From a virus, in the IMG/VR virus record IMGVR_UViG_3300028423_000356, positions 32,001 to 96,000 of that record: DNA of 64,000 bases. One strand, given 5' to 3'. Below are positions 1 through 64,000 of this stretch, piece by piece; the first letter of the stretch is position 1, and each line of letters starts with the position of its first letter. The translations under genes were made by a program, and so were the position numbers. The notes under the pieces were generated by a model that was given only the letters and a program-made list of their open reading frames with translations, made no database searches and had not been told where the DNA came from.

Positions 1-522
1 GTAATAACTGATGATAATATATCTAAATTTAATATTGGTGATAGAGTTATAGATACTGAAACTAGAGTTTATGGTGAAGTAATACTTAAAAACTATGAAT
101 TGGGTCAAATAGTAATAAAAACCCAATTAGACGAAAATGGTATTCAAAAACAATTATACGGTGGTAGGAGAATATCATCAAGAGTTTTAGTTAAACAAAA
201 ACCACAAAGAGATTCTGATGGAAGTGTAAATTGGGTAGATACTGATGTATTTATATCTTATAAAAGTGATTTAGAACAATACAATGCACCTCATCATTAT
301 GAAAATAAAAATGGTGAAATATTAAATATTGAAATATTATACAATATAGAAAATAGATACTTCTATTTTAATTATGACCAAACTCAGGGTGCAGAAGTTT
401 ATGAAGTGACAAATATGGATTATTTCGTAAGTAAAAATGAAGAATTAAAAAGAATAAAAGTGATAAAAAGAGAAGTTATAGAATCTGTTGTGCAGGAATA
501 TAAAAATCTTTTACAAGGATAA
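1..522 (+). CDS. gp53: Baseplate wedge subunit gp53-like (5'-truncated; frame open from base 1)
   Basis: Frame 1 has no stop from base 1; C-terminal VTNMDYFVSKNEELKRIKVIK resembles the gp53 C-terminus; lies upstream of hub/gp5. Confidence 0.7.
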   Translation, partial: VITDDNISKFNIGDRVIDTETRVYGEVILKNYELGQIVIKTQLDENGIQKQLYGGRRISSRVLVKQKPQRDSDGSVNWVDTDVFISYKSDLEQYNAPHHYENKNGEILNIEILYNIENRYFYFNYDQTQGAEVYEVTNMDYFVSKNEELKRIKVIKREVIESVVQEYKNLLQG

Positions 523-527
523 ATTGA

Positions 528-2000
528 ATGTCTGTTAATAGTCAAATCAGTGAATACTTTATTGAAACTGCCACGTTGTATGCCGATAGGTATTTAAACA
601 ACCCATCTCTTCCATCTGAAGGGAGTTTTGAAAGAAAAAACAAAACTTTAGAATTGAAAAATTCTATTGTTGAATTCAACGTTTATGAGAACATAGAGTT
701 ACCATATTTAACAAGTAAAATGGTAGTAACTGATTTTATTAATTTTAAGGATTATTTTAAAATTAAAGGAACAGAAAAATTAAAAATAACTCTTTTTTCA
801 CCCTATGCCGCAAAAGGTTCTGAAAAAATAACTTTAGATTTTATAATAACAGGAATAGAAGGTAATGATGTAACTAATAATGTTAACACATATGTTTTTA
901 ATTTAGTTGAAGAGTATGCATACTATGCATCATTAATTAAAAAAAGTAAAACATATAAAGGTAAACCACATAAAATAATTGAAAACATTATAGAAAATGA
1001 AATTCTTGATAAAATTAAAGATGATAATAAAAAATTCACAATAGATAAATCTAAACTAAATGAAACAAAGTTGGGTGATAGTATAAAATACATATCACCA
1101 AATATAAATTTATTGGATATAATAGAAAGAATTAAAGAAAGAAGTTTGACCAATGATGGTGCACCTGTTTTTGTTAGTAAATCAATGACAGATAATAAAA
1201 TACATTTTTCTGATTTAAAAACCTTACTAGAACAAGAACCGTTAACTGGTTCAGATTCAAAAGTTGGATTTTTTTACTCACAAACATCTTCAAGTTATTT
1301 GACTAATACTGGTTCAGTTAATAAAGATGATATTAGAGTATTACACGTAAAATCTTTCACTGAAAATGATGATTTGATAAACACTTTTAAACTAGCAAAA
1401 GAAGGTGTAATTTCATCTAATACACAAATATTCGATACAACAACTGGTGGCAATTTTAAATTTAAACACAATGTTAAAAAGGATGTAAGTAATATATTAG
1501 GTAAAGATGAGTATTTGATTAACCCTCATAACATTTTTGATGACAATTTATCCATTTTTGAAAACGAAGATGAAAAAATCGATGATATACAAACAAGAAA
1601 TTTTTCATATATTGTATCAAGTAAAGCATTTGATGATGGAAATTTATCCTACTATGAAGAAAGAAATAACGAAGAAAGATATGCACTTAATACAAAAAAG
1701 CAATCTATAAAATCTTTAATGTTTAATAGTAGATATACTATTACTGTCCCAGGTGCTTTGTTTTTTTCTAAAAAGTTAAATAATTCAGTTGGTTCTTTGA
1801 TAAACTTAAAATTCTTTGACAATAAATACGATGAAAAAGATGGCAATTTGGAGAATAAAGAGAGGTCAGGAGTTTATTTGATATATCGTTTAAGACATAG
1901 TTTCACACTTGAAAATCAATATATTGTAGATTTAGATATTGTGAAATTAAATGATAATTACCCCAATCTTAATGCTTCATCTGGTGGAGGTGGTAAGTAA
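528..2000 (+). CDS. Putative baseplate hub protein (gp27-like position)
   Basis: 490 aa between gp53 and gp5; ends in SGVYLIYRLRHSF, typical of hub proteins. Confidence 0.5.
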   Translation: MSVNSQISEYFIETATLYADRYLNNPSLPSEGSFERKNKTLELKNSIVEFNVYENIELPYLTSKMVVTDFINFKDYFKIKGTEKLKITLFSPYAAKGSEKITLDFIITGIEGNDVTNNVNTYVFNLVEEYAYYASLIKKSKTYKGKPHKIIENIIENEILDKIKDDNKKFTIDKSKLNETKLGDSIKYISPNINLLDIIERIKERSLTNDGAPVFVSKSMTDNKIHFSDLKTLLEQEPLTGSDSKVGFFYSQTSSSYLTNTGSVNKDDIRVLHVKSFTENDDLINTFKLAKEGVISSNTQIFDTTTGGNFKFKHNVKKDVSNILGKDEYLINPHNIFDDNLSIFENEDEKIDDIQTRNFSYIVSSKAFDDGNLSYYEERNNEERYALNTKKQSIKSLMFNSRYTITVPGALFFSKKLNNSVGSLINLKFFDNKYDEKDGNLENKERSGVYLIYRLRHSFTLENQYIVDLDIVKLNDNYPNLNASSGGGGK

Positions 2001-3064
2001 TGAAAATATTACAATCTGAATATTATGGTGACACTACAAGATGGTTTATAGGTAAAGCAAAAACAACTACTCTTGATCCACTTGGGTTAGGTAGAATAAG
2101 GGTTCGTGTATTTGGTCTACATACCGAAAACACAAACGATATCGAAGACAAAGACTTACCTTGGGCACCCGTTGCTATGGCAACTAATATACCTAGTGGT
2201 AATGGTATATACCAAACTTTTGGTATAAATGATAATGATACGGTATTTGGAATATTTTTAGACGGAAAACATTCACAAAACCCATTGGTTTTAGGAGTTA
2301 TTCCACACGCTGGTGAGATACAAAATCAATTTACAAATGTGCCAATTGATCCTACTATACCATTCACCACAAATATCAATCCAAATGGGAATTTAAAACA
2401 AACTGAGACTATTAACAACTCCAATATTGAATTAGATAACATACCAGGTAAAATTATAGATGAAGAATTGGACATCTCTACCTTTACGGAAAATGGTGTT
2501 ATACAAGAAACAGAGCTAAGTACAGAAGATGGTGATAATTTTACAAAAATAGCATTTGATTTTTTTAATCAAGAACTATCAAATTATGGTTCTAGAAATC
2601 CTGCTGAACAAGCAGCTGGTTTAGTTGGGAATTTTATTGCTGAATCATCTATGAATCCAACAGCAAAATCACCTGCACCTGAAAACTCTCGTGGTATTGC
2701 TCAGTGGAATGCATCAGCCAATAGATTGGGAAAATTGATAGATTTTGCTTCTGTAAAGGGTGTTGATCCTTACACTTTAGATGTTCAATTACAATACACA
2801 ATGTTTGAATTAAAAAATGATGACATAGTAATCGCATCTAGAGTTGGTGTAATAACTATAGATTCTCTAATTGAGAAAGACACAGTTGAAAATGCTACTA
2901 GACATATACTTGATATATATGAAAATCCAAAGGTGGCATTGGATTACTATGCATTTAATGAAAATAGTGTTCCGAGTGATATAAGAAAAAAATATGAAGC
3001 TGAATTAGATAAAAGAATTGGGTATGCATTAGATGTTTATAATGCATTTACTAAAGGTGAATAA
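2000..3064 (+). CDS. gp5: gp5 N-terminal OB-fold fused to a phage tail lysozyme domain
   Basis: WFIG...DPLGLGRIRVRVFGLH...LPWA...VFGIFLDG..Q.PLVLG (gp5 OB fold); AAGLVGNFIAES.MNP...GIAQW (tail lysozyme-like). Confidence 0.85.
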   Translation: MKILQSEYYGDTTRWFIGKAKTTTLDPLGLGRIRVRVFGLHTENTNDIEDKDLPWAPVAMATNIPSGNGIYQTFGINDNDTVFGIFLDGKHSQNPLVLGVIPHAGEIQNQFTNVPIDPTIPFTTNINPNGNLKQTETINNSNIELDNIPGKIIDEELDISTFTENGVIQETELSTEDGDNFTKIAFDFFNQELSNYGSRNPAEQAAGLVGNFIAESSMNPTAKSPAPENSRGIAQWNASANRLGKLIDFASVKGVDPYTLDVQLQYTMFELKNDDIVIASRVGVITIDSLIEKDTVENATRHILDIYENPKVALDYYAFNENSVPSDIRKKYEAELDKRIGYALDVYNAFTKGE

Positions 3065-4210
3065 ATGTTAGATATTAGAAAATTAAATACCAATTTAAAT
3101 AGAGTTATAAATGGTTCCAATTTTAAAGATGTTCAATCAAGAACAAATGATAACAGTAAAGTATTAAAAGCTTTAACTGAAAACAAGAAAGTTAAAACTG
3201 GTTCATCAGAAAATGGTATTAAATTTATAACTACTGAAACTGGGAAACAAGGTCTTAGTATATTAAACAAAGATGTTCCTAATATTTCTGACCAATTAGT
3301 TAAAAAACTGGAAGGTGATAAAACAGAATTATCAAAAATAGTCTCTGATATCGATGATGGATTTTTAGATTTGAGTATTAATTCACCAACTATCGAGTCA
3401 CTAAAAATCAGTTTAAATAACATAGCAAACGTGTCGAATAGTGATTTAGAAAATATATGTTATCCACTGTTGGATGATAGTATTAATGATAAAATCACTG
3501 AAGCAGTTAAACTTGATTATAGTCAATTATCAAAAAGGATTAAAGATACAATTAAATCTTGTAGTGTAACCAAGGATAAAGTAGATATATCTTCTAATTC
3601 AATAAAAAAACAAATAAATGATACATCATTAATTTTTGATAACAAATTTAATTTAAATAAGTGGAATGGTTCTAATACTAGTGATGATATTTTCACTGAA
3701 GTGACAAGTATGGAAGAACTTATGATAGATTTAAATAGATGTGAAAGAGAGATAACACAACTTATATTTGTTGCTTATGAGTGTGATGTAGGTCGTTCTT
3801 ATAGTTCCAGTGATATCCATGAAATAGAAAATAGATTTGAACGTGATGGAATTAGTGCTAATTATATAATAAGAACAGATGGTGTGGTTCAAAGGGGTAG
3901 ACCAGTCGATGTTTCACCTAATTTTGACGACAATCATAATAAAAATTCTATTTTAGTTGGGGTGGTTTTAATTGGCAATAATATTAATGTAACTCAAGGT
4001 AAAACAGTAAAAACTTTCTTAGAATCTTATTATAACAGTTGGCCTGGTGGATCAGTTTATGGTGCTAATTACATAGACCCCGAATATAACCCACCCGGTT
4101 TCAATCCTATTGAATATGTTGAATTATATGGAAAAACAAATTATTCGAGTGCAGAAAAAACACTAAATACTATTGAAATGATATCCAATGCAAAAAATAG
4201 GAATATATGA
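3065..4210 (+). CDS. Baseplate protein with degenerate N-acetylmuramoyl-L-alanine amidase-like C-terminal domain
   Basis: ISANYIIRTDGVVQRGRP...HNKNSILV resembles the T7-lysozyme/amidase_2 motif, but the expected His/Tyr residues are substituted. Confidence 0.55.
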   Translation: MLDIRKLNTNLNRVINGSNFKDVQSRTNDNSKVLKALTENKKVKTGSSENGIKFITTETGKQGLSILNKDVPNISDQLVKKLEGDKTELSKIVSDIDDGFLDLSINSPTIESLKISLNNIANVSNSDLENICYPLLDDSINDKITEAVKLDYSQLSKRIKDTIKSCSVTKDKVDISSNSIKKQINDTSLIFDNKFNLNKWNGSNTSDDIFTEVTSMEELMIDLNRCEREITQLIFVAYECDVGRSYSSSDIHEIENRFERDGISANYIIRTDGVVQRGRPVDVSPNFDDNHNKNSILVGVVLIGNNINVTQGKTVKTFLESYYNSWPGGSVYGANYIDPEYNPPGFNPIEYVELYGKTNYSSAEKTLNTIEMISNAKNRNI

Positions 4211-5649
4211 TGAGTACTTTGAAAGAAATAGTAAAAAGAAGTAGTAGAAGAAATTTAAATGGTGGGGAGAGTGTTGACGACACGATAGGTAAGTCATCAA
4301 ATGGATATTATGACTATAATAATGTGAATCCAAGTAAAAAGGTTCAAGCGAGATCAACTGCAACACCACCAGTAGATGCTAATTTAAAGTATTTTGGAAT
4401 GGAAGTTCCTAAAAATATTAAAAGTGGTAATAAATCGGTAAAGGGTCAGAATTATAGATATGTGACTCCAAGTGGTCACATTATAGAATATAATGACACA
4501 CCAGAACAAGAAAGAATATTAGTAAAACACAATTCGGGTACTGGAATAAATATGGGACCTGACGGTTCTGTGATTGTTTCATCCAAAGAAAGAGTTGATG
4601 TAATATCAGAAAATCACACTTTAACTGTTGGTAATGACGGTGTTTTAAATTATGATGGCAATTTAACTTTAAAGGTTGCTGGTGATTTTAATGTAGAAGT
4701 GGGTGGTGAATATAACGTAAAATCTTCTAAATCTAATATTATCACTAATGGTGATTTTAAACATACAACTTATGGTAATTTTACAAATATAATTGATGGT
4801 GATAAAACTGAATCTATTGATGGTATCAACACTCAGACTACAATAAATGAAAGTTATATACAGTCTAAAGGAAACTACACATTATCGTCTGAAGGTAGTT
4901 TCACATTTGGAAGTAAAAATAACATCCATTTTACTTCTCAATCAGAAATTGATATTTCTTCACCAAAAATTAACATAGGAGCATTAAAACTTAATGTTAT
5001 TGGTGATGAAGGGACTATTGGTGGTGAAAACATAATAATGTATAATTATAATTCTTATACAGGACACACAATATATGCTGAAGATAATGTGAAAGCACCA
5101 CATGGTTACTTTAATAGATTGAGTGGTGTATCTGCGCATTATGTAACATTCCATGGTGATTTAAATGGTGTAGCATCTGGTGCCATATCATCTAATGTTG
5201 CTGCTGCTCCAGGTGGTGGTGGAAATAGTGGTACATTTAATGGAAATGGTGAAGAAGTTCCCCTAGACCCCAAAAAGACATCAGAACCAAATCAAGGTTT
5301 GTTAAATTCTTACCTCGATAAAGGATCGAAAGGTGTTTTAAAAGTTCAAATTGATCCTGATGATATATATAAACAAAGTATAGATTTCACAGAAAAAAAT
5401 GGTAATGTTTCAAATAGAATTTTAAATGAAAATGAAGTAAGACAACAATTAAGAGATCCATCCAATAGGGAAAATGAAAAGTTCTTAGGACAAATATTTA
5501 CAAATGAAATAATCTCTACTGATTTTGCAAAAGAAATACCACAAAAAGTTAGTTATGTTAACTCATCTAAGAATCCTGTGATAAAAGGTCAAATACCTTT
5601 AGGTAACATTGAACCTTATAAAGTTTCAAAGAAAATTAAAGGTGAGTAG
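4207..5649 (+). CDS. gp5 C-terminal beta-helix (baseplate spike/needle) protein
   Basis: TPSGHIIEYNDTPEQERILVKHNSGT followed by V.G/I.G beta-helix repeats. Confidence 0.8.
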   Translation: MMSTLKEIVKRSSRRNLNGGESVDDTIGKSSNGYYDYNNVNPSKKVQARSTATPPVDANLKYFGMEVPKNIKSGNKSVKGQNYRYVTPSGHIIEYNDTPEQERILVKHNSGTGINMGPDGSVIVSSKERVDVISENHTLTVGNDGVLNYDGNLTLKVAGDFNVEVGGEYNVKSSKSNIITNGDFKHTTYGNFTNIIDGDKTESIDGINTQTTINESYIQSKGNYTLSSEGSFTFGSKNNIHFTSQSEIDISSPKINIGALKLNVIGDEGTIGGENIIMYNYNSYTGHTIYAEDNVKAPHGYFNRLSGVSAHYVTFHGDLNGVASGAISSNVAAAPGGGGNSGTFNGNGEEVPLDPKKTSEPNQGLLNSYLDKGSKGVLKVQIDPDDIYKQSIDFTEKNGNVSNRILNENEVRQQLRDPSNRENEKFLGQIFTNEIISTDFAKEIPQKVSYVNSSKNPVIKGQIPLGNIEPYKVSKKIKGE

Positions 5650-5651
5650 AA

Positions 5652-6236
5652 ATGAGTAAAAAATATTTACCAGATTTAAATTATATACCTGATAATCTAA
5701 CCGAAATAACACCAAAAACACTTTTAAACAAAGGTGTTTCTCTGGGTGTGTTTTTACCAAACACAGATATAAATCACATTACGAGTTTAGAAGAGAGAAA
5801 ACAAATATGTCGTAACTTGTTACCACAAGCACACATTTTAAAATACATGAGAAATCATGGTTTGAATTTTTCTAACTATAGAATAAATGTTGTCGAAGGT
5901 TTATACAAAAAGTATGAATCACAACAAATAACTAACAACAGTATACTTGATTTACAAACAAAAGGTAGAGTGGTAGTATATGAACTTAAATATGATGGAA
6001 AACCAAACATAGATAAGACTGTAGAATTGGCAAATAATATATCAATTTTTCAAAAACATTATGATAAAGTGATATTAGATTATGATAACTATTCTAAGAG
6101 TGGTGAATTAAATGTTCAAATAATAATAACAATGCCACAAATACCGTCTGATTATAATGTTAGATTTAAAAGAGAATATGAAACACTATACAATAACGTT
6201 TCTTATGGAGATGATTTAATTAAATTAAAAATGTAA
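5652..6236 (+). CDS. Hypothetical baseplate-region protein
   Basis: 194-aa ORF tightly coupled between the spike gene and gp25. Confidence 0.6.
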   Translation: MSKKYLPDLNYIPDNLTEITPKTLLNKGVSLGVFLPNTDINHITSLEERKQICRNLLPQAHILKYMRNHGLNFSNYRINVVEGLYKKYESQQITNNSILDLQTKGRVVVYELKYDGKPNIDKTVELANNISIFQKHYDKVILDYDNYSKSGELNVQIIITMPQIPSDYNVRFKREYETLYNNVSYGDDLIKLKM

Positions 6237-6245
6237 TAAAATCAT

Positions 6246-6253
6246 TATAAATA
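6246..6253 (+). promoter_or_regulatory. T4-type late promoter TATAAATA
   Basis: Exact consensus, intergenic, upstream of gp25. Confidence 0.8.
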
Positions 6254-6281
6254 ATATAAAACATGTTAACGGAAAATAAAA

Positions 6282-6728
6282 ATGGCTATAAGAAAAGTTA
6301 TATCAATAGAAGATGGCAATTCATCAACAAGTATAATAAAAGCAAATAAAGATAGATCATATATAGACATTGATTTATCTTTTAATAAAAAACCATCTGG
6401 TGATATTTACAAAAAAAGTGATATACAATCCGTTAGACAAGCAGTTAAAAATTTGTTACTAACTAACTATTACGAAAAACCATTTGATTTATTTTTTGGT
6501 GCAAATGTTTCTGGTATGTTATTTGAACTCGCAGATAATAACACAAGTAGAGATATTAGAAAAAATATTCAAGATGCTATTGAGTTTTATGAACCACGTG
6601 TTACCATAAGGGATATTGAAGTTAATATAGTGGGAGAAAGAAATTCAATAAATGTAACAGTTACATTTGCTATTAGAAACACATTAGAAGAAACATCAGT
6701 TTCTGCAAACTTATCGAGGTTAAGATAA
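6282..6728 (+). CDS. gp25: Baseplate wedge subunit gp25
   Basis: YIDIDLSF...VRQAVKNLLLTNYYEKPF...FGANV...YEPRV. Confidence 0.93.
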   Translation: MAIRKVISIEDGNSSTSIIKANKDRSYIDIDLSFNKKPSGDIYKKSDIQSVRQAVKNLLLTNYYEKPFDLFFGANVSGMLFELADNNTSRDIRKNIQDAIEFYEPRVTIRDIEVNIVGERNSINVTVTFAIRNTLEETSVSANLSRLR

Positions 6729-8563
6729 TGTCTACTACAATTAAATCTACATCATTAGATTTTGAAAATATTAAAGAAAATCTTAAAACCTTTTTAAAAC
6801 AAAAGGAAGAATTTAAAGATTATGATTTTGAGGCATCAGGATTAAACAACATTCTTGATGTTTTAGCTTGGAACACTCACTATAATGCATTAACTACAAA
6901 TTTTGCACTTAATGAATCCTTTTTAAATACTGCACAACTGAGAAGTTCTATTATATCACTTGCTGAAAGTGTTGGTTATATCCCAAAATCAAAGTCCTCT
7001 TCTATGGCAGTTCTTAATCTTTCTATCGATTTAAGACAATCAAACAATAAACCTTCAAGGATATCTATACCACGTTACACGGCGTTCCAATCAAATGTTG
7101 ATGGAAATAGTTTTACATTTTATACAAAAGATAATTTAATTGGTTTGAATGATGGTAACGACATTTATAACTTAACATTGGGTGATGGAAATAGAGATAT
7201 TCCTGTATTTGAAGGAACTATAAAAAGAAAATCCTTTATTGCTGATGAAGAATCAAGAAATGCGATATACATAATATCTGACACTGATATTGATATAGAA
7301 AGTGTTGTTGTTAAGGTTTACGATTCTGTTACAACTGATTTATTTACAACATACAAAGACATTAAAGATGTTTCAACAATAGATGAAAACACTGCTTTCT
7401 ATATCCTTAAAGAATCCCCTAATGGTTATTATGAACTGACTTTTAGTGGTGGTAGCACTTTAGGAAAATATCCTTTACCAGGATATAAGATAGAAGTTGA
7501 ATATTTCTCCACTAAAGGTTCAGAAGCTAACAGAGCAACAACATTTACACCATTATTAGATTACGTAAATCCATTAGAACCTGAAAGAGCATATGAAATC
7601 AAAACTATAACTAAATCAGAATCATCTGGTGGTTCTGACATTGAAAATATTGAATCAATAAGAAAAAATGCACCTTTTCAATATGCAGCACAAAATAGAA
7701 TGGTTACATCTGTGGACTATTCATCTTTAATTTTGAGAAAATTTGGAAATTACATTGAGGATATTCAGTCATATGGTGGTGAAGATGCATTAGAAAAAGA
7801 ATTTGGAACAGTGTTCATTTCAATTGTATTTAAAGATGATGAAATCATCAATGAATCTTTTAAAGAATCTATAAAATCACAAATTGTAGATTTGGTAGGT
7901 GATTTGGCAGTCGTTTCGTTTAATGTTAAGTTTGTCGATCCAATTGAAACATATATTCAAACGAATGTATACTATCAATTTAATCCTAAATTCACAACAT
8001 TATCAACAAGTGGTGTTAACAATGAAATTGACGAAGTTGTTAAAAATTATTTTGAAACTAATTTAGGTAAATTCAACTCATCATTTAGAAGATCACAACT
8101 ATTAACTGAAGTCGATGAAGTTAATGAAGCAGTTTTATCTTCAAGAGCAGAAGTTCTAATGAGTCAAAAAACTGATTTAGATTTTGATAGGTCTAAAAAT
8201 TATTCGTTTAGATTCCCAGTAAGAATTGCTAACCCTGATGATAAAAATTATATAATAAAATCATCCACTTTTGGTTATGGTAATAGTAGGGTTTATATTA
8301 GAAATAGATTGAACACTAACATTTTAGAACTATATAGAATTGATGATAAAAAAGTTATAGTTGATAATATAGGTTCATATGATTCTTTAAAGGGTAATGT
8401 AAATATAATAGCACTCAATCCTTCTACTTTTGGTGGATTAACAAATAGTTTTAAAATATCTGCTGTTCCATTTAACCAATCTGCTATATCACCCACAAGA
8501 GAGGATATATTATTGTATGACAAAGAATCGTTTGCAAAAGCAGTTATAGTAACTAGTGAATAA
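6728..8563 (+). CDS. gp6: Baseplate wedge subunit gp6
   Basis: LDFENIKENLK...FKDYDFEASGL..ILDVLAWNTHYNA; AQNRMVT..DY. Confidence 0.95.
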   Translation: MSTTIKSTSLDFENIKENLKTFLKQKEEFKDYDFEASGLNNILDVLAWNTHYNALTTNFALNESFLNTAQLRSSIISLAESVGYIPKSKSSSMAVLNLSIDLRQSNNKPSRISIPRYTAFQSNVDGNSFTFYTKDNLIGLNDGNDIYNLTLGDGNRDIPVFEGTIKRKSFIADEESRNAIYIISDTDIDIESVVVKVYDSVTTDLFTTYKDIKDVSTIDENTAFYILKESPNGYYELTFSGGSTLGKYPLPGYKIEVEYFSTKGSEANRATTFTPLLDYVNPLEPERAYEIKTITKSESSGGSDIENIESIRKNAPFQYAAQNRMVTSVDYSSLILRKFGNYIEDIQSYGGEDALEKEFGTVFISIVFKDDEIINESFKESIKSQIVDLVGDLAVVSFNVKFVDPIETYIQTNVYYQFNPKFTTLSTSGVNNEIDEVVKNYFETNLGKFNSSFRRSQLLTEVDEVNEAVLSSRAEVLMSQKTDLDFDRSKNYSFRFPVRIANPDDKNYIIKSSTFGYGNSRVYIRNRLNTNILELYRIDDKKVIVDNIGSYDSLKGNVNIIALNPSTFGGLTNSFKISAVPFNQSAISPTREDILLYDKESFAKAVIVTSE

Positions 8564-8580
8564 AAATAGGGTTATTAAAA

Positions 8581-9594
8581 ATGACTACTGAAGACTATAC
8601 ATTGAAAGACACTGGAAGAAGAAACTTTACGGTATCAAATTACCATAGAGTTAAAGAAGTGTTGCCACAACACATAGTTCAAAATTATCCACTGTTAGTA
8701 GGTCTTTTAGAATCCTATTTTGAATTTGAAGACTTAGAAAAATTCACTTTTACTGATTCTGACGGAACTCACACAATACCTGCTTCACCAACAAGATTAA
8801 TTCATGAAGTTTTAAAAGTGAGAGATATCAATGAAACTGATGAAACGTTATTAAACAATATTGAAGATGAATTGCTTTTAGGAACACAGTATTTTAGAGG
8901 TTTTATAGATAAAAGAACATCTGCAAAGTTTTCCAATAATTTGTATCGTGCAAAAGGAACTTTATATTCCATACAACAATTTTTTAAAATGTTTTTCGAT
9001 GAAGTTCCTGAAGTTAGATACACAAAACAAGATGTTTTTATCGTGGGCGAATCTAAAATAGGATGGGAAAGTCAAAAGTTTTTAACTAATGATAAACTAT
9101 ATCAAACATTAGCCATATTAATAAAAACAAGTATACCTATTAATGTGTGGAATGAAGTTTACAAACTATTTGTTCACCCTGCTGGTGTATACCTTGGTGC
9201 TAGAGTTCTTATAGAAGGGGTGGGAGATTTTGACTTAAACTTTATGCCTGATTATAAAGAAGATGAACAGTTGACCTTAATGAAAAGTCAAGGTAATATT
9301 AACACAGATGCAATCCCAGATTTGACATATCTAATTAAAGATGATAACCCAGAACTTAAAGTTAGAACTACCATACCTGGTGATATCAACACACTTGGCG
9401 ATATAACACTTGACCAACTTGATAAAACTTACAACAATTTAAAAGAATTTATTCAGGCATCATCACCAACTCTTGATAATGACTTCACAGATAGTGATTT
9501 AAAAGCAATGACCTTAGACCAAGATTGGATTACCTTGGATACTATGGATGAGGTTTCTTATCCAGTATTCTATGATTCTGACGAAAATGGTTAA
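8581..9594 (+). CDS. Baseplate wedge protein (gp7-like)
   Basis: LYRAKGT.YS...FFKMFF and FVHPAG motifs; follows gp6. Confidence 0.65.
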   Translation: MTTEDYTLKDTGRRNFTVSNYHRVKEVLPQHIVQNYPLLVGLLESYFEFEDLEKFTFTDSDGTHTIPASPTRLIHEVLKVRDINETDETLLNNIEDELLLGTQYFRGFIDKRTSAKFSNNLYRAKGTLYSIQQFFKMFFDEVPEVRYTKQDVFIVGESKIGWESQKFLTNDKLYQTLAILIKTSIPINVWNEVYKLFVHPAGVYLGARVLIEGVGDFDLNFMPDYKEDEQLTLMKSQGNINTDAIPDLTYLIKDDNPELKVRTTIPGDINTLGDITLDQLDKTYNNLKEFIQASSPTLDNDFTDSDLKAMTLDQDWITLDTMDEVSYPVFYDSDENG

Positions 9595-9601
9595 AAATTT
9601 A

Positions 9602-9609
9602 TATAAATA
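9602..9609 (+). promoter_or_regulatory. T4-type late promoter TATAAATA
   Basis: Exact consensus, intergenic. Confidence 0.8.
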
Positions 9610-9636
9610 ATATAAAAAGACAATTGGAAAATAATT

Positions 9637-10665
9637 ATGGCAAGAGAAATAATTAATATAGGACTACAACCAAATGATGGTAAAGGTGACACTCTAAGGC
9701 AACTTGGTATAAAGGTAAACAATAACTTTACTCAGTTGTTTGACGCTGTTTTTCATGATTCAGATTCAGCAGGAATGTCTGACTCTGATATTCAGTATAT
9801 TTCTAAACAGATAAATTTTGTTGGTATATCCTTTGATAATATTTTAAATTTTGAAGAAGGTAGTGAAGAAGTAACAAATACATTACCCTCCACAACAGGT
9901 GTTATATTAAACAATAATTCTGTTTCATTTATAAAAAATAAAACATTCAATAATTTGATGTTATCTGATTCAGAAAATGGTAATAAGTATATCTTAACAC
10001 CATCAATTATTGATAGTGACACTATCATAAATTTACCACCAGTATTAGATAGTGATACATTTCTTTTTGCTGAAACGTATCAAGATGTTTTTAATAAAAC
10101 TTATTATGCACCAAGAATCGCTGATTATCTTGCTGACAGTAATGGTGCACCAATAATTTCTATAAATAGAGTTCTTTCAGCAGCTAACAATGTATCAATA
10201 AGTAATGCACAAAAGGGTAACAGTCCAACAATCTCTGTTATAGGAAATCCAGATTACCAACCTTTAGATAGTGATATAGATTTAACAATAGAGACTAAAG
10301 GTTTAGGTGTGTTAAAAATAAACAATCCATTAGTTAAAGAAAATGATATTGTCGATTTTACATCTGGTGTATCATCAGATTCTGATTTATCACTTGATAA
10401 AGAAATAACACATTTCACAGGTGATAGTGATGGTCAAATTATTTTACCAACTCCAATTAAAGAAAACTTTGTGAAAAAACTTATAAATATTTCCAATAAC
10501 AATGTAGAAGTTATTCCAGAAGTATTTACGAACGGTTCTTCTATAGTAATGAAACCAAATTCTGTTGTAAAACTACACTACACTTCACTTGTTGGATGGA
10601 TGTTAGAAGAAAATATTATTTACGATTCAACAGAAACAAATGCCCTTTGGTATGTAAAACAATAA
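9637..10665 (+). CDS. Baseplate/tail-fibre connector, gp9/gp10-like N-terminus
   Basis: MAREIINIG..PNDGKGDTLR..GIKVNNNF. Confidence 0.75.
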   Translation: MAREIINIGLQPNDGKGDTLRQLGIKVNNNFTQLFDAVFHDSDSAGMSDSDIQYISKQINFVGISFDNILNFEEGSEEVTNTLPSTTGVILNNNSVSFIKNKTFNNLMLSDSENGNKYILTPSIIDSDTIINLPPVLDSDTFLFAETYQDVFNKTYYAPRIADYLADSNGAPIISINRVLSAANNVSISNAQKGNSPTISVIGNPDYQPLDSDIDLTIETKGLGVLKINNPLVKENDIVDFTSGVSSDSDLSLDKEITHFTGDSDGQIILPTPIKENFVKKLINISNNNVEVIPEVFTNGSSIVMKPNSVVKLHYTSLVGWMLEENIIYDSTETNALWYVKQ

Positions 10666-10678
10666 ATGAGAGAATAAA

Positions 10679-12094
10679 ATGGCAGCTATTATAACAGACG
10701 ATTTTAAAAAGAGAGTTTTAACTGATATTTATTCTGATTTTTTAGATTCAGAAAATAAATTCTATCTTGGTATAGGTAAACCAATAGTTTGGAACGATTC
10801 AGATATCCCTGTAACACCTCTAAACACTGAAAGAGAAATCAGAAACGCTAAATTAAACACAATATCAGTAAAGTTAATAAAAGACGCATCACGTGTAGCA
10901 AAAAGATATAATTGGTCAAGAGGCACTATATATAACACATATAATGATGATGTGAGAGAAGAAGACAATAATAACTATTATGTTATAACTGATGAAAATG
11001 AAGTTTTTGTGTGTATTGCTAATGGTAAAGATAATTTAGGTAACCCACAACCTTCAAGAATTAAACCAACATATGCAGACAGAGATACACCATTTTTATT
11101 AGAAGATGGATATATTTGGAAATTCTTATTCACAGTTGGAACACTAGAATCTTTAAAGTTTATGGGTGCAAACTATTTTCCAATTAGAGTTATTGATACA
11201 GAAACAGGAACAGACTCTGATAAATCAAGTGGATATGAATTAAAACAATATTACATACAACAAATAGCAACTCCTGGTGAGATATTAGGATATGAAGTTA
11301 TTGAAGGTGGTACAGAATACGATAATACTGTAGAACTTCAAATTGTGGGTGATGGTTTAGTAGAAGCAAAAGCAACAGCAAATGTTAACAATGGGACAAT
11401 AACTCATGTAGATGTAGCATTTGAAGATGAAAATAATGTTGATAGTGACAATTTAAACCTAGCATTTGGACAAGGTTATTCGTATGCAAGTGTTAATGTG
11501 ATACCAAATAATATTCGTTCCGAATCAGCAATTGATGCTGAAATTAGACCTATATTTGGTCCAAAAGATGGTTTGGGTGCAAATTCTTATGATGACTTAC
11601 GCTCTAATGCAATTATGTTTTACACAAATGCAGATGGTGATGTAAATGGAGATTGGATTGTTGGTAATGACTTTAGACAAGTCACACTCATGAATATTCC
11701 ATATATAAATGACCAAGAGGGTATAACATTAAAATCATTTGAAGTTGAATATGATAATGAATTTAATCCATTTACTGTGGATAATAAAATATTTTCTGAA
11801 ACTTCAGGGGCAGAAGCTTATGTTGTTAAAACAGAAGAAACCGTTGAAGAGACAACAAATAAAATAATAAATACAATATGGTATTTACAAAATGAAACTA
11901 CTGGTTTTAACAATTTCCAAGTTGAAGATGAAGTAAGTGAATTAAAAGGAACTGGTAATGGTACAATAACCAAATTAAATGATACACCAGATATTAATGT
12001 TATGGATGCTGAAGTTTTATATATAGACAATAGATACCCAGTAATGAGAACAATCAATCAAGAAGAAGATTTTAAAATAATTATAAAAATATAA
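10679..12094 (+). CDS. gp8: Baseplate wedge subunit gp8
   Basis: MAAIITD.F; RYNW..G..Y; YYVIT...VFVCI.N; DGYIWKFLF; C-terminal LYIDNR...EDFKIII. Confidence 0.88.
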   Translation: MAAIITDDFKKRVLTDIYSDFLDSENKFYLGIGKPIVWNDSDIPVTPLNTEREIRNAKLNTISVKLIKDASRVAKRYNWSRGTIYNTYNDDVREEDNNNYYVITDENEVFVCIANGKDNLGNPQPSRIKPTYADRDTPFLLEDGYIWKFLFTVGTLESLKFMGANYFPIRVIDTETGTDSDKSSGYELKQYYIQQIATPGEILGYEVIEGGTEYDNTVELQIVGDGLVEAKATANVNNGTITHVDVAFEDENNVDSDNLNLAFGQGYSYASVNVIPNNIRSESAIDAEIRPIFGPKDGLGANSYDDLRSNAIMFYTNADGDVNGDWIVGNDFRQVTLMNIPYINDQEGITLKSFEVEYDNEFNPFTVDNKIFSETSGAEAYVVKTEETVEETTNKIINTIWYLQNETTGFNNFQVEDEVSELKGTGNGTITKLNDTPDINVMDAEVLYIDNRYPVMRTINQEEDFKIIIKI

Positions 12095-12106
12095 TGGAAG
12101 AGAATT

Positions 12107-15100
12107 ATGGCTGAAAAATTTACATCAAATACATTCAATGAAGTATATAAAGATGATTTCAATGCAGATGATAACTATCATAGAATATTATTCAATTCTG
12201 GTAGACCACTACAAGCAAGAGAACTAACACAATTACAAACTATAATTCAAGAGGAATTGTATAGATTTGGTAGTCACATTTTTAGAGAAGGTGCATCTGT
12301 AAATGCTGGTAATGTCACCTGTACAAATGTTGAATATATTAGATTAAACACAGAATTTTATCCTCTTCCTGAAAACATTTCGGATATAATAGGAGACACT
12401 TTTATCTCTGATACAACTCAATTCGAGTTCGTTGTAAATGATGTTTTAGAAGAAGTGTATGATAGTGATGGTGTAACATTATCAGAACCAGCAACACTCA
12501 TAATCTCATATACTGGTAGTAATTTAGACTCAGATGTGACAGTGAGAGATAGTGACGGTGAATACATAACTCCAAAAAGAATTATTTCAGAGGAAGTGTT
12601 GAATCAAGAAAGTGGTGATGTAACTTTAAAGGTTGAAACTCTTATTGAAAACGCTCAGTATCCAGTTGCAGGACAAGGAACTAAGTTGGCAGTTGAGACA
12701 GGGGACTTTTTTGCTGCTAAACACTTTGTTGAATCTAATGAACAATCTATTTATCTATCAAAGTATGTATCATTAGTTAACACAACTGTAGGATTTAAAG
12801 TTATTCAAGATATTGTAACAGTTGATGATACTGTTGACTTATACGATAATCAAGGTGATACACCAAATTTAACATCACCTGGAGCTGACCGATATAGAAT
12901 ACGTCTTGTATTAGAAGAAGAAAAAAATGTAAATTCAGAAGATAATTTTATTCCAATTGCCACTGTTGAAAACAGTATAGTTGTTTCTCAAATAAATCAA
13001 GGTGTAAATGAAATATACAATAAACTTGGTGATAATATTGCAAGAAGAACTTATGAAGAATCTGGAGATTATATTGCTGACAGATTTACTCTTAGATTTG
13101 AAGAAGGTGATAGTGATAACGCAGTTAATTTTGTAGTATCTCCTGGAATTGCGTATATAAATGGATATCGTGCAGAAATTAATAGAGATGAAGTTATATC
13201 TGTAAATAAACCAAGAAAAACACAGTTATTCACAGAAGAAACAGTTCCAGTTGAATATGGAAACTATTTATTGATGGAAACTAATGGTTCCAAAGGTCTA
13301 CCAGACATATCAACTTTTGAAGAATTAACACTAAAAAAGGGTAGAGACTTCTTAGATAGTGATATGGGGACAGTTCGTGTTCGTTCTATTGAAAAAGATG
13401 GAGATGATTTAAGATTTTATTTATTTGATTTTAACATTTTACCTGGTCAAAGAGAATCAGAAATATCTTCAATTGGTTCATCAACTAATAATTATTTTAA
13501 TGTAAATAAAGATTTCAATAATACAAGAACAATTCGTAAAGATGTATCTGGAAATGATTTATTATTCAATTTCCCTAATGCATATGTTGCCAATATATTA
13601 GAACAACCAACATCATTTGTCGCACAAAGACAATTTAATGAAACAACAAATAGCAGTGGTGAAGTTACAATTGGAACAAGTGGTTCATCTGACAAGTTCA
13701 CAGATTCAACTCTTTGGATTGCTTCCAAAGAAAATGGAGAATTGGTAAACATAACTAATAACCCAACTTTAAATCAAAGTACCACTACTTTGGTTCTTGA
13801 AGATGATCTTGGACTAGTTACTAACCAAAATGTGACAATATTAACATATGTATTTAAAGAAGATGCACAACCAAGAGCAAAAAGTAAAAATGAAATAACT
13901 GAAACTTTGACCCCTGATTTAAATGGAAACATCACACTGTCAAATGCAGATATTATTAACGTGATAGATATTTTAGATTCAGATGAAAACGGTTCTGATT
14001 TATCAGGAAGATATTCAGTTGATAACGGTCAAAGAGATAATTATTATGGATTAGGTAAATTAAATCTTATACCGGGTTCTACACCACCATCTAATAATGT
14101 TTATATAAAATATGAATATTATAGTCATGGTAATGGAGACTTTTTCTGTATAAACTCATATCCTGAGAAGGATAATGTTGAAACATATGGTGATATCCCA
14201 GTTTATACAAGTGAAACAGGTGATGAAATACCTCTAAGAGATGTGGTAGATTTTAGACCAACACAATCTTCTGATGGTTCGTTTTCAAATATAAATATCA
14301 ACGAATTACCAAGAAACACAGATTTATTCCAAACTGATGTTAACTACTATATGCCAAAAAATGCAAAGGTGGTTATAAATGAAAGTGGTGTAGTTGATGT
14401 AATTGAGGGTAAGGATGCTATGGATCCTAAAATGCCCACAACACCACCAACAGCTTTAGATTTGTATCTTGTTGAAATGGCACCATTTATGATTACACCC
14501 AAAGATTTAGGTGTAACAGCTGTAGAAGCAAAAAGATATACAATGAAAGATATTGGTGATTTAGAAGAAAGACTTGCCAATTTAGAAGAAACAACTGCTC
14601 TATCTATGTTAGAATTGTCAACTTCATCATTTCAGGTCTTAGATAATGATGGTAACATAAGAACTAAATCAGGTTTCTATGTAGATAATTTTGTGGATCA
14701 ATCAAGAGCAAAGGTTGATGATGTAGAATATCGTGCTTCAATAGACCCCTCACGCCAAATTATGAGACCATCATTTAGGGCAAGTGCAATCAAACTTGTT
14801 CCATTTGAACAGTCAAATAACAATGTAAATGCAGAAATATCTGGTGACTTTATTCATCTTAAAATAAAAGATCGTGAAGTTGTTTACCAAGAACAACCTT
14901 TTGCAACAGGAACTGAAAATGTTAACCCATTCTCAGTTGTGAGTAAACGTGGTGTTGTTACATTATCACCATCAAAAGATACTTGGATGGAAACAAGGTA
15001 TTTGACTGATAAAATCACATATGGAGATGACAAATTTAACGTAGATCAAAATCAACTTTGGGATAACTGGAGTTGGAATTGGACTGGTAATGAAAAAGTT

Positions 15101-17515
15101 GGAACAGTCTTAGGAACTCAAGATTTAAATTCAAGGGTTGAATGGGGTAGAACTACACGTGGTAGATTGTTAAACACCACAACCAGAAGGGGTGGAAATA
15201 CAAGAACTACTACTAGAACATTTGAAACGATTCAATCTGGTAGAAGAATAACAGATACTGCAGCGGCTGTGGTAACTGGTTTCTCCACAATAAGAGAAGT
15301 TGTAGGTGATAAATTAATTTCAAGAACCTTAATACCTAAAATGCGTTCACAAAAAATATTCTTTAGGGGTGGAGGATTAAGACCTAACACAAGATTATTC
15401 CCATTCTTTGGTGGAGAAGACATTTCAGAGTGGTGTATTGGTTATGGATCTGAATCTGAATATAATTCTAATAGATTACAATCAAGAGATTCAGATTATT
15501 CCTCAGGTTTTGAAAGTGTAGAACAACATCCAGATGTCCCAACACCTTTATACACTAATGATAGGGGTGAAGTTTATGGTTCTTTCTTCTTACCATCAAC
15601 AGAAGTTGAATCATATCAAACAGGAACTAAAGAATTTAGACTTCTTGATATTTCATCTTATGAAAATAGAGATGATTCTATAACTTGGGCATCAACAAAC
15701 TATAGTTCAATAGGATACTTAAATACAAGACAAAGAACAATTTTATCAACACGTATTGTAAACATTGATACAAGAAGATCAACAAGAGTCGATACTATAT
15801 CAAGAAGAGACACTACAACTAATGTTACCACAAGACAAGTTGGTGGTGGTGGCGACGGTGGTGGCGGAGGTGGTCCTGATGATCCCTTGGCACAAACATT
15901 TACGGTCGATGAAGAATATGGTGTATACCTTACTGGTGTTAAATTGTATTTCGATACAGTTGCAACATCAAATGAAGTTCCTGTATTTGTTCAGATAAGA
16001 CCAACCGTAAACGGTTATCCTTCTGCTGATAGTGTTATTCCTGGAACAACAGTAATTAAAGGACCAAATGATATTAACTTACCTGGTCCAAATCAAGGTC
16101 CAGTAGAAACTTATTTTGAATTTGAAGCACCAGCTTATTTAAGTGGTAATGGTACTGAATATGCAATATGTGTGTTAAGTAATTCAAATGAGTATAATGT
16201 TCATGTTGGTGAAGCAGGTGAGTTTTTAATAGACTCAAATGGCAATATATCAACCGAAAGAAGATTAAGAAGACAACCAACCCTTGGTTCATTGTTCAAG
16301 TCACAAAATTCAAGAACTTGGGAACCTGACCAAACAAAGGACTTAATGTATACCTTGACAAGAGCACAATTTGAAACAAGTGGTTCTTATGTTGTTAAAG
16401 GAACATCAACTCCAACAATTATGTATAATACAAATGAACTATATACTGAACTAGGACAATCAACAATTTATGTTGTAGATCCTTCACATGGTTTTAATGT
16501 TCATGACAAAATCAATGTTTCAATTCCGAATATATCACAAAACATATCATTTAATGATATTAATGGTATTACAACTTCTCAAATGGAAGGTTTGAGAACT
16601 GTGGAATATGTTGATGCGAATGGTTATAAGTTTTTAACAAGTGGTGTAGCAAATGCATCAGCATTTGGACCTTCAAATGGTGTTGTTAGTCTCGAAACAC
16701 AAAACAAATATAATGTTGGTATGTTAAAAGCAATCACACTTGATTTAGAAGGAACTGTTTTAACATCTGAAGCAAGATTTACAAAGGTTGGTATAAATGA
16801 AGGTTCAAATGAACCAAACTACATTAAATATAATGAGTTTACGCCTATAAGCACCAATAAAAACATTTACTTCGATGAAGAAATGTGTAACATAACAAAA
16901 ACTAATGAGCAATATTTAACAGATGAAAATGGGTTTATAAGTGACGGGACAAATTCAATTGATGTGAAGTTTAATTTTGAATCTATATCAGATTTTGTTT
17001 CACCATTAGTTGACTTAGAAGGGTTGAACTTCGCAACTATCCATAATGTAATTGATAATCACACTGATGGTGATGATTTGGGTGACATAATGTTCCAACG
17101 TTCTGAAACTTATCCTAATATAGGAACTGGTGTTGCCAAACATGTTACAAAAGTGACATCATTAGCACAAACAGCAACAGGATTGAAGATATTACTATCT
17201 GCTCATAAACCATCTGAAGCATCGTTTGATGTGTATTATAGAACTAATAGTAACAAATCAATTGATAATGGAAATATCTTAAGTCAAGATTGGATACTCG
17301 TTGAACCTGAAGTTATACCACCAAGTGATGAAAACCCAAATGTTTATCGTGAGTATAGATATCTTCCAACTGAACTTGATGTTGGTGACGAAAACTATGA
17401 AGTTGGTTATATGAAGGATTTCGACCAATACCAAATTAAAATCGTTATGAAATCATCAAATACAAGTAAAGTTCCTATGTTTAAAGATTTGAGAACAATA
17501 GCACTATATGACTAA
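12107..17515 (+). CDS. Large virion structural protein, VrlC/DUF4815 family
   Basis: YKDDF...NYHRILFNSGRPLQARELTQLQTI; PGADRYRI; ARRTYEESGDY; KRYTMKDIG; KSGFYVDNF; DPLAQTF; GSLFKSQN. Confidence 0.88.
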   Translation: MAEKFTSNTFNEVYKDDFNADDNYHRILFNSGRPLQARELTQLQTIIQEELYRFGSHIFREGASVNAGNVTCTNVEYIRLNTEFYPLPENISDIIGDTFISDTTQFEFVVNDVLEEVYDSDGVTLSEPATLIISYTGSNLDSDVTVRDSDGEYITPKRIISEEVLNQESGDVTLKVETLIENAQYPVAGQGTKLAVETGDFFAAKHFVESNEQSIYLSKYVSLVNTTVGFKVIQDIVTVDDTVDLYDNQGDTPNLTSPGADRYRIRLVLEEEKNVNSEDNFIPIATVENSIVVSQINQGVNEIYNKLGDNIARRTYEESGDYIADRFTLRFEEGDSDNAVNFVVSPGIAYINGYRAEINRDEVISVNKPRKTQLFTEETVPVEYGNYLLMETNGSKGLPDISTFEELTLKKGRDFLDSDMGTVRVRSIEKDGDDLRFYLFDFNILPGQRESEISSIGSSTNNYFNVNKDFNNTRTIRKDVSGNDLLFNFPNAYVANILEQPTSFVAQRQFNETTNSSGEVTIGTSGSSDKFTDSTLWIASKENGELVNITNNPTLNQSTTTLVLEDDLGLVTNQNVTILTYVFKEDAQPRAKSKNEITETLTPDLNGNITLSNADIINVIDILDSDENGSDLSGRYSVDNGQRDNYYGLGKLNLIPGSTPPSNNVYIKYEYYSHGNGDFFCINSYPEKDNVETYGDIPVYTSETGDEIPLRDVVDFRPTQSSDGSFSNININELPRNTDLFQTDVNYYMPKNAKVVINESGVVDVIEGKDAMDPKMPTTPPTALDLYLVEMAPFMITPKDLGVTAVEAKRYTMKDIGDLEERLANLEETTALSMLELSTSSFQVLDNDGNIRTKSGFYVDNFVDQSRAKVDDVEYRASIDPSRQIMRPSFRASAIKLVPFEQSNNNVNAEISGDFIHLKIKDREVVYQEQPFATGTENVNPFSVVSKRGVVTLSPSKDTWMETRYLTDKITYGDDKFNVDQNQLWDNWSWNWTGNEKVGTVLGTQDLNSRVEWGRTTRGRLLNTTTRRGGNTRTTTRTFETIQSGRRITDTAAAVVTGFSTIREVVGDKLISRTLIPKMRSQKIFFRGGGLRPNTRLFPFFGGEDISEWCIGYGSESEYNSNRLQSRDSDYSSGFESVEQHPDVPTPLYTNDRGEVYGSFFLPSTEVESYQTGTKEFRLLDISSYENRDDSITWASTNYSSIGYLNTRQRTILSTRIVNIDTRRSTRVDTISRRDTTTNVTTRQVGGGGDGGGGGGPDDPLAQTFTVDEEYGVYLTGVKLYFDTVATSNEVPVFVQIRPTVNGYPSADSVIPGTTVIKGPNDINLPGPNQGPVETYFEFEAPAYLSGNGTEYAICVLSNSNEYNVHVGEAGEFLIDSNGNISTERRLRRQPTLGSLFKSQNSRTWEPDQTKDLMYTLTRAQFETSGSYVVKGTSTPTIMYNTNELYTELGQSTIYVVDPSHGFNVHDKINVSIPNISQNISFNDINGITTSQMEGLRTVEYVDANGYKFLTSGVANASAFGPSNGVVSLETQNKYNVGMLKAITLDLEGTVLTSEARFTKVGINEGSNEPNYIKYNEFTPISTNKNIYFDEEMCNITKTNEQYLTDENGFISDGTNSIDVKFNFESISDFVSPLVDLEGLNFATIHNVIDNHTDGDDLGDIMFQRSETYPNIGTGVAKHVTKVTSLAQTATGLKILLSAHKPSEASFDVYYRTNSNKSIDNGNILSQDWILVEPEVIPPSDENPNVYREYRYLPTELDVGDENYEVGYMKDFDQYQIKIVMKSSNTSKVPMFKDLRTIALYD

Positions 17516-17526
17516 AGAGTGAAATT

Positions 17527-17745
17527 ATGAATTATAAAAAAGTTGAAAATAAAGATAATATGGTACGCGACCCAGAGTCGGGTGCCATACTTTATATAAA
17601 TAATAGTGAAAACACACGTGAAATCAAAAGACGTAAAAGAATTGAACGAAAAGAACAAGAACAATTAAAAAATGATTTTAACGATTTAAAAAATGAAGTT
17701 GGTGAAATAAAGGAATTGTTACTACAACTAATAGAAAAGAGATGA
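17527..17745 (+). CDS. Small conserved T4-like hypothetical protein
   Basis: VRDPESGAI plus a coiled coil; typical small gene after VrlC. Confidence 0.7.
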   Translation: MNYKKVENKDNMVRDPESGAILYINNSENTREIKRRKRIERKEQEQLKNDFNDLKNEVGEIKELLLQLIEKR

Positions 17746-17749
17746 ATCA

Positions 17750-19693
17750 ATGACAAATGAATTTGATGGATACAGAGAAAAACAATATTCTATATTAGCT
17801 GACACTATTAATGAGTTTAGAATAAAACTAAATAAAGTTGCTCATTCTGTTGGAAGTTTGAGTGATTTAAATCCTGAATTTGTTAACGATTCAGATGTTG
17901 TGGATGCATTAAATAACCTTTTTTCTCAAGATTCAGATTTACAAAAACAAATAGATGATTTAAAATTAGCTGATTCTGATTTACTACAACTAATCAACAA
18001 TATTGATGCAGGTGGTGGAACAGGTGCTGATAGTGATTGGGTTTTACAACAAGATTCAGATATATACGCCACTATTTCAAACTTGAAGTTAAAAGATTTA
18101 TTTGATGTTGATGATTATACAGGAAATGTTACGGTCGGAGATATAATTAGATGGGATGGTAATTCTTGGTATACGACAGAATTAAATGATTCAGATACAC
18201 TTGATGATGTTAACCAAAGAGGTAATGTAACAACAAGAGAAATAATATTACCAAAAATTAAAATTAATAAATCGGGTGTTAACAGTGGTATAGAATTAAA
18301 TGATAGTGATAATCCAAATAATGGAAAACTTAATGTATTTTTAGATTCTGATGATAGTAATGTTATCATTAATACAGATGGTATAGATGAAATTAAAACA
18401 AAAGGTGAAGGTGATTCAGATTTAAATAGGTTATTAACTAATAGTCCAATAGGATTAGATGGTGGTTATTACACTAAAGGTTCTCAAATAAATTCAGGAG
18501 TAACTAAAACACCAGGATTAGTTATAGGTAATAACGCAAATATAACTCTTGATAGATATCAAAAAATAGAATATACACCATCTTTCCTAACTCAATGGTC
18601 TAATGATTTTGGGGGGACTTTTTATACTGGACATCCTGGAACTTATTTAAAACAAGATGGACTTGTAATTGTAACTGGTCATGTTGTAAATGGTTCCTTT
18701 AATATCACATTTGATACCACTGGGTTTGACGGCACTGCTGCACTTGGATCTGGAACAATTTATATTGATTGTATAGATTCAAATTTCAAACCTATATCAC
18801 AAGATGGATTAATTACACATATAGATCCAACATCAAGATTTATAGTTGGTAATGAACAATTATATCTAACAGCAGTTGAAGAAGGTGAAGATAGCCCCGG
18901 TTTTAACACACCACCTAAATATTGTTTAAAATTAATTCGTAGTGATGGTTCATCTGTTAGTTTTGGAGACCCAGAAATAGTAAATGGTGTAGGTGATTTA
19001 TCATTTTCATATAGTTACATAAGTGATACAATCAATTTACAAGATCCAGTTTTCAGATTATCTTCGAATGCTGGTGAGGATAGAACCGTTTATGAGGGTA
19101 GACAAGTTATTCTTGATGGTAGTGAATCTAAAACAATTACAGAATTTGACACATATCTTTGGGAACAATTATCTGGAGAACTTGTCACTTTAAGTGACAT
19201 TAATGCTGTTCAACCAACTTTCACTGCACCATTATTAGACTCTTCTGGTGAAGATAAAATATTAGATTTTAGATTAACTTTAAGTTATAATAACGGAGAA
19301 ATCGTTGATAGTGATAGAGTTAAAATAATAGTATCTTCTGCACAACTTGGAACTATTATAATGTGGTCTGATACAATTGACACTATACCAGATGGTTGGG
19401 TTATTTGTGATGGTAATAACGGGACTCCTGATTTAAGAGATAGATTTATTGTTGGTGCAGGTAGTAATTATTCCGTTGGTGATATTGGTGGTGCTAATGA
19501 AGTTACATTAAGTGTCAATCAAATTCCACCACATACCCATGAAGTTCCTGATGGGACAACAGGTGGGGGTTCTGGAGCACAAAATGGTCCTTTAACTGGT
19601 GACACACTTTCATCACAATCAACTGGTGGTGGACAACCACATGAAAATAGACCACCATATTATGCATTAGCATATATAATGAGAGTTGGTTAA
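17750..19693 (+). CDS. Tail fibre-like protein with PKD-like domain and C-terminal collar domain
   Basis: NAGEDRTV..G..V.LDGS PKD-like repeat; GTIIMWS...IPDGW.ICDG.NGTPDLRDRF...HENRPPYYALAYIM; 10 DSD. Confidence 0.75.
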   Translation: MTNEFDGYREKQYSILADTINEFRIKLNKVAHSVGSLSDLNPEFVNDSDVVDALNNLFSQDSDLQKQIDDLKLADSDLLQLINNIDAGGGTGADSDWVLQQDSDIYATISNLKLKDLFDVDDYTGNVTVGDIIRWDGNSWYTTELNDSDTLDDVNQRGNVTTREIILPKIKINKSGVNSGIELNDSDNPNNGKLNVFLDSDDSNVIINTDGIDEIKTKGEGDSDLNRLLTNSPIGLDGGYYTKGSQINSGVTKTPGLVIGNNANITLDRYQKIEYTPSFLTQWSNDFGGTFYTGHPGTYLKQDGLVIVTGHVVNGSFNITFDTTGFDGTAALGSGTIYIDCIDSNFKPISQDGLITHIDPTSRFIVGNEQLYLTAVEEGEDSPGFNTPPKYCLKLIRSDGSSVSFGDPEIVNGVGDLSFSYSYISDTINLQDPVFRLSSNAGEDRTVYEGRQVILDGSESKTITEFDTYLWEQLSGELVTLSDINAVQPTFTAPLLDSSGEDKILDFRLTLSYNNGEIVDSDRVKIIVSSAQLGTIIMWSDTIDTIPDGWVICDGNNGTPDLRDRFIVGAGSNYSVGDIGGANEVTLSVNQIPPHTHEVPDGTTGGGSGAQNGPLTGDTLSSQSTGGGQPHENRPPYYALAYIMRVG

Positions 19694-20450
19694 TTTATAT
19701 AAATATATAAAAGGTATAGGAAATAATTATGGCGGAAACAACAACTTCAAATGTCCCTTTAGGTGGTATTATAATATGGTCTGGATCATTTGAAACTATC
19801 CCAGATGGTTGGGGAGTTTGTGATGGTGCTAATGGAACACCTGATTTAAGGGATAGATTTGTTCAAAGTAATGGTAATATATACAATGTTGGAGACATTG
19901 GTGGCGCCAATGAAGTAACACTAAATATAAATCAAATTCCACCACATTCTCACGATGTCCCTAAAGGTAATACTGGTGGTGGAATAGGTGTACAAAATGG
20001 ACCTTTAACTGGCGGAACACTTACAACACAATCAACTGGTGGTGGACAACCACATGAAAATAGACCACCATATTATGCATTATATTATATAATGAAACTA
20101 TTTGATTCCGAAATTGATATAGTTATAATACCTTCAAATGGAATAATTCTTTGGCCCAACACAATTGGATCAATCCCTAGTGGTTGGGTATTTTGTGATG
20201 GTAATAACGGAACACCCGATTTAAGAGACAGGTTTGTTGTTGGTGCAGGTAATAATTATTTTGTAGGTAACACGGGTGGTGTAAGTGAAGTAACACTAAA
20301 CATAAATCAAATTCCACCACATTCTCACGATGTCCCTAAAGGAACAGTAGATGGTGGTGAAGGGGTACAAAATGGACCTTTAACTGCTGGTGTTGTAACA
20401 TCACAATCAACTGGTGGTGGACAACCACATGAAAATAGACCACCATATTA
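19614..20450 (+). repeat. Three identical 49-nt copies in collar-domain coding sequence (starts 19614, 20027, 20402)
   Basis: cacaatcaactggtggtggacaaccacatgaaaatagaccaccatatta present three times; the first two match for 56 nt. Confidence 0.9.
19698..19705 (+). promoter_or_regulatory. T4-type late promoter TATAAATA
   Basis: Exact consensus, intergenic. Confidence 0.8.
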
Positions 20451-22638
20451 CTGTTTAGTTCATATGATGAGGGTGAATGTTACACCCACAGCAGATGCTG
20501 GAACAAATCAATCAGTTGATGAAAATACCACAGTTACATTAGATGGTTCTGGTTCAACTGATCCAAACACTTCTGAAGGTGACGTATTATCATATTCTTG
20601 GACACAAACTGGTGGGACAAGTGTAACACTATCAGATCCAACTTCTGTATCACCCACATTTACAGCACCAAATTTATCTGAAGGTTCTGTAAGTGAAACA
20701 TTAACATTTAGTTTAACAGTTACAGATTTGGAAAATGAATCATCAACAGACACAACACAAGTTGTTGTAAATGAAGTGACTGACGTTGGTCCAACTGCAC
20801 TATACAATATTTCAATTACTGATCCAGATAGTAATACAACAACTTTCAACAATCAAGATAATTCAACCTTTAACGATAGTGATGGTGTATTTGCCGAAAC
20901 ATCTACAAATTCAGGTTCAACTATTATTCTTAATGGTTCCCCATCTTCAGATGCTGATGGTGATTTAATTTCATATGAATGGACACAAATAAGTGGAACA
21001 TCAACATTAATCAGTGGAACATTAACAACAGAAGAAATCACATTTGATATACCAACTGGTTCTGAAGGTGAAAATATTGATATACAATTAACAGTATCTT
21101 CAACAAATGAACAATCTCAAGAAACTAAATCTGATACATCAACTGCAACATTCATTGTAGGTGATTATACAACTTTTAATGGTAGTAGTTCACCAACTGG
21201 TGAGAATCAAGCGCCTATTGCAAATGCAGGTGTGGATCAATCTATCACATATACACCTAATACAAGTTTTACAATTGATTTAAATGGAACGTCTTCAACT
21301 GACTCTGATTTAGGAACATTATCATATCAATGGGATGAAATAACAGGAATATTAACAAGTAATGGTATAAGTATTTCAGATGCAAATACATCAACACCAT
21401 TTGTGTTCTTTGACGGTGGTTTACCAGCGGAAGAATCACCTATAAATTTGGAATTTAGATTAATTGTAACAGATAATGGTGGATTAACAGATTCGGATAG
21501 AAGTTTAGTATCATTAACTGCTGACAATACCCAAAACCAACCACCAATTGCAAATGCAGGTGTGGACGAAACTGTAACTGAAGGAAGCACTGTCACATTA
21601 GATGGTTCAGGTTCCAGTGATTCAGATATTTCAACACTATCTTATCAATGGACACAAATAAATGGTATATCAGTAACTTTAAATAATTCAAATACATCTG
21701 TTGCTTCATTCACTGCACCTCAAGTAACTCAAAATGAAACATTAACATTCAGATTAACTGTTACAGATAGTGGTGGATTATCTTCAACTGATGATGTTGT
21801 AATAACAGTTCAAGAACAAGCGGAAGTGTTGGTTACTAACCAAATAGAATTGACTTCAAAATATAATAGTACGGGTAACCCCAGAATAGTTAATTCTGAC
21901 ACTGTGGGTATTTTATCTAGAGACACATCCATACTAAGAGATTTTTCATCTGTATCTAATGGTTCAATAGAATCAAGACTTTGGGAAATAACAAGTGATG
22001 GTGGAACTGGTGCTTCATTTTTAAATGGTGATGATACATCAGAAATTGTTTACATTTCAATACCAGATGTTACAGGAAGTGGTACACCTATTGATATTAA
22101 ATTAACATTAACTGATGACCAAGGTGGACAACATGTAGGAACAACAACTTTAGTAGCAACAGATTTCCAAGCGTATGCAACTGTTAACACACAAGGTACA
22201 CCAGATCCGAATGAAAATGAACCAGTTAATCTTCTGGCAACAACAACAATATTCTCAGCAGCAGGTTCATTATACTCATTATCAGCTAATTTACCTAATA
22301 TTGAGGTGACTAATGTTGATTGGACACAAACTCAAGGGACTACTGTTACATTAACTAAAATAACACCATCAAATCAAGATACAGTTGACCCATTCTATGA
22401 TCCCCAAGAACCTATATACCCATCTGGTTACGATGAAACTCAAACTTTAAGTAGTGCTTATCCACCAACTTCTGGAGAAGGTGGTGCAGTAACACTCACA
22501 ACACCAAACATACCAGGAACGGAAACACAACAGGAGATTATAGATTTTAATGTGTCAATGACAACTCCTTATGGCGAATTAACTGCAACAACATCAGATA
22601 TAACTGTTATAAATCCTGATTATATACCCCCAGAATAA
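19729..22638 (+). CDS. Fibre/adhesin with two collar domains and several PKD/Ig-like repeats
   Basis: Two GW..CDG.NGTPDLRDRF...HENRPPYY units, then P.A(D/N)AG.D/NQ.V...V.LDGS.S.D...LSY.W.Q..G repeats. Confidence 0.8.
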   Translation: MAETTTSNVPLGGIIIWSGSFETIPDGWGVCDGANGTPDLRDRFVQSNGNIYNVGDIGGANEVTLNINQIPPHSHDVPKGNTGGGIGVQNGPLTGGTLTTQSTGGGQPHENRPPYYALYYIMKLFDSEIDIVIIPSNGIILWPNTIGSIPSGWVFCDGNNGTPDLRDRFVVGAGNNYFVGNTGGVSEVTLNINQIPPHSHDVPKGTVDGGEGVQNGPLTAGVVTSQSTGGGQPHENRPPYYCLVHMMRVNVTPTADAGTNQSVDENTTVTLDGSGSTDPNTSEGDVLSYSWTQTGGTSVTLSDPTSVSPTFTAPNLSEGSVSETLTFSLTVTDLENESSTDTTQVVVNEVTDVGPTALYNISITDPDSNTTTFNNQDNSTFNDSDGVFAETSTNSGSTIILNGSPSSDADGDLISYEWTQISGTSTLISGTLTTEEITFDIPTGSEGENIDIQLTVSSTNEQSQETKSDTSTATFIVGDYTTFNGSSSPTGENQAPIANAGVDQSITYTPNTSFTIDLNGTSSTDSDLGTLSYQWDEITGILTSNGISISDANTSTPFVFFDGGLPAEESPINLEFRLIVTDNGGLTDSDRSLVSLTADNTQNQPPIANAGVDETVTEGSTVTLDGSGSSDSDISTLSYQWTQINGISVTLNNSNTSVASFTAPQVTQNETLTFRLTVTDSGGLSSTDDVVITVQEQAEVLVTNQIELTSKYNSTGNPRIVNSDTVGILSRDTSILRDFSSVSNGSIESRLWEITSDGGTGASFLNGDDTSEIVYISIPDVTGSGTPIDIKLTLTDDQGGQHVGTTTLVATDFQAYATVNTQGTPDPNENEPVNLLATTTIFSAAGSLYSLSANLPNIEVTNVDWTQTQGTTVTLTKITPSNQDTVDPFYDPQEPIYPSGYDETQTLSSAYPPTSGEGGAVTLTTPNIPGTETQQEIIDFNVSMTTPYGELTATTSDITVINPDYIPPE

Positions 22639-22646
22639 TATAAATA
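22639..22646 (+). promoter_or_regulatory. T4-type late promoter TATAAATA
   Basis: Exact consensus immediately after the stop codon. Confidence 0.75.
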
Positions 22647-22658
22647 AAGAGAAAAACA

Positions 22659-23012
22659 ATGGCTAAATACGACGAATTTGAAATAGATCAAGGAGCAGAC
22701 TTCGCAATGGAAATTCATCTTGAAGAACAAGATGGAACCGTTAAAGATTTATCAAATTATTTCGTGGAGGCAAAAGTTAAAAGAACATACAATTCTGATA
22801 GTGATAATACATTTAATTTTAATGCTATAATTGCTGAACCTGAAACAGATGGTATTATTACATTGGAGTTAAACAATCAACAAACAGATACTATGAAAAA
22901 AGGTAGATATGTTTTTGATGTAGAAATATCATTCATAGACAGTGATAACAACACAATTATAGAACGTGTGTTAGAAGGTGTGATGAATGTAAAACCATCA
23001 GCAACGAGGTAG
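22659..23012 (+). CDS. Small virion structural protein (fibre adaptor-like)
   Basis: IDQGADF...G.ITLEL...QT..MK.GRYVFDVEI...RVLEG...V.P..TR pattern common in T4-like fibre regions. Confidence 0.65.
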   Translation: MAKYDEFEIDQGADFAMEIHLEEQDGTVKDLSNYFVEAKVKRTYNSDSDNTFNFNAIIAEPETDGIITLELNNQQTDTMKKGRYVFDVEISFIDSDNNTIIERVLEGVMNVKPSATR

Positions 23013-23016
23013 AAAA

Positions 23017-23241
23017 ATGAGTTCAAGAAGAATATCTAAACCAGTTGTTAGAAAAGTTGTTGTTGGTACACCAGTTAGAAGAGTGAAATCAGTTCAGGGT
23101 GTTGAAAATCTTAACGAATTAAAAGATGTAAATTCAAACACTCTTACAGATAATGCTGTTCTAATATGGGATGAAGAAACAGAAAAATGGATACCCAAAA
23201 CTGAACTAAATGGCCAAATAATCAGTGGTGGGGAATATTAA
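23017..23241 (+). CDS. Small fibre-associated protein
   Basis: L.ELKDV...AVLIWD....KW; ends ISGGEY. Confidence 0.6.
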   Translation: MSSRRISKPVVRKVVVGTPVRRVKSVQGVENLNELKDVNSNTLTDNAVLIWDEETEKWIPKTELNGQIISGGEY

Positions 23242-23271
23242 TATATTAATAAAAATTTATAGGAGAATATT

Positions 23272-24819
23272 ATGGCTTCAACAATTCTAATTAAGCGTTC
23301 CCAGTCAGCAGTTGCACCAAGTGTACTGAATTATGGTGAAATGGCTTACTCATTTGGATTAGAAAGACTTTATGTCGGTGATTCAGATGGAACAATAAAA
23401 ATTATTGGTGGTAAATCATTTACAGACTTACTAGACCACACACCAGGAACCCTTACAGCAAGTTCTGCATTGTTAGTAGACGCACAAGGTAAAATAGATA
23501 CATTACTTGTAGATGACTTAACACTGGATAGTAACGAAATTTCTACTCCAAATGGTGTAGATCTTGTTCTTAATTCAGGTAACAATGTTGATGTTAAAAA
23601 CACCAAAATTGTAAATCTAATTGACCCAACTAACAATCAAGATGCAGCAACCAAAGCATATGTAGATAATAGTGTAGGTGGATTATCAGCATCTTTAACA
23701 ATTACAGATGGAACTAATTCAGATACAGTTTCATTAGCAGATTCAGATTTATCACTTGTTGGTGGTACAGGATTAACTTCAAATGTTTCAGATAATACTG
23801 TAACATTCAATCTTGAAGACACTTCAGTTACAGCAGGAACTTACGGTAACTCAACAACAGTAGAAATTCCAATTATCACTGTTGATGCACAAGGTCGTAT
23901 CACATCCGCTTCAACTTATAATATTCCACCACTAACAATTAATGTTAATGATGGAACCGATTCAGATACCATTGATTTAATCGATTCTGATTTATCATTT
24001 GTTGGTGGAACTGGTATAGATGTTACATTAAACTCTGGAACAAACACTTTTAACATTTCAGGTAATGATGCAACAACTACTACAAAAGGTATTGCATCAT
24101 TTAACTCTTCAGATTTCTCTGTTGTTGCAGGTGCAGTATCAATTGCAGATGGTGGCGTATCAAATACACAACTACAAAACTCATCATTCACATTAGGAAC
24201 AGATGTAGTTAATCTTGGTGATACAATCACTGATATTAATGGTCTAACAAGTTTAGATGTTGATAATCTAACTCTTGATGGCGCAACAATAACTTCATCA
24301 ACAGGAACAGTAACAGTAGGTGATAATTTAATTGTTAATGGTGATTTACAAGTTAATGGAACACAAACTGTTGTGAATTCAACTGTAGTAGAAGTTGAAG
24401 ATATCAATATCGAGATTGCAAGTAACGTTTCTGCAGATTCAGATTCATTAGCAGATGGTGCTGGAATTACAGTTGGTGATAATGTTGCAAATGTGACTTG
24501 GAATTATGGTTCAGGTAATTCATTCTGGGATATTTCCAACCCACTAATGGTAACATTAAATGGTGCAACTAATCAAGATGCAATAAATGTTAGAGATTCT
24601 GCTGGTGACACATCACCAACTTCATTCTTTGAAATTATATTAACAGAAGGTTTCTTAGCAGGTGAAGGTATTGATTTATCTTATTCAGCAAACCAGTTAA
24701 CAGTTTCAGCTGAAGTAGCATCAACAACAAATCTTGGTGTTGCGTCTTTCGATTCTGATGATTTCAATGTTAATAGTGGTGTAGTTACACTCAACACAAT
24801 TGATGGTGGAACTTACTAA
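23272..24819 (+). CDS. Tail fibre/whisker-like structural protein
   Basis: ILIKRS...P..L.YGEMAY N-terminus; DPTNNQDAATKAYVD; VDAQGRITSA; ends IDGGTY; RBS aggag. Confidence 0.75.
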   Translation: MASTILIKRSQSAVAPSVLNYGEMAYSFGLERLYVGDSDGTIKIIGGKSFTDLLDHTPGTLTASSALLVDAQGKIDTLLVDDLTLDSNEISTPNGVDLVLNSGNNVDVKNTKIVNLIDPTNNQDAATKAYVDNSVGGLSASLTITDGTNSDTVSLADSDLSLVGGTGLTSNVSDNTVTFNLEDTSVTAGTYGNSTTVEIPIITVDAQGRITSASTYNIPPLTINVNDGTDSDTIDLIDSDLSFVGGTGIDVTLNSGTNTFNISGNDATTTTKGIASFNSSDFSVVAGAVSIADGGVSNTQLQNSSFTLGTDVVNLGDTITDINGLTSLDVDNLTLDGATITSSTGTVTVGDNLIVNGDLQVNGTQTVVNSTVVEVEDINIEIASNVSADSDSLADGAGITVGDNVANVTWNYGSGNSFWDISNPLMVTLNGATNQDAINVRDSAGDTSPTSFFEIILTEGFLAGEGIDLSYSANQLTVSAEVASTTNLGVASFDSDDFNVNSGVVTLNTIDGGTY

Positions 24820-24826
24820 TTTCGGT

Positions 24827-24834
24827 TATAAATA
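24827..24834 (+). promoter_or_regulatory. T4-type late promoter TATAAATA
   Basis: Exact consensus, intergenic. Confidence 0.75.
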
Positions 24835-24846
24835 GTAATATAACTT

Positions 24847-24871
24847 AAGGGGAGTTTTTACTCCCCTTTTT
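24847..24871 (+). terminator. Rho-independent terminator
   Basis: aaggggag-ttttta-ctcccctt followed by T-run. Confidence 0.8.
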
Positions 24872-24900
24872 AGAATTAACCTTTTTTAAGGAGTTAGATA

Positions 24901-25515
24901 ATGTCAAATATAATATTAAAAAAATCTTCAGTTACAGGTAAAATACCAGGTATTGATGATTTGAACTATGGTGAATTAGCAATAAACTATCAAGATGGTA
25001 AAATATTTTATAAAACCGCTTCAAATGAAATAAAATCTTTTTTAGATTCAGATAACATTGAACAATTAGTTAATTACGCCAATGTTAATTTTGGTATAAA
25101 TTTAGGAAGTGATTCAAATCAACCTTTAGACTACTATGATGAAAATACTTTTACACCTGAAATTGTAAATAATAGCATATCTTACAACGTCCAAAATGGT
25201 GAATACACAAGAATAGGTAATATGGTTCACGTTGATATTACAATTGATGTATCATCATTAGATAAAACTGATACTTCAACATTTAAAATTAACGCTTTAC
25301 CATTTTTACCAAAATCAGATATAAACCCTTTAATGTATACAGTGAATGCTGGTAGGAGTAATTTATTAAATGGTCCACTAGAGTTAGAATTTGAATCTGA
25401 TAATAGTAGTTATTTACTAGGAACATCACAAAGTGGGGTTTTTGTGAGTTATGATGAATCGACTTTCAATTCTTCTGGTCAAATTTTTCTATCCCTTTCA
25501 TATAGAACTTCGTGA
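24901..25515 (+). CDS. Short fibre-like protein
   Basis: IILKKSSV.GK.P...L.YGELAINY.DGK.FYK N-terminus paralogous to 23272; LDYYDE.TFTP...G.YTRIG.MV. Confidence 0.7.
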   Translation: MSNIILKKSSVTGKIPGIDDLNYGELAINYQDGKIFYKTASNEIKSFLDSDNIEQLVNYANVNFGINLGSDSNQPLDYYDENTFTPEIVNNSISYNVQNGEYTRIGNMVHVDITIDVSSLDKTDTSTFKINALPFLPKSDINPLMYTVNAGRSNLLNGPLELEFESDNSSYLLGTSQSGVFVSYDESTFNSSGQIFLSLSYRTS

Positions 25516-25527
25516 TTAATTTTTAAT

Positions 25528-25535
25528 TATAAATA
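25528..25535 (+). promoter_or_regulatory. T4-type late promoter TATAAATA
   Basis: Exact consensus upstream of gp13. Confidence 0.8.
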
Positions 25536-25563
25536 ATTTAAAACAACTTAATAGGAATAAAAT

Positions 25564-26322
25564 ATGGCACAACCAACATCAAGAGATACATTGATAGAAT
25601 ATTGTTTAAGAAGACTTGGTGCTCCAGTATTGGAAATTAATGTCGATCCCGATCAAATTGATGATAAAGTTGATGATGCTCTACAAACATATAGACGTTT
25701 CCATTCTGAAGGAACATATAGAACTTATATATCTACTGAATTAACAGATAGTGATGTTGATAATAGATATATTGAACTACCTTCAGATGTGATGTATGTA
25801 ACAAGAGTGTTCCCAATGTCCGTAACGGGTGGTTCACAATCAAGAAACTTTTTTGATGTTAAATATCAAATTATGTTGAATGATATAACATCAATGCATT
25901 CTTATATAGGTGACTTGGCGTATTATGAACAAGTTATGCAATATCTTTCATTGATAGATATGAAACTATCTGGTTCTATTCAAGCTGATTATTCAAGAGT
26001 TCAGAATAGATTGTATATTTATGGTGAATTCGCTAATAAAGATATGGAAGCAGGAGATTATGTAGTTGTTGAGGTGTTTAGGGCACAAGATCCACAAGAA
26101 GCAACTAAGATATGGTCTGATTCTTTTATAAAGGATTATACAACCGCACTTATAAAACAACAGTGGGGTATGAATATGATGAAATTTGAAGGTATGCAAC
26201 TTCCAGGTGGTGTACAATTCAGTGGTCGTCAATATTATGAAGATGCAACTGAAGAACTACAAATGTTAAGACAAAGAATGCGTGATGAATATGAGTTACC
26301 ACCTGATTTCTTGGTTGGATAA
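25564..26322 (+). CDS. gp13: Neck protein gp13
   Basis: LIEYCLRRLGAPVLEINVD..Q; ALIKQQWG.N..KF.G.QLPGGV. Confidence 0.95.
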   Translation: MAQPTSRDTLIEYCLRRLGAPVLEINVDPDQIDDKVDDALQTYRRFHSEGTYRTYISTELTDSDVDNRYIELPSDVMYVTRVFPMSVTGGSQSRNFFDVKYQIMLNDITSMHSYIGDLAYYEQVMQYLSLIDMKLSGSIQADYSRVQNRLYIYGEFANKDMEAGDYVVVEVFRAQDPQEATKIWSDSFIKDYTTALIKQQWGMNMMKFEGMQLPGGVQFSGRQYYEDATEELQMLRQRMRDEYELPPDFLVG

Positions 26323-26333
26323 AGGAATAGATT

Positions 26334-27194
26334 ATGGCAAGAAATTTTTATTTTTCACAAGGTGTAAAATCTGAACAAAATCTTTATGAAGATTTAATTA
26401 TAGAATCTCTTAAGATTTATGGTCAGGATGTATATTATTTACCACGTGAAATTGTTGATGAAGATAAACTTTTGGGTGAAGACGATCCATCAAGATTTGA
26501 AGAATCTTATAAAATTGAAATGTATATCGAAAACACAGAAGGTTTTGAAGGTGAAGGTGATTTGTTTACTAAGTTTGGTATAGAGATAAGAGATCAAGCA
26601 TCATTTATAGTTTCACGTAAAAGATGGAGAAATACTGTTGGTGATAACAGTAATACCATAGAGATAGATAGACCAAGAGAGGGTGATTTAATATATTTAG
26701 AATTATCACAATCATTATTTGAAATAAAACATGTTGAAAATGAAACACCATTCTACCAGTTAAAAAACCTACCAACATTCAGAATGCAATGTGAACTATT
26801 TGAGTATACAAATGAAGACTTTGATACAAATATTGAAGAAATAGATGATATAGATAATAGATATGCATATGAATATGTATTGGAAATGGAAACTAATGAT
26901 TATGAATTCCAAGTAGGCGAAGATATTAATCAGTTTTTACCATCTGGTATAACAATGTCTGGTGAAGTATCTCACTGGAATCCAGAAACAAGAATATTAA
27001 GAGTTATACACGTTGGTGCTGATGATGGTGATTATCACGAATTGGTATCACAAGTTCCTATTAATGGTATTAATGTATTGAATGTATCAGAAGATTTACA
27101 ACAAACCGATACAGAACAAAACCAAATAATATCTGATGATGCAATAAATATTTTAGATTTCAGTGAAACAAATCCGTTTGGAGAACCAGAATAA
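26334..27194 (+). CDS. gp14: Neck protein gp14
   Basis: EQ.LYEDLIIESLKIYGQDVYYLPR; RPREGDLIY; ends DFSETNPFG. Confidence 0.95.
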   Translation: MARNFYFSQGVKSEQNLYEDLIIESLKIYGQDVYYLPREIVDEDKLLGEDDPSRFEESYKIEMYIENTEGFEGEGDLFTKFGIEIRDQASFIVSRKRWRNTVGDNSNTIEIDRPREGDLIYLELSQSLFEIKHVENETPFYQLKNLPTFRMQCELFEYTNEDFDTNIEEIDDIDNRYAYEYVLEMETNDYEFQVGEDINQFLPSGITMSGEVSHWNPETRILRVIHVGADDGDYHELVSQVPINGINVLNVSEDLQQTDTEQNQIISDDAINILDFSETNPFGEPE

Positions 27195-27949
27195 TGTTAG
27201 GCACTTATTTTTATCATAAAAGAATACGAAAATCAGTTGCAGTGTTTGGTTCACTGTTCAACAATATATACGTGTTGCGTTCAGGAGCAAATGGTGAAGT
27301 ATTCAACCAACAAAAAGTTCCTTTATCTTATGCTCCTCGTGAAAAATTCTTAGATAGAATTAGAGAAAATGAAGATTTACAATCAGACACTAAAGTTGCA
27401 GTAAAATTGCCCAGAATGTCCTTTGAAATGTTGGCAATTGATTATGACCCTCAAAGACAACTACCAAAAACAAATAAATTTAAAAGATTAAATGAAGAAT
27501 ATGGTCCAGCAAATATATACACACCAGTTCCATATAATATAACATTTCAATTAAATATATTAGCAAAACAACAAGAAGATGCTTTACAAATTGTGGAACA
27601 AATAATACCATTTTTTAATCCACAGTATTCTGTTTCTATTAAACCCATTGATGAATATCCAGAATTAATTGAGGATACACCAATTATATTGAATGGTGTT
27701 ACATTTTTAGATGATTATGAGGGAAGTTTAGAAGATAGAAGAACTATTTTATACACTTTAGATTTTACTATGAAAATTAATTTCTATGGTAGTATTGATA
27801 CTAATGAAACATTGATTACTAAGTCAATAGTTGATATACAAGATACAAGAGATGGTAGTGGTTCAAGGATAACAGTAGTTCCAGACCCTGCAGATGCTTC
27901 ACCTGACAGTGACTACGGATTTAATGTTACAATCGATCCTATTGAATAA
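27194..27949 (+). CDS. gp15: Tail sheath stabilizer/completion gp15
   Basis: YFYH..IRK.V..FGSLFNNI; KVPLSYAPREKFL; LPRMSFE; DALQIVEQIIPFF.P. Confidence 0.95.
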   Translation: MLGTYFYHKRIRKSVAVFGSLFNNIYVLRSGANGEVFNQQKVPLSYAPREKFLDRIRENEDLQSDTKVAVKLPRMSFEMLAIDYDPQRQLPKTNKFKRLNEEYGPANIYTPVPYNITFQLNILAKQQEDALQIVEQIIPFFNPQYSVSIKPIDEYPELIEDTPIILNGVTFLDDYEGSLEDRRTILYTLDFTMKINFYGSIDTNETLITKSIVDIQDTRDGSGSRITVVPDPADASPDSDYGFNVTIDPIE

Positions 27950-27964
27950 ATAAAGGAGAATGAT

Positions 27965-28144
27965 ATGATTGATAAAGAATTAAGAGAAGAAAGACTAAGA
28001 GTATGTGAAACTTGTGAATTTTATAATGATAAAAGAACTATAGCAGGATTAAGAGATGTTAGATGTGATGCTTGTGGATGTAATCTAAAATTAAAAGCAT
28101 ACATAAAAATGTCTAAATGTCCAAAAGATAAATGGAAAAGATAA
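27965..28144 (+). CDS. 59-aa Cys-rich putative metal-binding protein (absent from ORF track)
   Basis: RBS aaggag; MIDKELREERLRVCETCEF...RCDACGCNLKLKAY..MSKCPKDKWKR; stop abuts the gp16 ATG. Confidence 0.8.
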   Translation: MIDKELREERLRVCETCEFYNDKRTIAGLRDVRCDACGCNLKLKAYIKMSKCPKDKWKR

Positions 28145-28555
28145 ATGACTAAAGATTCTGATAATACTCAAGTTACATTAATTGAAGAGGATAAAACTGC
28201 TCAAGAAGATATTGAGTTTGTTAGAAATTCATATTACAATCTCATAAACTATGGAAATGAAGCACTTGAAGAAATGATAGAAGTTGCCAAATCAACAGAA
28301 CATCCTCGTGCTTATGAAGTGTTATCAAATATGTTGAAACATGTTTCAGAACTTAATGGAAATCTACTAGATTTACATAAAAAGAAAAAAGAAATAAATA
28401 AAGAAGAACAAGAAAAAATATTAGAAAATAATAAAACAACCAATAATTTATTCGTAGGTTCAACAACCGAACTACAAAAAATGTTATCAAAGGTGAATGA
28501 TGATAACAATAATTCTCAAGAAGATATTATTGATGTAACACCAGAAGAAGATTAA
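28145..28555 (+). CDS. gp16: Terminase small subunit gp16
   Basis: EHPRAYEV; NNLFVGSTTELQKML. Confidence 0.9.
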   Translation: MTKDSDNTQVTLIEEDKTAQEDIEFVRNSYYNLINYGNEALEEMIEVAKSTEHPRAYEVLSNMLKHVSELNGNLLDLHKKKKEINKEEQEKILENNKTTNNLFVGSTTELQKMLSKVNDDNNNSQEDIIDVTPEED

Positions 28556-28556
28556 T

Positions 28557-30179
28557 ATGAATGAAAGAAGTGATTCATACTTAGGTAATCCAAATGTTAA
28601 ACGTGATGGTGTGTCAACACCATTTACCCAAGAACAAATCTTGGAATACAAAAAATGTATGGATGACCCAGTATATTTTGCAAAAAAATATTGTAAAGTT
28701 GTTTCTCTTGATGAAGGTCTCATAGATTTTGATCTATATCCTTATCAAGAAAAAATGTTTAATCAATTTAATGAAAATAGATTTAATATTGTATTAGCTT
28801 GTCGTCAGTCAGGTAAATCAATTTCTTCAGTTGCATATCTCTTGTGGTTTGGTATTTTTCATTCTGAAAAAACAATCGTAATTCTTGCCAACAAAGGTGC
28901 AACTGCAAAGGAAATGTTAGCAAGAATTACCATAATGCTTGAAAATTTACCTTTTTTCATTCAACCTGGATGTAAAGCATTAAACAAACACACAATAGAA
29001 TTTTCCAATAATTCAAGGATAGTTGCTGCAGCAACATCAGCATCATCAATTCGTGGTATGTCCGCTTCATTACTTTATTTGGACGAATTTGCTTTCGTTG
29101 AAAATGCATCTGAATTCTATACATCCACTTATCCAGTTATCACGTCAGGTAAAAGCACAAAGGTTATTATAACATCAACGGCAAATGGTGTAGGCAACAT
29201 GTTCCATAAATTATGGGAAGGTGCTGTTCAGGGTGTTAATGAATACATACCATTTAGAGTAGATTGGTGGGATGTTCCTGGGAGAGATGAAAAATGGAAA
29301 GAACAAACTATTAATAATACATCTGAAATACAATTCGACCAAGAATTTGGAAATACATTCTTTGGAACAGGTGATACCCTTATTGAGTCATCCGCTCTTT
29401 TAGAACAAAAAAGGATGCATTATAAACACCTATTGGAAAATAATTGTTTAAGAATATATGAAGAACCAGAAATAGGACATGAATATATAATGACAGTTGA
29501 TGTATCAAAGGGTGTTGGGGGTGACTATTCAACATTTAATATAATAGATGTTACATCAAGACCATTTAGACAAGTTGCAGTATATAGAAATAATAAAATA
29601 TCACCTGTGTTATTCCCAAATATAATTGTTAAGTATGCTGAAAAATATAATAAATGTTATGTTGTAGTTGAAAACAATGATCAGGGTGCTGTTGTATGTA
29701 ATGGTATATATTTTGATTTAGAATACGAAAATTTCTATATGGAATCATCAACAAAATCAACAGGTTTGGGTGTAACTATGAATAAAAAAGTGAAAAGACT
29801 TGGTTGTTCAGCGATTAAAGATATTGTTGAAAATCGCAAAATAAATATTGTTGACGATGAAACCATCATAGAAATGTCAACCTTTGTCTCGAAAGGACAT
29901 TCATTTGAGGCATCTCAAGGTAATCACGATGATTTAATGATGAATCTTGTATTGTTTGGGTATTTTACTAACACACAGTTTTTTGGTGATTTAATAGGTG
30001 TTAATATGAAATCGGTATTATTTGATAAAGAAGTTAATGAAATAGATGAAAACATAGTTCCCTTTGGTTTTATTGATGATGGATTAGATGATGCACTAAC
30101 AGCTGAAGAACATTTGGAAAGAACATATGATTGGTCATTAAATACGGTTTATGAGACTGAAGAATGGGGTAATTTTTAA
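28557..30179 (+). CDS. gp17: Terminase large subunit gp17
   Basis: YLGNPNVKR; Walker A RQSGKS; Walker B LYLDEFAF; HDDLMM. Confidence 0.97.
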   Translation: MNERSDSYLGNPNVKRDGVSTPFTQEQILEYKKCMDDPVYFAKKYCKVVSLDEGLIDFDLYPYQEKMFNQFNENRFNIVLACRQSGKSISSVAYLLWFGIFHSEKTIVILANKGATAKEMLARITIMLENLPFFIQPGCKALNKHTIEFSNNSRIVAAATSASSIRGMSASLLYLDEFAFVENASEFYTSTYPVITSGKSTKVIITSTANGVGNMFHKLWEGAVQGVNEYIPFRVDWWDVPGRDEKWKEQTINNTSEIQFDQEFGNTFFGTGDTLIESSALLEQKRMHYKHLLENNCLRIYEEPEIGHEYIMTVDVSKGVGGDYSTFNIIDVTSRPFRQVAVYRNNKISPVLFPNIIVKYAEKYNKCYVVVENNDQGAVVCNGIYFDLEYENFYMESSTKSTGLGVTMNKKVKRLGCSAIKDIVENRKINIVDDETIIEMSTFVSKGHSFEASQGNHDDLMMNLVLFGYFTNTQFFGDLIGVNMKSVLFDKEVNEIDENIVPFGFIDDGLDDALTAEEHLERTYDWSLNTVYETEEWGNF

Positions 30180-30196
30180 TTGTATTTTCTTAAAAA

Positions 30197-30210
30197 TATA
30201 AATATAAATA
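30197..30210 (+). promoter_or_regulatory. Two overlapping late promoters TATAAATA
   Basis: tataaatataaata upstream of gp18. Confidence 0.8.
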
Positions 30211-30277
30211 TGAAAAACGAAATTGAATTCCTTATAATGATAAAACTTATAATTAAAACTCTAGAGAGGTAAAAACA

Positions 30278-31957
30278 ATGGCTTTATTTAACCCTTCCGC
30301 TTCTCCTGCAGTTGTTGTTCGTGAAGTAGACTTAACAGGTGGTGTACCTAATGTCCAATCTTCAACAGGTGTATTCGTAGGTAACTTTAACTGGGGTCCA
30401 GTATTACAAAGAACATTAATAGGTTCTGAATCTGGTCTAGCAGAAACTTTCACAACACCAAATAAAACAAATGCAAGAGACTTTATTTCAGCTGCGAAAT
30501 TTTTGACTTATTCGCAAGCTCTATATGTAACAAGAATCATAGATGAAAATGCTTCTAATGCTTATACTGATATCAATGAACTAATTGATTCGGACAACAT
30601 TTCATCAGCATTTGATTCAGCAGATTATAAAAAAATAACAATAAGAAACGAAGAAGAATTTGAAATACTTAAAATGTCCTTAGATGTGATTTCAGCAAAT
30701 TGGATTGCTAGATTTCCGGGTGCTTTAGGTAATTCATTAAAAGTATCATACCATTCTGGTGGAACTGGATTTGAAAATTGGGAATATTCTGATTTTTTCG
30801 ATGCTGCACCAAATAATGACGAAGTTCATGTTGTGGTAGTAGATGAAAATGGTTTATTCACTGGTAGTGAAAACACAGTTCTTGAAACTTATCAATTTGT
30901 TTCAAAAGACCCAATTGCTAAAAACCCAAATGGTACTACAAATTATATTAATGATGTGATAAATAACAAATCACAATATGTGTATTTCACAGGTTCAGCA
31001 GATTCATTTTCAGGATCTGAATCAAAATCATTTGATATGGGTAACGATTCATCATCTATAGGTGTTGATGAATACCAAATAGGATTTGATTTATATAATG
31101 ATATAGAAACAGTAACTATCGATTTTTTAATTTCACCAAGTATGGTTAACAGAACTGACCATGTTACTATGGTTAATTATTTGGTAAGTATTGCAGAAGG
31201 TGAACGTAAAGATTGTGTTGTAATAACATCACCAGCAGTTTCAGATATGGATGAATTCAATCCTGACAATATAAACACTAATATTATCGAAACATCAAAG
31301 GGATACACACGTTCATCATATTTAGTTGCTGAAAACAACTTTTTAAAGGTATATGATAAATATAACGATCAATATATCGATATTCCTGCTGCTTCTTCAA
31401 CTGCTGGTATTATGGCAGCAACTGACTTAAATGCAGCACCTTGGTTTTCCCCAGCAGGAACAAGACGTGGAAACTACTTGGGTGTAACAACTCTTAAATA
31501 CAATCCAACAAAAAAACATAGAGATGAACTTTATAAAGTTGGTGTAAACCCAATTGCTAATATTCCGGGTCAAGGTATTCTTCTATATGGAGATAAAACT
31601 TTCCTCGCAAGACCTTCAGCATTTGATAGAATTAATGTTCGTCGTCTATTTTTAGTTCTTGAAAGAGCAATTTCAAGAGCAGCAAAAAATGTAATTTTTG
31701 AACTTAACGATGAGTTCACTCGTGCCGAATTTGTTAACATTGTGGAACCTGTTCTACGTGAAGTACAAGGTCGTCGTGGACTAACAGACTATAAAGTTGT
31801 TTGTGATGAAACAAATAACACTCCAGCTGTTGTAGATCGCAATGAGTTCGTAGCAAACATCTTCATCAAACCAACACGTTCAATCAACTTTGTAACACTA
31901 AACTTTGTTGCAGTTAGATCTGGTGTGTCATTTGAAGAAGTTGTTGGAACAGTATAA
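30278..31957 (+). CDS. gp18: Tail sheath protein gp18
   Basis: SPAVVVREVDLT; PWFSPAG..RG; SAFDRINVRRLF; FELNDEFTR. Confidence 0.97.
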   Translation: MALFNPSASPAVVVREVDLTGGVPNVQSSTGVFVGNFNWGPVLQRTLIGSESGLAETFTTPNKTNARDFISAAKFLTYSQALYVTRIIDENASNAYTDINELIDSDNISSAFDSADYKKITIRNEEEFEILKMSLDVISANWIARFPGALGNSLKVSYHSGGTGFENWEYSDFFDAAPNNDEVHVVVVDENGLFTGSENTVLETYQFVSKDPIAKNPNGTTNYINDVINNKSQYVYFTGSADSFSGSESKSFDMGNDSSSIGVDEYQIGFDLYNDIETVTIDFLISPSMVNRTDHVTMVNYLVSIAEGERKDCVVITSPAVSDMDEFNPDNINTNIIETSKGYTRSSYLVAENNFLKVYDKYNDQYIDIPAASSTAGIMAATDLNAAPWFSPAGTRRGNYLGVTTLKYNPTKKHRDELYKVGVNPIANIPGQGILLYGDKTFLARPSAFDRINVRRLFLVLERAISRAAKNVIFELNDEFTRAEFVNIVEPVLREVQGRRGLTDYKVVCDETNNTPAVVDRNEFVANIFIKPTRSINFVTLNFVAVRSGVSFEEVVGTV

Positions 31958-31972
31958 TAAGGAGATATAACA

Positions 31973-32560
31973 ATGGCTTTTAGAATTAATGAATTTAAAG
32001 AAGCTCTTGCTGGTGGTGGTGCACGTCCCAATCAGTTTAGAGTTAGATTATCAGCGCCAAATGGTGATGGTGACGGACTCCAGTTGGATGAAAATTTAGG
32101 TTTACAATCTGCATTTTTAGTTCAAGCTGCGCAGTTACCCTCATCCAACATCGGAACGACACCAGTATTTTTCCGTGGTCGTCAAATACCATTCGCAGGT
32201 GACCGCACATTCGAACCTTGGACAGTCACTGTTTTAAATGATAGAGATTTTAAAATTAGACAAATCCTAGAAGAATGGGTTGCATTAATGGGTAATAATG
32301 CTCGTGTAGAAGGTGCTACTGAACCTGTTAACTACCAAGCTGATTTATTTGTGGATCAACTAGACAGAGATGGTGATACAGTAATTAGAACTTATAAGTT
32401 CCATGATGCGTTTCCAAGTGATGTTGATGCAATTGATCTTTCAATGTCTGATAACGATACTATTGAACAGTATGGTGTAACTTGGCAGTTTTCTTACTGG
32501 ACTATTGTATCAGAAGGTACAAGAACTGGTGGAACATCCAGAATATCTGAAAACGGTTAA
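31973..32560 (+). CDS. gp19: Tail tube protein gp19
   Basis: GGGARPNQFRV; FRGRQIPFAGDRTFEPWTVTVLND. Confidence 0.96.
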   Translation: MAFRINEFKEALAGGGARPNQFRVRLSAPNGDGDGLQLDENLGLQSAFLVQAAQLPSSNIGTTPVFFRGRQIPFAGDRTFEPWTVTVLNDRDFKIRQILEEWVALMGNNARVEGATEPVNYQADLFVDQLDRDGDTVIRTYKFHDAFPSDVDAIDLSMSDNDTIEQYGVTWQFSYWTIVSEGTRTGGTSRISENG

Positions 32561-32568
32561 TTTTCACA

Positions 32569-32576
32569 TATAAATA
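32569..32576 (+). promoter_or_regulatory. T4-type late promoter TATAAATA
   Basis: Exact consensus upstream of gp20. Confidence 0.75.
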
Positions 32577-32584
32577 ATAATTGG

Positions 32585-32604
32585 AAGGGACTTAGGTCCC
32601 TTTC
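32585..32604 (+). terminator. Hairpin/terminator after gp19
   Basis: aagggac-ttag-gtcccttt; short T-tail. Confidence 0.65.
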
Positions 32605-32631
32605 ATACTATTTAAATGATTGGGAAATATA

Positions 32632-34290
32632 ATGGCAGAAAATAATTCGTTTAATTTTTTTGGGTTTGAGATAAAACGTTCCAAGAAAGAAAAAGAAGAT
32701 AAAGAAAAAATATTAAAATCTCCTGTTCACCCAACAGATGATGACGGTGCTGGTTATGTTACAGCTTCTGGAACTCACTTTGCACAATATATCGATTTCG
32801 ATAGAAATGTAAATAGTCGTGATAATGTAGAACAAATAATGAGATATCGTGGTGTCGCAATGCACCCAGAAGTAGATCAGGCTATCGAAGAAATAGTTTC
32901 TGAAGCAATATCAACTTCAGAAGTCAAATCTTCAGTCACATTAAATATGGATAATTTATCGGGTATCAGTGATAAAATAAAAAAATCCATAAATGACGAA
33001 TTCAATAATGTTTTAAATCTTTTAGATTTTAATAATAATGGTTCTGATATATTTAGAAGATGGTATATTGATGGTAGAATAAATCATCATCTTCTTATAG
33101 ATGAAAGTAACCCTAAAATGGGTATTCAAGACATAAGATATGTAGATTCAACCAAAATACGTAAAGTAAAAAACGTTAAAACTAAAAAAGATCGAGAAAG
33201 TGGTACTGATATAATAACACAAGTTGACGAATTCTTTGTATATCAAGACAAACCAGGTAAAGAAGCAAATGGTGTTAAATTGTCAAAAGATTCAGTTTCA
33301 TATGTAACTTCAGGTATATTGGATGAAAACAGGAAAAAGGTGTTATCATATTTACATAAAGCCATAAAACCAATCAACCAATTAAGAATGATGGAAGACG
33401 CACTTGTAATTTATAGACTTGCGAGAGCACCAGAAAGACGAATGTTTTATATTGATGTTGGTAACTTACCACGTGGTAAAGCAGAAGAGTATATGAAAGG
33501 TATTATGGCAAGATACCGTAATAAACTTGTTTATGATGCAAATACAGGTGCAATTCGTGACGATAGAAAACATATGTCTATGCTAGAAGATTTTTGGTTA
33601 CCACGTAGAGAAGGTGGTAAAGGGACTGAAGTATCAACATTACCTGGTGGACAAAACTTGGGTGAGATGGATGATGTTCTTTATTTCCAAAGAAATATGT
33701 ATAAAGCATTAAATGTTCCTATATCAAGATTAGAACCTGATAACAATTTTACTCTTGGAAGAGCAACAGAAATATCTCGTGATGAAGTAAAATTTCAAAA
33801 ATTTATTGATAAACTTCGTCGTCGTTTTTCAAATGTGTTTTTAGATATATTGAAAAAACAATTACTATTAAAAAACATAATAACAGAAAAAGATTGGGAA
33901 AAATGGAAACATAATCTATACGTTGACTATGTTAGAGATAACCATTTCACTGAAATGCGTGATATGGAAATAATAAGAGAAAGATTCCAAACTCTTGATA
34001 TGGCAAGTCAATATATAGGTCAATTAGTATCTCAAGATTGGGTATTAAAAAATATATTAAAGTTATCAGATACAGAAATTCAGAAAATGAGAAGTGAAAT
34101 ACAGTCTTCTAGTGATGATGATATTAATAGTGATGGTGAAAATAGTAACACTCCAGAAGGACAACAACCACAACAAGAAGATTTTAATATCACTGAATTT
34201 GATATAAATAATAATGAAAATGATAAGATTACATCTGATGATATGCAACTGGAAGTTACCAAACAACTTACTGATTTGTTAAAAAAGTAA
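32632..34290 (+). CDS. gp20: Portal vertex protein gp20
   Basis: LSYLHKAIKP.NQLRMMEDALVIYRLARAPERR.FYIDVGNLP; EDFWLPRREGGKGTE; ATG at 32632 preferred over TTG at 32620. Confidence 0.97.
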   Translation: MAENNSFNFFGFEIKRSKKEKEDKEKILKSPVHPTDDDGAGYVTASGTHFAQYIDFDRNVNSRDNVEQIMRYRGVAMHPEVDQAIEEIVSEAISTSEVKSSVTLNMDNLSGISDKIKKSINDEFNNVLNLLDFNNNGSDIFRRWYIDGRINHHLLIDESNPKMGIQDIRYVDSTKIRKVKNVKTKKDRESGTDIITQVDEFFVYQDKPGKEANGVKLSKDSVSYVTSGILDENRKKVLSYLHKAIKPINQLRMMEDALVIYRLARAPERRMFYIDVGNLPRGKAEEYMKGIMARYRNKLVYDANTGAIRDDRKHMSMLEDFWLPRREGGKGTEVSTLPGGQNLGEMDDVLYFQRNMYKALNVPISRLEPDNNFTLGRATEISRDEVKFQKFIDKLRRRFSNVFLDILKKQLLLKNIITEKDWEKWKHNLYVDYVRDNHFTEMRDMEIIRERFQTLDMASQYIGQLVSQDWVLKNILKLSDTEIQKMRSEIQSSSDDDINSDGENSNTPEGQQPQQEDFNITEFDINNNENDKITSDDMQLEVTKQLTDLLKK

Positions 34291-34314
34291 TCTGATTAAA
34301 ATTGGATTTACATT

Positions 34315-35559
34315 ATGACTTTGATAAATGAGGCTTTAATAACCCTTAACATTAAAAGAATTAATCAAGAGATTGATGAAATTAAATCATCAATCCCAGA
34401 ATCTATTGTTGGTGAAAAGGGTGAAAGAGGTCCAAAGGGACGTGACGGTAAAGATGCTGATAATGATTATATCGTTAACACTCTAAAAGAAGATAATACG
34501 TTTTTATCACAATTAAAAGGTAGTGATGGTGTTAATGGTCGTGACGGAAAAGATGCGAATCCAATTGACATATCTAATATTCTAAAACAAGATACTTCTT
34601 TCATCAAAACAGTCAAAGAAGATTTACTTGATGAAAGTAGTTACAACACTTTACATTCAATTCTTAAAGAAGATCAAACATTCATATCACTAATAAAAGG
34701 TGATAATGGAAAAGATGGATTAGATGGTAAAGATGGTCGTGATGGAAAAGATGTTGATAATGAATTCATAATCAATGCTTTAAAAAAAGATGATGTATTT
34801 AAATCTGAATTAAAAGGTAGAGATGGTCGTGACGGAAAAGATGGATTAGATGGTAAAGATGGAGAAACTCCAAGTAAAAAATATTTAATTCAATTAATTG
34901 AACCAATTATTACCAATTCAGAAAAAAATATAAAGTCTTCAATTTCTAAAGAAACAGATGAACAAATAAATAAAAAAATTAATTCTCATTTTGAAAAAAT
35001 ACAAAAAATTAATGACGATAAATTTGAAGAAGTTGAAGAAGAAACAGAAAAAAAGATTGCCACATCTGTAACTAATATGAGAAAGGAAATGAGGGGATTC
35101 AGAGAAGACCTTCATAAGACACTTAGAGATGTTAGAGATGAATATAATCAAAAAGGTAGTCCATATGGATTAGGTGGATTTGGTGGTGGTGCTGGCGTAA
35201 CTCTTATGAATGAGTTATTGGGTTCTAAAGATGTTGAAAGAACACCAGTAGAAGAAATTGAAACAAATAGTATACTTATTTGGGATGCTGATTTGAAAAA
35301 GTTTTATGTTGAAGGTATTATAAATATATTAGACAGACTGAAAGTGGAATTAGAAGTGCAATACGATAGATTAGTAGATGTAGAAGGAGATTATACATAT
35401 ATCGGTGAGGCAACTCCTGGTTCAACTAAAGGTGAATCTGTTTGGAGAATTAAAAGAATTAAACAAATCGGTGAAGATATCGAAATACGTTGGGCAGAAG
35501 GTAACGACAATTTCGATAAATCATGGATTGATAGATTGAACTATACTTATTTGGAGTAA
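34315..35559 (+). CDS. Collagen-like repeat protein
   Basis: Four G-X-Y blocks (GEKGERGPKGRDGKD etc.) alternating with LK.D..F...LKG helices; C-terminal YIGEA.PGS....VWRIKRI domain. Confidence 0.75.
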   Translation: MTLINEALITLNIKRINQEIDEIKSSIPESIVGEKGERGPKGRDGKDADNDYIVNTLKEDNTFLSQLKGSDGVNGRDGKDANPIDISNILKQDTSFIKTVKEDLLDESSYNTLHSILKEDQTFISLIKGDNGKDGLDGKDGRDGKDVDNEFIINALKKDDVFKSELKGRDGRDGKDGLDGKDGETPSKKYLIQLIEPIITNSEKNIKSSISKETDEQINKKINSHFEKIQKINDDKFEEVEEETEKKIATSVTNMRKEMRGFREDLHKTLRDVRDEYNQKGSPYGLGGFGGGAGVTLMNELLGSKDVERTPVEEIETNSILIWDADLKKFYVEGIINILDRLKVELEVQYDRLVDVEGDYTYIGEATPGSTKGESVWRIKRIKQIGEDIEIRWAEGNDNFDKSWIDRLNYTYLE

Positions 35560-35563
35560 ATAA

Positions 35564-36856
35564 ATGTCTATATTAACAAATCCAAATAATTTAAATCAAA
35601 ATATAGAAGTTATTTTTGACACGAACAATAAAACTATAGAATTATTAATTGATGGTAATTTGACATCTGATGGTGTTGACTTCTATACTTTATATTTATT
35701 TACTGAAAGTGAATGGAATAATGACCCAAACTTATCATTATTTCAATTCCCATTTAAATTTATTGATGAACAAAAATTCGAACTAATTAATGGTTGGACT
35801 TTTATTAACTCAAATACAATAGATTTATTAAGAAATGCGGGATTCTCGATTAAAAATGGTTCTAATGTTTCATTAGAAGAATATGCTTGTATTATTACTT
35901 TTGGTGATATTAATACTGATAGTCAAATATATTATACTCAAGGTAACACACAAGATTGGACTAATTTCAATACGAACGGTCACGTGAATCAGTGTATTAA
36001 AATATATGATTTTTTAAACTCTATAAATTATAAAAATAATATTAAATTATTTGTGCGTGATTATTACAACACATACGATCAAATTGAATTATCTGATATA
36101 GGTGTTGATGAAATGACATATGACACATACAGGTTTCCTTTAAACACTGAAAATGACTTGAATGTAGTAAATGATACAGTTACAGTTGATACATATGGTG
36201 TTACTATAACATATTATGATAATGATATAATGAAAACTATAGATGATAACTCATATCCATTTAATATAGTGATTGATGGTAATGGTAGGAGAATTGGTGA
36301 AATATACCAAGCAGTGAAATCTTTATTACTAAAAGAGTATGATATAGATAATGGAACTGGGACGGTAATAGGTAAAGTTTCAGATGAATTAATATATTAT
36401 GAAGGTGAGATATTAACCACTAAACAAGGGGTTTTTATAGAAAATATTTCTAAAGTGGATATTAATTCTGTTGAGTTTTACGATTCAAATAATATTCTAA
36501 GAACCTATCTCTATGTTTCAAGTGGTAAAATTATTTTCAATGAAAATTTATATAATGATGGTAATGCAGAATATATGATGTTTTTCAAAGATACTTGGGG
36601 TGGTGATAATGCAATACCTGTAAAAAATGAAAATGGTGTGGAAATTAGAGATGTTATAAATAATAGTGAAAATGAATTTACATTTGGTTATGACACAGAT
36701 TCTGATGGTGGGTTACCATCAACTGATAAGAATGTAACTATTATTGCAATTGGTAAAAATAAAGGTGAGTTTATAAAGGTGGACGGAACCATTAGTAGAA
36801 CCAAAAACAATATTTTCAGAATTAATGCACCAAAAGAAATAAATTATAAAATTTGA
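35564..36856 (+). CDS. Hypothetical structural-island protein
   Basis: 430 aa; N-terminal NK.I...LY....W...L.NGW pattern shared with 43441. Confidence 0.6.
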   Translation: MSILTNPNNLNQNIEVIFDTNNKTIELLIDGNLTSDGVDFYTLYLFTESEWNNDPNLSLFQFPFKFIDEQKFELINGWTFINSNTIDLLRNAGFSIKNGSNVSLEEYACIITFGDINTDSQIYYTQGNTQDWTNFNTNGHVNQCIKIYDFLNSINYKNNIKLFVRDYYNTYDQIELSDIGVDEMTYDTYRFPLNTENDLNVVNDTVTVDTYGVTITYYDNDIMKTIDDNSYPFNIVIDGNGRRIGEIYQAVKSLLLKEYDIDNGTGTVIGKVSDELIYYEGEILTTKQGVFIENISKVDINSVEFYDSNNILRTYLYVSSGKIIFNENLYNDGNAEYMMFFKDTWGGDNAIPVKNENGVEIRDVINNSENEFTFGYDTDSDGGLPSTDKNVTIIAIGKNKGEFIKVDGTISRTKNNIFRINAPKEINYKI

Positions 36857-36860
36857 TTAT

Positions 36861-36868
36861 TATAAATA
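36861..36868 (+). promoter_or_regulatory. T4-type late promoter TATAAATA
   Basis: Exact consensus, intergenic. Confidence 0.8.
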
Positions 36869-36894
36869 ATCAGGACTAAAGGGTGTTATATTAA

Positions 36895-37149
36895 ATGACG
36901 AATGAAGAATTAGATGTTTTAATTGTATCTTTAAAAGATTGTTTAGAGACCACTGCATTTAATAGTGGACTTGCATCTAATATTGAAATAAAATCATCTA
37001 GATTAGAAATATTAAAAAGTGAAGTTTCTGATTTAGATAATCAAATGACTTCTTTGAATGACATTCGTTTGAAAAAAATAGAAGAAATTGAAAGACTCGA
37101 AAATTCTATTAATGAACTTCGAGCACAACTTTTATACGATGATACGTGA
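36895..37149 (+). CDS. Small coiled-coil protein
   Basis: 84 aa with heptad Leu/Ile pattern. Confidence 0.65.
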   Translation: MTNEELDVLIVSLKDCLETTAFNSGLASNIEIKSSRLEILKSEVSDLDNQMTSLNDIRLKKIEEIERLENSINELRAQLLYDDT

Positions 37150-37208
37150 AGTGTTATAGTTTATATTATTTAATATTATACATTTAACTTAAACACAGGA
37201 GACGTAAT

Positions 37209-38834
37209 ATGGCGTATTCAATCGACGGACTATCATGTGGAGACTACGGTCAAGACCTAGTAGACGCATTTTCTTGTTTTGCACAAGAACAGGGTCTATC
37301 CACAGCGGAGTATGTTAACTCTAAAATTCAAGAGTTACTAAATGTTCACCTAACAGATGTTACTGAACTATCAAATAAAATTGCTCTAATCAATGCTGAA
37401 CTAGATTCAGATGATGTTGTTTTTAATAACATCCTAACAGAACTTGTTCGCCTAAACAACGAAATCGTTGCAAATGATGGTGACATTGCTGATCTACAAG
37501 CAAATCTAGCAGCAGCACAATCTGCTCTTCAATCTTCAATCAATACAGTTCAGTCTAACCTAACAACTGAAGTAACTCGTCTTGATGGTCGTATTGACGC
37601 AGTAGAAGCAGCACACGATTCTGATAACACAGAAGTTCGTGCTCTTATTGCTTCTAACCTAGCAGCAATTAACACAGAAGTTTCAGACCGTGAAACAGAA
37701 ATTGCTCGTATTGAGGCACTAATCGCTTCAACAGATGCAGCAAACGATTCAGACTTTAATGCATATGTAACTTCAAACGATGCGGCACTTGCAGTAGAAG
37801 TTGCAAACCGTATTGCTGGTGATTCAGACCTACAGGCACAAGTTGATTCAATCAATGTTGAATTTGCTTCATCTGTAACTGCACTAGAAAACGCAATTGC
37901 AGCAGAAGAAGCAGCACGTATTGCTGGTGATTCAGACCTTCAAGTTGCTCTACAAGCAGAAATCGACGCTACTAATGCAGACGTAACACGTATTGAAGGT
38001 GATATCCAAGATGTCATCACAGCATATGTGGCAGCAGATTCTGACCTACAAGCACAGATTACAGCAGAAGTTGCTAATCGTGTAGCAGGTGATTCAGACC
38101 TTCAAGTTGCAGTTGACGCAGTAGTTGCAGATCTTGCAGCAGAAGTTACTCGTGCAACAACAGCAGAAGGTAATCTACAAGCAGGTATTGATGCTCTTGA
38201 CGCACAGATGTCAGCAGCAGTTGCTACATTAGAAGCAAAAGATTCTGACCTTCAGGCAGAAATCGCAACTAATCTTGCAACATTCAATGCTTACGTAACT
38301 TCAAATGATGCTGCACTTGCAGCAGAAATCGCAGCAACAGATGCTGAAATAGCAGATCTACAGGCGGCAGATTCAGACTTCAACGCAGCATTCGAAGCAT
38401 ATAAAACTGCAAATGACGCACGTGTTGCGGCAGTTGAAACTGACCTAGCAGGTTACAAAACTGCAAATGATGCTCGTTCAGCAGCAATTGAATCAGACTT
38501 CTCTGCTTATGTGACATCAAATGATGCACGTTCAGCGGCAATTGAAGCAACTATTGATTCACTAAATGCTGAATTCTCATCATCAGTTGCAGCATTGGAA
38601 GCAACAGATTCTTCACTACAATCACAGATTGACGCAATCAATACTAATGTAAGTTCTTCAGTATCTACACTTGAAGCAGCAGATTCCGACCTATCTGCTC
38701 GTGTAACATCTGTAGAAGGATGTCTAGATGACTACTTCCGTAAACTTGCAACAATTGACTGTGCAACAGTGAATCAAGCATTCCAAGCAGGTCTAGCAGC
38801 ATATACACCTGACTCAGGTGATGGTGCTCTGTAA
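37209..38834 (+). CDS. Ala-rich long coiled-coil fibre protein, probably highly expressed
   Basis: RBS aggag; repeats such as EEAARIAGDSDLQ; codon usage (gca, cta, cgt, aac, ttc) resembles gp23; Cys pairs only near both termini. Confidence 0.75.
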   Translation: MAYSIDGLSCGDYGQDLVDAFSCFAQEQGLSTAEYVNSKIQELLNVHLTDVTELSNKIALINAELDSDDVVFNNILTELVRLNNEIVANDGDIADLQANLAAAQSALQSSINTVQSNLTTEVTRLDGRIDAVEAAHDSDNTEVRALIASNLAAINTEVSDRETEIARIEALIASTDAANDSDFNAYVTSNDAALAVEVANRIAGDSDLQAQVDSINVEFASSVTALENAIAAEEAARIAGDSDLQVALQAEIDATNADVTRIEGDIQDVITAYVAADSDLQAQITAEVANRVAGDSDLQVAVDAVVADLAAEVTRATTAEGNLQAGIDALDAQMSAAVATLEAKDSDLQAEIATNLATFNAYVTSNDAALAAEIAATDAEIADLQAADSDFNAAFEAYKTANDARVAAVETDLAGYKTANDARSAAIESDFSAYVTSNDARSAAIEATIDSLNAEFSSSVAALEATDSSLQSQIDAINTNVSSSVSTLEAADSDLSARVTSVEGCLDDYFRKLATIDCATVNQAFQAGLAAYTPDSGDGAL

Positions 38835-38856
38835 TTAATTTACAGTTAAAAATGTG

Positions 38857-38882
38857 GTAGGGGGATTAGTCCCCCTACTTTT
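38857..38882 (+). terminator. Rho-independent terminator
   Basis: gtaggggga-ttag-tccccctac followed by tttt. Confidence 0.85.
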
Positions 38883-38951
38883 AAAAATAATATGAAAAAT
38901 AATATGAACTCCTTGAATTGTATGATGTAGATAACAACAAGGAGAAAAAAA

Positions 38952-40565
38952 ATGGAATTAGTTCCACATACAAATAATTTAATGTATGATGTGAGTAATT
39001 TTGGTGGTGGAAGTGTTAATATAGAAATTGACAATATACAACATTACAGTAATAACACTAGAGAATGGACTTTAGGTGTAGCTTTCTATGATATAAATCA
39101 AAATCCACTTATATTTCCTCAATGGATTGCTACATCAACATCTATTATCGAAAATCCAGATGGTTTATGGGATACTATTGTAATTATTCCGAGTTTAAAA
39201 CCTTCAGATTCACTATCTAATATTTCAGTTCAAATAAATGTTCCCGAAGGTGCACAGTTTATGTCATTTTGGGCTGCAGATTTTATGTACCCAAGAAATG
39301 GTTTTTTACCAGAAATAACCATAAAAGATAAATTTATTAATAGGAAACGTGGGACATCATATTTTTATAGAACATTTAGTGTTAATACTATATATAATGA
39401 ATATGGAGATCCATATATCTATCCAGATAGAACAATGTATGGTTACGGTATTGATGATGGAAAATATATCAATCAAGCTAGAAGTAGTTTATTTGTATAC
39501 CATTCTAACACAAAACATGGTCTTAATGATATAATAAATGATTCTTCTAACCCTAATGGTGCTGTAGAATTCCCCAATCAGTTTTATATAGATGGTATTA
39601 ATGTAACCGCTCAACAATATGTTAATGAAGGACCAGTTGTTGTACCACCTAATGATGCAACAGTATCGGAAAATACTTTAGTAACATTATCTGCAGCAGA
39701 ATCTTATGATCCAGAAGGTGACGAATTAACATATAGTTGGACACAAGTTAGTGGACCAAGTGTTATTATAAATGACGCCAATACAAGTATCGCAAACTTC
39801 ACAACTCGTTCATTACATCATTCTGATCCAGAAGATGTATATGAATTTACTGTAACAGTTTCTGATGGTATAAATGAACCCGTAACATCACCAATAATTA
39901 AAGTGACTTCAACACCAAATCCAAATCAGGCACCTATGACACCAACTTTAACAACTTTATCAGTAAAAGGTGGTGAAACAATTACTATAAATGATACAAC
40001 AACATACGATCCTGATGGTGATGAATTAACTTTTACATCAACACAAATATCAGGTCCAACTGTGACAATAACAGATATGAACTCTCGTGATATTGAGGTA
40101 TCTTTCCCAACTCTACCTTATGGAACATCAGATAACGTTGCTATTATAGACACTATTGTGTCTGATGGTTTGTTATCTTCAACAAGAAGATATTCAATAG
40201 CAATATCAACAGAACCAAACACTTCACCTATCGCAAATGCTGGATTAGATAAAGTTGTAAGTTCAGGTAGTGAGGTTATTTTATCAGGAATTGGTTCATC
40301 CGATCCAGAAGGTGTTCAACTAAGTTATAATTGGATTTTAAAATCAACAACTGGACAAACAGTTACTATAGTGGATTCAAATACAGTTTCACCATCCTTT
40401 GTTGCACCAACTTTAAATCAAGGCGATTCAGATACTGTGTTAATATTCACATTAACTGTGTCAGATGGTGAATTAACCTCATCTGATGATGTGAAAGTTA
40501 CCGTAAGAACACCCTTTAATGGGGTTTATAATTATTGTCCAAGTAACTGCAACTTATTCACATAA
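38952..40565 (+). CDS. PKD/Ig-like repeat protein (three repeats) with C-terminal NYCPSNC
   Basis: SYDPEGDELTYSWTQVSG, YDPDGDELTF and ANAGLDKVV..SDPEG repeats; RBS aaggag. Confidence 0.75.
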   Translation: MELVPHTNNLMYDVSNFGGGSVNIEIDNIQHYSNNTREWTLGVAFYDINQNPLIFPQWIATSTSIIENPDGLWDTIVIIPSLKPSDSLSNISVQINVPEGAQFMSFWAADFMYPRNGFLPEITIKDKFINRKRGTSYFYRTFSVNTIYNEYGDPYIYPDRTMYGYGIDDGKYINQARSSLFVYHSNTKHGLNDIINDSSNPNGAVEFPNQFYIDGINVTAQQYVNEGPVVVPPNDATVSENTLVTLSAAESYDPEGDELTYSWTQVSGPSVIINDANTSIANFTTRSLHHSDPEDVYEFTVTVSDGINEPVTSPIIKVTSTPNPNQAPMTPTLTTLSVKGGETITINDTTTYDPDGDELTFTSTQISGPTVTITDMNSRDIEVSFPTLPYGTSDNVAIIDTIVSDGLLSSTRRYSIAISTEPNTSPIANAGLDKVVSSGSEVILSGIGSSDPEGVQLSYNWILKSTTGQTVTIVDSNTVSPSFVAPTLNQGDSDTVLIFTLTVSDGELTSSDDVKVTVRTPFNGVYNYCPSNCNLFT

Positions 40566-40585
40566 ATATCACAAAGGAAAATAAC

Positions 40586-41821
40586 ATGGATTTATTAAAC
40601 TATCAAAATACAAACGATTTAAGTTATTATGAAGGTGGTAAAATGACTATAACTATGGATAGTATTTTACTAAAACCGTATTATCAAGAATATGTTGATG
40701 AAAGTGATGGAACAAGAACTTATAGTAACCCCAAAGGTAATTACCCAGTAACAACAGCTGTTGTTTTTATCGATTCGGATGGAGAAGTTATGAAAGATGT
40801 GTTAGTTGATCCTTCCAACACATCTCCATCAACTTCACCGAATGAAGGTAACTGGACTTCAGGTGAATACTATAACGGTATTATACTTGAACCATTTCTA
40901 TCAGTACCAGAATCTATAAATCTTTCTGTTTTTGACGGTAAAGTAGAAGTTAATTCTAGTCTTACTTATGAAATAGATGTTCCATTAGGTGCAAAAGGTT
41001 ACCATTGGGTTATTATAGAAAATATGGGTTCAGCAATTGACATTGACCCTTCACCCAATCCTAATGGTATACTTGGTTCCATTTTATTACAGAATGATTA
41101 TTCAAATTCAGAAGATTTGGGATTACAACAATATGATAAATTATTATTTAGACAAAACTTAGTTGAAAATTTGAATTCTAATACTTTAAACATAACTAAG
41201 ATATATTCTACGAAGACTTACACAGGTAGTTCGGTGGCAGTTGTACCAGGAGAAGAATTTTACTATTATGATTACCAAGGTAATTATAATCGTGGATACG
41301 TTGATTCAACTGGAGGTACCCCATACGGAAATGTTTTAGGTATAAGTTCATCAACTTCTTTCACAGAAACTTCACCTAAAGATTACACATCAACATACAA
41401 TGCTGAATATGGTATGGTTGTTGAATATATAGATACTTTAGTATATGTTACTCAATCAACAAATGATAACATACCGATTGCTGTTGTTGTTTCAGATACT
41501 CTTTCTGGGTATACAAGAGGTGGTTATAAAGTAACATTAAACGCAGGATTTTCAAGTGATGCTGATGGTGATTCACTATCATATTCTTGGGAAGTTGTTT
41601 CAACAAGCGGACCATCTGTTACACTAAGTAACTCAACAGAATCTACAACATCATTCGTTGCACCAGAATTACAAGGTGGTGATACAAATAACGAAATGGT
41701 ATTCAGAGTAACTGTAAATGATGGTAAATATACTGATAGTGCTGAAATAACAATAATTACTATGGCACCATTTGACCCAAATAAAAATTATTGTCCAAGT
41801 AATTGCACATTTTTTCAATAA
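40586..41821 (+). CDS. PKD/Ig-like domain protein with C-terminal NYCPSNC
   Basis: SSDADGDSLSYSWEVV..GPSVTL...SFVAP; tail paralogous to 38952. Confidence 0.72.
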   Translation: MDLLNYQNTNDLSYYEGGKMTITMDSILLKPYYQEYVDESDGTRTYSNPKGNYPVTTAVVFIDSDGEVMKDVLVDPSNTSPSTSPNEGNWTSGEYYNGIILEPFLSVPESINLSVFDGKVEVNSSLTYEIDVPLGAKGYHWVIIENMGSAIDIDPSPNPNGILGSILLQNDYSNSEDLGLQQYDKLLFRQNLVENLNSNTLNITKIYSTKTYTGSSVAVVPGEEFYYYDYQGNYNRGYVDSTGGTPYGNVLGISSSTSFTETSPKDYTSTYNAEYGMVVEYIDTLVYVTQSTNDNIPIAVVVSDTLSGYTRGGYKVTLNAGFSSDADGDSLSYSWEVVSTSGPSVTLSNSTESTTSFVAPELQGGDTNNEMVFRVTVNDGKYTDSAEITIITMAPFDPNKNYCPSNCTFFQ

Positions 41822-41847
41822 TCAATAATAATATATATTAAAACTTC

Positions 41848-41874
41848 AGAACTCCTTAGGGAGTTCTTTTTTTT
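41848..41874 (+). terminator. Rho-independent terminator
   Basis: agaactcc-ttag-ggagttct followed by a long T-run. Confidence 0.88.
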
Positions 41875-41876
41875 AT

Positions 41877-41884
41877 TATAAATA
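41877..41884 (+). promoter_or_regulatory. T4-type late promoter TATAAATA
   Basis: Exact consensus right after the terminator. Confidence 0.8.
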
Positions 41885-41910
41885 TATAAAAACACTGAAT
41901 TAGGTTTAAA

Positions 41911-43410
41911 ATGATATATTACGATTCTATAAATGATGAAATAGTTATTGATAACGAACAAAGAGAGATAAATTTTTCAGATATAAGAACGTCTGTATTA
42001 TCTCAAGGATATGGTATACATATAATCAATATTGGTAATATGTATTACATCGATTGTGATGTTAGAATAAAAAATAATTCTATAGTTAAAGACAGTAATA
42101 TATCAGTTACTGTTTTAGGTAAATATTTTCAGGTTGAAAAGGGTTCAAGTTTTCAATTAGGCGATTTGGGAGATAACGATACAACTTCTGGTGGTTGTTA
42201 TTTTTCAATGCCTAACGTGGAAGTTGCTTATGGATTTGGTGAAAACACCATTATAAATGAATCAACTAATTCGGGTAATTTATATCTTTATAATTCTCGC
42301 ATAGACGTATACGGATTTTGGGGATTTTTTAGTGGTCCAAATCAAGAAGTTCATATTATTGATTGTGTTGTTAACGGATTTGGACGTGTTGAAGGTGAAA
42401 CATCAAGAGTTGAAAATGTAATTTTTGAAAAATCTCATCCTAGATATGGTATAATTGGACCTAAAGGAGAATTACTACAATATGAAAATTTGGTATCAAA
42501 TAAAGGTGAAGATTGTAGTTTTTATTTTAATCCCGATTTGATTGGTGACACGTTAATTGTTAAAAATGCTGAATTGAATAACTATAATAGGTTGGTTTAT
42601 TGTGAACCATCTGACACAGAAAAAGTTTGTAGATTTGTTGACGCTAAATTATCTGGAAACACACAAATAAGAAAAGATATAAACACAGTAATAGAAATTG
42701 CATATACCTTTAATCCAATTTTTATTGATAATGATAATATTCCATTTTCAAATTCTTTAATTGAAATATATGATGAATATAATGAAATGGTTTTTAGTGG
42801 TTTAACAGATACTAATGGTAAAATAAATACACAATTAGTATTAAGAAGAATATATTGGGATACAAATGAAGATTATACCTCAACTCTTTTTAATGTGAGG
42901 ATAATAAAAGAAAATGAATATGTTGATTATCTTTATGAACACGATAGTCAACCTTGGTATAATAAACCATTCTTCATAAGAGATCCTTTAAAAGATATTG
43001 GGTTGATTGATAGTTCTAATGATAATATTATTGACAGTGATTTAACCGTTATTCCAGATAGTGATAATACGGGTAATATAATAGATTATGATATATCTGA
43101 TAGTGCAAACATTGCAATATATATTTGTGAACATTTTGAAGAAGATATGATAAAACAAAAAGAATATGTGATTAGTAAGATATCAGAAACTGATTTATTA
43201 GAAAATATTAACATATACACAGATAGAGCAAGACATGCATATGATTTAAGACCATCATACGAATCTTTAATAATGAATGTGTTAAATGGTAATATAAAAA
43301 GAATATATACATATAACCCAGAAACTTTTGGACCAACAAGAAAGAATCTTACAAATAAAATATTCAATTTGGTTGGAACTGAAGTAATTTACACAGCACC
43401 CACTTTGTAA
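41911..43410 (+). CDS. Hypothetical protein, possible beta-helix plus Ig-like domain
   Basis: 499 aa; beta-rich pattern; VFSGLTDTNGKI segment. Confidence 0.55.
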   Translation: MIYYDSINDEIVIDNEQREINFSDIRTSVLSQGYGIHIINIGNMYYIDCDVRIKNNSIVKDSNISVTVLGKYFQVEKGSSFQLGDLGDNDTTSGGCYFSMPNVEVAYGFGENTIINESTNSGNLYLYNSRIDVYGFWGFFSGPNQEVHIIDCVVNGFGRVEGETSRVENVIFEKSHPRYGIIGPKGELLQYENLVSNKGEDCSFYFNPDLIGDTLIVKNAELNNYNRLVYCEPSDTEKVCRFVDAKLSGNTQIRKDINTVIEIAYTFNPIFIDNDNIPFSNSLIEIYDEYNEMVFSGLTDTNGKINTQLVLRRIYWDTNEDYTSTLFNVRIIKENEYVDYLYEHDSQPWYNKPFFIRDPLKDIGLIDSSNDNIIDSDLTVIPDSDNTGNIIDYDISDSANIAIYICEHFEEDMIKQKEYVISKISETDLLENINIYTDRARHAYDLRPSYESLIMNVLNGNIKRIYTYNPETFGPTRKNLTNKIFNLVGTEVIYTAPTL

Positions 43411-43418
43411 TATAAATA
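43411..43418 (+). promoter_or_regulatory. T4-type late promoter TATAAATA
   Basis: Exact consensus, intergenic. Confidence 0.75.
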
Positions 43419-43440
43419 AAAATAAAATTGAGAATATATA

Positions 43441-44649
43441 ATGTCTTACACCTTCGATGGAACAAATAAAAAAATCTTTATAGATTCATTAACACCTAAT
43501 GTTAATGTCCAAGATTTATATTCCCGTTGGAAAGATTGGACATTAGAGAACGATAATTTAAAATATTTACCAGCATTTAGAACCTTTGGTGGTGATATTA
43601 CAATTGAAGGTCAAACTGCACCTCAATATTATTTTTTAATAAATGGTTGGAGAGTTGTTGTTGATGCATTTGACGCTACTTTTGAAACAAACTTATACAC
43701 TGATGAAGGTGATTCACCAGTAATAACTTTAAATAACGGAACAGCACAGATAAAAAATTCAGATGCCCCAATAATAGAATATGTTCAAGGGGAAACAACA
43801 TTGGGTTTATCTGCTGAATACATATATGTGTCGGGTGTTAACGGTTCAGATGAATTTGGTGATGGTTCCTTCAACAACCCATTTTCAACACTCAATAGTG
43901 CTAAACCTATTGCAATCGAAAATAATATAAACAAACTATTTGTTTTAGATGGAACACATACATTAAATAACACCTTTGACAACTTCACAATATTATCTTA
44001 TCTCCCATCCACTGAAATCATATTAACATCAACTGGTTCTTATATCAATACGAAATTTGTTAATGTTAAATTGTCAGGAACTATAACAAGTGGACCAATA
44101 TCTGCTGATGGATGTGATATAAACAACCTTAACAATTTTAATGGTTACTTAACTAACTGTGGTATAAATTCTGGTGGAATTCAATTTAAAACAAATAGTA
44201 TAAATTACTTGATAGATTGTTACACATCTTCAGTCACATCAAATCCTTTAATTAATATGACAGTGGATGGTCAGGTTAAGACCATAGTGAGGAATTATAC
44301 TGGTGGTTTAGAAATATCAAATATGATTAACCCAGAAGATTACTTGAATATGAATTTTAGTAATGGAAATTTAAATATAAATAATAGTAATACAAATGGT
44401 AATATTTTTGTAGGTGGAACTGTAAATTTAACAAATGATGGTAATGGTGTGAATGTGAATAAAAGTGACACTATAAATGAGATATTAGGAATTGATGCTA
44501 ATAACTTAACAGTATCTGTTGATGAGTTGGCGATTGCTAATGCTGTTTGGAATAAAGAAGTATCACAACTAACAAGTTCAAATGGAACAATAGGACAACA
44601 TGTTTCTAAGGATTTGTTATCCGTGATTAAATATTTGGCATTGAAATAA
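43441..44649 (+). CDS. Hypothetical structural protein with beta-helix-like region
   Basis: FDGTNKKI...VQDLYSRWKDW...YFLINGWR; IYVSGVNGSD..GDGS..NPFSTL..A (beta-helix N-cap-like). Confidence 0.6.
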   Translation: MSYTFDGTNKKIFIDSLTPNVNVQDLYSRWKDWTLENDNLKYLPAFRTFGGDITIEGQTAPQYYFLINGWRVVVDAFDATFETNLYTDEGDSPVITLNNGTAQIKNSDAPIIEYVQGETTLGLSAEYIYVSGVNGSDEFGDGSFNNPFSTLNSAKPIAIENNINKLFVLDGTHTLNNTFDNFTILSYLPSTEIILTSTGSYINTKFVNVKLSGTITSGPISADGCDINNLNNFNGYLTNCGINSGGIQFKTNSINYLIDCYTSSVTSNPLINMTVDGQVKTIVRNYTGGLEISNMINPEDYLNMNFSNGNLNINNSNTNGNIFVGGTVNLTNDGNGVNVNKSDTINEILGIDANNLTVSVDELAIANAVWNKEVSQLTSSNGTIGQHVSKDLLSVIKYLALK

Positions 44650-44656
44650 GGAGAAT

Positions 44657-44887
44657 ATGATGTCTGAAGTAAGTGATTTTATTGATAAAATCTTAAATAA
44701 AGATTATAACCAAGCAAACGATATTTTTAGTGATTTAATGTCTTCTCGTGTGAATGACTTATTAGATCAAGAAAAAGTTTCTGTTGCTTCAAACATGTTT
44801 AATGATATCGAAACTCAAACTGAAACCGATGAAGATGCAGAAGACATTGACATTGATGATGAAGATTTGGGATTAGAAGACGAATAA
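44657..44887 (+). CDS. Prohead core protein (gp67-like)
   Basis: FIDKI...DY..A...F...MS.RV...L..EK..VA..MF with acidic tail; upstream of gp21. Confidence 0.6.
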   Translation: MMSEVSDFIDKILNKDYNQANDIFSDLMSSRVNDLLDQEKVSVASNMFNDIETQTETDEDAEDIDIDDEDLGLEDE

Positions 44888-44944
44888 TTAATGGAAAAAT
44901 TATTTAATATAAATATAATTAAATAAAAATAAAAGAGTTGCATT

Positions 44945-45157
44945 ATGAAAAGATTCTCTGATATTAGACAACTAAATGAAAATAAAACAAATGTTGTTTT
45001 TGATAAGAAAATAAACAATATACCAGTTGTGATATCTAAATCTAATGATAGTTACAAAACTCTAATCGACGGTGATGTGTTAGACGAATATAGTTCTCAA
45101 GCTGAAGCAGAAATGGCAGCAAAGGAATTTATAAAACAATATAAAGGTAAAAAATAA
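44945..45157 (+). CDS. Small hypothetical protein coupled to gp21
   Basis: 70 aa; stop overlaps the gp21 ATG. Confidence 0.6.
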   Translation: MKRFSDIRQLNENKTNVVFDKKINNIPVVISKSNDSYKTLIDGDVLDEYSSQAEAEMAAKEFIKQYKGKK

Positions 45158-45822
45158 TGAAGCTTATTGCTGAATATGTTGACCAAGAAATAGAAGTATT
45201 AAAGGAATCAAAGGATGATGGTTCCAGTGAATACTTCATTGAAGGTATTTTTGCACAATCAGAACAAAAAAACCGTAATGGTCGTATTTACCCTAAACAA
45301 ATAATGGAAAATGCTGTCGATAAGTATATAAATGAACAAGTAAAGTCAAAGAGATCAGTTGGTGAGTTAAATCATCCAGATGGTCCGACTATTAACTTGG
45401 ATAAAGTTTCACATCTTATTACTAATCTTGAATGGAATAATAATGATGTGATTGGAAAGGCACAAATACTAGAAACTCCTATGGGTAAAATTGTAAAAGG
45501 TTTACTTGATGGTGGTGTTCAGTTGGGTGTCTCAACTCGTGGTATGGGAAGTCTTGAACAACGTAATGGTCTCATGTATGTAAAGGATGATTTCATTTTA
45601 AACACTGTAGATATAGTCCAAGATCCGTCTGCACCAACAGCTTTTGTTAATGGAATTATGGAAGGTGTTGACTGGGTATGGAATAACGGTGTCGTTGAAC
45701 CAAGAAGTGTGGAAAAAATGGAGACTGAAATTAAAAAGGCTCCACGTGCTGATCTCTATGAGGTTCAGGTTCGTGAGTTCAAAAATTTCCTCTCTTTATT
45801 AAAAAAAGAACATTTTAAATAA
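45157..45822 (+). CDS. gp21: Prohead protease gp21
   Basis: IEGIF.Q....NRNGRIYP; GELNHPDGP.INLD.VSH; LGVSTRGMGSL; DIVQDPSAP.AFV. Confidence 0.97.
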   Translation: MKLIAEYVDQEIEVLKESKDDGSSEYFIEGIFAQSEQKNRNGRIYPKQIMENAVDKYINEQVKSKRSVGELNHPDGPTINLDKVSHLITNLEWNNNDVIGKAQILETPMGKIVKGLLDGGVQLGVSTRGMGSLEQRNGLMYVKDDFILNTVDIVQDPSAPTAFVNGIMEGVDWVWNNGVVEPRSVEKMETEIKKAPRADLYEVQVREFKNFLSLLKKEHFK

Positions 45823-45834
45823 GGAGTCGTTGAT

Positions 45835-46779
45835 ATGACAAAAGAAAACCAAAATATTGGTGATGAGCAGGAAATTAATGAAATGGAAGCTCAGGACCAA
45901 CCAAAAGAAGAAGAGAAGTCAATAGATTCTGTGAAGAAGGGTGAAGAAAAAACCTCTTCTGCAAAAAAGCGTAAAGGTGACAACACCAAACAAGATCAAA
46001 TAGAAACACCCCCAAAGGATGTTACTAAGCAAGGTGAAGTTAAAAAAGAAGACACAAATTCTTTTAGTGATGAACTTAACGCTATCATGGAATCAGAAGC
46101 AACTCTATCAGAAGAGTTCAAAGAGAAAACAGCAATCATTTTTGAAACAGCTGTAAATTCAGCAATTGCTGATGAAATTACACGTTTAGAAGAGCGATAT
46201 AATAATCAACTAGAAGAAGAAGTTACAACAATTCGTAACGATTTAGTTGAAAATGTTAACTCTTATCTTAACTACGTTGTTGAGAATTGGATGGAACAAA
46301 ATGAACTTGCAATTCAGTCTGGACTACGTTCAGAAATTGCAGAAGATTTTATGGGTAAATTAAAAGATTTATTTGTTGAATCATATATTGATGTTCCTGA
46401 TTCAAAAGTTGATTTAGTTGATGAACTTGCAGAAGAAGTTCAAGAACTAGAAACAAAACTAAATGAAACAACAGAAACTAATATTTCTCTAATTGAAGAA
46501 AACAAACTACTACAAGCAGAAGCAATTCTTGCAGAAGCATCAAGTGATTTGGCTGAAACTCAAGCAGAGAAGTTAGCAAACCTAGCAGAAAGTATTGAAT
46601 TCGATTCAGTGGAAGATTTTGCGTATAAAGTAAAAACTATCAAAGAATCTTATTTCTCAAATACTACATCTACTCAAGTCCTTGAAGATACAGATAATGA
46701 TGATGATGAAACTGAAATTGTAGAAACATCAGATACAATGGAGTCTTATCTTCAGGCAATTCGTAAAATTAATAAATAA
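45835..46779 (+). CDS. gp22: Prohead core scaffold gp22
   Basis: LSEEFKEK..IIFETAV; YLNYVVENWM..NELAI..GLRSEIAEDFM..LK.LF. Confidence 0.93.
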   Translation: MTKENQNIGDEQEINEMEAQDQPKEEEKSIDSVKKGEEKTSSAKKRKGDNTKQDQIETPPKDVTKQGEVKKEDTNSFSDELNAIMESEATLSEEFKEKTAIIFETAVNSAIADEITRLEERYNNQLEEEVTTIRNDLVENVNSYLNYVVENWMEQNELAIQSGLRSEIAEDFMGKLKDLFVESYIDVPDSKVDLVDELAEEVQELETKLNETTETNISLIEENKLLQAEAILAEASSDLAETQAEKLANLAESIEFDSVEDFAYKVKTIKESYFSNTTSTQVLEDTDNDDDETEIVETSDTMESYLQAIRKINK

Positions 46780-46808
46780 TAGATAAATTATCTTTAGGAG
46801 AAATAAAT

Positions 46809-47958
46809 ATGCAACAATCATATGATAAATTAGTTCAAAAGTGGGCACCAGTTCTGAATGAAGAATCCGCTGGTAAAATCACTGACAATCACAGAAAAGC
46901 AGTTACAGCTGCTGTTCTAGAAAACCAAGAACAAGCAATGCGTGAAGAAGGTGCGGCACAAAACTTCTTAAATGAAGCAGCACCAGCAAACGCAGCTGCA
47001 CTCTGGTGATAGTCACGGTGAACTTTCACAAAGTGAAGATCCTTCAGGTCTTGCTGGTCTTGATTCAACAAATAATAGTGATGGAACTGCATCCGATATT
47101 ACACCTGAAATTGGTCGTGGTATGCAAACAGGTATCGGTGAAGCACTAGGTGATTCAGCAAATAATGCAATCGCTGAAATGGGTTTCACAATTGAGAAAT
47201 CAACTGTTACTGCAAAAACACGTGCACTAAAAGCAGAATACACAATGGAATTAGCACAAGACCTTAAAGCAATTCATGGTTTAGATGCTGAAACTGAATT
47301 GGCAAACATTCTTTCAACTGAAATTCTTGCGGAAATGAACCGTGAAGTTGTAAGAACAATCAATTCACAAGCAAAACTAGGTGCACAAACAAATCAAGTT
47401 AATCTACCTGGTGCATTTGACCTTGCTACAGACGCAGACGGTCGTTGGTCAGTAGAAAAGTTCAAAGGACTTATTGTTCAGATTGAACGTGAAGCGAACC
47501 AGATTGCAAAAGAAACACGTAGAGGTAAAGGTAACTTCGTTATCTGTTCTTCTGATGTTGCTTCTGCTCTTGCATCTTCAGGTATGTTAGACTATGCTCC
47601 AGCAATGTCAACAAACCTACAGGTAGACGATACAGGTAATACATTCGCAGGTGTTCTTAATGGTCGTACTCGTGTATACATCGATCCATATGCAACAGGT
47701 GATTATGTAACTGTTGGATACAAAGGAACAAATACTTACGACGCTGGTCTATTCTATTGCCCATACGTTCCATTAACAATGGTTCGTGCAATTGGTGAGA
47801 ATAACTTCCAACCACGTATCGGGTTCAAAACACGTTATGGTATGGCAGTTAACCCATTTGTTCTTTCTCACGATCCTGAAAATCAGAATCTTGCTGCTTC
47901 AGCAAAGAGAAACCAATACTACAGAATTTTCCGTGTAGATAATATTCTTGCATCATAA
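46809..47958 (+). pseudogene. gp23: Major capsid protein gp23, interrupted as assembled (frameshift plus internal deletion near 47000)
   Basis: N-part KWAPVL...RKAVTAAVLENQE stops at 47009; C-part EMGFTIEK..VTAKTRALKAEYTMELAQDLKAIHGLDAE...FYCPYVPL...GFKTRYG is in another frame; conserved LVRR.MP.L.A.D.CGVQPM.GPTG block absent. Confidence 0.85.
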
Positions 47959-47983
47959 TTTGGTGTAAATATTAAATAAAAAT

Positions 47984-48012
47984 AAGGAGTCCTAAATTTA
48001 GGGCTCCTTTTT
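47984..48012 (+). terminator. Rho-independent terminator after gp23
   Basis: aaggagtccta-aatt-tagggctcctt followed by T-run. Confidence 0.85.
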
Positions 48013-48016
48013 CTTT

Positions 48017-48024
48017 TATAAATA
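48017..48024 (+). promoter_or_regulatory. T4-type late promoter TATAAATA
   Basis: Exact consensus after the gp23 terminator. Confidence 0.7.
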
Positions 48025-48312
48025 AAATAAATGATGATTAAGTGTTTTTTAGATATTATATCCCGGACTATAACAGGATTTAAGATATTATATCCCCCAG
48101 TATAGAGGACTTATAGAATCAATAGATTAACTTAATCAACTCTATATTTTCTTTAAAGCTTATCTATACTAATAATTATAAGACTTTTTCCCCGTTTTTT
48201 TACAAGTAGGATAAAAAAAAATAATTTAGATAATAGTGTGACATAAAAACAACAATATATGTGAATGGTTAATAAAATATTAAAGAAATATAAAAAAACA
48301 TACAACAGACTA

Positions 48313-48341
48313 TTGACATTTCTTATACTATATACTATATT
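48313..48341 (+). promoter_or_regulatory. Sigma70-type early promoter
   Basis: TTGACA-17 nt-TATATT. Confidence 0.75.
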
Positions 48342-48363
48342 ATAACTAAATGAGGAATTTATT

Positions 48364-48864
48364 ATGAATGATAACAATATCAATACAAATTTAAATCTAA
48401 TGCAACCAAATACATTTCAGGTTATATTAGATAGAAAAAAATTTGGTGTGTCAACATATATGGCACAAACTTTCAACCACCCATCTGTATCTCTTGGGTA
48501 TGCCATTCAACCTTATGGTAAATTAAATATAGCACAACCAGGTGATAAATTTGAGATTGATTCATTGGAAATTAATTTTCTAATCGACGAAGATATGAAA
48601 GTTTATGAAGAATTATATAATTTGATGGTTTATACAAGAGATGTAAATATGAATAACATACCCTTTACTGATATGGATGAGTATGACCATCATTTTCAAA
48701 TATCAATAAACCTTTTATCTAATAAAAACAATATTTTAAAGACTATAAAATACTATGACTGTGTAATTACAGATTTGGGTAATATTCAGTTTGAAGCAAC
48801 TGAAGGAGAAGATTATTTAACTTTACCTTCAACCTTTCAATTTAATAGTTTTGAGGTATTATAA
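48364..48864 (+). CDS. gp3: Tail tube terminator/completion gp3-like
   Basis: N.MQPN.F...; PGDK.E...L.I.FLIDEDM..Y.E.Y; position after gp23. Confidence 0.8.
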   Translation: MNDNNINTNLNLMQPNTFQVILDRKKFGVSTYMAQTFNHPSVSLGYAIQPYGKLNIAQPGDKFEIDSLEINFLIDEDMKVYEELYNLMVYTRDVNMNNIPFTDMDEYDHHFQISINLLSNKNNILKTIKYYDCVITDLGNIQFEATEGEDYLTLPSTFQFNSFEVL

Positions 48865-50081
48865 TGAAATCTATTCAATATATGGGAAGTAAAAAATATC
48901 TATTATATTTTATAGAATATTGTATATGTAATTATATTGGAATACCATATTTTTCTAATGAAAAAGATATTTTGAACTACATTGAAGATAAAAATATTGA
49001 AGTGGATTCATACAGAAATGATTCTATGTCTATTAGTTCTTTTTTCGAAATGAGTAATGTATCTTTTTTTGATGTTTTTAGTGGTAGTGGTGTAGTTGCA
49101 AATCATTTTAGTGATTATTGTAAAGTTATTACAAATGATAAACAGGAATTTACTGATATTGTAATAAAATCATATATGATTAACACTAAATCTGAAGAAT
49201 ACTATAAACCATTTATTTCTGAATTGAATAAATTAGATGAGGATTATTATCAAAAAACAGACAAGTGGTATACTAAAAATTATGGCAGTGATGATATAAC
49301 ACCAGTTAGAAAAGATGGTAGTCGTGCCATATGGCAATATAAAAACTCTAAGAAAATTGATGCAATTCGTCACAAAATATCCGAATGGAAAAATAATAAT
49401 GTTATAAATGATATAGAAGAATGTGTGTTGTTATTTTATGTGATAATGTCTGTAAATAAGATATCAAACACATTGGGTCATCAAAATGGTTATTTAAAAG
49501 AATGGTCTGAAAAATCTTATAAAGATTTGATAATAGAAACATTTCCCTTAAAAACTAATCACAATTATAAACACGAATCATTCATAGGTGATATCTTTGA
49601 TAACCTAAGTAATATCAATTCTCTTGGTATCGATATTGCATATATTGATCCACCTTACGGAACAGATAATAAAAGACTTAAAGTTGCAACAAGGTATTCA
49701 TCCTTTTATCATTTATGGAATACATTAGTAACTAATGATAGACCTAAGTTGTTTGGTAAGGCAAATAAACCATTAAAAACAAAAGGTTTCACAGAACCAT
49801 TAGAAAAAAATGTTATCGAAACTGTAAAACCTAAATTTAAAGAATTAGTTTCTAATATTGATTGTAAATTAGTTGTCATATCATACTCAAATAAAGGGTT
49901 AATGAAAAAAGAAGATTTTAATGACATCTTAACAGAGTGTGGTTATAAGGACATAGTTTTCTATTCAACAAACCATAAAGTTAACGTTCAATCAAAATCT
50001 GCTAAAAAAGATGGTAAATATATTAACAGAGAAAAAACTGAACCACTGAAAGAATTAATAATTATAGCAAACAAAATATAA
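48864..50081 (+). CDS. DNA N6-adenine methyltransferase (D12 class, FokI-like)
   Basis: YMGSK; FDVFSGSG.V (motif I); AYIDPPY (motif IV); YSSFYH.W. Confidence 0.88.
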   Translation: MKSIQYMGSKKYLLYFIEYCICNYIGIPYFSNEKDILNYIEDKNIEVDSYRNDSMSISSFFEMSNVSFFDVFSGSGVVANHFSDYCKVITNDKQEFTDIVIKSYMINTKSEEYYKPFISELNKLDEDYYQKTDKWYTKNYGSDDITPVRKDGSRAIWQYKNSKKIDAIRHKISEWKNNNVINDIEECVLLFYVIMSVNKISNTLGHQNGYLKEWSEKSYKDLIIETFPLKTNHNYKHESFIGDIFDNLSNINSLGIDIAYIDPPYGTDNKRLKVATRYSSFYHLWNTLVTNDRPKLFGKANKPLKTKGFTEPLEKNVIETVKPKFKELVSNIDCKLVVISYSNKGLMKKEDFNDILTECGYKDIVFYSTNHKVNVQSKSAKKDGKYINREKTEPLKELIIIANKI

Positions 50082-50086
50082 AAAAT

Positions 50087-50545
50087 ATGGGGTATATTAT
50101 GAGGTTAGATGACGTGTTAAATGAATGGGAAATTGATTCTCAAATTGATAAAAGTGATTTGACTGAAGCATCAAGAGAAACACCTAAATTACATGCTAAG
50201 TATTTAAAAGTCTTATCACAAACAAAATTAAGATTAAAACAATCTGAAATGGACCAAAAGTCTCTATTGAAAAATAAATGGTTGTATTACAATGGTAAAA
50301 TGACTAAGGAACAAATGGATGAACTTGGATGGTCTTATGAGGATCCTTTAAATGGATTAAAAGTTTTAAAAGGTGATATGGACTATTACTATGATTCTGA
50401 CAAAGAAATTCAAGAGTCCGAATTAAAAATACAATATTATAAAAATATGGTAGAAACTCTTCAAGAAATAGTTGATAATTTAAAATGGAGACACCAAACA
50501 ATTAAAAATATGATTGAGTGGAAAAAGTTTGAAACTGGATATTAA
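50087..50545 (+). CDS. uvsY: Recombination mediator UvsY
   Basis: W..DS.ID...L......PKLHAKYL; KW.YY.GK; I...IEW.KF..G. Confidence 0.9.
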   Translation: MGYIMRLDDVLNEWEIDSQIDKSDLTEASRETPKLHAKYLKVLSQTKLRLKQSEMDQKSLLKNKWLYYNGKMTKEQMDELGWSYEDPLNGLKVLKGDMDYYYDSDKEIQESELKIQYYKNMVETLQEIVDNLKWRHQTIKNMIEWKKFETGY

Positions 50546-50558
50546 TATTTTTAACACA

Positions 50559-50566
50559 TATAAATA
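50559..50566 (+). promoter_or_regulatory. T4-type late promoter TATAAATA upstream of uvsW
   Basis: Exact consensus, intergenic. Confidence 0.7.
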
Positions 50567-50573
50567 ATTCCAT

Positions 50574-52091
50574 ATGACAAAAAAATATGGAAAAAATATG
50601 TGTGATATTAAAGTATATTTAAAAGATTATTCTATGTTATACGTAGATTGTGAACCAGGTATAGGTGCTGAATTAAGTGATTATTTTAGTTTCTATGTTC
50701 CTGGATATAAATTTATGCCCGCATACAAAAATAAGGTGTGGGATGGAAAAATACGTCTATTTAATAGAATGACGGGTGAACTTAATGCTGGTTTATTTGT
50801 ATATCTTTTGAAATATGCTAAATCTCGTAGTTATAAATTAGAACAAGTTAAAACTGAATATGGTTACCCTATTGTAAATGAACAAATTGATACAGAAGAC
50901 TTTAATGAATTCTTATATGAATTAAATTTACCATTTATGCCTTATGAATATCAGTATAATTCTATTATAAGGGGTATTAATCAAAATAGAGCAATATTAC
51001 TTTCACCAACAGGTTCAGGTAAATCTTTTATAATATATCTTTTATCACAATATTACTTAAGAAGAATAAAGGAACACAACGAAAAAGTTTTAATTGTTGT
51101 TCCAACAACATCTTTAGTTGAACAATTATCTTCTGACTTTATTAATGATTATAAAATGAATGATTATGATGAAAAGGTTCATAAAATTTATTCTGGTAAA
51201 GATAAAAATACAGATAAAGATATAGTTATTTCAACTTGGCAATCGATATATAAATTAGGTCCTAAGTGGTTTAAACAATTTGGTATGGTTATTGGTGATG
51301 AGTGTCATGGTTTTAAATCAAAATCTTTATCATCAATAATGAATAAATCAAATGAAGCAAAATATAGATTCGGATTAACAGGAACATTAGATGGAACACA
51401 AACCCACCAATTAGTTTTGGAAGGTTTGTTTGGTCCAGTATATGAAGTAACGAGAACAAAGGACTTACAGGAAGAAGGGACATTAGCACCTTTAGATATT
51501 AAAATTCCAGTTCTACAATATTCAAAAGAATTGAAAGATGAACTGAAAGGTTCTACCTATCAAAATGAAATAGATTTTTTATGTAAAAATGATAAACGTA
51601 ATAACTTTATTGCCAATCTAGCAGAATCAATGAATGGTAACACACTTGTCTTGTATAATTTTGTAGAAAAACATGGTAAACCTTTATATGACCTTATAAA
51701 TAGTAAAGTAAAGGAAGGTAGAAAAGTCTTTTTTGTATCAGGTGATGTTAATGTTGATGATAGAGAAACAATACGAAAAATAGTTGAAAAACAAAAAGAT
51801 GCCATTGTGGTTGCTTCCTTAGGAACATTTAGTACGGGTATCAACATCAAAAATCTTCACAATATTATTTTTGCTTCACCATCTAAATCACAGATTAAAG
51901 TTTTACAATCCATTGGTCGTGGTTTGAGACAATCGGAAAATGGGGCAACTACTGTTTTATATGATATAGTTGATGATTTATCAATGGGTAAACATAAAAA
52001 CTTTGCTTTAAAACACTCTGTGGAGAGGATTAAGATATACGAAAAACAAGAATTTAAATATAAAATGATAAAGGTTGACTTATATGAATAA
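50574..52091 (+). CDS. uvsW: DNA helicase UvsW
   Basis: VPGYKFMPAY...WDGKIRLF; SPTGSGKS; DECH; LQSIGRGLR. Confidence 0.96.
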   Translation: MTKKYGKNMCDIKVYLKDYSMLYVDCEPGIGAELSDYFSFYVPGYKFMPAYKNKVWDGKIRLFNRMTGELNAGLFVYLLKYAKSRSYKLEQVKTEYGYPIVNEQIDTEDFNEFLYELNLPFMPYEYQYNSIIRGINQNRAILLSPTGSGKSFIIYLLSQYYLRRIKEHNEKVLIVVPTTSLVEQLSSDFINDYKMNDYDEKVHKIYSGKDKNTDKDIVISTWQSIYKLGPKWFKQFGMVIGDECHGFKSKSLSSIMNKSNEAKYRFGLTGTLDGTQTHQLVLEGLFGPVYEVTRTKDLQEEGTLAPLDIKIPVLQYSKELKDELKGSTYQNEIDFLCKNDKRNNFIANLAESMNGNTLVLYNFVEKHGKPLYDLINSKVKEGRKVFFVSGDVNVDDRETIRKIVEKQKDAIVVASLGTFSTGINIKNLHNIIFASPSKSQIKVLQSIGRGLRQSENGATTVLYDIVDDLSMGKHKNFALKHSVERIKIYEKQEFKYKMIKVDLYE

Positions 52092-52506
52092 TAAAATTGT
52101 TTACTTAACACAACTAAAACTTGTGACTGGTGAGGAGATTATATGTGAAATAGTAAAAAGAAACTATTTAAAAAATGAGATATGTATTAAATCTGCTATG
52201 TGTCTTATAAAGAAAGTGAACGAAGAAGGATTTCCATATTACGTATTTGTTCCATTTATGGTTCATCAATGTTCTAAAAATTCAATTGTTCATTTGAAAA
52301 GAAATGCTATTATATCCCAATCAAGTCCAACAAAAATTATGATGGAAACATATAAAAGATATGTTTTTCAAGAGTATCAACAATCTGAATTACGTGAAGC
52401 AATGACAGATGATATAATAGAACAGATTAAAAATACTGTTGATAAAAAAAATAATGATAAATATGATTTAGAAAATTATGACTTTGGAAATCAGAAAAAA
52501 AATTAA
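52075..52506 (+). CDS. Conserved T4-like hypothetical protein (Sm-like fold suspected)
   Basis: LKLVTGEEIICEI; position between uvsW and gp55. Confidence 0.6.
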   Translation: MTYMNNKIVYLTQLKLVTGEEIICEIVKRNYLKNEICIKSAMCLIKKVNEEGFPYYVFVPFMVHQCSKNSIVHLKRNAIISQSSPTKIMMETYKRYVFQEYQQSELREAMTDDIIEQIKNTVDKKNNDKYDLENYDFGNQKKN

Positions 52507-52577
52507 ATTCATCAAAATGCCTTGAATATCGATTCAAATAACACTATAATACAGTGTATAATATTAAAGGAGAAACG

Positions 52578-52766
52578 ATGTACACTTTGAATGAATTTGC
52601 ACATATGGTATCTTTATCACTAGATAAATCTTTAGATAGATACAAACAAATACATAAAATAAAACAAATAATAAATAAAACTTCACAAAAATCACTATCA
52701 AATGATAGAGATACAATTGATGAAATTTTAAATATTCTTTATGAAAAATATAACTTTAGGGGTTGA
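52578..52766 (+). CDS. Small hypothetical protein
   Basis: RBS aaggag before ATG 52578; own sigma70-like promoter at ~52522. Confidence 0.55.
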   Translation: MYTLNEFAHMVSLSLDKSLDRYKQIHKIKQIINKTSQKSLSNDRDTIDEILNILYEKYNFRG

Positions 52767-52791
52767 CAAATGGTATTTTTCAGCCTATATT
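52763..52791 (+). promoter_or_regulatory. Sigma70-type early promoter for gp55
   Basis: TTGACA-17 nt-TATATT. Confidence 0.75.
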
Positions 52792-52823
52792 ATTAATACG
52801 ATATATACACAAGGAATTTTATA

Positions 52824-53444
52824 ATGGGTAGAAAATCTAATAGAGCAGAAATACATTACGTTAATAACAAACAATTTTCACAAGCTGTTATGGATTATGT
52901 TATAGAATGTAACAAATGTAAGGAAGATGGTAAAGAAATACCAGTAGTTACAAATTATATTGCGGATTGTTTTCTAAGAATTGCTGAAGGTCTTTCACAT
53001 AGACCGAATTTTATTAGATACACATATCGTGAAGAAATGGTTATGGACGCAGTAGAAAATTGTTTAAAGGCGATTAAAAACTATAACATAGAAGCAGCAA
53101 CAAGAACTGGAAATCCAAATGCTTTTGCATATTTTACACAAATTACACACTTTGCTTTTTTAAGAAGAATTGAGAAAGAAAAGAAACAAGCAGATGTGAA
53201 AGATAGGTATCTTTCCCAAGCAGGTATTGAATCATTTATTTCAACAACAGACACAACTGACAATAACGTAGTTCAACATTTTGTAGATGAATTGAGAGAT
53301 AGAATTGATAAAGTTAAAGAAAGAGATGAAGAAGTAAAAGAATATGTAAAAGAAGAAAAAAAGGTTAATAAATCCAATAAAAACAAAAAAAAGAAAAAGA
53401 TTTTAACTAATAGTGATTCTGATTTAGATGATTTTATTAGTTGA
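52824..53444 (+). CDS. gp55: Late-transcription sigma factor gp55
   Basis: HYVNNK.F; YIADCFLRIAEGLSHRPNFIRYTYREEMV.D.VENC; NAFAYFTQI..FAFLRRI.KEK.Q. Confidence 0.96.
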   Translation: MGRKSNRAEIHYVNNKQFSQAVMDYVIECNKCKEDGKEIPVVTNYIADCFLRIAEGLSHRPNFIRYTYREEMVMDAVENCLKAIKNYNIEAATRTGNPNAFAYFTQITHFAFLRRIEKEKKQADVKDRYLSQAGIESFISTTDTTDNNVVQHFVDELRDRIDKVKERDEEVKEYVKEEKKVNKSNKNKKKKKILTNSDSDLDDFIS

Positions 53445-53458
53445 TAATGAGGTGAATA

Positions 53459-54520
53459 ATGAAAATTGCAATAATTAATGATACACATTGTGGTATACGT
53501 AATTCTTCTGATATTTTTATAGATAATGCTGAAGAGTTTTACGAAAAAATATTTTTTCCTTATTTAAAAGAAAATAATATTAAACATATATTACATCTTG
53601 GTGATTATTTTGATAATAGAAAGTATATAAACTTTAAAGCACTTAACCGTAACAGACATCACTTCTTAAATGTTTTGAGGAGTGAAAATATCACTATGGA
53701 TATTATATGTGGTAATCATGATACATTTTATAAGAATACTAATGATTTGAATAGTTTGAAAGAATTATTGGGACATTATATGAATGAAGTTAATATTATT
53801 CATAAACCCACTGTTATGGAATATGGTTCATTGAAAATGGGGTTAATCCCTTGGATAAATAAAGAAAATGAAGAAGAGTCTATGAACTTCATAAAGAAAG
53901 CGAAATGTACTCATATAGGTGGACATTTTGATATAACAGGTTCATTGATGATGAAAGGTGTTACTTGTGACCATGGGTTAGATCCTGAAATCTTTAAAAG
54001 ATATGAAATGGTATTGTCAGGTCATTTTCATACTAAATCAACAAATAACAACATTTATTATTTGGGTTCACAATTTGAATTTTATTGGAATGATGCACAC
54101 GATAATAAATACTTTCATATTTTAGACACAGAAACTGGTGAATTAGAAGAAGTTAGAAACACTATAACACTATTTCATAAAATATATTATGATGATTCTA
54201 AAAATAATTATTTGGAGTATGACTTATCACAATTAGATAACAAATTTGTTAAAATACAAGTTATTAATAAAAGTGACCAGTTTACTTTTGATAGATTTGT
54301 TGATTTAGTTCAATCAAGAAGTATTTTAGAACTTAAAATAGCAGAAAACTTTCAAGAGTTTATTGGAGAAAATGTGGGTGATTCAGATATATCGGTTGAA
54401 GACACATCAGATTTGTTGAATACATATATTGAATCAGTTGATACACCTTTAGATAAGGAACGTATTAAAAAACAAATGAATGAATTAATGATTGAAGCTC
54501 AAAGTGTGGAAATATTATGA
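53459..54520 (+). CDS. gp47: Recombination endonuclease subunit gp47 (Mre11/SbcD-like)
   Basis: DTHCG; HLGDYFD; GNHD; SGHFH. Confidence 0.95.
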   Translation: MKIAIINDTHCGIRNSSDIFIDNAEEFYEKIFFPYLKENNIKHILHLGDYFDNRKYINFKALNRNRHHFLNVLRSENITMDIICGNHDTFYKNTNDLNSLKELLGHYMNEVNIIHKPTVMEYGSLKMGLIPWINKENEEESMNFIKKAKCTHIGGHFDITGSLMMKGVTCDHGLDPEIFKRYEMVLSGHFHTKSTNNNIYYLGSQFEFYWNDAHDNKYFHILDTETGELEEVRNTITLFHKIYYDDSKNNYLEYDLSQLDNKFVKIQVINKSDQFTFDRFVDLVQSRSILELKIAENFQEFIGENVGDSDISVEDTSDLLNTYIESVDTPLDKERIKKQMNELMIEAQSVEIL

Positions 54521-56229
54521 TTAAATTTACAAAATTAAGATACAAAAACTTTTTAAGTTCTGGAAACAGTTTTACTGAAATAGATTTCTCAAAATCACCC
54601 ACTACTTTAGTTGTGGGACATAACGGTTCAGGTAAATCAACTTTATTGGATGCTATTGCCTTTGGATTATTTGGAAAGGCGTATCGTTCAATAAGTAAAA
54701 ATCAATTGGTTAATAGTATAAACAAAAAAGATACTGTTGTTGAAATATCATTTAGCGTTTCAGGTTCTGATTATACGGTTAGACGTGGTATAAAACCAAA
54801 TATATTTGAAATATATCGTAACGGTGAAATGATGAATCAATCATCACATTCTAAAGAATATCAAAAAATACTTGAACAGAATATCCTTAAATTAAACCAT
54901 AAAAGTTTTCATCAAATAGTGGTGTTGGGTTCATCTTCTTTCATACCATTTATGCAGTTGAATAACAATCATAGAAGAGAAGTTATTGAAGATCTTTTAG
55001 ACATAAATGTTTTTTCTAAAATGAATAATATAATGAAAGAAAAACAAAGTATGTTGAAAGAAGATATAAAAGAATTGAATAATAATATATCTCTATATGA
55101 TACTAAGATAATGAGTCAGAAAAAGTATATTAATGACATTAAATCTATAAATGCTACTGAAAAGGATAAAAAATATTCACTTATTGAAGAATATAATATA
55201 GAAATAGAGAAATTACAAAATAGAAATATAGAACTAAGTGAGTATATTAGAAATAATCAACCAGATGTTGAAAAAAATAAAGAGATTAAGGAAAAGAGAC
55301 TAAAAGATTTAAATAACTTTAAGACTAAATTTAATAGTGATGTTAAAAGAGTTGTTAAAGATGTTGAATTCTTTAATAAGAATGAATCTTGTCCTTCTTG
55401 TAAACAAAATATATCTGAAGACTTGAGAGATAATAAGATAAATGAATATAAAGATAAATCTAAAGAACTCAAAAAAGCAATAGACGATGTTGAAGTCGAA
55501 ATAAACAAAACTGATGTTGATTTGAAAGAGATATTATTAAATATTGAAGAGATACGTAAATGTCAAAATGAAATCAATACAAATAATGTTTCAATAAAAC
55601 AATATCAAGATTCTATTGATAGGACACAACAAGATATTGATAAGTTATCTGAAGCGACGGACTTAAATTCATCCATTGAAGAACTTGAAGAATTAGAAAA
55701 CAACAAAGATTCTATGACAGAGAAGAAGTTAACTTTAAATGAACAATTCAATTATAATATGGTTATTGGTGAAATGTTAAAAGACACTGGTATAAAAACT
55801 AAAATAGTAAAACAATATATACCTGTAATTAACAATTTTGTTAACAATTATTTACAAACTTTAGATTTCTTTGTTCAGTTTCATTTGGATGAGAATTTTC
55901 AAGAGACTATTAAATCAAGATATAGAGATACATTTTCATATGCATCTTTTTCTGAAGGTGAAAAACAAAGAATAGATTTGGCGTTATTATTCACTTGGAG
56001 ACATATTGCAAAAATGAAAAATTCAGTTGCAACTAATCTTCTTATATTAGATGAGACATTTGATTCATCGTTAGATGATGAAGGTATAGATAATCTATTG
56101 AAAATAGTTCAATCTCTTGGGGATGATACTAATGTCTTTATAATATCACATAAAGGTGATATATTAGACAATAAGTTTACAAGTAAGATTGAATTTTACA
56201 AAGATAAAAACTTCTCAAAAATGAGATAA
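54517..56229 (+). CDS. gp46: Recombination endonuclease subunit gp46 (Rad50/SbcC-like)
   Basis: GHNGSGKST; CPSC zinc hook; FSEGEK signature; LILDE. Confidence 0.96.
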   Translation: MIKFTKLRYKNFLSSGNSFTEIDFSKSPTTLVVGHNGSGKSTLLDAIAFGLFGKAYRSISKNQLVNSINKKDTVVEISFSVSGSDYTVRRGIKPNIFEIYRNGEMMNQSSHSKEYQKILEQNILKLNHKSFHQIVVLGSSSFIPFMQLNNNHRREVIEDLLDINVFSKMNNIMKEKQSMLKEDIKELNNNISLYDTKIMSQKKYINDIKSINATEKDKKYSLIEEYNIEIEKLQNRNIELSEYIRNNQPDVEKNKEIKEKRLKDLNNFKTKFNSDVKRVVKDVEFFNKNESCPSCKQNISEDLRDNKINEYKDKSKELKKAIDDVEVEINKTDVDLKEILLNIEEIRKCQNEINTNNVSIKQYQDSIDRTQQDIDKLSEATDLNSSIEELEELENNKDSMTEKKLTLNEQFNYNMVIGEMLKDTGIKTKIVKQYIPVINNFVNNYLQTLDFFVQFHLDENFQETIKSRYRDTFSYASFSEGEKQRIDLALLFTWRHIAKMKNSVATNLLILDETFDSSLDDEGIDNLLKIVQSLGDDTNVFIISHKGDILDNKFTSKIEFYKDKNFSKMR

Positions 56230-56245
56230 ATTTTTACATTTACTA

Positions 56246-56274
56246 TTGACAATAGTAATGTGACATACTATATT
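56246..56274 (+). promoter_or_regulatory. Sigma70-type early promoter for gp45
   Basis: TTGACA-17 nt-TATATT; -35 box inside a 9-bp inverted repeat. Confidence 0.75.
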
Positions 56275-56304
56275 AATATTATAAACTTAATTATGAGGTA
56301 AATT

Positions 56305-56967
56305 ATGGAATTAAATAACACAGTTTTAAATATATTAAAGAACTTTGCTAGTATAAATTCAAGCATTGTTTTTAATGAGGGTAATGAAATTAAAACAATT
56401 TCAGAAGCAAGAAATATACTTGCATCTGCTCAAATTGAGCAAGAATTCCCACAACAGTTTGGTATATATGACTTAAATGAGTTTTTAAGTGTATTGAGTT
56501 TGGTTGATAGACCAAGACTTAAATTTGAAGAAAACTATTTATTGATAGGTGATCAATCAGGTCGTTCTAAGATTAAATACTTTTTTACAGATGTTGATAT
56601 GTTAGTAAACCCACCATCAAGTATGAATATGCCTGAACCTGATTTAACATTTGAATTATCAAGTGAAACAATGGGAAAAATTAAAAAGGCTGCATCAGCT
56701 CTAGGTCATAGTGATTTAGTTATAAGACCAGGTATTTCATTATCAGTGTGTGACATTGAAAATAACACATCAAACACCTTTTCTATTGATATTGATGGTG
56801 AATCATCTATTGATAATTTCACTGCAGTTATATCAATTGAAAACCTTAAACTAATTTCTTCAAACTATACAGTGGAGATATCATCTAAAAATATTGCAAA
56901 GTTTACAGACAATGATAATAATCTTGTTTACTACATAGCATTAGAAAAAACATCAATATGGAGTTAA
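56305..56967 (+). CDS. gp45: Sliding clamp gp45
   Basis: ILKNFASIN.SI; FGIYDLNEFL; YYIALE. Confidence 0.95.
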   Translation: MELNNTVLNILKNFASINSSIVFNEGNEIKTISEARNILASAQIEQEFPQQFGIYDLNEFLSVLSLVDRPRLKFEENYLLIGDQSGRSKIKYFFTDVDMLVNPPSSMNMPEPDLTFELSSETMGKIKKAASALGHSDLVIRPGISLSVCDIENNTSNTFSIDIDGESSIDNFTAVISIENLKLISSNYTVEISSKNIAKFTDNDNNLVYYIALEKTSIWS

Positions 56968-56970
56968 ATT

Positions 56971-57237
56971 ATGAATAAAGAATTTTTAGACACATCAAAT
57001 AAAGTATTTCGTCAAACAATTATGATTATAGATGCACTCACACAAAGAGGATCATTTAAAGGTGAAGAGTTATCAACTATTGGTAATCTTAGAGACGCTT
57101 GTAATCAGTTATCTCAAGCAATTGATAATTATGAAGCAGAAGTTGCATCACAAGTATCAGACGAACAATTAAGTGAACTAGAAAGTGAGAATATTACAGA
57201 AAATGTAAAGGGTAATACTTCTTCATCACTATCTTAA
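56971..57237 (+). CDS. Hypothetical protein
   Basis: IIDALTQRGSFKGEELSTIG.LRD; between gp45 and gp44. Confidence 0.7.
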   Translation: MNKEFLDTSNKVFRQTIMIIDALTQRGSFKGEELSTIGNLRDACNQLSQAIDNYEAEVASQVSDEQLSELESENITENVKGNTSSSLS

Positions 57238-57251
57238 TTGATATAACATTA

Positions 57252-57283
57252 AATAGAATAGTGGGAAAACCTACTATTCTATT
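57252..57283 (+). terminator. Long hairpin, probable terminator or processing site
   Basis: aatagaatagtggg-aaaa-cctactattctatt (14-bp stem, one G-U). Confidence 0.6.
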
Positions 57284-57350
57284 ATAACAACTATTGATTT
57301 TATACAAAATAAAGACTATATTATAATTATATTATGAAAAGGAACACAAT

Positions 57351-58286
57351 ATGAGTAATGACTTTCTATGGGTTGAAAAATACAGACCTACCAAAGTTGA
57401 AGAAACAATTTTACCAAAAAGATTGAAATCTGTATTCACAAAAATGATTAAGGATGGTGAAATACCAAACATGATGTTTTCTGGTTCCGCTGGAACAGGT
57501 AAAACCACTGTCGCTAAAGCATTATGTAATGAATTACAATTGGATTATATAGTAATAAATGCTTCCGAATCAGGAAACATTGACACTCTTAGAGGTAAGA
57601 TAAAACAGTTTGCTTCATCTGTTTCTTTGTCAGGTGGTATTAAAGTTGTTATACTTGATGAGGCTGATTATCTAAATCCCCAATCAACACAACCAGCATT
57701 ACGTGGGTTTATAGAAGAATTTGCCAACAATTGTAGATTTATTATGACCTGTAACTTTAAAAATAGGATAATAGAACCACTTCATTCAAGATGTTCAGTA
57801 TATGATTTTTCTTTAACTAAGAAAGAGAAGGCTGAAATGGCAGCTGAATTCTTTAAAAGATTCACTAAAATATTGGATAATGAGGAAGTTGAATACAATC
57901 AACAAAGTATTGTCAATCTCGTTATGAAACACGCACCAGATTGGAGACGTGTTTTAAATGAAGGTCAAAGACTCTCTAACGGTGAACACGGTATACATGA
58001 TTCTGATTCAGGTTTTATAACTAATTTTGACACATTATCAAAATCATTAAAGGAAAAGAACTTTAAAGATATGCGTTCTTGGGTTGCTCAAAATGTTGAT
58101 TTGGATGCAACTGCTATATTCCGTGGGATATATGATAATATGAATAAATATGTTCAACCTAATTCTATTCCACAATTAGTTCTAATACTTGCTGATTATC
58201 AATACAAAGATGTATTTGTTGCAGACAAAGAACTAAACACGGTGGCTTGTTTAACAGAAATTATGGCACAAATACAATTTAAGTGA
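57351..58286 (+). CDS. gp44: Clamp loader large subunit gp44
   Basis: LWVEKYRP; GSAGTGKTT; ILDEADYL; PLHSRC. Confidence 0.96.
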   Translation: MSNDFLWVEKYRPTKVEETILPKRLKSVFTKMIKDGEIPNMMFSGSAGTGKTTVAKALCNELQLDYIVINASESGNIDTLRGKIKQFASSVSLSGGIKVVILDEADYLNPQSTQPALRGFIEEFANNCRFIMTCNFKNRIIEPLHSRCSVYDFSLTKKEKAEMAAEFFKRFTKILDNEEVEYNQQSIVNLVMKHAPDWRRVLNEGQRLSNGEHGIHDSDSGFITNFDTLSKSLKEKNFKDMRSWVAQNVDLDATAIFRGIYDNMNKYVQPNSIPQLVLILADYQYKDVFVADKELNTVACLTEIMAQIQFK

Positions 58287-58294
58287 GGTTATAG

Positions 58295-58900
58295 ATGAAA
58301 AATGAATGTTTAATATATGATTTTGAAACACTCGGTGAATCAAAAAATTGTGCTGTAGTTTGTTTGGCAATGTATAAGTTTAGTGAAGAAAACTATATAA
58401 AAAATCCATATAACTTTAAAGATGTTGTTAGTGATACTATTATGGTGAAATTCAATATTGAAGAACAAGTTGAAAAATATAATAGAGTTATTGAAAAAGG
58501 AACATTAGAATGGTGGGGTAAATTACCAAAAGATGTAAAAAAACTTTTAAACCCAAATTATGATGATATCAGTATAAGTTGGTTATGGGATATTGTATCT
58601 AATTACATTTCGGATATGGATATTAAAAAAGTTTATACGAGAGGTAATGCTTATGATCCAATTATAATGGAAAATATATTTTATCAAACTGGATATGGTG
58701 TCCCTTACCCTTGGTGGTGTATTAGGGATACTCGTTCTACATTAGACGGTTTATTGTGGAATACTGGAATTAAAAATACATTTATTGTTGAAGAATGTAA
58801 AGATGAATTTATTCCACACAATCCTAAACATGATATTGCAATGGATGTTATGAGAATACAAAAGGTTGTTCAAGAATTATATGGAGATAGTTATGACTAA
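58295..58900 (+). CDS. DEDD 3'-5' exonuclease (DexA-like)
   Basis: IYDFETLG; RGNAYD..I; PWW.IRDTRS; HNPKHDIAMD. Confidence 0.8.
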   Translation: MKNECLIYDFETLGESKNCAVVCLAMYKFSEENYIKNPYNFKDVVSDTIMVKFNIEEQVEKYNRVIEKGTLEWWGKLPKDVKKLLNPNYDDISISWLWDIVSNYISDMDIKKVYTRGNAYDPIIMENIFYQTGYGVPYPWWCIRDTRSTLDGLLWNTGIKNTFIVEECKDEFIPHNPKHDIAMDVMRIQKVVQELYGDSYD

Positions 58901-59279
58901 ATATACTCCCTTCGATTTTTTAAAAGATATAAACTATGATAAGAAAAACCTAATAGTTGATGATATTACTGAAAAACAATATAATAGTTTTATGATTAAT
59001 CGTGCTCTATCGTATTTTAGAGACACAGTTGAATGCGCAAATTTAATAAACCAATATAGTCATTTAGATAATAAATTGCAAAATGATTTTCTTATAAATA
59101 TTATAAGAAGACGGAAGAGATTCTCCAAGTGGGAAAAACAGAAGTTGGATAATGATATTGAAGTTGTGAAAGAATATTATGGCTATAGTAATGATAAGGC
59201 TAAACAAATTCTGGATCTGCTTTCTGAAGAACAAATAAAAACAATAAAGAAGAAGGTTGATAAAGGTGGAAGAAGATAA
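58893..59279 (+). CDS. gp62: Clamp loader small subunit gp62
   Basis: PFDFLK.IN; Y.SFMINRALSYF.D; VKEYYGYS..KA; RBS ggag before ATG 58893. Confidence 0.92.
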   Translation: MTKYTPFDFLKDINYDKKNLIVDDITEKQYNSFMINRALSYFRDTVECANLINQYSHLDNKLQNDFLINIIRRRKRFSKWEKQKLDNDIEVVKEYYGYSNDKAKQILDLLSEEQIKTIKKKVDKGGRR

Positions 59280-59673
59280 TATAATAAAATGGTCTCCAGA
59301 AACTATGTTAGAAATAAGATTAAATGAACCTGATGATTTCTTGAAGGTTCGTGAAACTCTAACACGTATTGGTGTAGCTTCTCGTAAAGACAATAAATTA
59401 TTTCAATCTTGTCATATTTTACATAAACAGGGTAGATATTTTATTGTTCATTTTAAAGAGTTATTTTTACTTGATGGTAAAAAGTCAAATTTGGAAATGA
59501 ATGATGTTGCAAGACGTAACACTATTGCTACGTTATTAAGTGATTGGGGTTTATTTGATATTGTTTCTAGTAACGTATCTCCAACTGCGGAGATTAGACA
59601 AATAAAAATTATACCATTTAAAGAAAAGAAAAATTGGGAATTAATACCTAAATATAACATAGGTAATAATTAA
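59257..59673 (+). CDS. regA: Translational repressor RegA
   Basis: EPDDFLKVRETLTRIGVASRK...LFQSCHILHKQGRYFIVHFKELFLLDG; start may be GTG at 59266. Confidence 0.97.
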   Translation: MIKVEEDNIIKWSPETMLEIRLNEPDDFLKVRETLTRIGVASRKDNKLFQSCHILHKQGRYFIVHFKELFLLDGKKSNLEMNDVARRNTIATLLSDWGLFDIVSSNVSPTAEIRQIKIIPFKEKKNWELIPKYNIGNN

Positions 59674-59709
59674 TAATAAAAACTTTATGGGCATATTTTG
59701 CCCATAATA

Positions 59710-59784
59710 GGGGACATAGTGCTAATGGGAACACGCTGCCTTTGCACGGCAGAGTTCGGGGTTCGACTCCCCGTGTCTCCACCA
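59710..59784 (+). tRNA. tRNA-Ala(TGC)
   Basis: Cloverleaf, G3:U70 pair, anticodon loop tttgcac, encoded CCA. Confidence 0.95.
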
Positions 59785-59785
59785 T

Positions 59786-59861
<76 letters not shown>

Positions 59862-59863
59862 AA

Positions 59864-59938
59864 GGTCTGTTAGTGAAGGGGTTATCACGCTTGACTGTCT
59901 ATCAGGAATCACGGGTTCGAATCCCGTACAGACCGCCA
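59864..59938 (+). tRNA. tRNA-Asp(GTC)
   Basis: Cloverleaf, loop ctgtcta, encoded CCA. Confidence 0.93.
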
Positions 59939-59968
59939 ATTACGTAAAAAAATAATTTAATATTCTAT

Positions 59969-60045
59969 ACTCCCGTAGCTCAACTGGATAGAGTGTCTGA
60001 CTACGAATCAGAAGGTTGTGGGTTCAAGTCCTACCGGGAGTGCCA
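59969..60045 (+). tRNA. tRNA-Arg(ACG)
   Basis: Cloverleaf, loop ctacgaa, encoded CCA. Confidence 0.94.
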
Positions 60046-60073
60046 TTCCATATAAATAATAAAAAAATGTATT

Positions 60074-60148
60074 GTCCCCATCGTCTAGTGGTTAGGACAC
60101 CACCCTTTCAAGGTGAAAACACGGGTTCGAATCCCGTTGGGGATACCA
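60074..60148 (+). tRNA. tRNA-Glu(TTC)
   Basis: Cloverleaf, loop ctttcaa, encoded CCA; TATAAATA at 60051. Confidence 0.94.
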
Positions 60149-60166
60149 TAAATAAAGGAATATTAA

Positions 60167-60727
60167 ATGGAAAATGGACTTTTAAAACATGGTGGCACAG
60201 GACACCAACATATATCAGATAAAACTATTTCATCTTGGAAAGATGTTTATGAAATAACAAAATTTAAAAGAGTTATGGAAATAGGTTTTAATGTTGGACA
60301 TAGTTCATATTTAATTTTAGATAGTTTTGAAGATGTATATGTTCATTCATTTGATATCTGTAAGTTTGATAGGCAATTGACTATTGAGACATCCAATAAA
60401 TTCAAAAATTATTTCAAAGAAAGATTTGATTTTACAGAGTGTGATTCTAAAAAACTATCAATAGATGATTTGAAAAAATATGAATTTGATTTTGTTTTCA
60501 TTGACGGTGACCATTCTTATGATGGTGTTAAAAATGATTATGAGATTGCTAAATCCCTTGGTGTTGAATATTGTTTAATAGATGATTATAATGAAGATTT
60601 TCCCGGTATACTAAAATTCATTGAAGATGTGGATGCAAATATTGTAAAAGTTTATAATATAGATTCAATGAATAAATTAGGTGAAAAAGTTAAAAATAAA
60701 GCAATTTTAGTTAAAATTAATTCATAA
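60167..60727 (+). CDS. Class I SAM-dependent methyltransferase (Methyltransf_24-like)
   Basis: VMEIGFNVGHSS; HSFDI; FDFVFIDGDHSYDGV..D; IDDY. Confidence 0.85.
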   Translation: MENGLLKHGGTGHQHISDKTISSWKDVYEITKFKRVMEIGFNVGHSSYLILDSFEDVYVHSFDICKFDRQLTIETSNKFKNYFKERFDFTECDSKKLSIDDLKKYEFDFVFIDGDHSYDGVKNDYEIAKSLGVEYCLIDDYNEDFPGILKFIEDVDANIVKVYNIDSMNKLGEKVKNKAILVKINS

Positions 60728-60781
60728 TACTATTGACTTTTGATATTTTATATACTACTTATATAAAAGAAGGAGATTGTT

Positions 60782-61045
60782 ATGGAATTAATTTTAAATA
60801 TTTTTGTATATGGTGTTATATTAATATCCTTTTGGATTTTAACACTTGTAATTATTAATATGATTGAAAGATATTTTATTGCAGATGGTAGTGAATACTT
60901 ATCTAACATATTCGTTTACGTGACTATAATACTACCAATAAACATAATATCGTTTTTTGTGATATTTATAATTGGGTTTATTGGATTAATAATAATGATT
61001 TTAATATTATTATATGACATTATTAAAGAAAAAGTATATAAATAA
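60782..61045 (+). CDS. Small membrane protein
   Basis: Two to three hydrophobic segments; RBS aaggag; CTATTGAC promoter at ~60730. Confidence 0.65.
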   Translation: MELILNIFVYGVILISFWILTLVIINMIERYFIADGSEYLSNIFVYVTIILPINIISFFVIFIIGFIGLIIMILILLYDIIKEKVYK

Positions 61046-61063
61046 AAGACATTTAAATAAAAT

Positions 61064-61139
61064 GCTCCTATAGCTCAGTTGGTAGAGCGACTGATTTGTA
61101 ATCAGTAGGTCTGTGGTTCGAACCCGCATGGGAGCACCA
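61064..61139 (+). tRNA. tRNA-Thr(TGT)
   Basis: Cloverleaf, loop tttgtaa, encoded CCA; TATAAATA at 61037. Confidence 0.95.
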
Positions 61140-61143
61140 AATT

Positions 61144-61236
61144 GGAAAGGTGGCAGAGTCTGGCTTATTGCAACGGTCTTGAAAACCGTCGAACGTTAAT
61201 AGCGTTCCGTGGGTTCAAATCCCACCCTTTCCGCCA
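61144..61236 (+). tRNA. tRNA-Ser(TGA)
   Basis: Long variable arm, loop cttgaaa, encoded CCA. Confidence 0.94.
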
Positions 61237-61260
61237 CAAAATAATTTAAGGAATTCAGAT

Positions 61261-61380
61261 ATGGATAAAAATAATTGGGTTAAGGAACATATTCGCAACC
61301 AAAGTTCTTTTAAGGGTTTCTTAATTGTATATGTAATAATTATGGGTGTATTTTTATTATCAGCACTCACTATAACTTAA
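61261..61380 (+). CDS. 39-aa single-TM small protein (absent from ORF track)
   Basis: RBS aagga; MDKNNWVKEHIRNQSSFKGFLIVYVIIMGVFLLSALTIT. Confidence 0.5.
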   Translation: MDKNNWVKEHIRNQSSFKGFLIVYVIIMGVFLLSALTIT

Positions 61381-61403
61381 TATAAAAAAACGGAGAATAT
61401 ATT

Positions 61404-61535
61404 ATGAAATTTACAGAATTGTTTTTTAATTCATTATTAAAATATTTCAATAGAAATGAAAAAAACGAAACATATTATTCTGAATGTGATTTAGGGGGTA
61501 TGTCTAGTCCTAGTGACAAAGATTATGAAATATAG
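61404..61535 (+). CDS. 43-aa small protein (absent from ORF track)
   Basis: RBS ggag; MKFTELFFNSLLKYF...DKDYEI; stop overlaps the tRNA-Trp 5' end. Confidence 0.4.
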   Translation: MKFTELFFNSLLKYFNRNEKNETYYSECDLGGMSSPSDKDYEI

Positions 61536-61608
61536 GGGTGTAGCTCAGTGGTAGAGCAGGAGTCTCCAAAACTTCGTGTCGGGGGTTCGATTCCCTCCAC
61601 CCCTGCCA
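61534..61608 (+). tRNA. tRNA-Trp(CCA)
   Basis: Cloverleaf, loop ctccaaa, encoded CCA. Confidence 0.94.
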
Positions 61609-61613
61609 ATCAT

Positions 61614-61690
61614 CTTGGTGTAGCTTAGTCTGGTAAAGCACTTGGTTTGGGACCAAGGGACCGTAGGTTCGAATCCTACCACCAAGACCA
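61614..61690 (+). tRNA. tRNA-Pro(TGG)
   Basis: Cloverleaf, loop tttggga, encoded CCA. Confidence 0.94.
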
Positions 61691-61726
61691 ATTTAAATTG
61701 TATATATAATTAAAAATGGATTTTAA

Positions 61727-62203
61727 ATGTTTACAAATAATCAAATTAATGAAATTGTTGAACTATTAATACAATGTGATAAAAACACTAAGGTTTATTT
61801 GGGATGTGATTCTATAAGGTATTTTGTAAATAATGAAACTTGGGCAAGATATGCAACAGTTGCTATCATACATAAAAATGGTAAAAACGGTTGTAGAATA
61901 TTTTCTAATATATCAAAACAAAGAGATTTTGACCCGAAACCAAATAAACCACGTATGAGAATGTTAAATGAAGTTCAAAATGTTTGTAATCTTTATTTGC
62001 AACTAAAACCATTTATTTCTGAATTTAATATAGAAATTCACTTAGACATTAATACTGACCCTAAACATGGTTCATCTTGTGTTGTTAATGAAGCAGCGGG
62101 ATACGTATTGGGTATGACAGGTGTTGAACCAAAATATAAACCCGATAGTTGGGCAGCAAGTTTTGGTGCTGATGGTGTTGTGCATGGTAGAATGGGAAAA
62201 TGA
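61727..62203 (+). CDS. RNase H-like YkuK-family protein
   Basis: VYLGCDS; YATV..IH...NGCRIF; R.LNEV; EIHLDIN.D...GS; SWAAS..AD. Confidence 0.8.
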   Translation: MFTNNQINEIVELLIQCDKNTKVYLGCDSIRYFVNNETWARYATVAIIHKNGKNGCRIFSNISKQRDFDPKPNKPRMRMLNEVQNVCNLYLQLKPFISEFNIEIHLDINTDPKHGSSCVVNEAAGYVLGMTGVEPKYKPDSWAASFGADGVVHGRMGK

Positions 62204-62218
62204 AGTGAAATTAATAGG

Positions 62219-63109
62219 ATGTGTATTATGAATGATAAATTTAAATCAATTAAAACACCTTTAAGATATCCTGGTGGAAAATCTAGGGCAACAGAAAAAA
62301 TGTCAAAGTTTCTACCTAATATGAACGATTATGTTTCATATAATGAAGCATTTTTGGGTGGTGGTTCATTTGCAATTTGGATGACTAAAAAATACCCTCA
62401 TTTAAAAATAAATGTGAATGACTTATATGAACCCCTATATAACTTTTGGGTTCAATTACGTGATAACGGGAATGATATGTCTGAAGAACTTTTAAGACTT
62501 AAAAATAAAAATCCTGAACCCACATCTGCTAAAAAATTATTTTTAGAATCAAAAGAATATGTTAATGATACTACTCTTGATGATTTTCAGAGAGCGGTGA
62601 GATTTTATATTGTTAATAAATGTTCATTTTCTGGATTAACTGAATCTTCTTCATTTAGTAAAGGTGCAAGTGAAAGTAATTTTTCTATTAGGGGTATAGA
62701 AAATTTAAAGTTATATTCTGTGTTAATAAAGGATTGGAATATAACTAATAATTCTTATGAAACTATGTTGAGTAATTACACCGAAACATTTGTTTATCTT
62801 GATCCTCCATATGATATAAAAGATAATTTGTATGGTAAAAAGGGTAATATGCATAATGGATTTAGTCACGATGAATTTGCAAAAACGTGTGATATATTCA
62901 AATGTCATCAAATGATTTCATATAATAATTCACAACTTGTTAAAGATAGATTTAAAGGTTGGAATACTGGACTTTTTGATTTAACGTATACTATGCGTTC
63001 AGTCGGTGATTATATGAATAATCAGAAAGACAGGAAAGAATTATTATTATTAAATTATAATACTAATAATCAAAATGGAAACTCTCTTGAATCTTTTTTT
63101 GGTGATTGA
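62219..63109 (+). CDS. dam: Dam-like DNA adenine methyltransferase
   Basis: PLRYPGGKSR; EAFLGGGS; FVYLDPPY; GFSHDEF. Confidence 0.9.
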   Translation: MCIMNDKFKSIKTPLRYPGGKSRATEKMSKFLPNMNDYVSYNEAFLGGGSFAIWMTKKYPHLKINVNDLYEPLYNFWVQLRDNGNDMSEELLRLKNKNPEPTSAKKLFLESKEYVNDTTLDDFQRAVRFYIVNKCSFSGLTESSSFSKGASESNFSIRGIENLKLYSVLIKDWNITNNSYETMLSNYTETFVYLDPPYDIKDNLYGKKGNMHNGFSHDEFAKTCDIFKCHQMISYNNSQLVKDRFKGWNTGLFDLTYTMRSVGDYMNNQKDRKELLLLNYNTNNQNGNSLESFFGD

Positions 63110-63110
63110 T

Positions 63111-63392
63111 ATGAATATTATGAAAATTAGTGACATACACAAATATAGAAATTATAGAAGTGTTATAGATTTACATGGGTATACTATTCATCAAGGATGG
63201 GAAAAATTTAATGAAACAATTAACAATTGTTATTTAAATGGACAGAATAAAATAGTAGTTATTACAGGACAAGGTTTAATGATGAGAGAATTTCCTGTTT
63301 GGTGTGATAATCATTATTATGTTAAAAGTTGTAATCAAAGTAAAAATAATCCAGGTAGTTTCACTTTGAAATTAAAAAAGAAAAAAATATAA
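63111..63392 (+). CDS. Stand-alone Smr (small MutS-related) domain protein
   Basis: IDLHGYT...; VVITGQG; NPGSF. Confidence 0.8.
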   Translation: MNIMKISDIHKYRNYRSVIDLHGYTIHQGWEKFNETINNCYLNGQNKIVVITGQGLMMREFPVWCDNHYYVKSCNQSKNNPGSFTLKLKKKKI

Positions 63393-63403
63393 ATAGATAT
63401 GAT

Positions 63404-63486
63404 GCGTCTGTGATGGAATTGGTAGACATGCTAGATTTAGATTCTAGTGCTTCGGCGTGAGAGTTCGAGTCTCTCCAGACGCACCA
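63404..63486 (+). tRNA. tRNA-Leu(TAG)
   Basis: Variable arm, loop tttagat, encoded CCA; TATAAATA at 63388. Confidence 0.94.
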
Positions 63487-63502
63487 AATCAATATAAAAT
63501 AA

Positions 63503-63577
63503 GGACAGGTGGCGGAGTGGTGACGCAACGGATTGCAAATCCGTATTACATGGGTTCGAATCCCATTCTGTCCTCCA
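63503..63577 (+). tRNA. tRNA-Cys(GCA)
   Basis: Cloverleaf, loop ttgcaaa, U73 discriminator, encoded CCA. Confidence 0.94.
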
Positions 63578-63663
63578 ATAATCAACAAAAAATAAAAAAA
63601 AAAACTATTGACTTTTTTTTCAAGTCAATCTATATCAATTTATAATACAATATGGAGAATGTG

Positions 63664-64000
63664 ATGATAAAATTAAAAGCAACAGATTATGAAACTTTAA
63701 TAGTTATGGGTTGGTATTTAATAAATGACTTGGAAATAGATTTTGATAAATCAAATATAAAGAAAAGTTTATATGATGTTTTAATTCAAGATGATGATGT
63801 TTTACAGATTGGTAAAAACATTGCATATAAAATAAAAACAGAATTAAATATGAATGGTGATGAGGATGCTAAACTTTTAAGTAGAAATAATAAATCACCC
63901 CTGACTGAATTTTGGATTTCATATGGTGCAGTAAATACAACTTCTAAAACTGATGTGCTTATTGGTGATAAAAGAATATCTGTTAAAATGGGTGATTCTC
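63664..64000 (+). CDS. 3'-truncated ORF, possible PD-(D/E)xK-like nuclease
   Basis: RBS ggag; frame open to window end; SKTDVLIGDKRISVK resembles a KTD...SxK nuclease core. Confidence 0.5.
   Translation, partial: MIKLKATDYETLIVMGWYLINDLEIDFDKSNIKKSLYDVLIQDDDVLQIGKNIAYKIKTELNMNGDEDAKLLSRNNKSPLTEFWISYGAVNTTSKTDVLIGDKRISVKMGDS

Follow-up and report, generated by a model that had tools for sequence, protein, structure and literature searches.

An Asp-Ser-Asp tripeptide in excess across the outward-facing tail proteins of a marine T4-like phage: a candidate serine-modification sequon

Tail, neck, baseplate and fibre proteins that face outwards, encoded in a stretch of 64,000 nucleotides of viral DNA (the window), carry the tripeptide Asp-Ser-Asp (DSD) about eight times as often as chance predicts. 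We favour, with a probability of roughly 0.4, the reading that DSD is a sequon for modification of its serine, most plausibly by O-glycosylation. A motif with a purely structural role, at turns or caps, is a serious rival.

The DSD excess and the proteins that carry it

Positions 1-43410 of the window contain 34 ORFs (14072 aa), 19 of which share 63 copies of DSD; the composition of each protein, taken separately, predicts 7.81 (z 19.7). A recount reproduces the total and all the per-protein counts of the initial annotation, and its estimate that fewer than about 10 would be expected was sound: 2000 shuffles of each protein give a mean of 7.6 and a maximum of 19, and none reaches 63. DSD is the top-ranked tripeptide (the runner-up has z 9.3 on 5 occurrences), and its one-step neighbours are not in excess (observed/expected: DTD 3/7.7, DSE 3/5.9, ESD 3/5.9; further controls: SDD 8/7.8, DDS 3/7.8, DSA 5/4.35). 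The rest of the window, where only three copies had been noted, all in replication genes, has four; the extra copy is in ORF 50087-50545, and 2.4 are expected. The non-structural proteins of the same genome (G000) are not depleted of DSD (about 8 observed, about 8.4 expected, with a glutaredoxin tail set aside), a point against the sequon reading. The bearers are as follows (DSD counts, with expectations where given):

1..522, + strand: gp53-like baseplate wedge subunit, 5' end outside the window; 1 DSD; phrog_232; BLAST match to C48C1 baseplate wedge subunit
8581..9594, + strand: gp7-like baseplate wedge piece; 3 DSD, 0.16 expected; PF23786 Baseplate_wedge
9637..10665, + strand: gp9/gp10-like baseplate-to-tail-fibre connector; 7 DSD, 0.23 expected; T4_gp9_10_N at 23.4 bits (cut-off 25); phrog_677
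10679..12094, + strand: gp8-like baseplate wedge subunit; 3 DSD, 0.17 expected; weak Phage-Gp8 match (18 bits, below cut-off); BLAST match to C48C1 baseplate wedge subunit
12107..17515, + strand: VrlC-like structural protein of 1802 aa (DUF4815); 7 DSD, 0.83 expected; PF16075, E 5e-48
17750..19693, + strand: tail-collar fibre protein; 10 DSD, 0.68 expected; phrog_8469 and phrog_1800 match residues 528-647 only
19729..22638, + strand: fibre protein with tail-collar and PKD domains; 4 DSD, 0.59 expected; K319L-like_PKD, E 8e-57
22659..23012, + strand: 117-aa protein of the "L-shaped tail fibre protein assembly" family; 2 DSD, 0.06 expected; phrog_1084, phrog_3304
23272..24819, + strand: fibre-like structural protein, family of more than 2000 members; 6 DSD, 0.62 expected; AlphaFold mean pLDDT 70.2
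24901..25515, + strand: fibre-related protein of 204 aa; 1 DSD; N-terminal matches to tail-fibre PHROGs
25564..26322, + strand: gp13-like neck protein (head-tail adaptor); 1 DSD; BLAST match to C48C1 "head-tail adaptor Ad2"
27194..27949, + strand: gp15-like tail sheath stabiliser; 1 DSD; BLAST match to C48C1 "tail sheath stabilizer"
28145..28555, + strand: small terminase subunit; 1 DSD at residues 4-6, in an aligned column where 57 of 62 sequences have a gap
30278..31957, + strand: gp18-like tail sheath; 1 DSD and 1 DSA, both within the N-terminal two thirds, which is variable
35564..36856, + strand: 430-aa orphan in the block between portal and prohead protease; 1 DSD; no PHROG family
37209..38834, + strand: Ala-rich, coiled-coil-like fibre protein of 541 aa; 10 DSD, 0.57 expected; only sub-threshold coiled-coil-type Pfam matches
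38952..40565, + strand: 537-aa orphan; 1 DSD
40586..41821, + strand: 411-aa orphan; 1 DSD
41911..43410, + strand: 499-aa orphan; 2 DSD, 0.24 expected

Nine of the ten copies in ORF 17750-19693 lie within its orphan N-terminal 230 residues, and no homologue of this protein was found in six compared genomes. In two of the four DSD of ORF 19729-22638, the middle residue usual for the PKD D-x-D loop is replaced. The small terminase subunit is not an outer virion protein, and its copy is probably there by chance.

Might the excess be a functionless artefact of internal repeats, compositional bias, a DNA word (a methylation or binding site) or a few inherited ancestral copies? Related flanks, of the type A-G-DSD-L-Q, do surround 7 of the 10 copies in ORF 37209-38834, and ORFs 19729 and 23272 add two pairs whose flanks are alike; G+C content is 30%, GAT, TCA and AGT are among the favoured codons, and the genome encodes several DNA methylases. 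Yet merging all sites that share at least 7 of 20 flank residues still leaves 55 groups against 7.8 expected, the expectation already takes in each protein's own composition, and no shuffle attains even a third of the count. The 63 copies are encoded by 13 distinct nine-base words with both TCN and AGY serine codons; the counts of serine codons are AGT 24, TCA 24 and TCT 22. The words occur 63 times in frame, never in frames +1 or +2, and 3 times on the reverse strand. The variety of codons had been taken to exclude a DNA repeat, and the excess to indicate selection at the level of protein; both points stand, and it is the exact tripeptide that is selected. Phage HTVC008M resembles this genome in A+T content and shows no excess, and most sites are not common to relatives (see below). 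The artefact is thus already largely refuted, and we give it very little credence.

The motif in related phages

In the clade as a whole the motif reads D-S-[D/A], at times with S or N as its third residue, and DSD is the form that this phage uses. Eighty relatives together have 494 DSD (123.5 expected) and 390 DSA (121.4 expected); 120 homologues of ORF 23272 have 340 DSD (60.2 expected) and 296 DSA (71.5 expected), while DTD (11/82.4), DTA (20/97.3), NSD (16/48.1) and ESD (5/16.6) fall short of expectation. A comparison of the tripeptides that related phages use at homologous sites had been proposed; at the third position, D, A, S and N interchange within a single column (for example DSD 21, DSA 15, DSS 10 and DSN 6 in the ORF 23272 family). 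Genome G002 has DSS at 26/11.1 beside DSD at 22/11.0, and the complete genome C48C1 holds an approximately twofold DSD excess (38/18.8). There is none in the AT-rich HTVC008M (6/10.9), in S-RIM2 (3/5.9) or in the distant 191-kb contig G001 (6/11.9), which argues for clade specificity rather than composition. Uncultured marine phages of the T4-like (Kyanoviridae) type make up the clade; a gene of host-like character indicates marine Alphaproteobacteria, and the host is probably a SAR11-like member of that class.

Individual sites turn over. Thirty-three window sites can be compared with four relatives (the other 30 lie in proteins lacking a comparable homologue in those four genomes): a D-S-small motif occupies the same column in any relative at 7 sites, a motif lies within 6 columns at 15, and there is none at 18; in reverse, 16 of 62 sites of the four relatives have a window counterpart. 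A few columns are well kept. Of 65 clade members, 62 have DSD at the gp15 site where the window's own gp15-like protein carries its copy, and HTVC008M and S-RIM2 have DDD there (ADSDFGF in the clade versus ADDDFGF in the outgroups); a second gp15 column is kept in 45 of 65, a gp14 column in 31 of 44, and a DSA column of the fibre family in 62 of 64.

The initial annotation placed the motif on outer, surface-exposed parts of the virion, and its distribution among the 80 relatives agrees: besides the fibres, it is frequent in gp14 (87/14.8), gp15 (148/12.2), the sheath (153/39.6) and unassigned proteins of at least 300 aa (337/76.8), and it is avoided by the large terminase subunit TerL (0/21.2), the tube (0/4.9) and the scaffold (1/8.0), with the portal also low (7/10.8). 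All 34 motif columns of the sheath alignment fall in columns 65-506 of 780, the variable part.

Turns, caps and metal sites

D-S-[D/A] could be purely structural, with a bare serine: the clade's favoured opening of a turn, loop or helix (Asx/ST-turn, N-cap) or a low-affinity Mg/Ca site, spread widely because fibre and baseplate-edge proteins consist of many short strands and helices. This is a weaker candidate than the sequon, if one to be taken seriously. The mapping of DSD onto a predicted structure that had been proposed, carried out for ORF 23272, puts sites 37-39, 157-159, 230-232 and 238-240 in hairpin turns or loops beside strands, 389-391 where helix 391-394 begins, and 494-496 in coil of low confidence. 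All six are thus at turns, loops or a helix start, bounding regular elements, as a structural motif predicts equally well. Helix-like segments that follow one another in ORF 17750 begin with DSD, at residues 47, 61 and 75 (spacing 14). The residue that follows DSD at the 63 window sites is most often L (15), N (10) or G (9), and DSD-G and DSD-L match textbook turn and helix N-cap patterns. Strong conservation of the gp14, gp15 and fibre columns fits as well, and the DDD of the outgroups at the gp15 site shows that its two flanking Asp are older than the clade.

Turn and cap positions, however, normally accept N for D and T for S, and NSD, DTD, DTA, ESD and DSE stand at 0.13-0.5 of expectation. 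The same sea water holds related phages, the AT-rich HTVC008M among them, whose homologous proteins show no excess, and most sites do not keep their position; a structural reading would still need some cause peculiar to the clade. The cation-binding option of the initial annotation, in the form of the classical DxDxDG calcium loop, fails at all 63 sites, and free exchange of D and A in third place would be odd for a metal ligand.

A candidate enzyme block and comparison with known systems

That no glycosyltransferase is visible holds for the window only: G000 encodes, at 14257-17557 and thus outside it, three GT25-like genes (two ORFs match the GT25 profile at 67 and 59 bits, the third at 21.7 bits, below cut-off), one further glycosyltransferase (a 232-aa ORF; phrog_1962, E 1e-23) and a 201-aa protein of Maf/sialyltransferase fold. 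The model of the latter (pLDDT 94.5) best matches the Maf glycosyltransferase 5mu5_A (Z 11.6, rmsd 3.4, 164 residues aligned) and next Cst-I, 2p56_A (Z 10.1). A GT25-like gene lies within 3 kb of the 201-aa gene in 49 of 49 IMG/VR loci with full flanks. The 201-aa family is present in all five motif-enriched genomes (G000, G002, G003, G004, C48C1), and in G005, a contig without baseplate genes, and absent from HTVC008M and G001, a co-occurrence confounded by phylogeny in that the positives are one clade and all the negatives outgroups. The complete C48C1 genome has no GT25 despite its twofold DSD excess, which counts against glycosylation. So does the position of the block, some 14 kb upstream of the baseplate genes and in the company of early-type genes (RNase H, glutaredoxin, methylases); a TATAAATA box is found 15-80 bases upstream of many structural genes, and none directly before the block. 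Searches of G000 (79% complete) for NeuB, CMP-transferase, GT1, GT2, GT8 and Pkinase gave no match, which is a further point against.

In the favoured reading, selection keeps D-S-[D/A] in turns, loops and helix starts that lie exposed on the baseplate periphery, the fibres, the neck and the outer sheath domains, and the motif would be a three-residue recognition tag: its serine would receive a covalent modification inside the infected cell, before the tail assembles or while it does so. The putative writer would be the phage's own conserved block, its GT25-like transferases, further glycosyltransferase and 201-aa enzyme, with O-glycosylation the most plausible outcome. What the initial annotation said of selection on protein, of the exact tripeptide and of outward-facing virion parts alone is upheld; its step from there to a function is one that we, too, infer.

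Alternatively, the tag may be read by no glycosyltransferase. An unrecognised or host enzyme could add a different group to the serine (phosphate, acyl, phosphoglycerol or similar), an assembly chaperone peculiar to the clade could dock on D-S-[D/A], or the tail exterior could touch a ligand on the host surface. This we consider improbable, and less likely than a structural motif. Strictness, surface restriction and turnover apply to it just as to the sequon; the link between motif and transferase is at the level of the clade only; C48C1 keeps its excess without GT25; G002 favours DSS beside DSD; and Asp-Ser-Ser repeats are phosphorylated in dentin phosphoprotein. Against it, the search of G000 for Pkinase (PF00069) gave no match, and the 36 ORFs scanned outside the structural block (of 178) include no obvious kinase or acyltransferase. 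A chaperone would not account for a motif common to sheath, neck and fibres, whose assembly routes differ.

Returning to the glycosylation sequon, known systems invite comparison. The Bacteroidetes sequon D-(S/T)-(A/I/L/V/M/T), offered initially as an analogue, is a poor one: DSL, DSI, DSV, DST and DT-x words are not enriched here, and the host-like gene suggests marine Alphaproteobacteria. Against glycosylation of the virion, a GT25 galactosyltransferase and a sialyltransferase-type enzyme are also the classic pair that makes the lipo-oligosaccharide outer core. In the literature, such phage genes are read as modifying the host O-chain (PMC7029224); the sequon reading instead presumes a sugar, and enzymes that act on virion proteins rather than on host lipo-oligosaccharide. 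Maf enzymes O-glycosylate surface-exposed Ser/Thr of flagellin in the cytoplasm (PMC11339370), a precedent for the chemistry; against the parallel, they have no known sequon, and the 201-aa phage protein is the catalytic core only. The tag itself has a precedent in SdgB, which O-GlcNAcylates the free tripeptide DSD (PMC8561734).

The phage and its Asp-Ser-Asp excess

The large ORFs of the window all lie on the + strand (G+C 26-34%). The large terminase shares 68.6% identity with its counterpart in Phage C48C1 (GenBank OQ984149, Kyanoviridae) and 46-47% with those of Synechococcus myophages; gene-by-gene BLAST against C48C1 finds the T4-like marine (cyano/pelagimyophage) gene order kept, and family scans are consistent with that order wherever matches exist. 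With its core structural and replication genes in the expected order, the phage is, on this sequence evidence, placed with the T4-like marine myophages of Kyanoviridae type. The window is divided as follows (ORFs are named by their start coordinates):

1-8563, + strand: baseplate wedge and hub genes (BLAST to C48C1)
8581-17515, + strand: gp7-like, gp9/10-like and gp8-like genes and a VrlC-like giant (BLAST to C48C1)
17527-25515, + strand: short fibre block
25564-34290, + strand: neck genes, terminase, sheath, tube, portal (BLAST to C48C1)
34315-44649, + strand: 10-kb block of orphan ORFs
after the orphan block, + strand: prohead protease, scaffold, major head protein, then replication genes

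Two features of this map deserve separate mention. The orphan block inserts eight ORFs, seven of them without a PHROG family, between portal and prohead protease, which are directly adjacent in the sampled relatives; it contains a coiled-coil-like protein with ten Asp-Ser-Asp (DSD) tripeptides (ORF 37209), and it has the look of an unusually placed second module for fibres or decoration. The major head protein gene (46809-47958) is split between two ORFs in different frames, with homologue residues 1-56 in ORF 46809-47009, residues 128-449 in ORF 46972-47958, and about 70 residues without counterpart; this could stem from misassembly, from a frameshift or from a genuine break in the gene.

The window covers bases 32001-96000 of the IMG/VR record G000, which is 135.5 kb long and is estimated to be 79% complete. 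Outside the window the record carries an SbmA/BacA-like transporter gene (113058-114032; PF05992, 425 bits), adjoined by ClpP and MotA/ExbB-like genes. Its 70-81% identity to Pelagibacteraceae, SAR116 and other marine, mainly alphaproteobacterial, genomes suggests a host-derived gene and, from this one gene, a host among the Alphaproteobacteria. At least five DNA-methylase-type genes (G000 6269-9559, 107131-108306 and 131776-135067) also lie outside the window; they include an EcoRI-like adenine methylase, a pair of C5 cytosine methylases, and an N6 methylase accompanied by a type I specificity subunit.

The initial annotation had proposed that DSD marks the outer structural proteins throughout the virion, as a sequon for serine modification or as a cation site. 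The excess on which that proposal stands is confirmed and strong. When the 64 + strand ORFs are translated, the structural set (34 ORFs starting before 43420; 14,072 aa) holds 63 DSD in 19 ORFs, exactly as the annotation had counted them protein by protein, against 7.81 expected from each protein's own composition; 2000 per-protein shuffles give a mean of 7.6 and a maximum of 19. No tripeptide is more strongly over-represented than DSD (z 19.7; the second-ranked has 5 occurrences), and the control words are flat or low, with the partial exception of SDS (observed/expected: DTD 3/7.7, DSE 3/5.9, ESD 3/5.9, SDD 8/7.8, DDS 3/7.8, SDS 13/8.3). The remainder of the window holds four DSD, rather than the three reported, against 2.4 expected.

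What else might generate such an excess? Internal repeats do not: merging sites with at least 7 identities among 20 flanking residues leaves 55 groups, so that flank similarity collapses just 8 of the 63 copies, and the sole real repeat family is formed by seven sites of ORF 37209. A DNA-level word is ruled out as well, as the annotation had maintained, since 13 different nine-base words encode the 63 copies, and a search of these ORFs for the degenerate DNA pattern finds 63 copies in the coding frame, none in either of the alternative frames, and three on the opposite strand. Serine codons of the 75 DSD in the whole genome (AGT 24, TCA 24, TCT 22) are near general usage. Composition or A+T bias is excluded by the per-protein shuffles together with the AT-rich control phage HTVC008M: A+T richness is not the cause because outgroups, this phage among them, show no excess (see the table below).

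Outside the structural block, the only DSD cluster in G000 is a group of four copies in the C-terminal tail (50 residues, acidic) of a glutaredoxin (PF00462; G000 13386-13787), a tail that contains the only DSDSD of the genome. The gene lies 18.2-18.6 kb upstream of the window, two small ORFs upstream of the transferase block described below. The tail may be specific to G000, because the best matches in five other genomes cover only about half of the glutaredoxin (52-56%); three of these matches are much longer proteins. A search of the open-access literature returned no description of the DSD motif, which does not prove it unpublished.

Placement, turnover and third-residue dialects

In the window, DSD is absent from the hub, gp5 pieces, gp25, gp6, terminase, tube, portal, protease, scaffold and head protein, although the expectation for these spared proteins is only about 2 (a sum that leaves out the protease, scaffold and head-protein ORFs). 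A larger sample comes from 80 IMG/VR loci of relatives, collected through their terminases (66-73% identity) with up to 10 kb of flank on each side. Here DSD stands at 494 vs 123.5 expected and DTD at 109 vs 118.6; in their 857 pooled ORFs DSA is also enriched (390/121.4), and one-step neighbours are depleted (DSE 31/90.9, ESD 45/90.9, NSD 31/96.1, DTA 56/120.5). By family, DS[DA] is low or absent in large terminase (0/21.2), tube (0/4.9), protease (0/1.3), scaffold (1/8.0), portal (7/10.8) and gp13 (5/7.4), and high in gp14 (87/14.8), gp15 (148/12.2), sheath (153/39.6) and unassigned proteins of at least 300 aa, mostly fibres (337/76.8); these per-family counts are not independent because the sequences are homologous. 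All 34 motif columns of the sheath alignment fall within its variable part (columns 65-506 of 780), many of them in lineage-specific insertions.

Certain fibre proteins of the relatives (L052 17067-20225, L018 1-2124) are built of short repeats with one motif per repeat, for example G-T-I-DSA-R-I-P and L-I/V-DSA-Y-V-Q-A-R-Q; one such protein, of 1052 aa, has 22 DSA and 3 DSD.

Do related phages use a different tripeptide? They do, beside DSD and varying between genomes:

Table. Motif counts (observed/expected) and candidate enzyme genes in the genomes compared
Genome; DSD; other DS-x word; 201-aa family; GT25
G000, record holding the window; 75/16.4; DSA 9/8.6; present; present
C48C1, complete phage genome; 38/18.8; DSA 13/18.5; present; absent
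G003, contig; 47/17.6; DSA 53/16.6; present; present
G004, contig; 35/15.9; DSA 55/16.0; present; present
G002, contig; 22/11.0; DSS 26/11.1; present; present
G005, contig without baseplate genes; no excess; no excess; present; present
G001, 191-kb contig; 6/11.9; none given; absent; absent
HTVC008M, complete Pelagibacter phage genome (counts: first 100 kb); 6/10.9; DSA 12/10.1; absent; absent

Thus G000 and C48C1 use DSD only, G003 and G004 have DSA at or above DSD, and G002 combines DSD with DSS. The dialect does not simply track G+C content (L075 762-7199 and other relatives). Beyond the clade the excess disappears: besides the two lowest entries of the table, there is none in 21 outer structural ORFs of HTVC008M (DSD 3/5.2), in 50 kb from the structural region of Synechococcus phage S-RIM2 (3/5.9), or in eight distant baseplate loci (L004-L011; 2 vs about 7.6 expected). 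The absence of an excess in L004-L011, S-RIM2 and G001 rules out a general trait of T4-like baseplates. Genome-wide loss was not seen among clade members: L068 and L073, two loci where the conserved neck and sheath sites are missing, are rich in DSD elsewhere.

Some sites have become fixed in the clade. DSD is found in 62 of 65 and 45 of 65 gp15 sequences at two columns, and in 31 of 44 gp14 sequences. At the first gp15 site the clade reads A-D-S-D-F-G-F and HTVC008M and S-RIM2 read A-D-D-D-F-G-F; the flanking Asp are therefore the older element and the central Ser is the clade's novelty, perhaps acquired in a single inherited event. Most sites change place. Eleven window proteins have a homologue covering at least 40% in G002, G003, G004 or C48C1, and they provide 33 comparable DSD: seven have DS followed by a small residue in the identical column of at least one relative, for 15 such a motif lies no more than six columns away, and for 18 there is none. 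Conversely, 16 of the 62 DS[DA] in the relatives' homologues have a counterpart in the window. The other 30 window copies sit in proteins without such a homologue. The window occupies just two of 12 commonly occupied neck and sheath columns, yet G000 is the most DSD-rich genome overall.

The family of ORF 23272 (23272-24819, fibre-like) repeats the pattern at greater depth. Its 120 metagenome homologues hold 340 DSD against 60.2 expected and 296 DSA against 71.5, with DTD (11/82.4), DGD (20/70.0) and DSL (12/49.7) depleted; 111 of them have three or more copies. Within one column D, A, S and N interchange at the third place (DSD 21, DSA 15, DSS 10, DSN 6), and the motif also alternates with unrelated tripeptides within columns. 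A core of two strictly kept residues followed by a small one, the depletion of near-misses, and turnover with repeated gain in non-homologous proteins are, taken together, more tag-like than structural: D-S-[D/A] behaves more like a tag selected for its presence than like an inherited structural residue.

The AlphaFold model of ORF 23272 (51-sequence alignment, mean pLDDT 70.2) locates its six DSD sites as follows:

hairpin turn joining strands 32-36 and 42-47
loops after strands 150-154 and 231-235
entry to strand 231-235
start of helix 391-394
low-confidence coil (last site)

Block pLDDT is 60-84 at five sites and below 60 at the last. Because the models return secondary structure only, "exposed" rests here on element boundaries and on the variability of the sheath domain.

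That all six sites lie at a turn, loop, helix start or other element boundary is what a purely structural or ion-binding turn motif would also produce, and D-S-D-G and D-S-D-L do resemble preferred turn and cap sequences. Preferences of type I beta-turns, Asx-turns and helix N-caps are, however, generic, and tolerate N, T, P, G and E. The replacements of D by N, S by T and D by E are not tolerated here, near-misses standing at 0.13-0.5 of expectation in the relatives and in the fibre family; nor do generic preferences predict an eight-fold, clade-specific excess of a single tripeptide. We regard the structural explanation as a serious rival, somewhat less probable than a sequon. The classical DxDxDG calcium-binding loop is absent: none of the 63 DSD is followed by x-D-G. 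Even a structural origin would leave an eight-fold clade-specific tripeptide preference with depleted near-misses as an unexplained protein-design rule in tails.

Candidate modifying enzymes and the reading of the putative tag

A serine-modification sequon is the best-supported single reading of DSD, with a probability of about 0.4. Which enzyme might read it? The annotation had noted that no glycosyltransferase is visible in the window; this holds for the window only, since elsewhere in the genome, upstream of it, lies a block of candidates:

G000 14257-17557: five tightly packed ORFs, the transferase block
in the block: weak GT25-like protein (21.7 bits, under the cut-off of 24)
in the block: two GT25 proteins (67 and 59 bits)
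in the block: 232-aa protein, phrog_1962 "glycosyltransferase" (E 1e-23)
G000 16952-17557: 201-aa protein, no Pfam, NCBIfam or PHROG family; fold search

The nearest solved relative of the two GT25 proteins is 8xc8, a "glycosyltransferase family 25 protein" (E 2e-6). Searching 50,697 phage records with the GT25-like ORF (tblastn) yields one weak match, in S-8S53, annotated as a 2OG-Fe(II) oxygenase. For the 201-aa and 232-aa ORFs, Pfam and NCBIfam give no match and PDB phmmer and profile searches no related enzyme, and their names come solely from the fold search for the 201-aa ORF and from PHROGs for the 232-aa one. The 201-aa family numbers at least 269 metagenomic proteins, with C48C1 as the only match among cultured phages. 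A model built from 41 members (AlphaFold; pLDDT 94.5, pTM 0.91) brings up CstII sialyltransferases first in Foldseek, at only E 1.6e-3; VIA-align, which does not depend on Foldseek, ranks the Maf glycosyltransferase 5mu5_A first (Z 11.6, rmsd 3.4, 164 residues aligned), then Cst-I 2p56_A (Z 10.1), SteA (10.0) and an MptE-like kinase (9.5), with mammalian sialyltransferases at Z 8.4 and 7.7. The predicted structure thus has a Maf/GT42-like catalytic fold. It aligns to residues 271-507 of the 632-aa 5mu5_A chain, and the full flanking-domain architecture of Maf is missing.

In all 49 IMG/VR loci whose flanks are complete, the 201-aa gene has a GT25-like gene within 3 kb; the 232-aa gene is that close to it in five of the 49. 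Matches to Glycos_transf_1 (PF00534), Glycos_transf_2 (PF00535), Glyco_transf_8 (PF01501) and Pkinase (PF00069) are absent from G000 as far as its 79% completeness reaches, and so, with the same reservation, is a nonulosonate pathway (NeuB, PF03102, and CTP_transf_3, PF02348: 0 matches); a CMP-nonulosonate donor could come from the host instead of the phage. A Sulfotransfer_2 protein (G000 97722-98399, outside the window; 31.2 bits; phrog_3347 "galactose-3-O-sulfotransferase"), found in G000 only among the seven genomes compared, could, to go by its family, sulfate a glycan.

If the serine is modified, glycosylation carried out by the GT25 and Maf-like block would be the likeliest chemistry. 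In its full form the proposal would run as follows: D-S-[D/A] is the sequon of a phage-encoded cytoplasmic Ser O-glycosylation system; a minimal Maf/sialyltransferase-fold enzyme and GT25 transferases would coat outer tail, neck, baseplate and fibres with (acidic) glycans; and lineages would continually re-place the tag and tune its third residue. Its carriers would be marine T4-like phages that infect SAR11-like bacteria and form an abundant, uncultured clade. That the whole of this is correct is doubtful. The association of enzyme and motif possibly reflects shared ancestry, because the genomes with both belong to a single clade and the outgroups supply the ones that lack both. The transferase block sits among early-type genes, distant from the structural genes, and the T4-type late box TATAAATA is not directly upstream of it, which counts against a link to the motif; that C48C1 keeps a two-fold DSD excess without GT25 counts against a link between GT25 and the motif. 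Another reader, or another modification of the same tag, is less probable than either the sequon or the structural reading. Lipo-oligosaccharide outer cores, too, are built by a GT25 acting with a sialyltransferase-type enzyme, and this speaks against a link to the virion. So does the account of these phages excerpted from PMC7029224, in which phage glycosyltransferase genes are conspicuous and are interpreted as host O-chain modifiers.

If an enzyme does read the tag, a large and abundant group of ocean phages coats its host-contacting machinery by a three-residue code that is legible from sequence alone. This would bear on host range, adsorption, marine protease resistance, particle stickiness and decay, and the interpretation of metagenomic tail-fibre genes. 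It would also provide a very short, portable tag for serine modification along with a transferase reduced to a minimal core of 201 aa. Were the glycosylation proposal right, no earlier phage would be known to glycosylate its virion by a sequon-directed code.

Comparison with known systems

The general O-glycosylation system of Bacteroidetes, offered in the initial annotation as an analogue, is periplasmic, acts on exported proteins, and uses the sequon D-(S/T)-(A/I/L/V/M/T). Both sequons have three residues, Asp first and then the modified hydroxy residue, and the DSA of the relatives fits; DSD does not, Thr is not accepted here, and in the window the fitting words show no enrichment (DSA 5/4.35, DSL 6/6.9, DSI 6/7.5, DSV 3/6.6, DST 4/7.9), so the analogy fails. 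The host signal, from a single gene, is moreover alphaproteobacterial and not that of Bacteroidota.

In pelagimyophages and cyanomyophages, VrlC and the neck genes are separated by a variable block of fibre genes (Zaragoza-Solas et al. 2020, PMC7029224); the excerpted text of that paper makes no mention of a virion-protein motif. The genome architecture here is identical, fibre block included, whereas the cultured pelagimyophage HTVC008M has neither motif nor GT25 nor Maf-like genes.

The nearest phage precedent, by analogy, would be in mycobacteriophages, whose virions are reportedly glycosylated by transferases that the phages themselves encode (Freeman et al. 2023, Cell Host Microbe); capsid and tail-tube subunits are said to be the targets, with no defined three-residue sequon and with the genes beside the structural genes. 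Transferases that decorate the phage's own structural proteins, reported there and proposed here, are the common element; the difference is that here the motif spares the capsid interior, the tube and the portal, and the candidate genes lie far from the structural ones.

Maf enzymes, as described in the excerpted part of PMC11339370, O-glycosylate surface-exposed Ser/Thr of flagellin with nonulosonic acids, also Neu5Ac and Kdo, and have no known sequon. Their substrate is a structural protein that later forms an extracellular assembly, and their catalytic fold is the one predicted for the phage 201-aa protein (5mu5_A, 2p56_A). The latter is a bare core (201 aa vs 632 aa in 5mu5_A) without detectable sequence similarity, no nonulosonate pathway accompanies it in G000, and its acceptor is only putative.

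The closest chemical precedent for a D-S-D tag would be SdgB. According to the excerpted text of PMC8561734, this GT-B (GT4) enzyme with a DUF1975 insert O-GlcNAcylates the Ser of D-S-D, even in the free tripeptide DSD; its staphylococcal adhesin substrates are long uninterrupted SDSDSD arrays, and the SdgB/SdgA reaction is cytoplasmic, Ser-specific, and directed to a protein destined for the surface. The phage differs in that its motifs are isolated across 19 folded proteins (0 of 63 within DSDSD), its relatives accept Ala in the third place, and the GT-B/GT4 family PF00534 has no match in the 79% complete record. What the two share is an acceptor Ser, putative in the phage, that is flanked by Asp on both sides.
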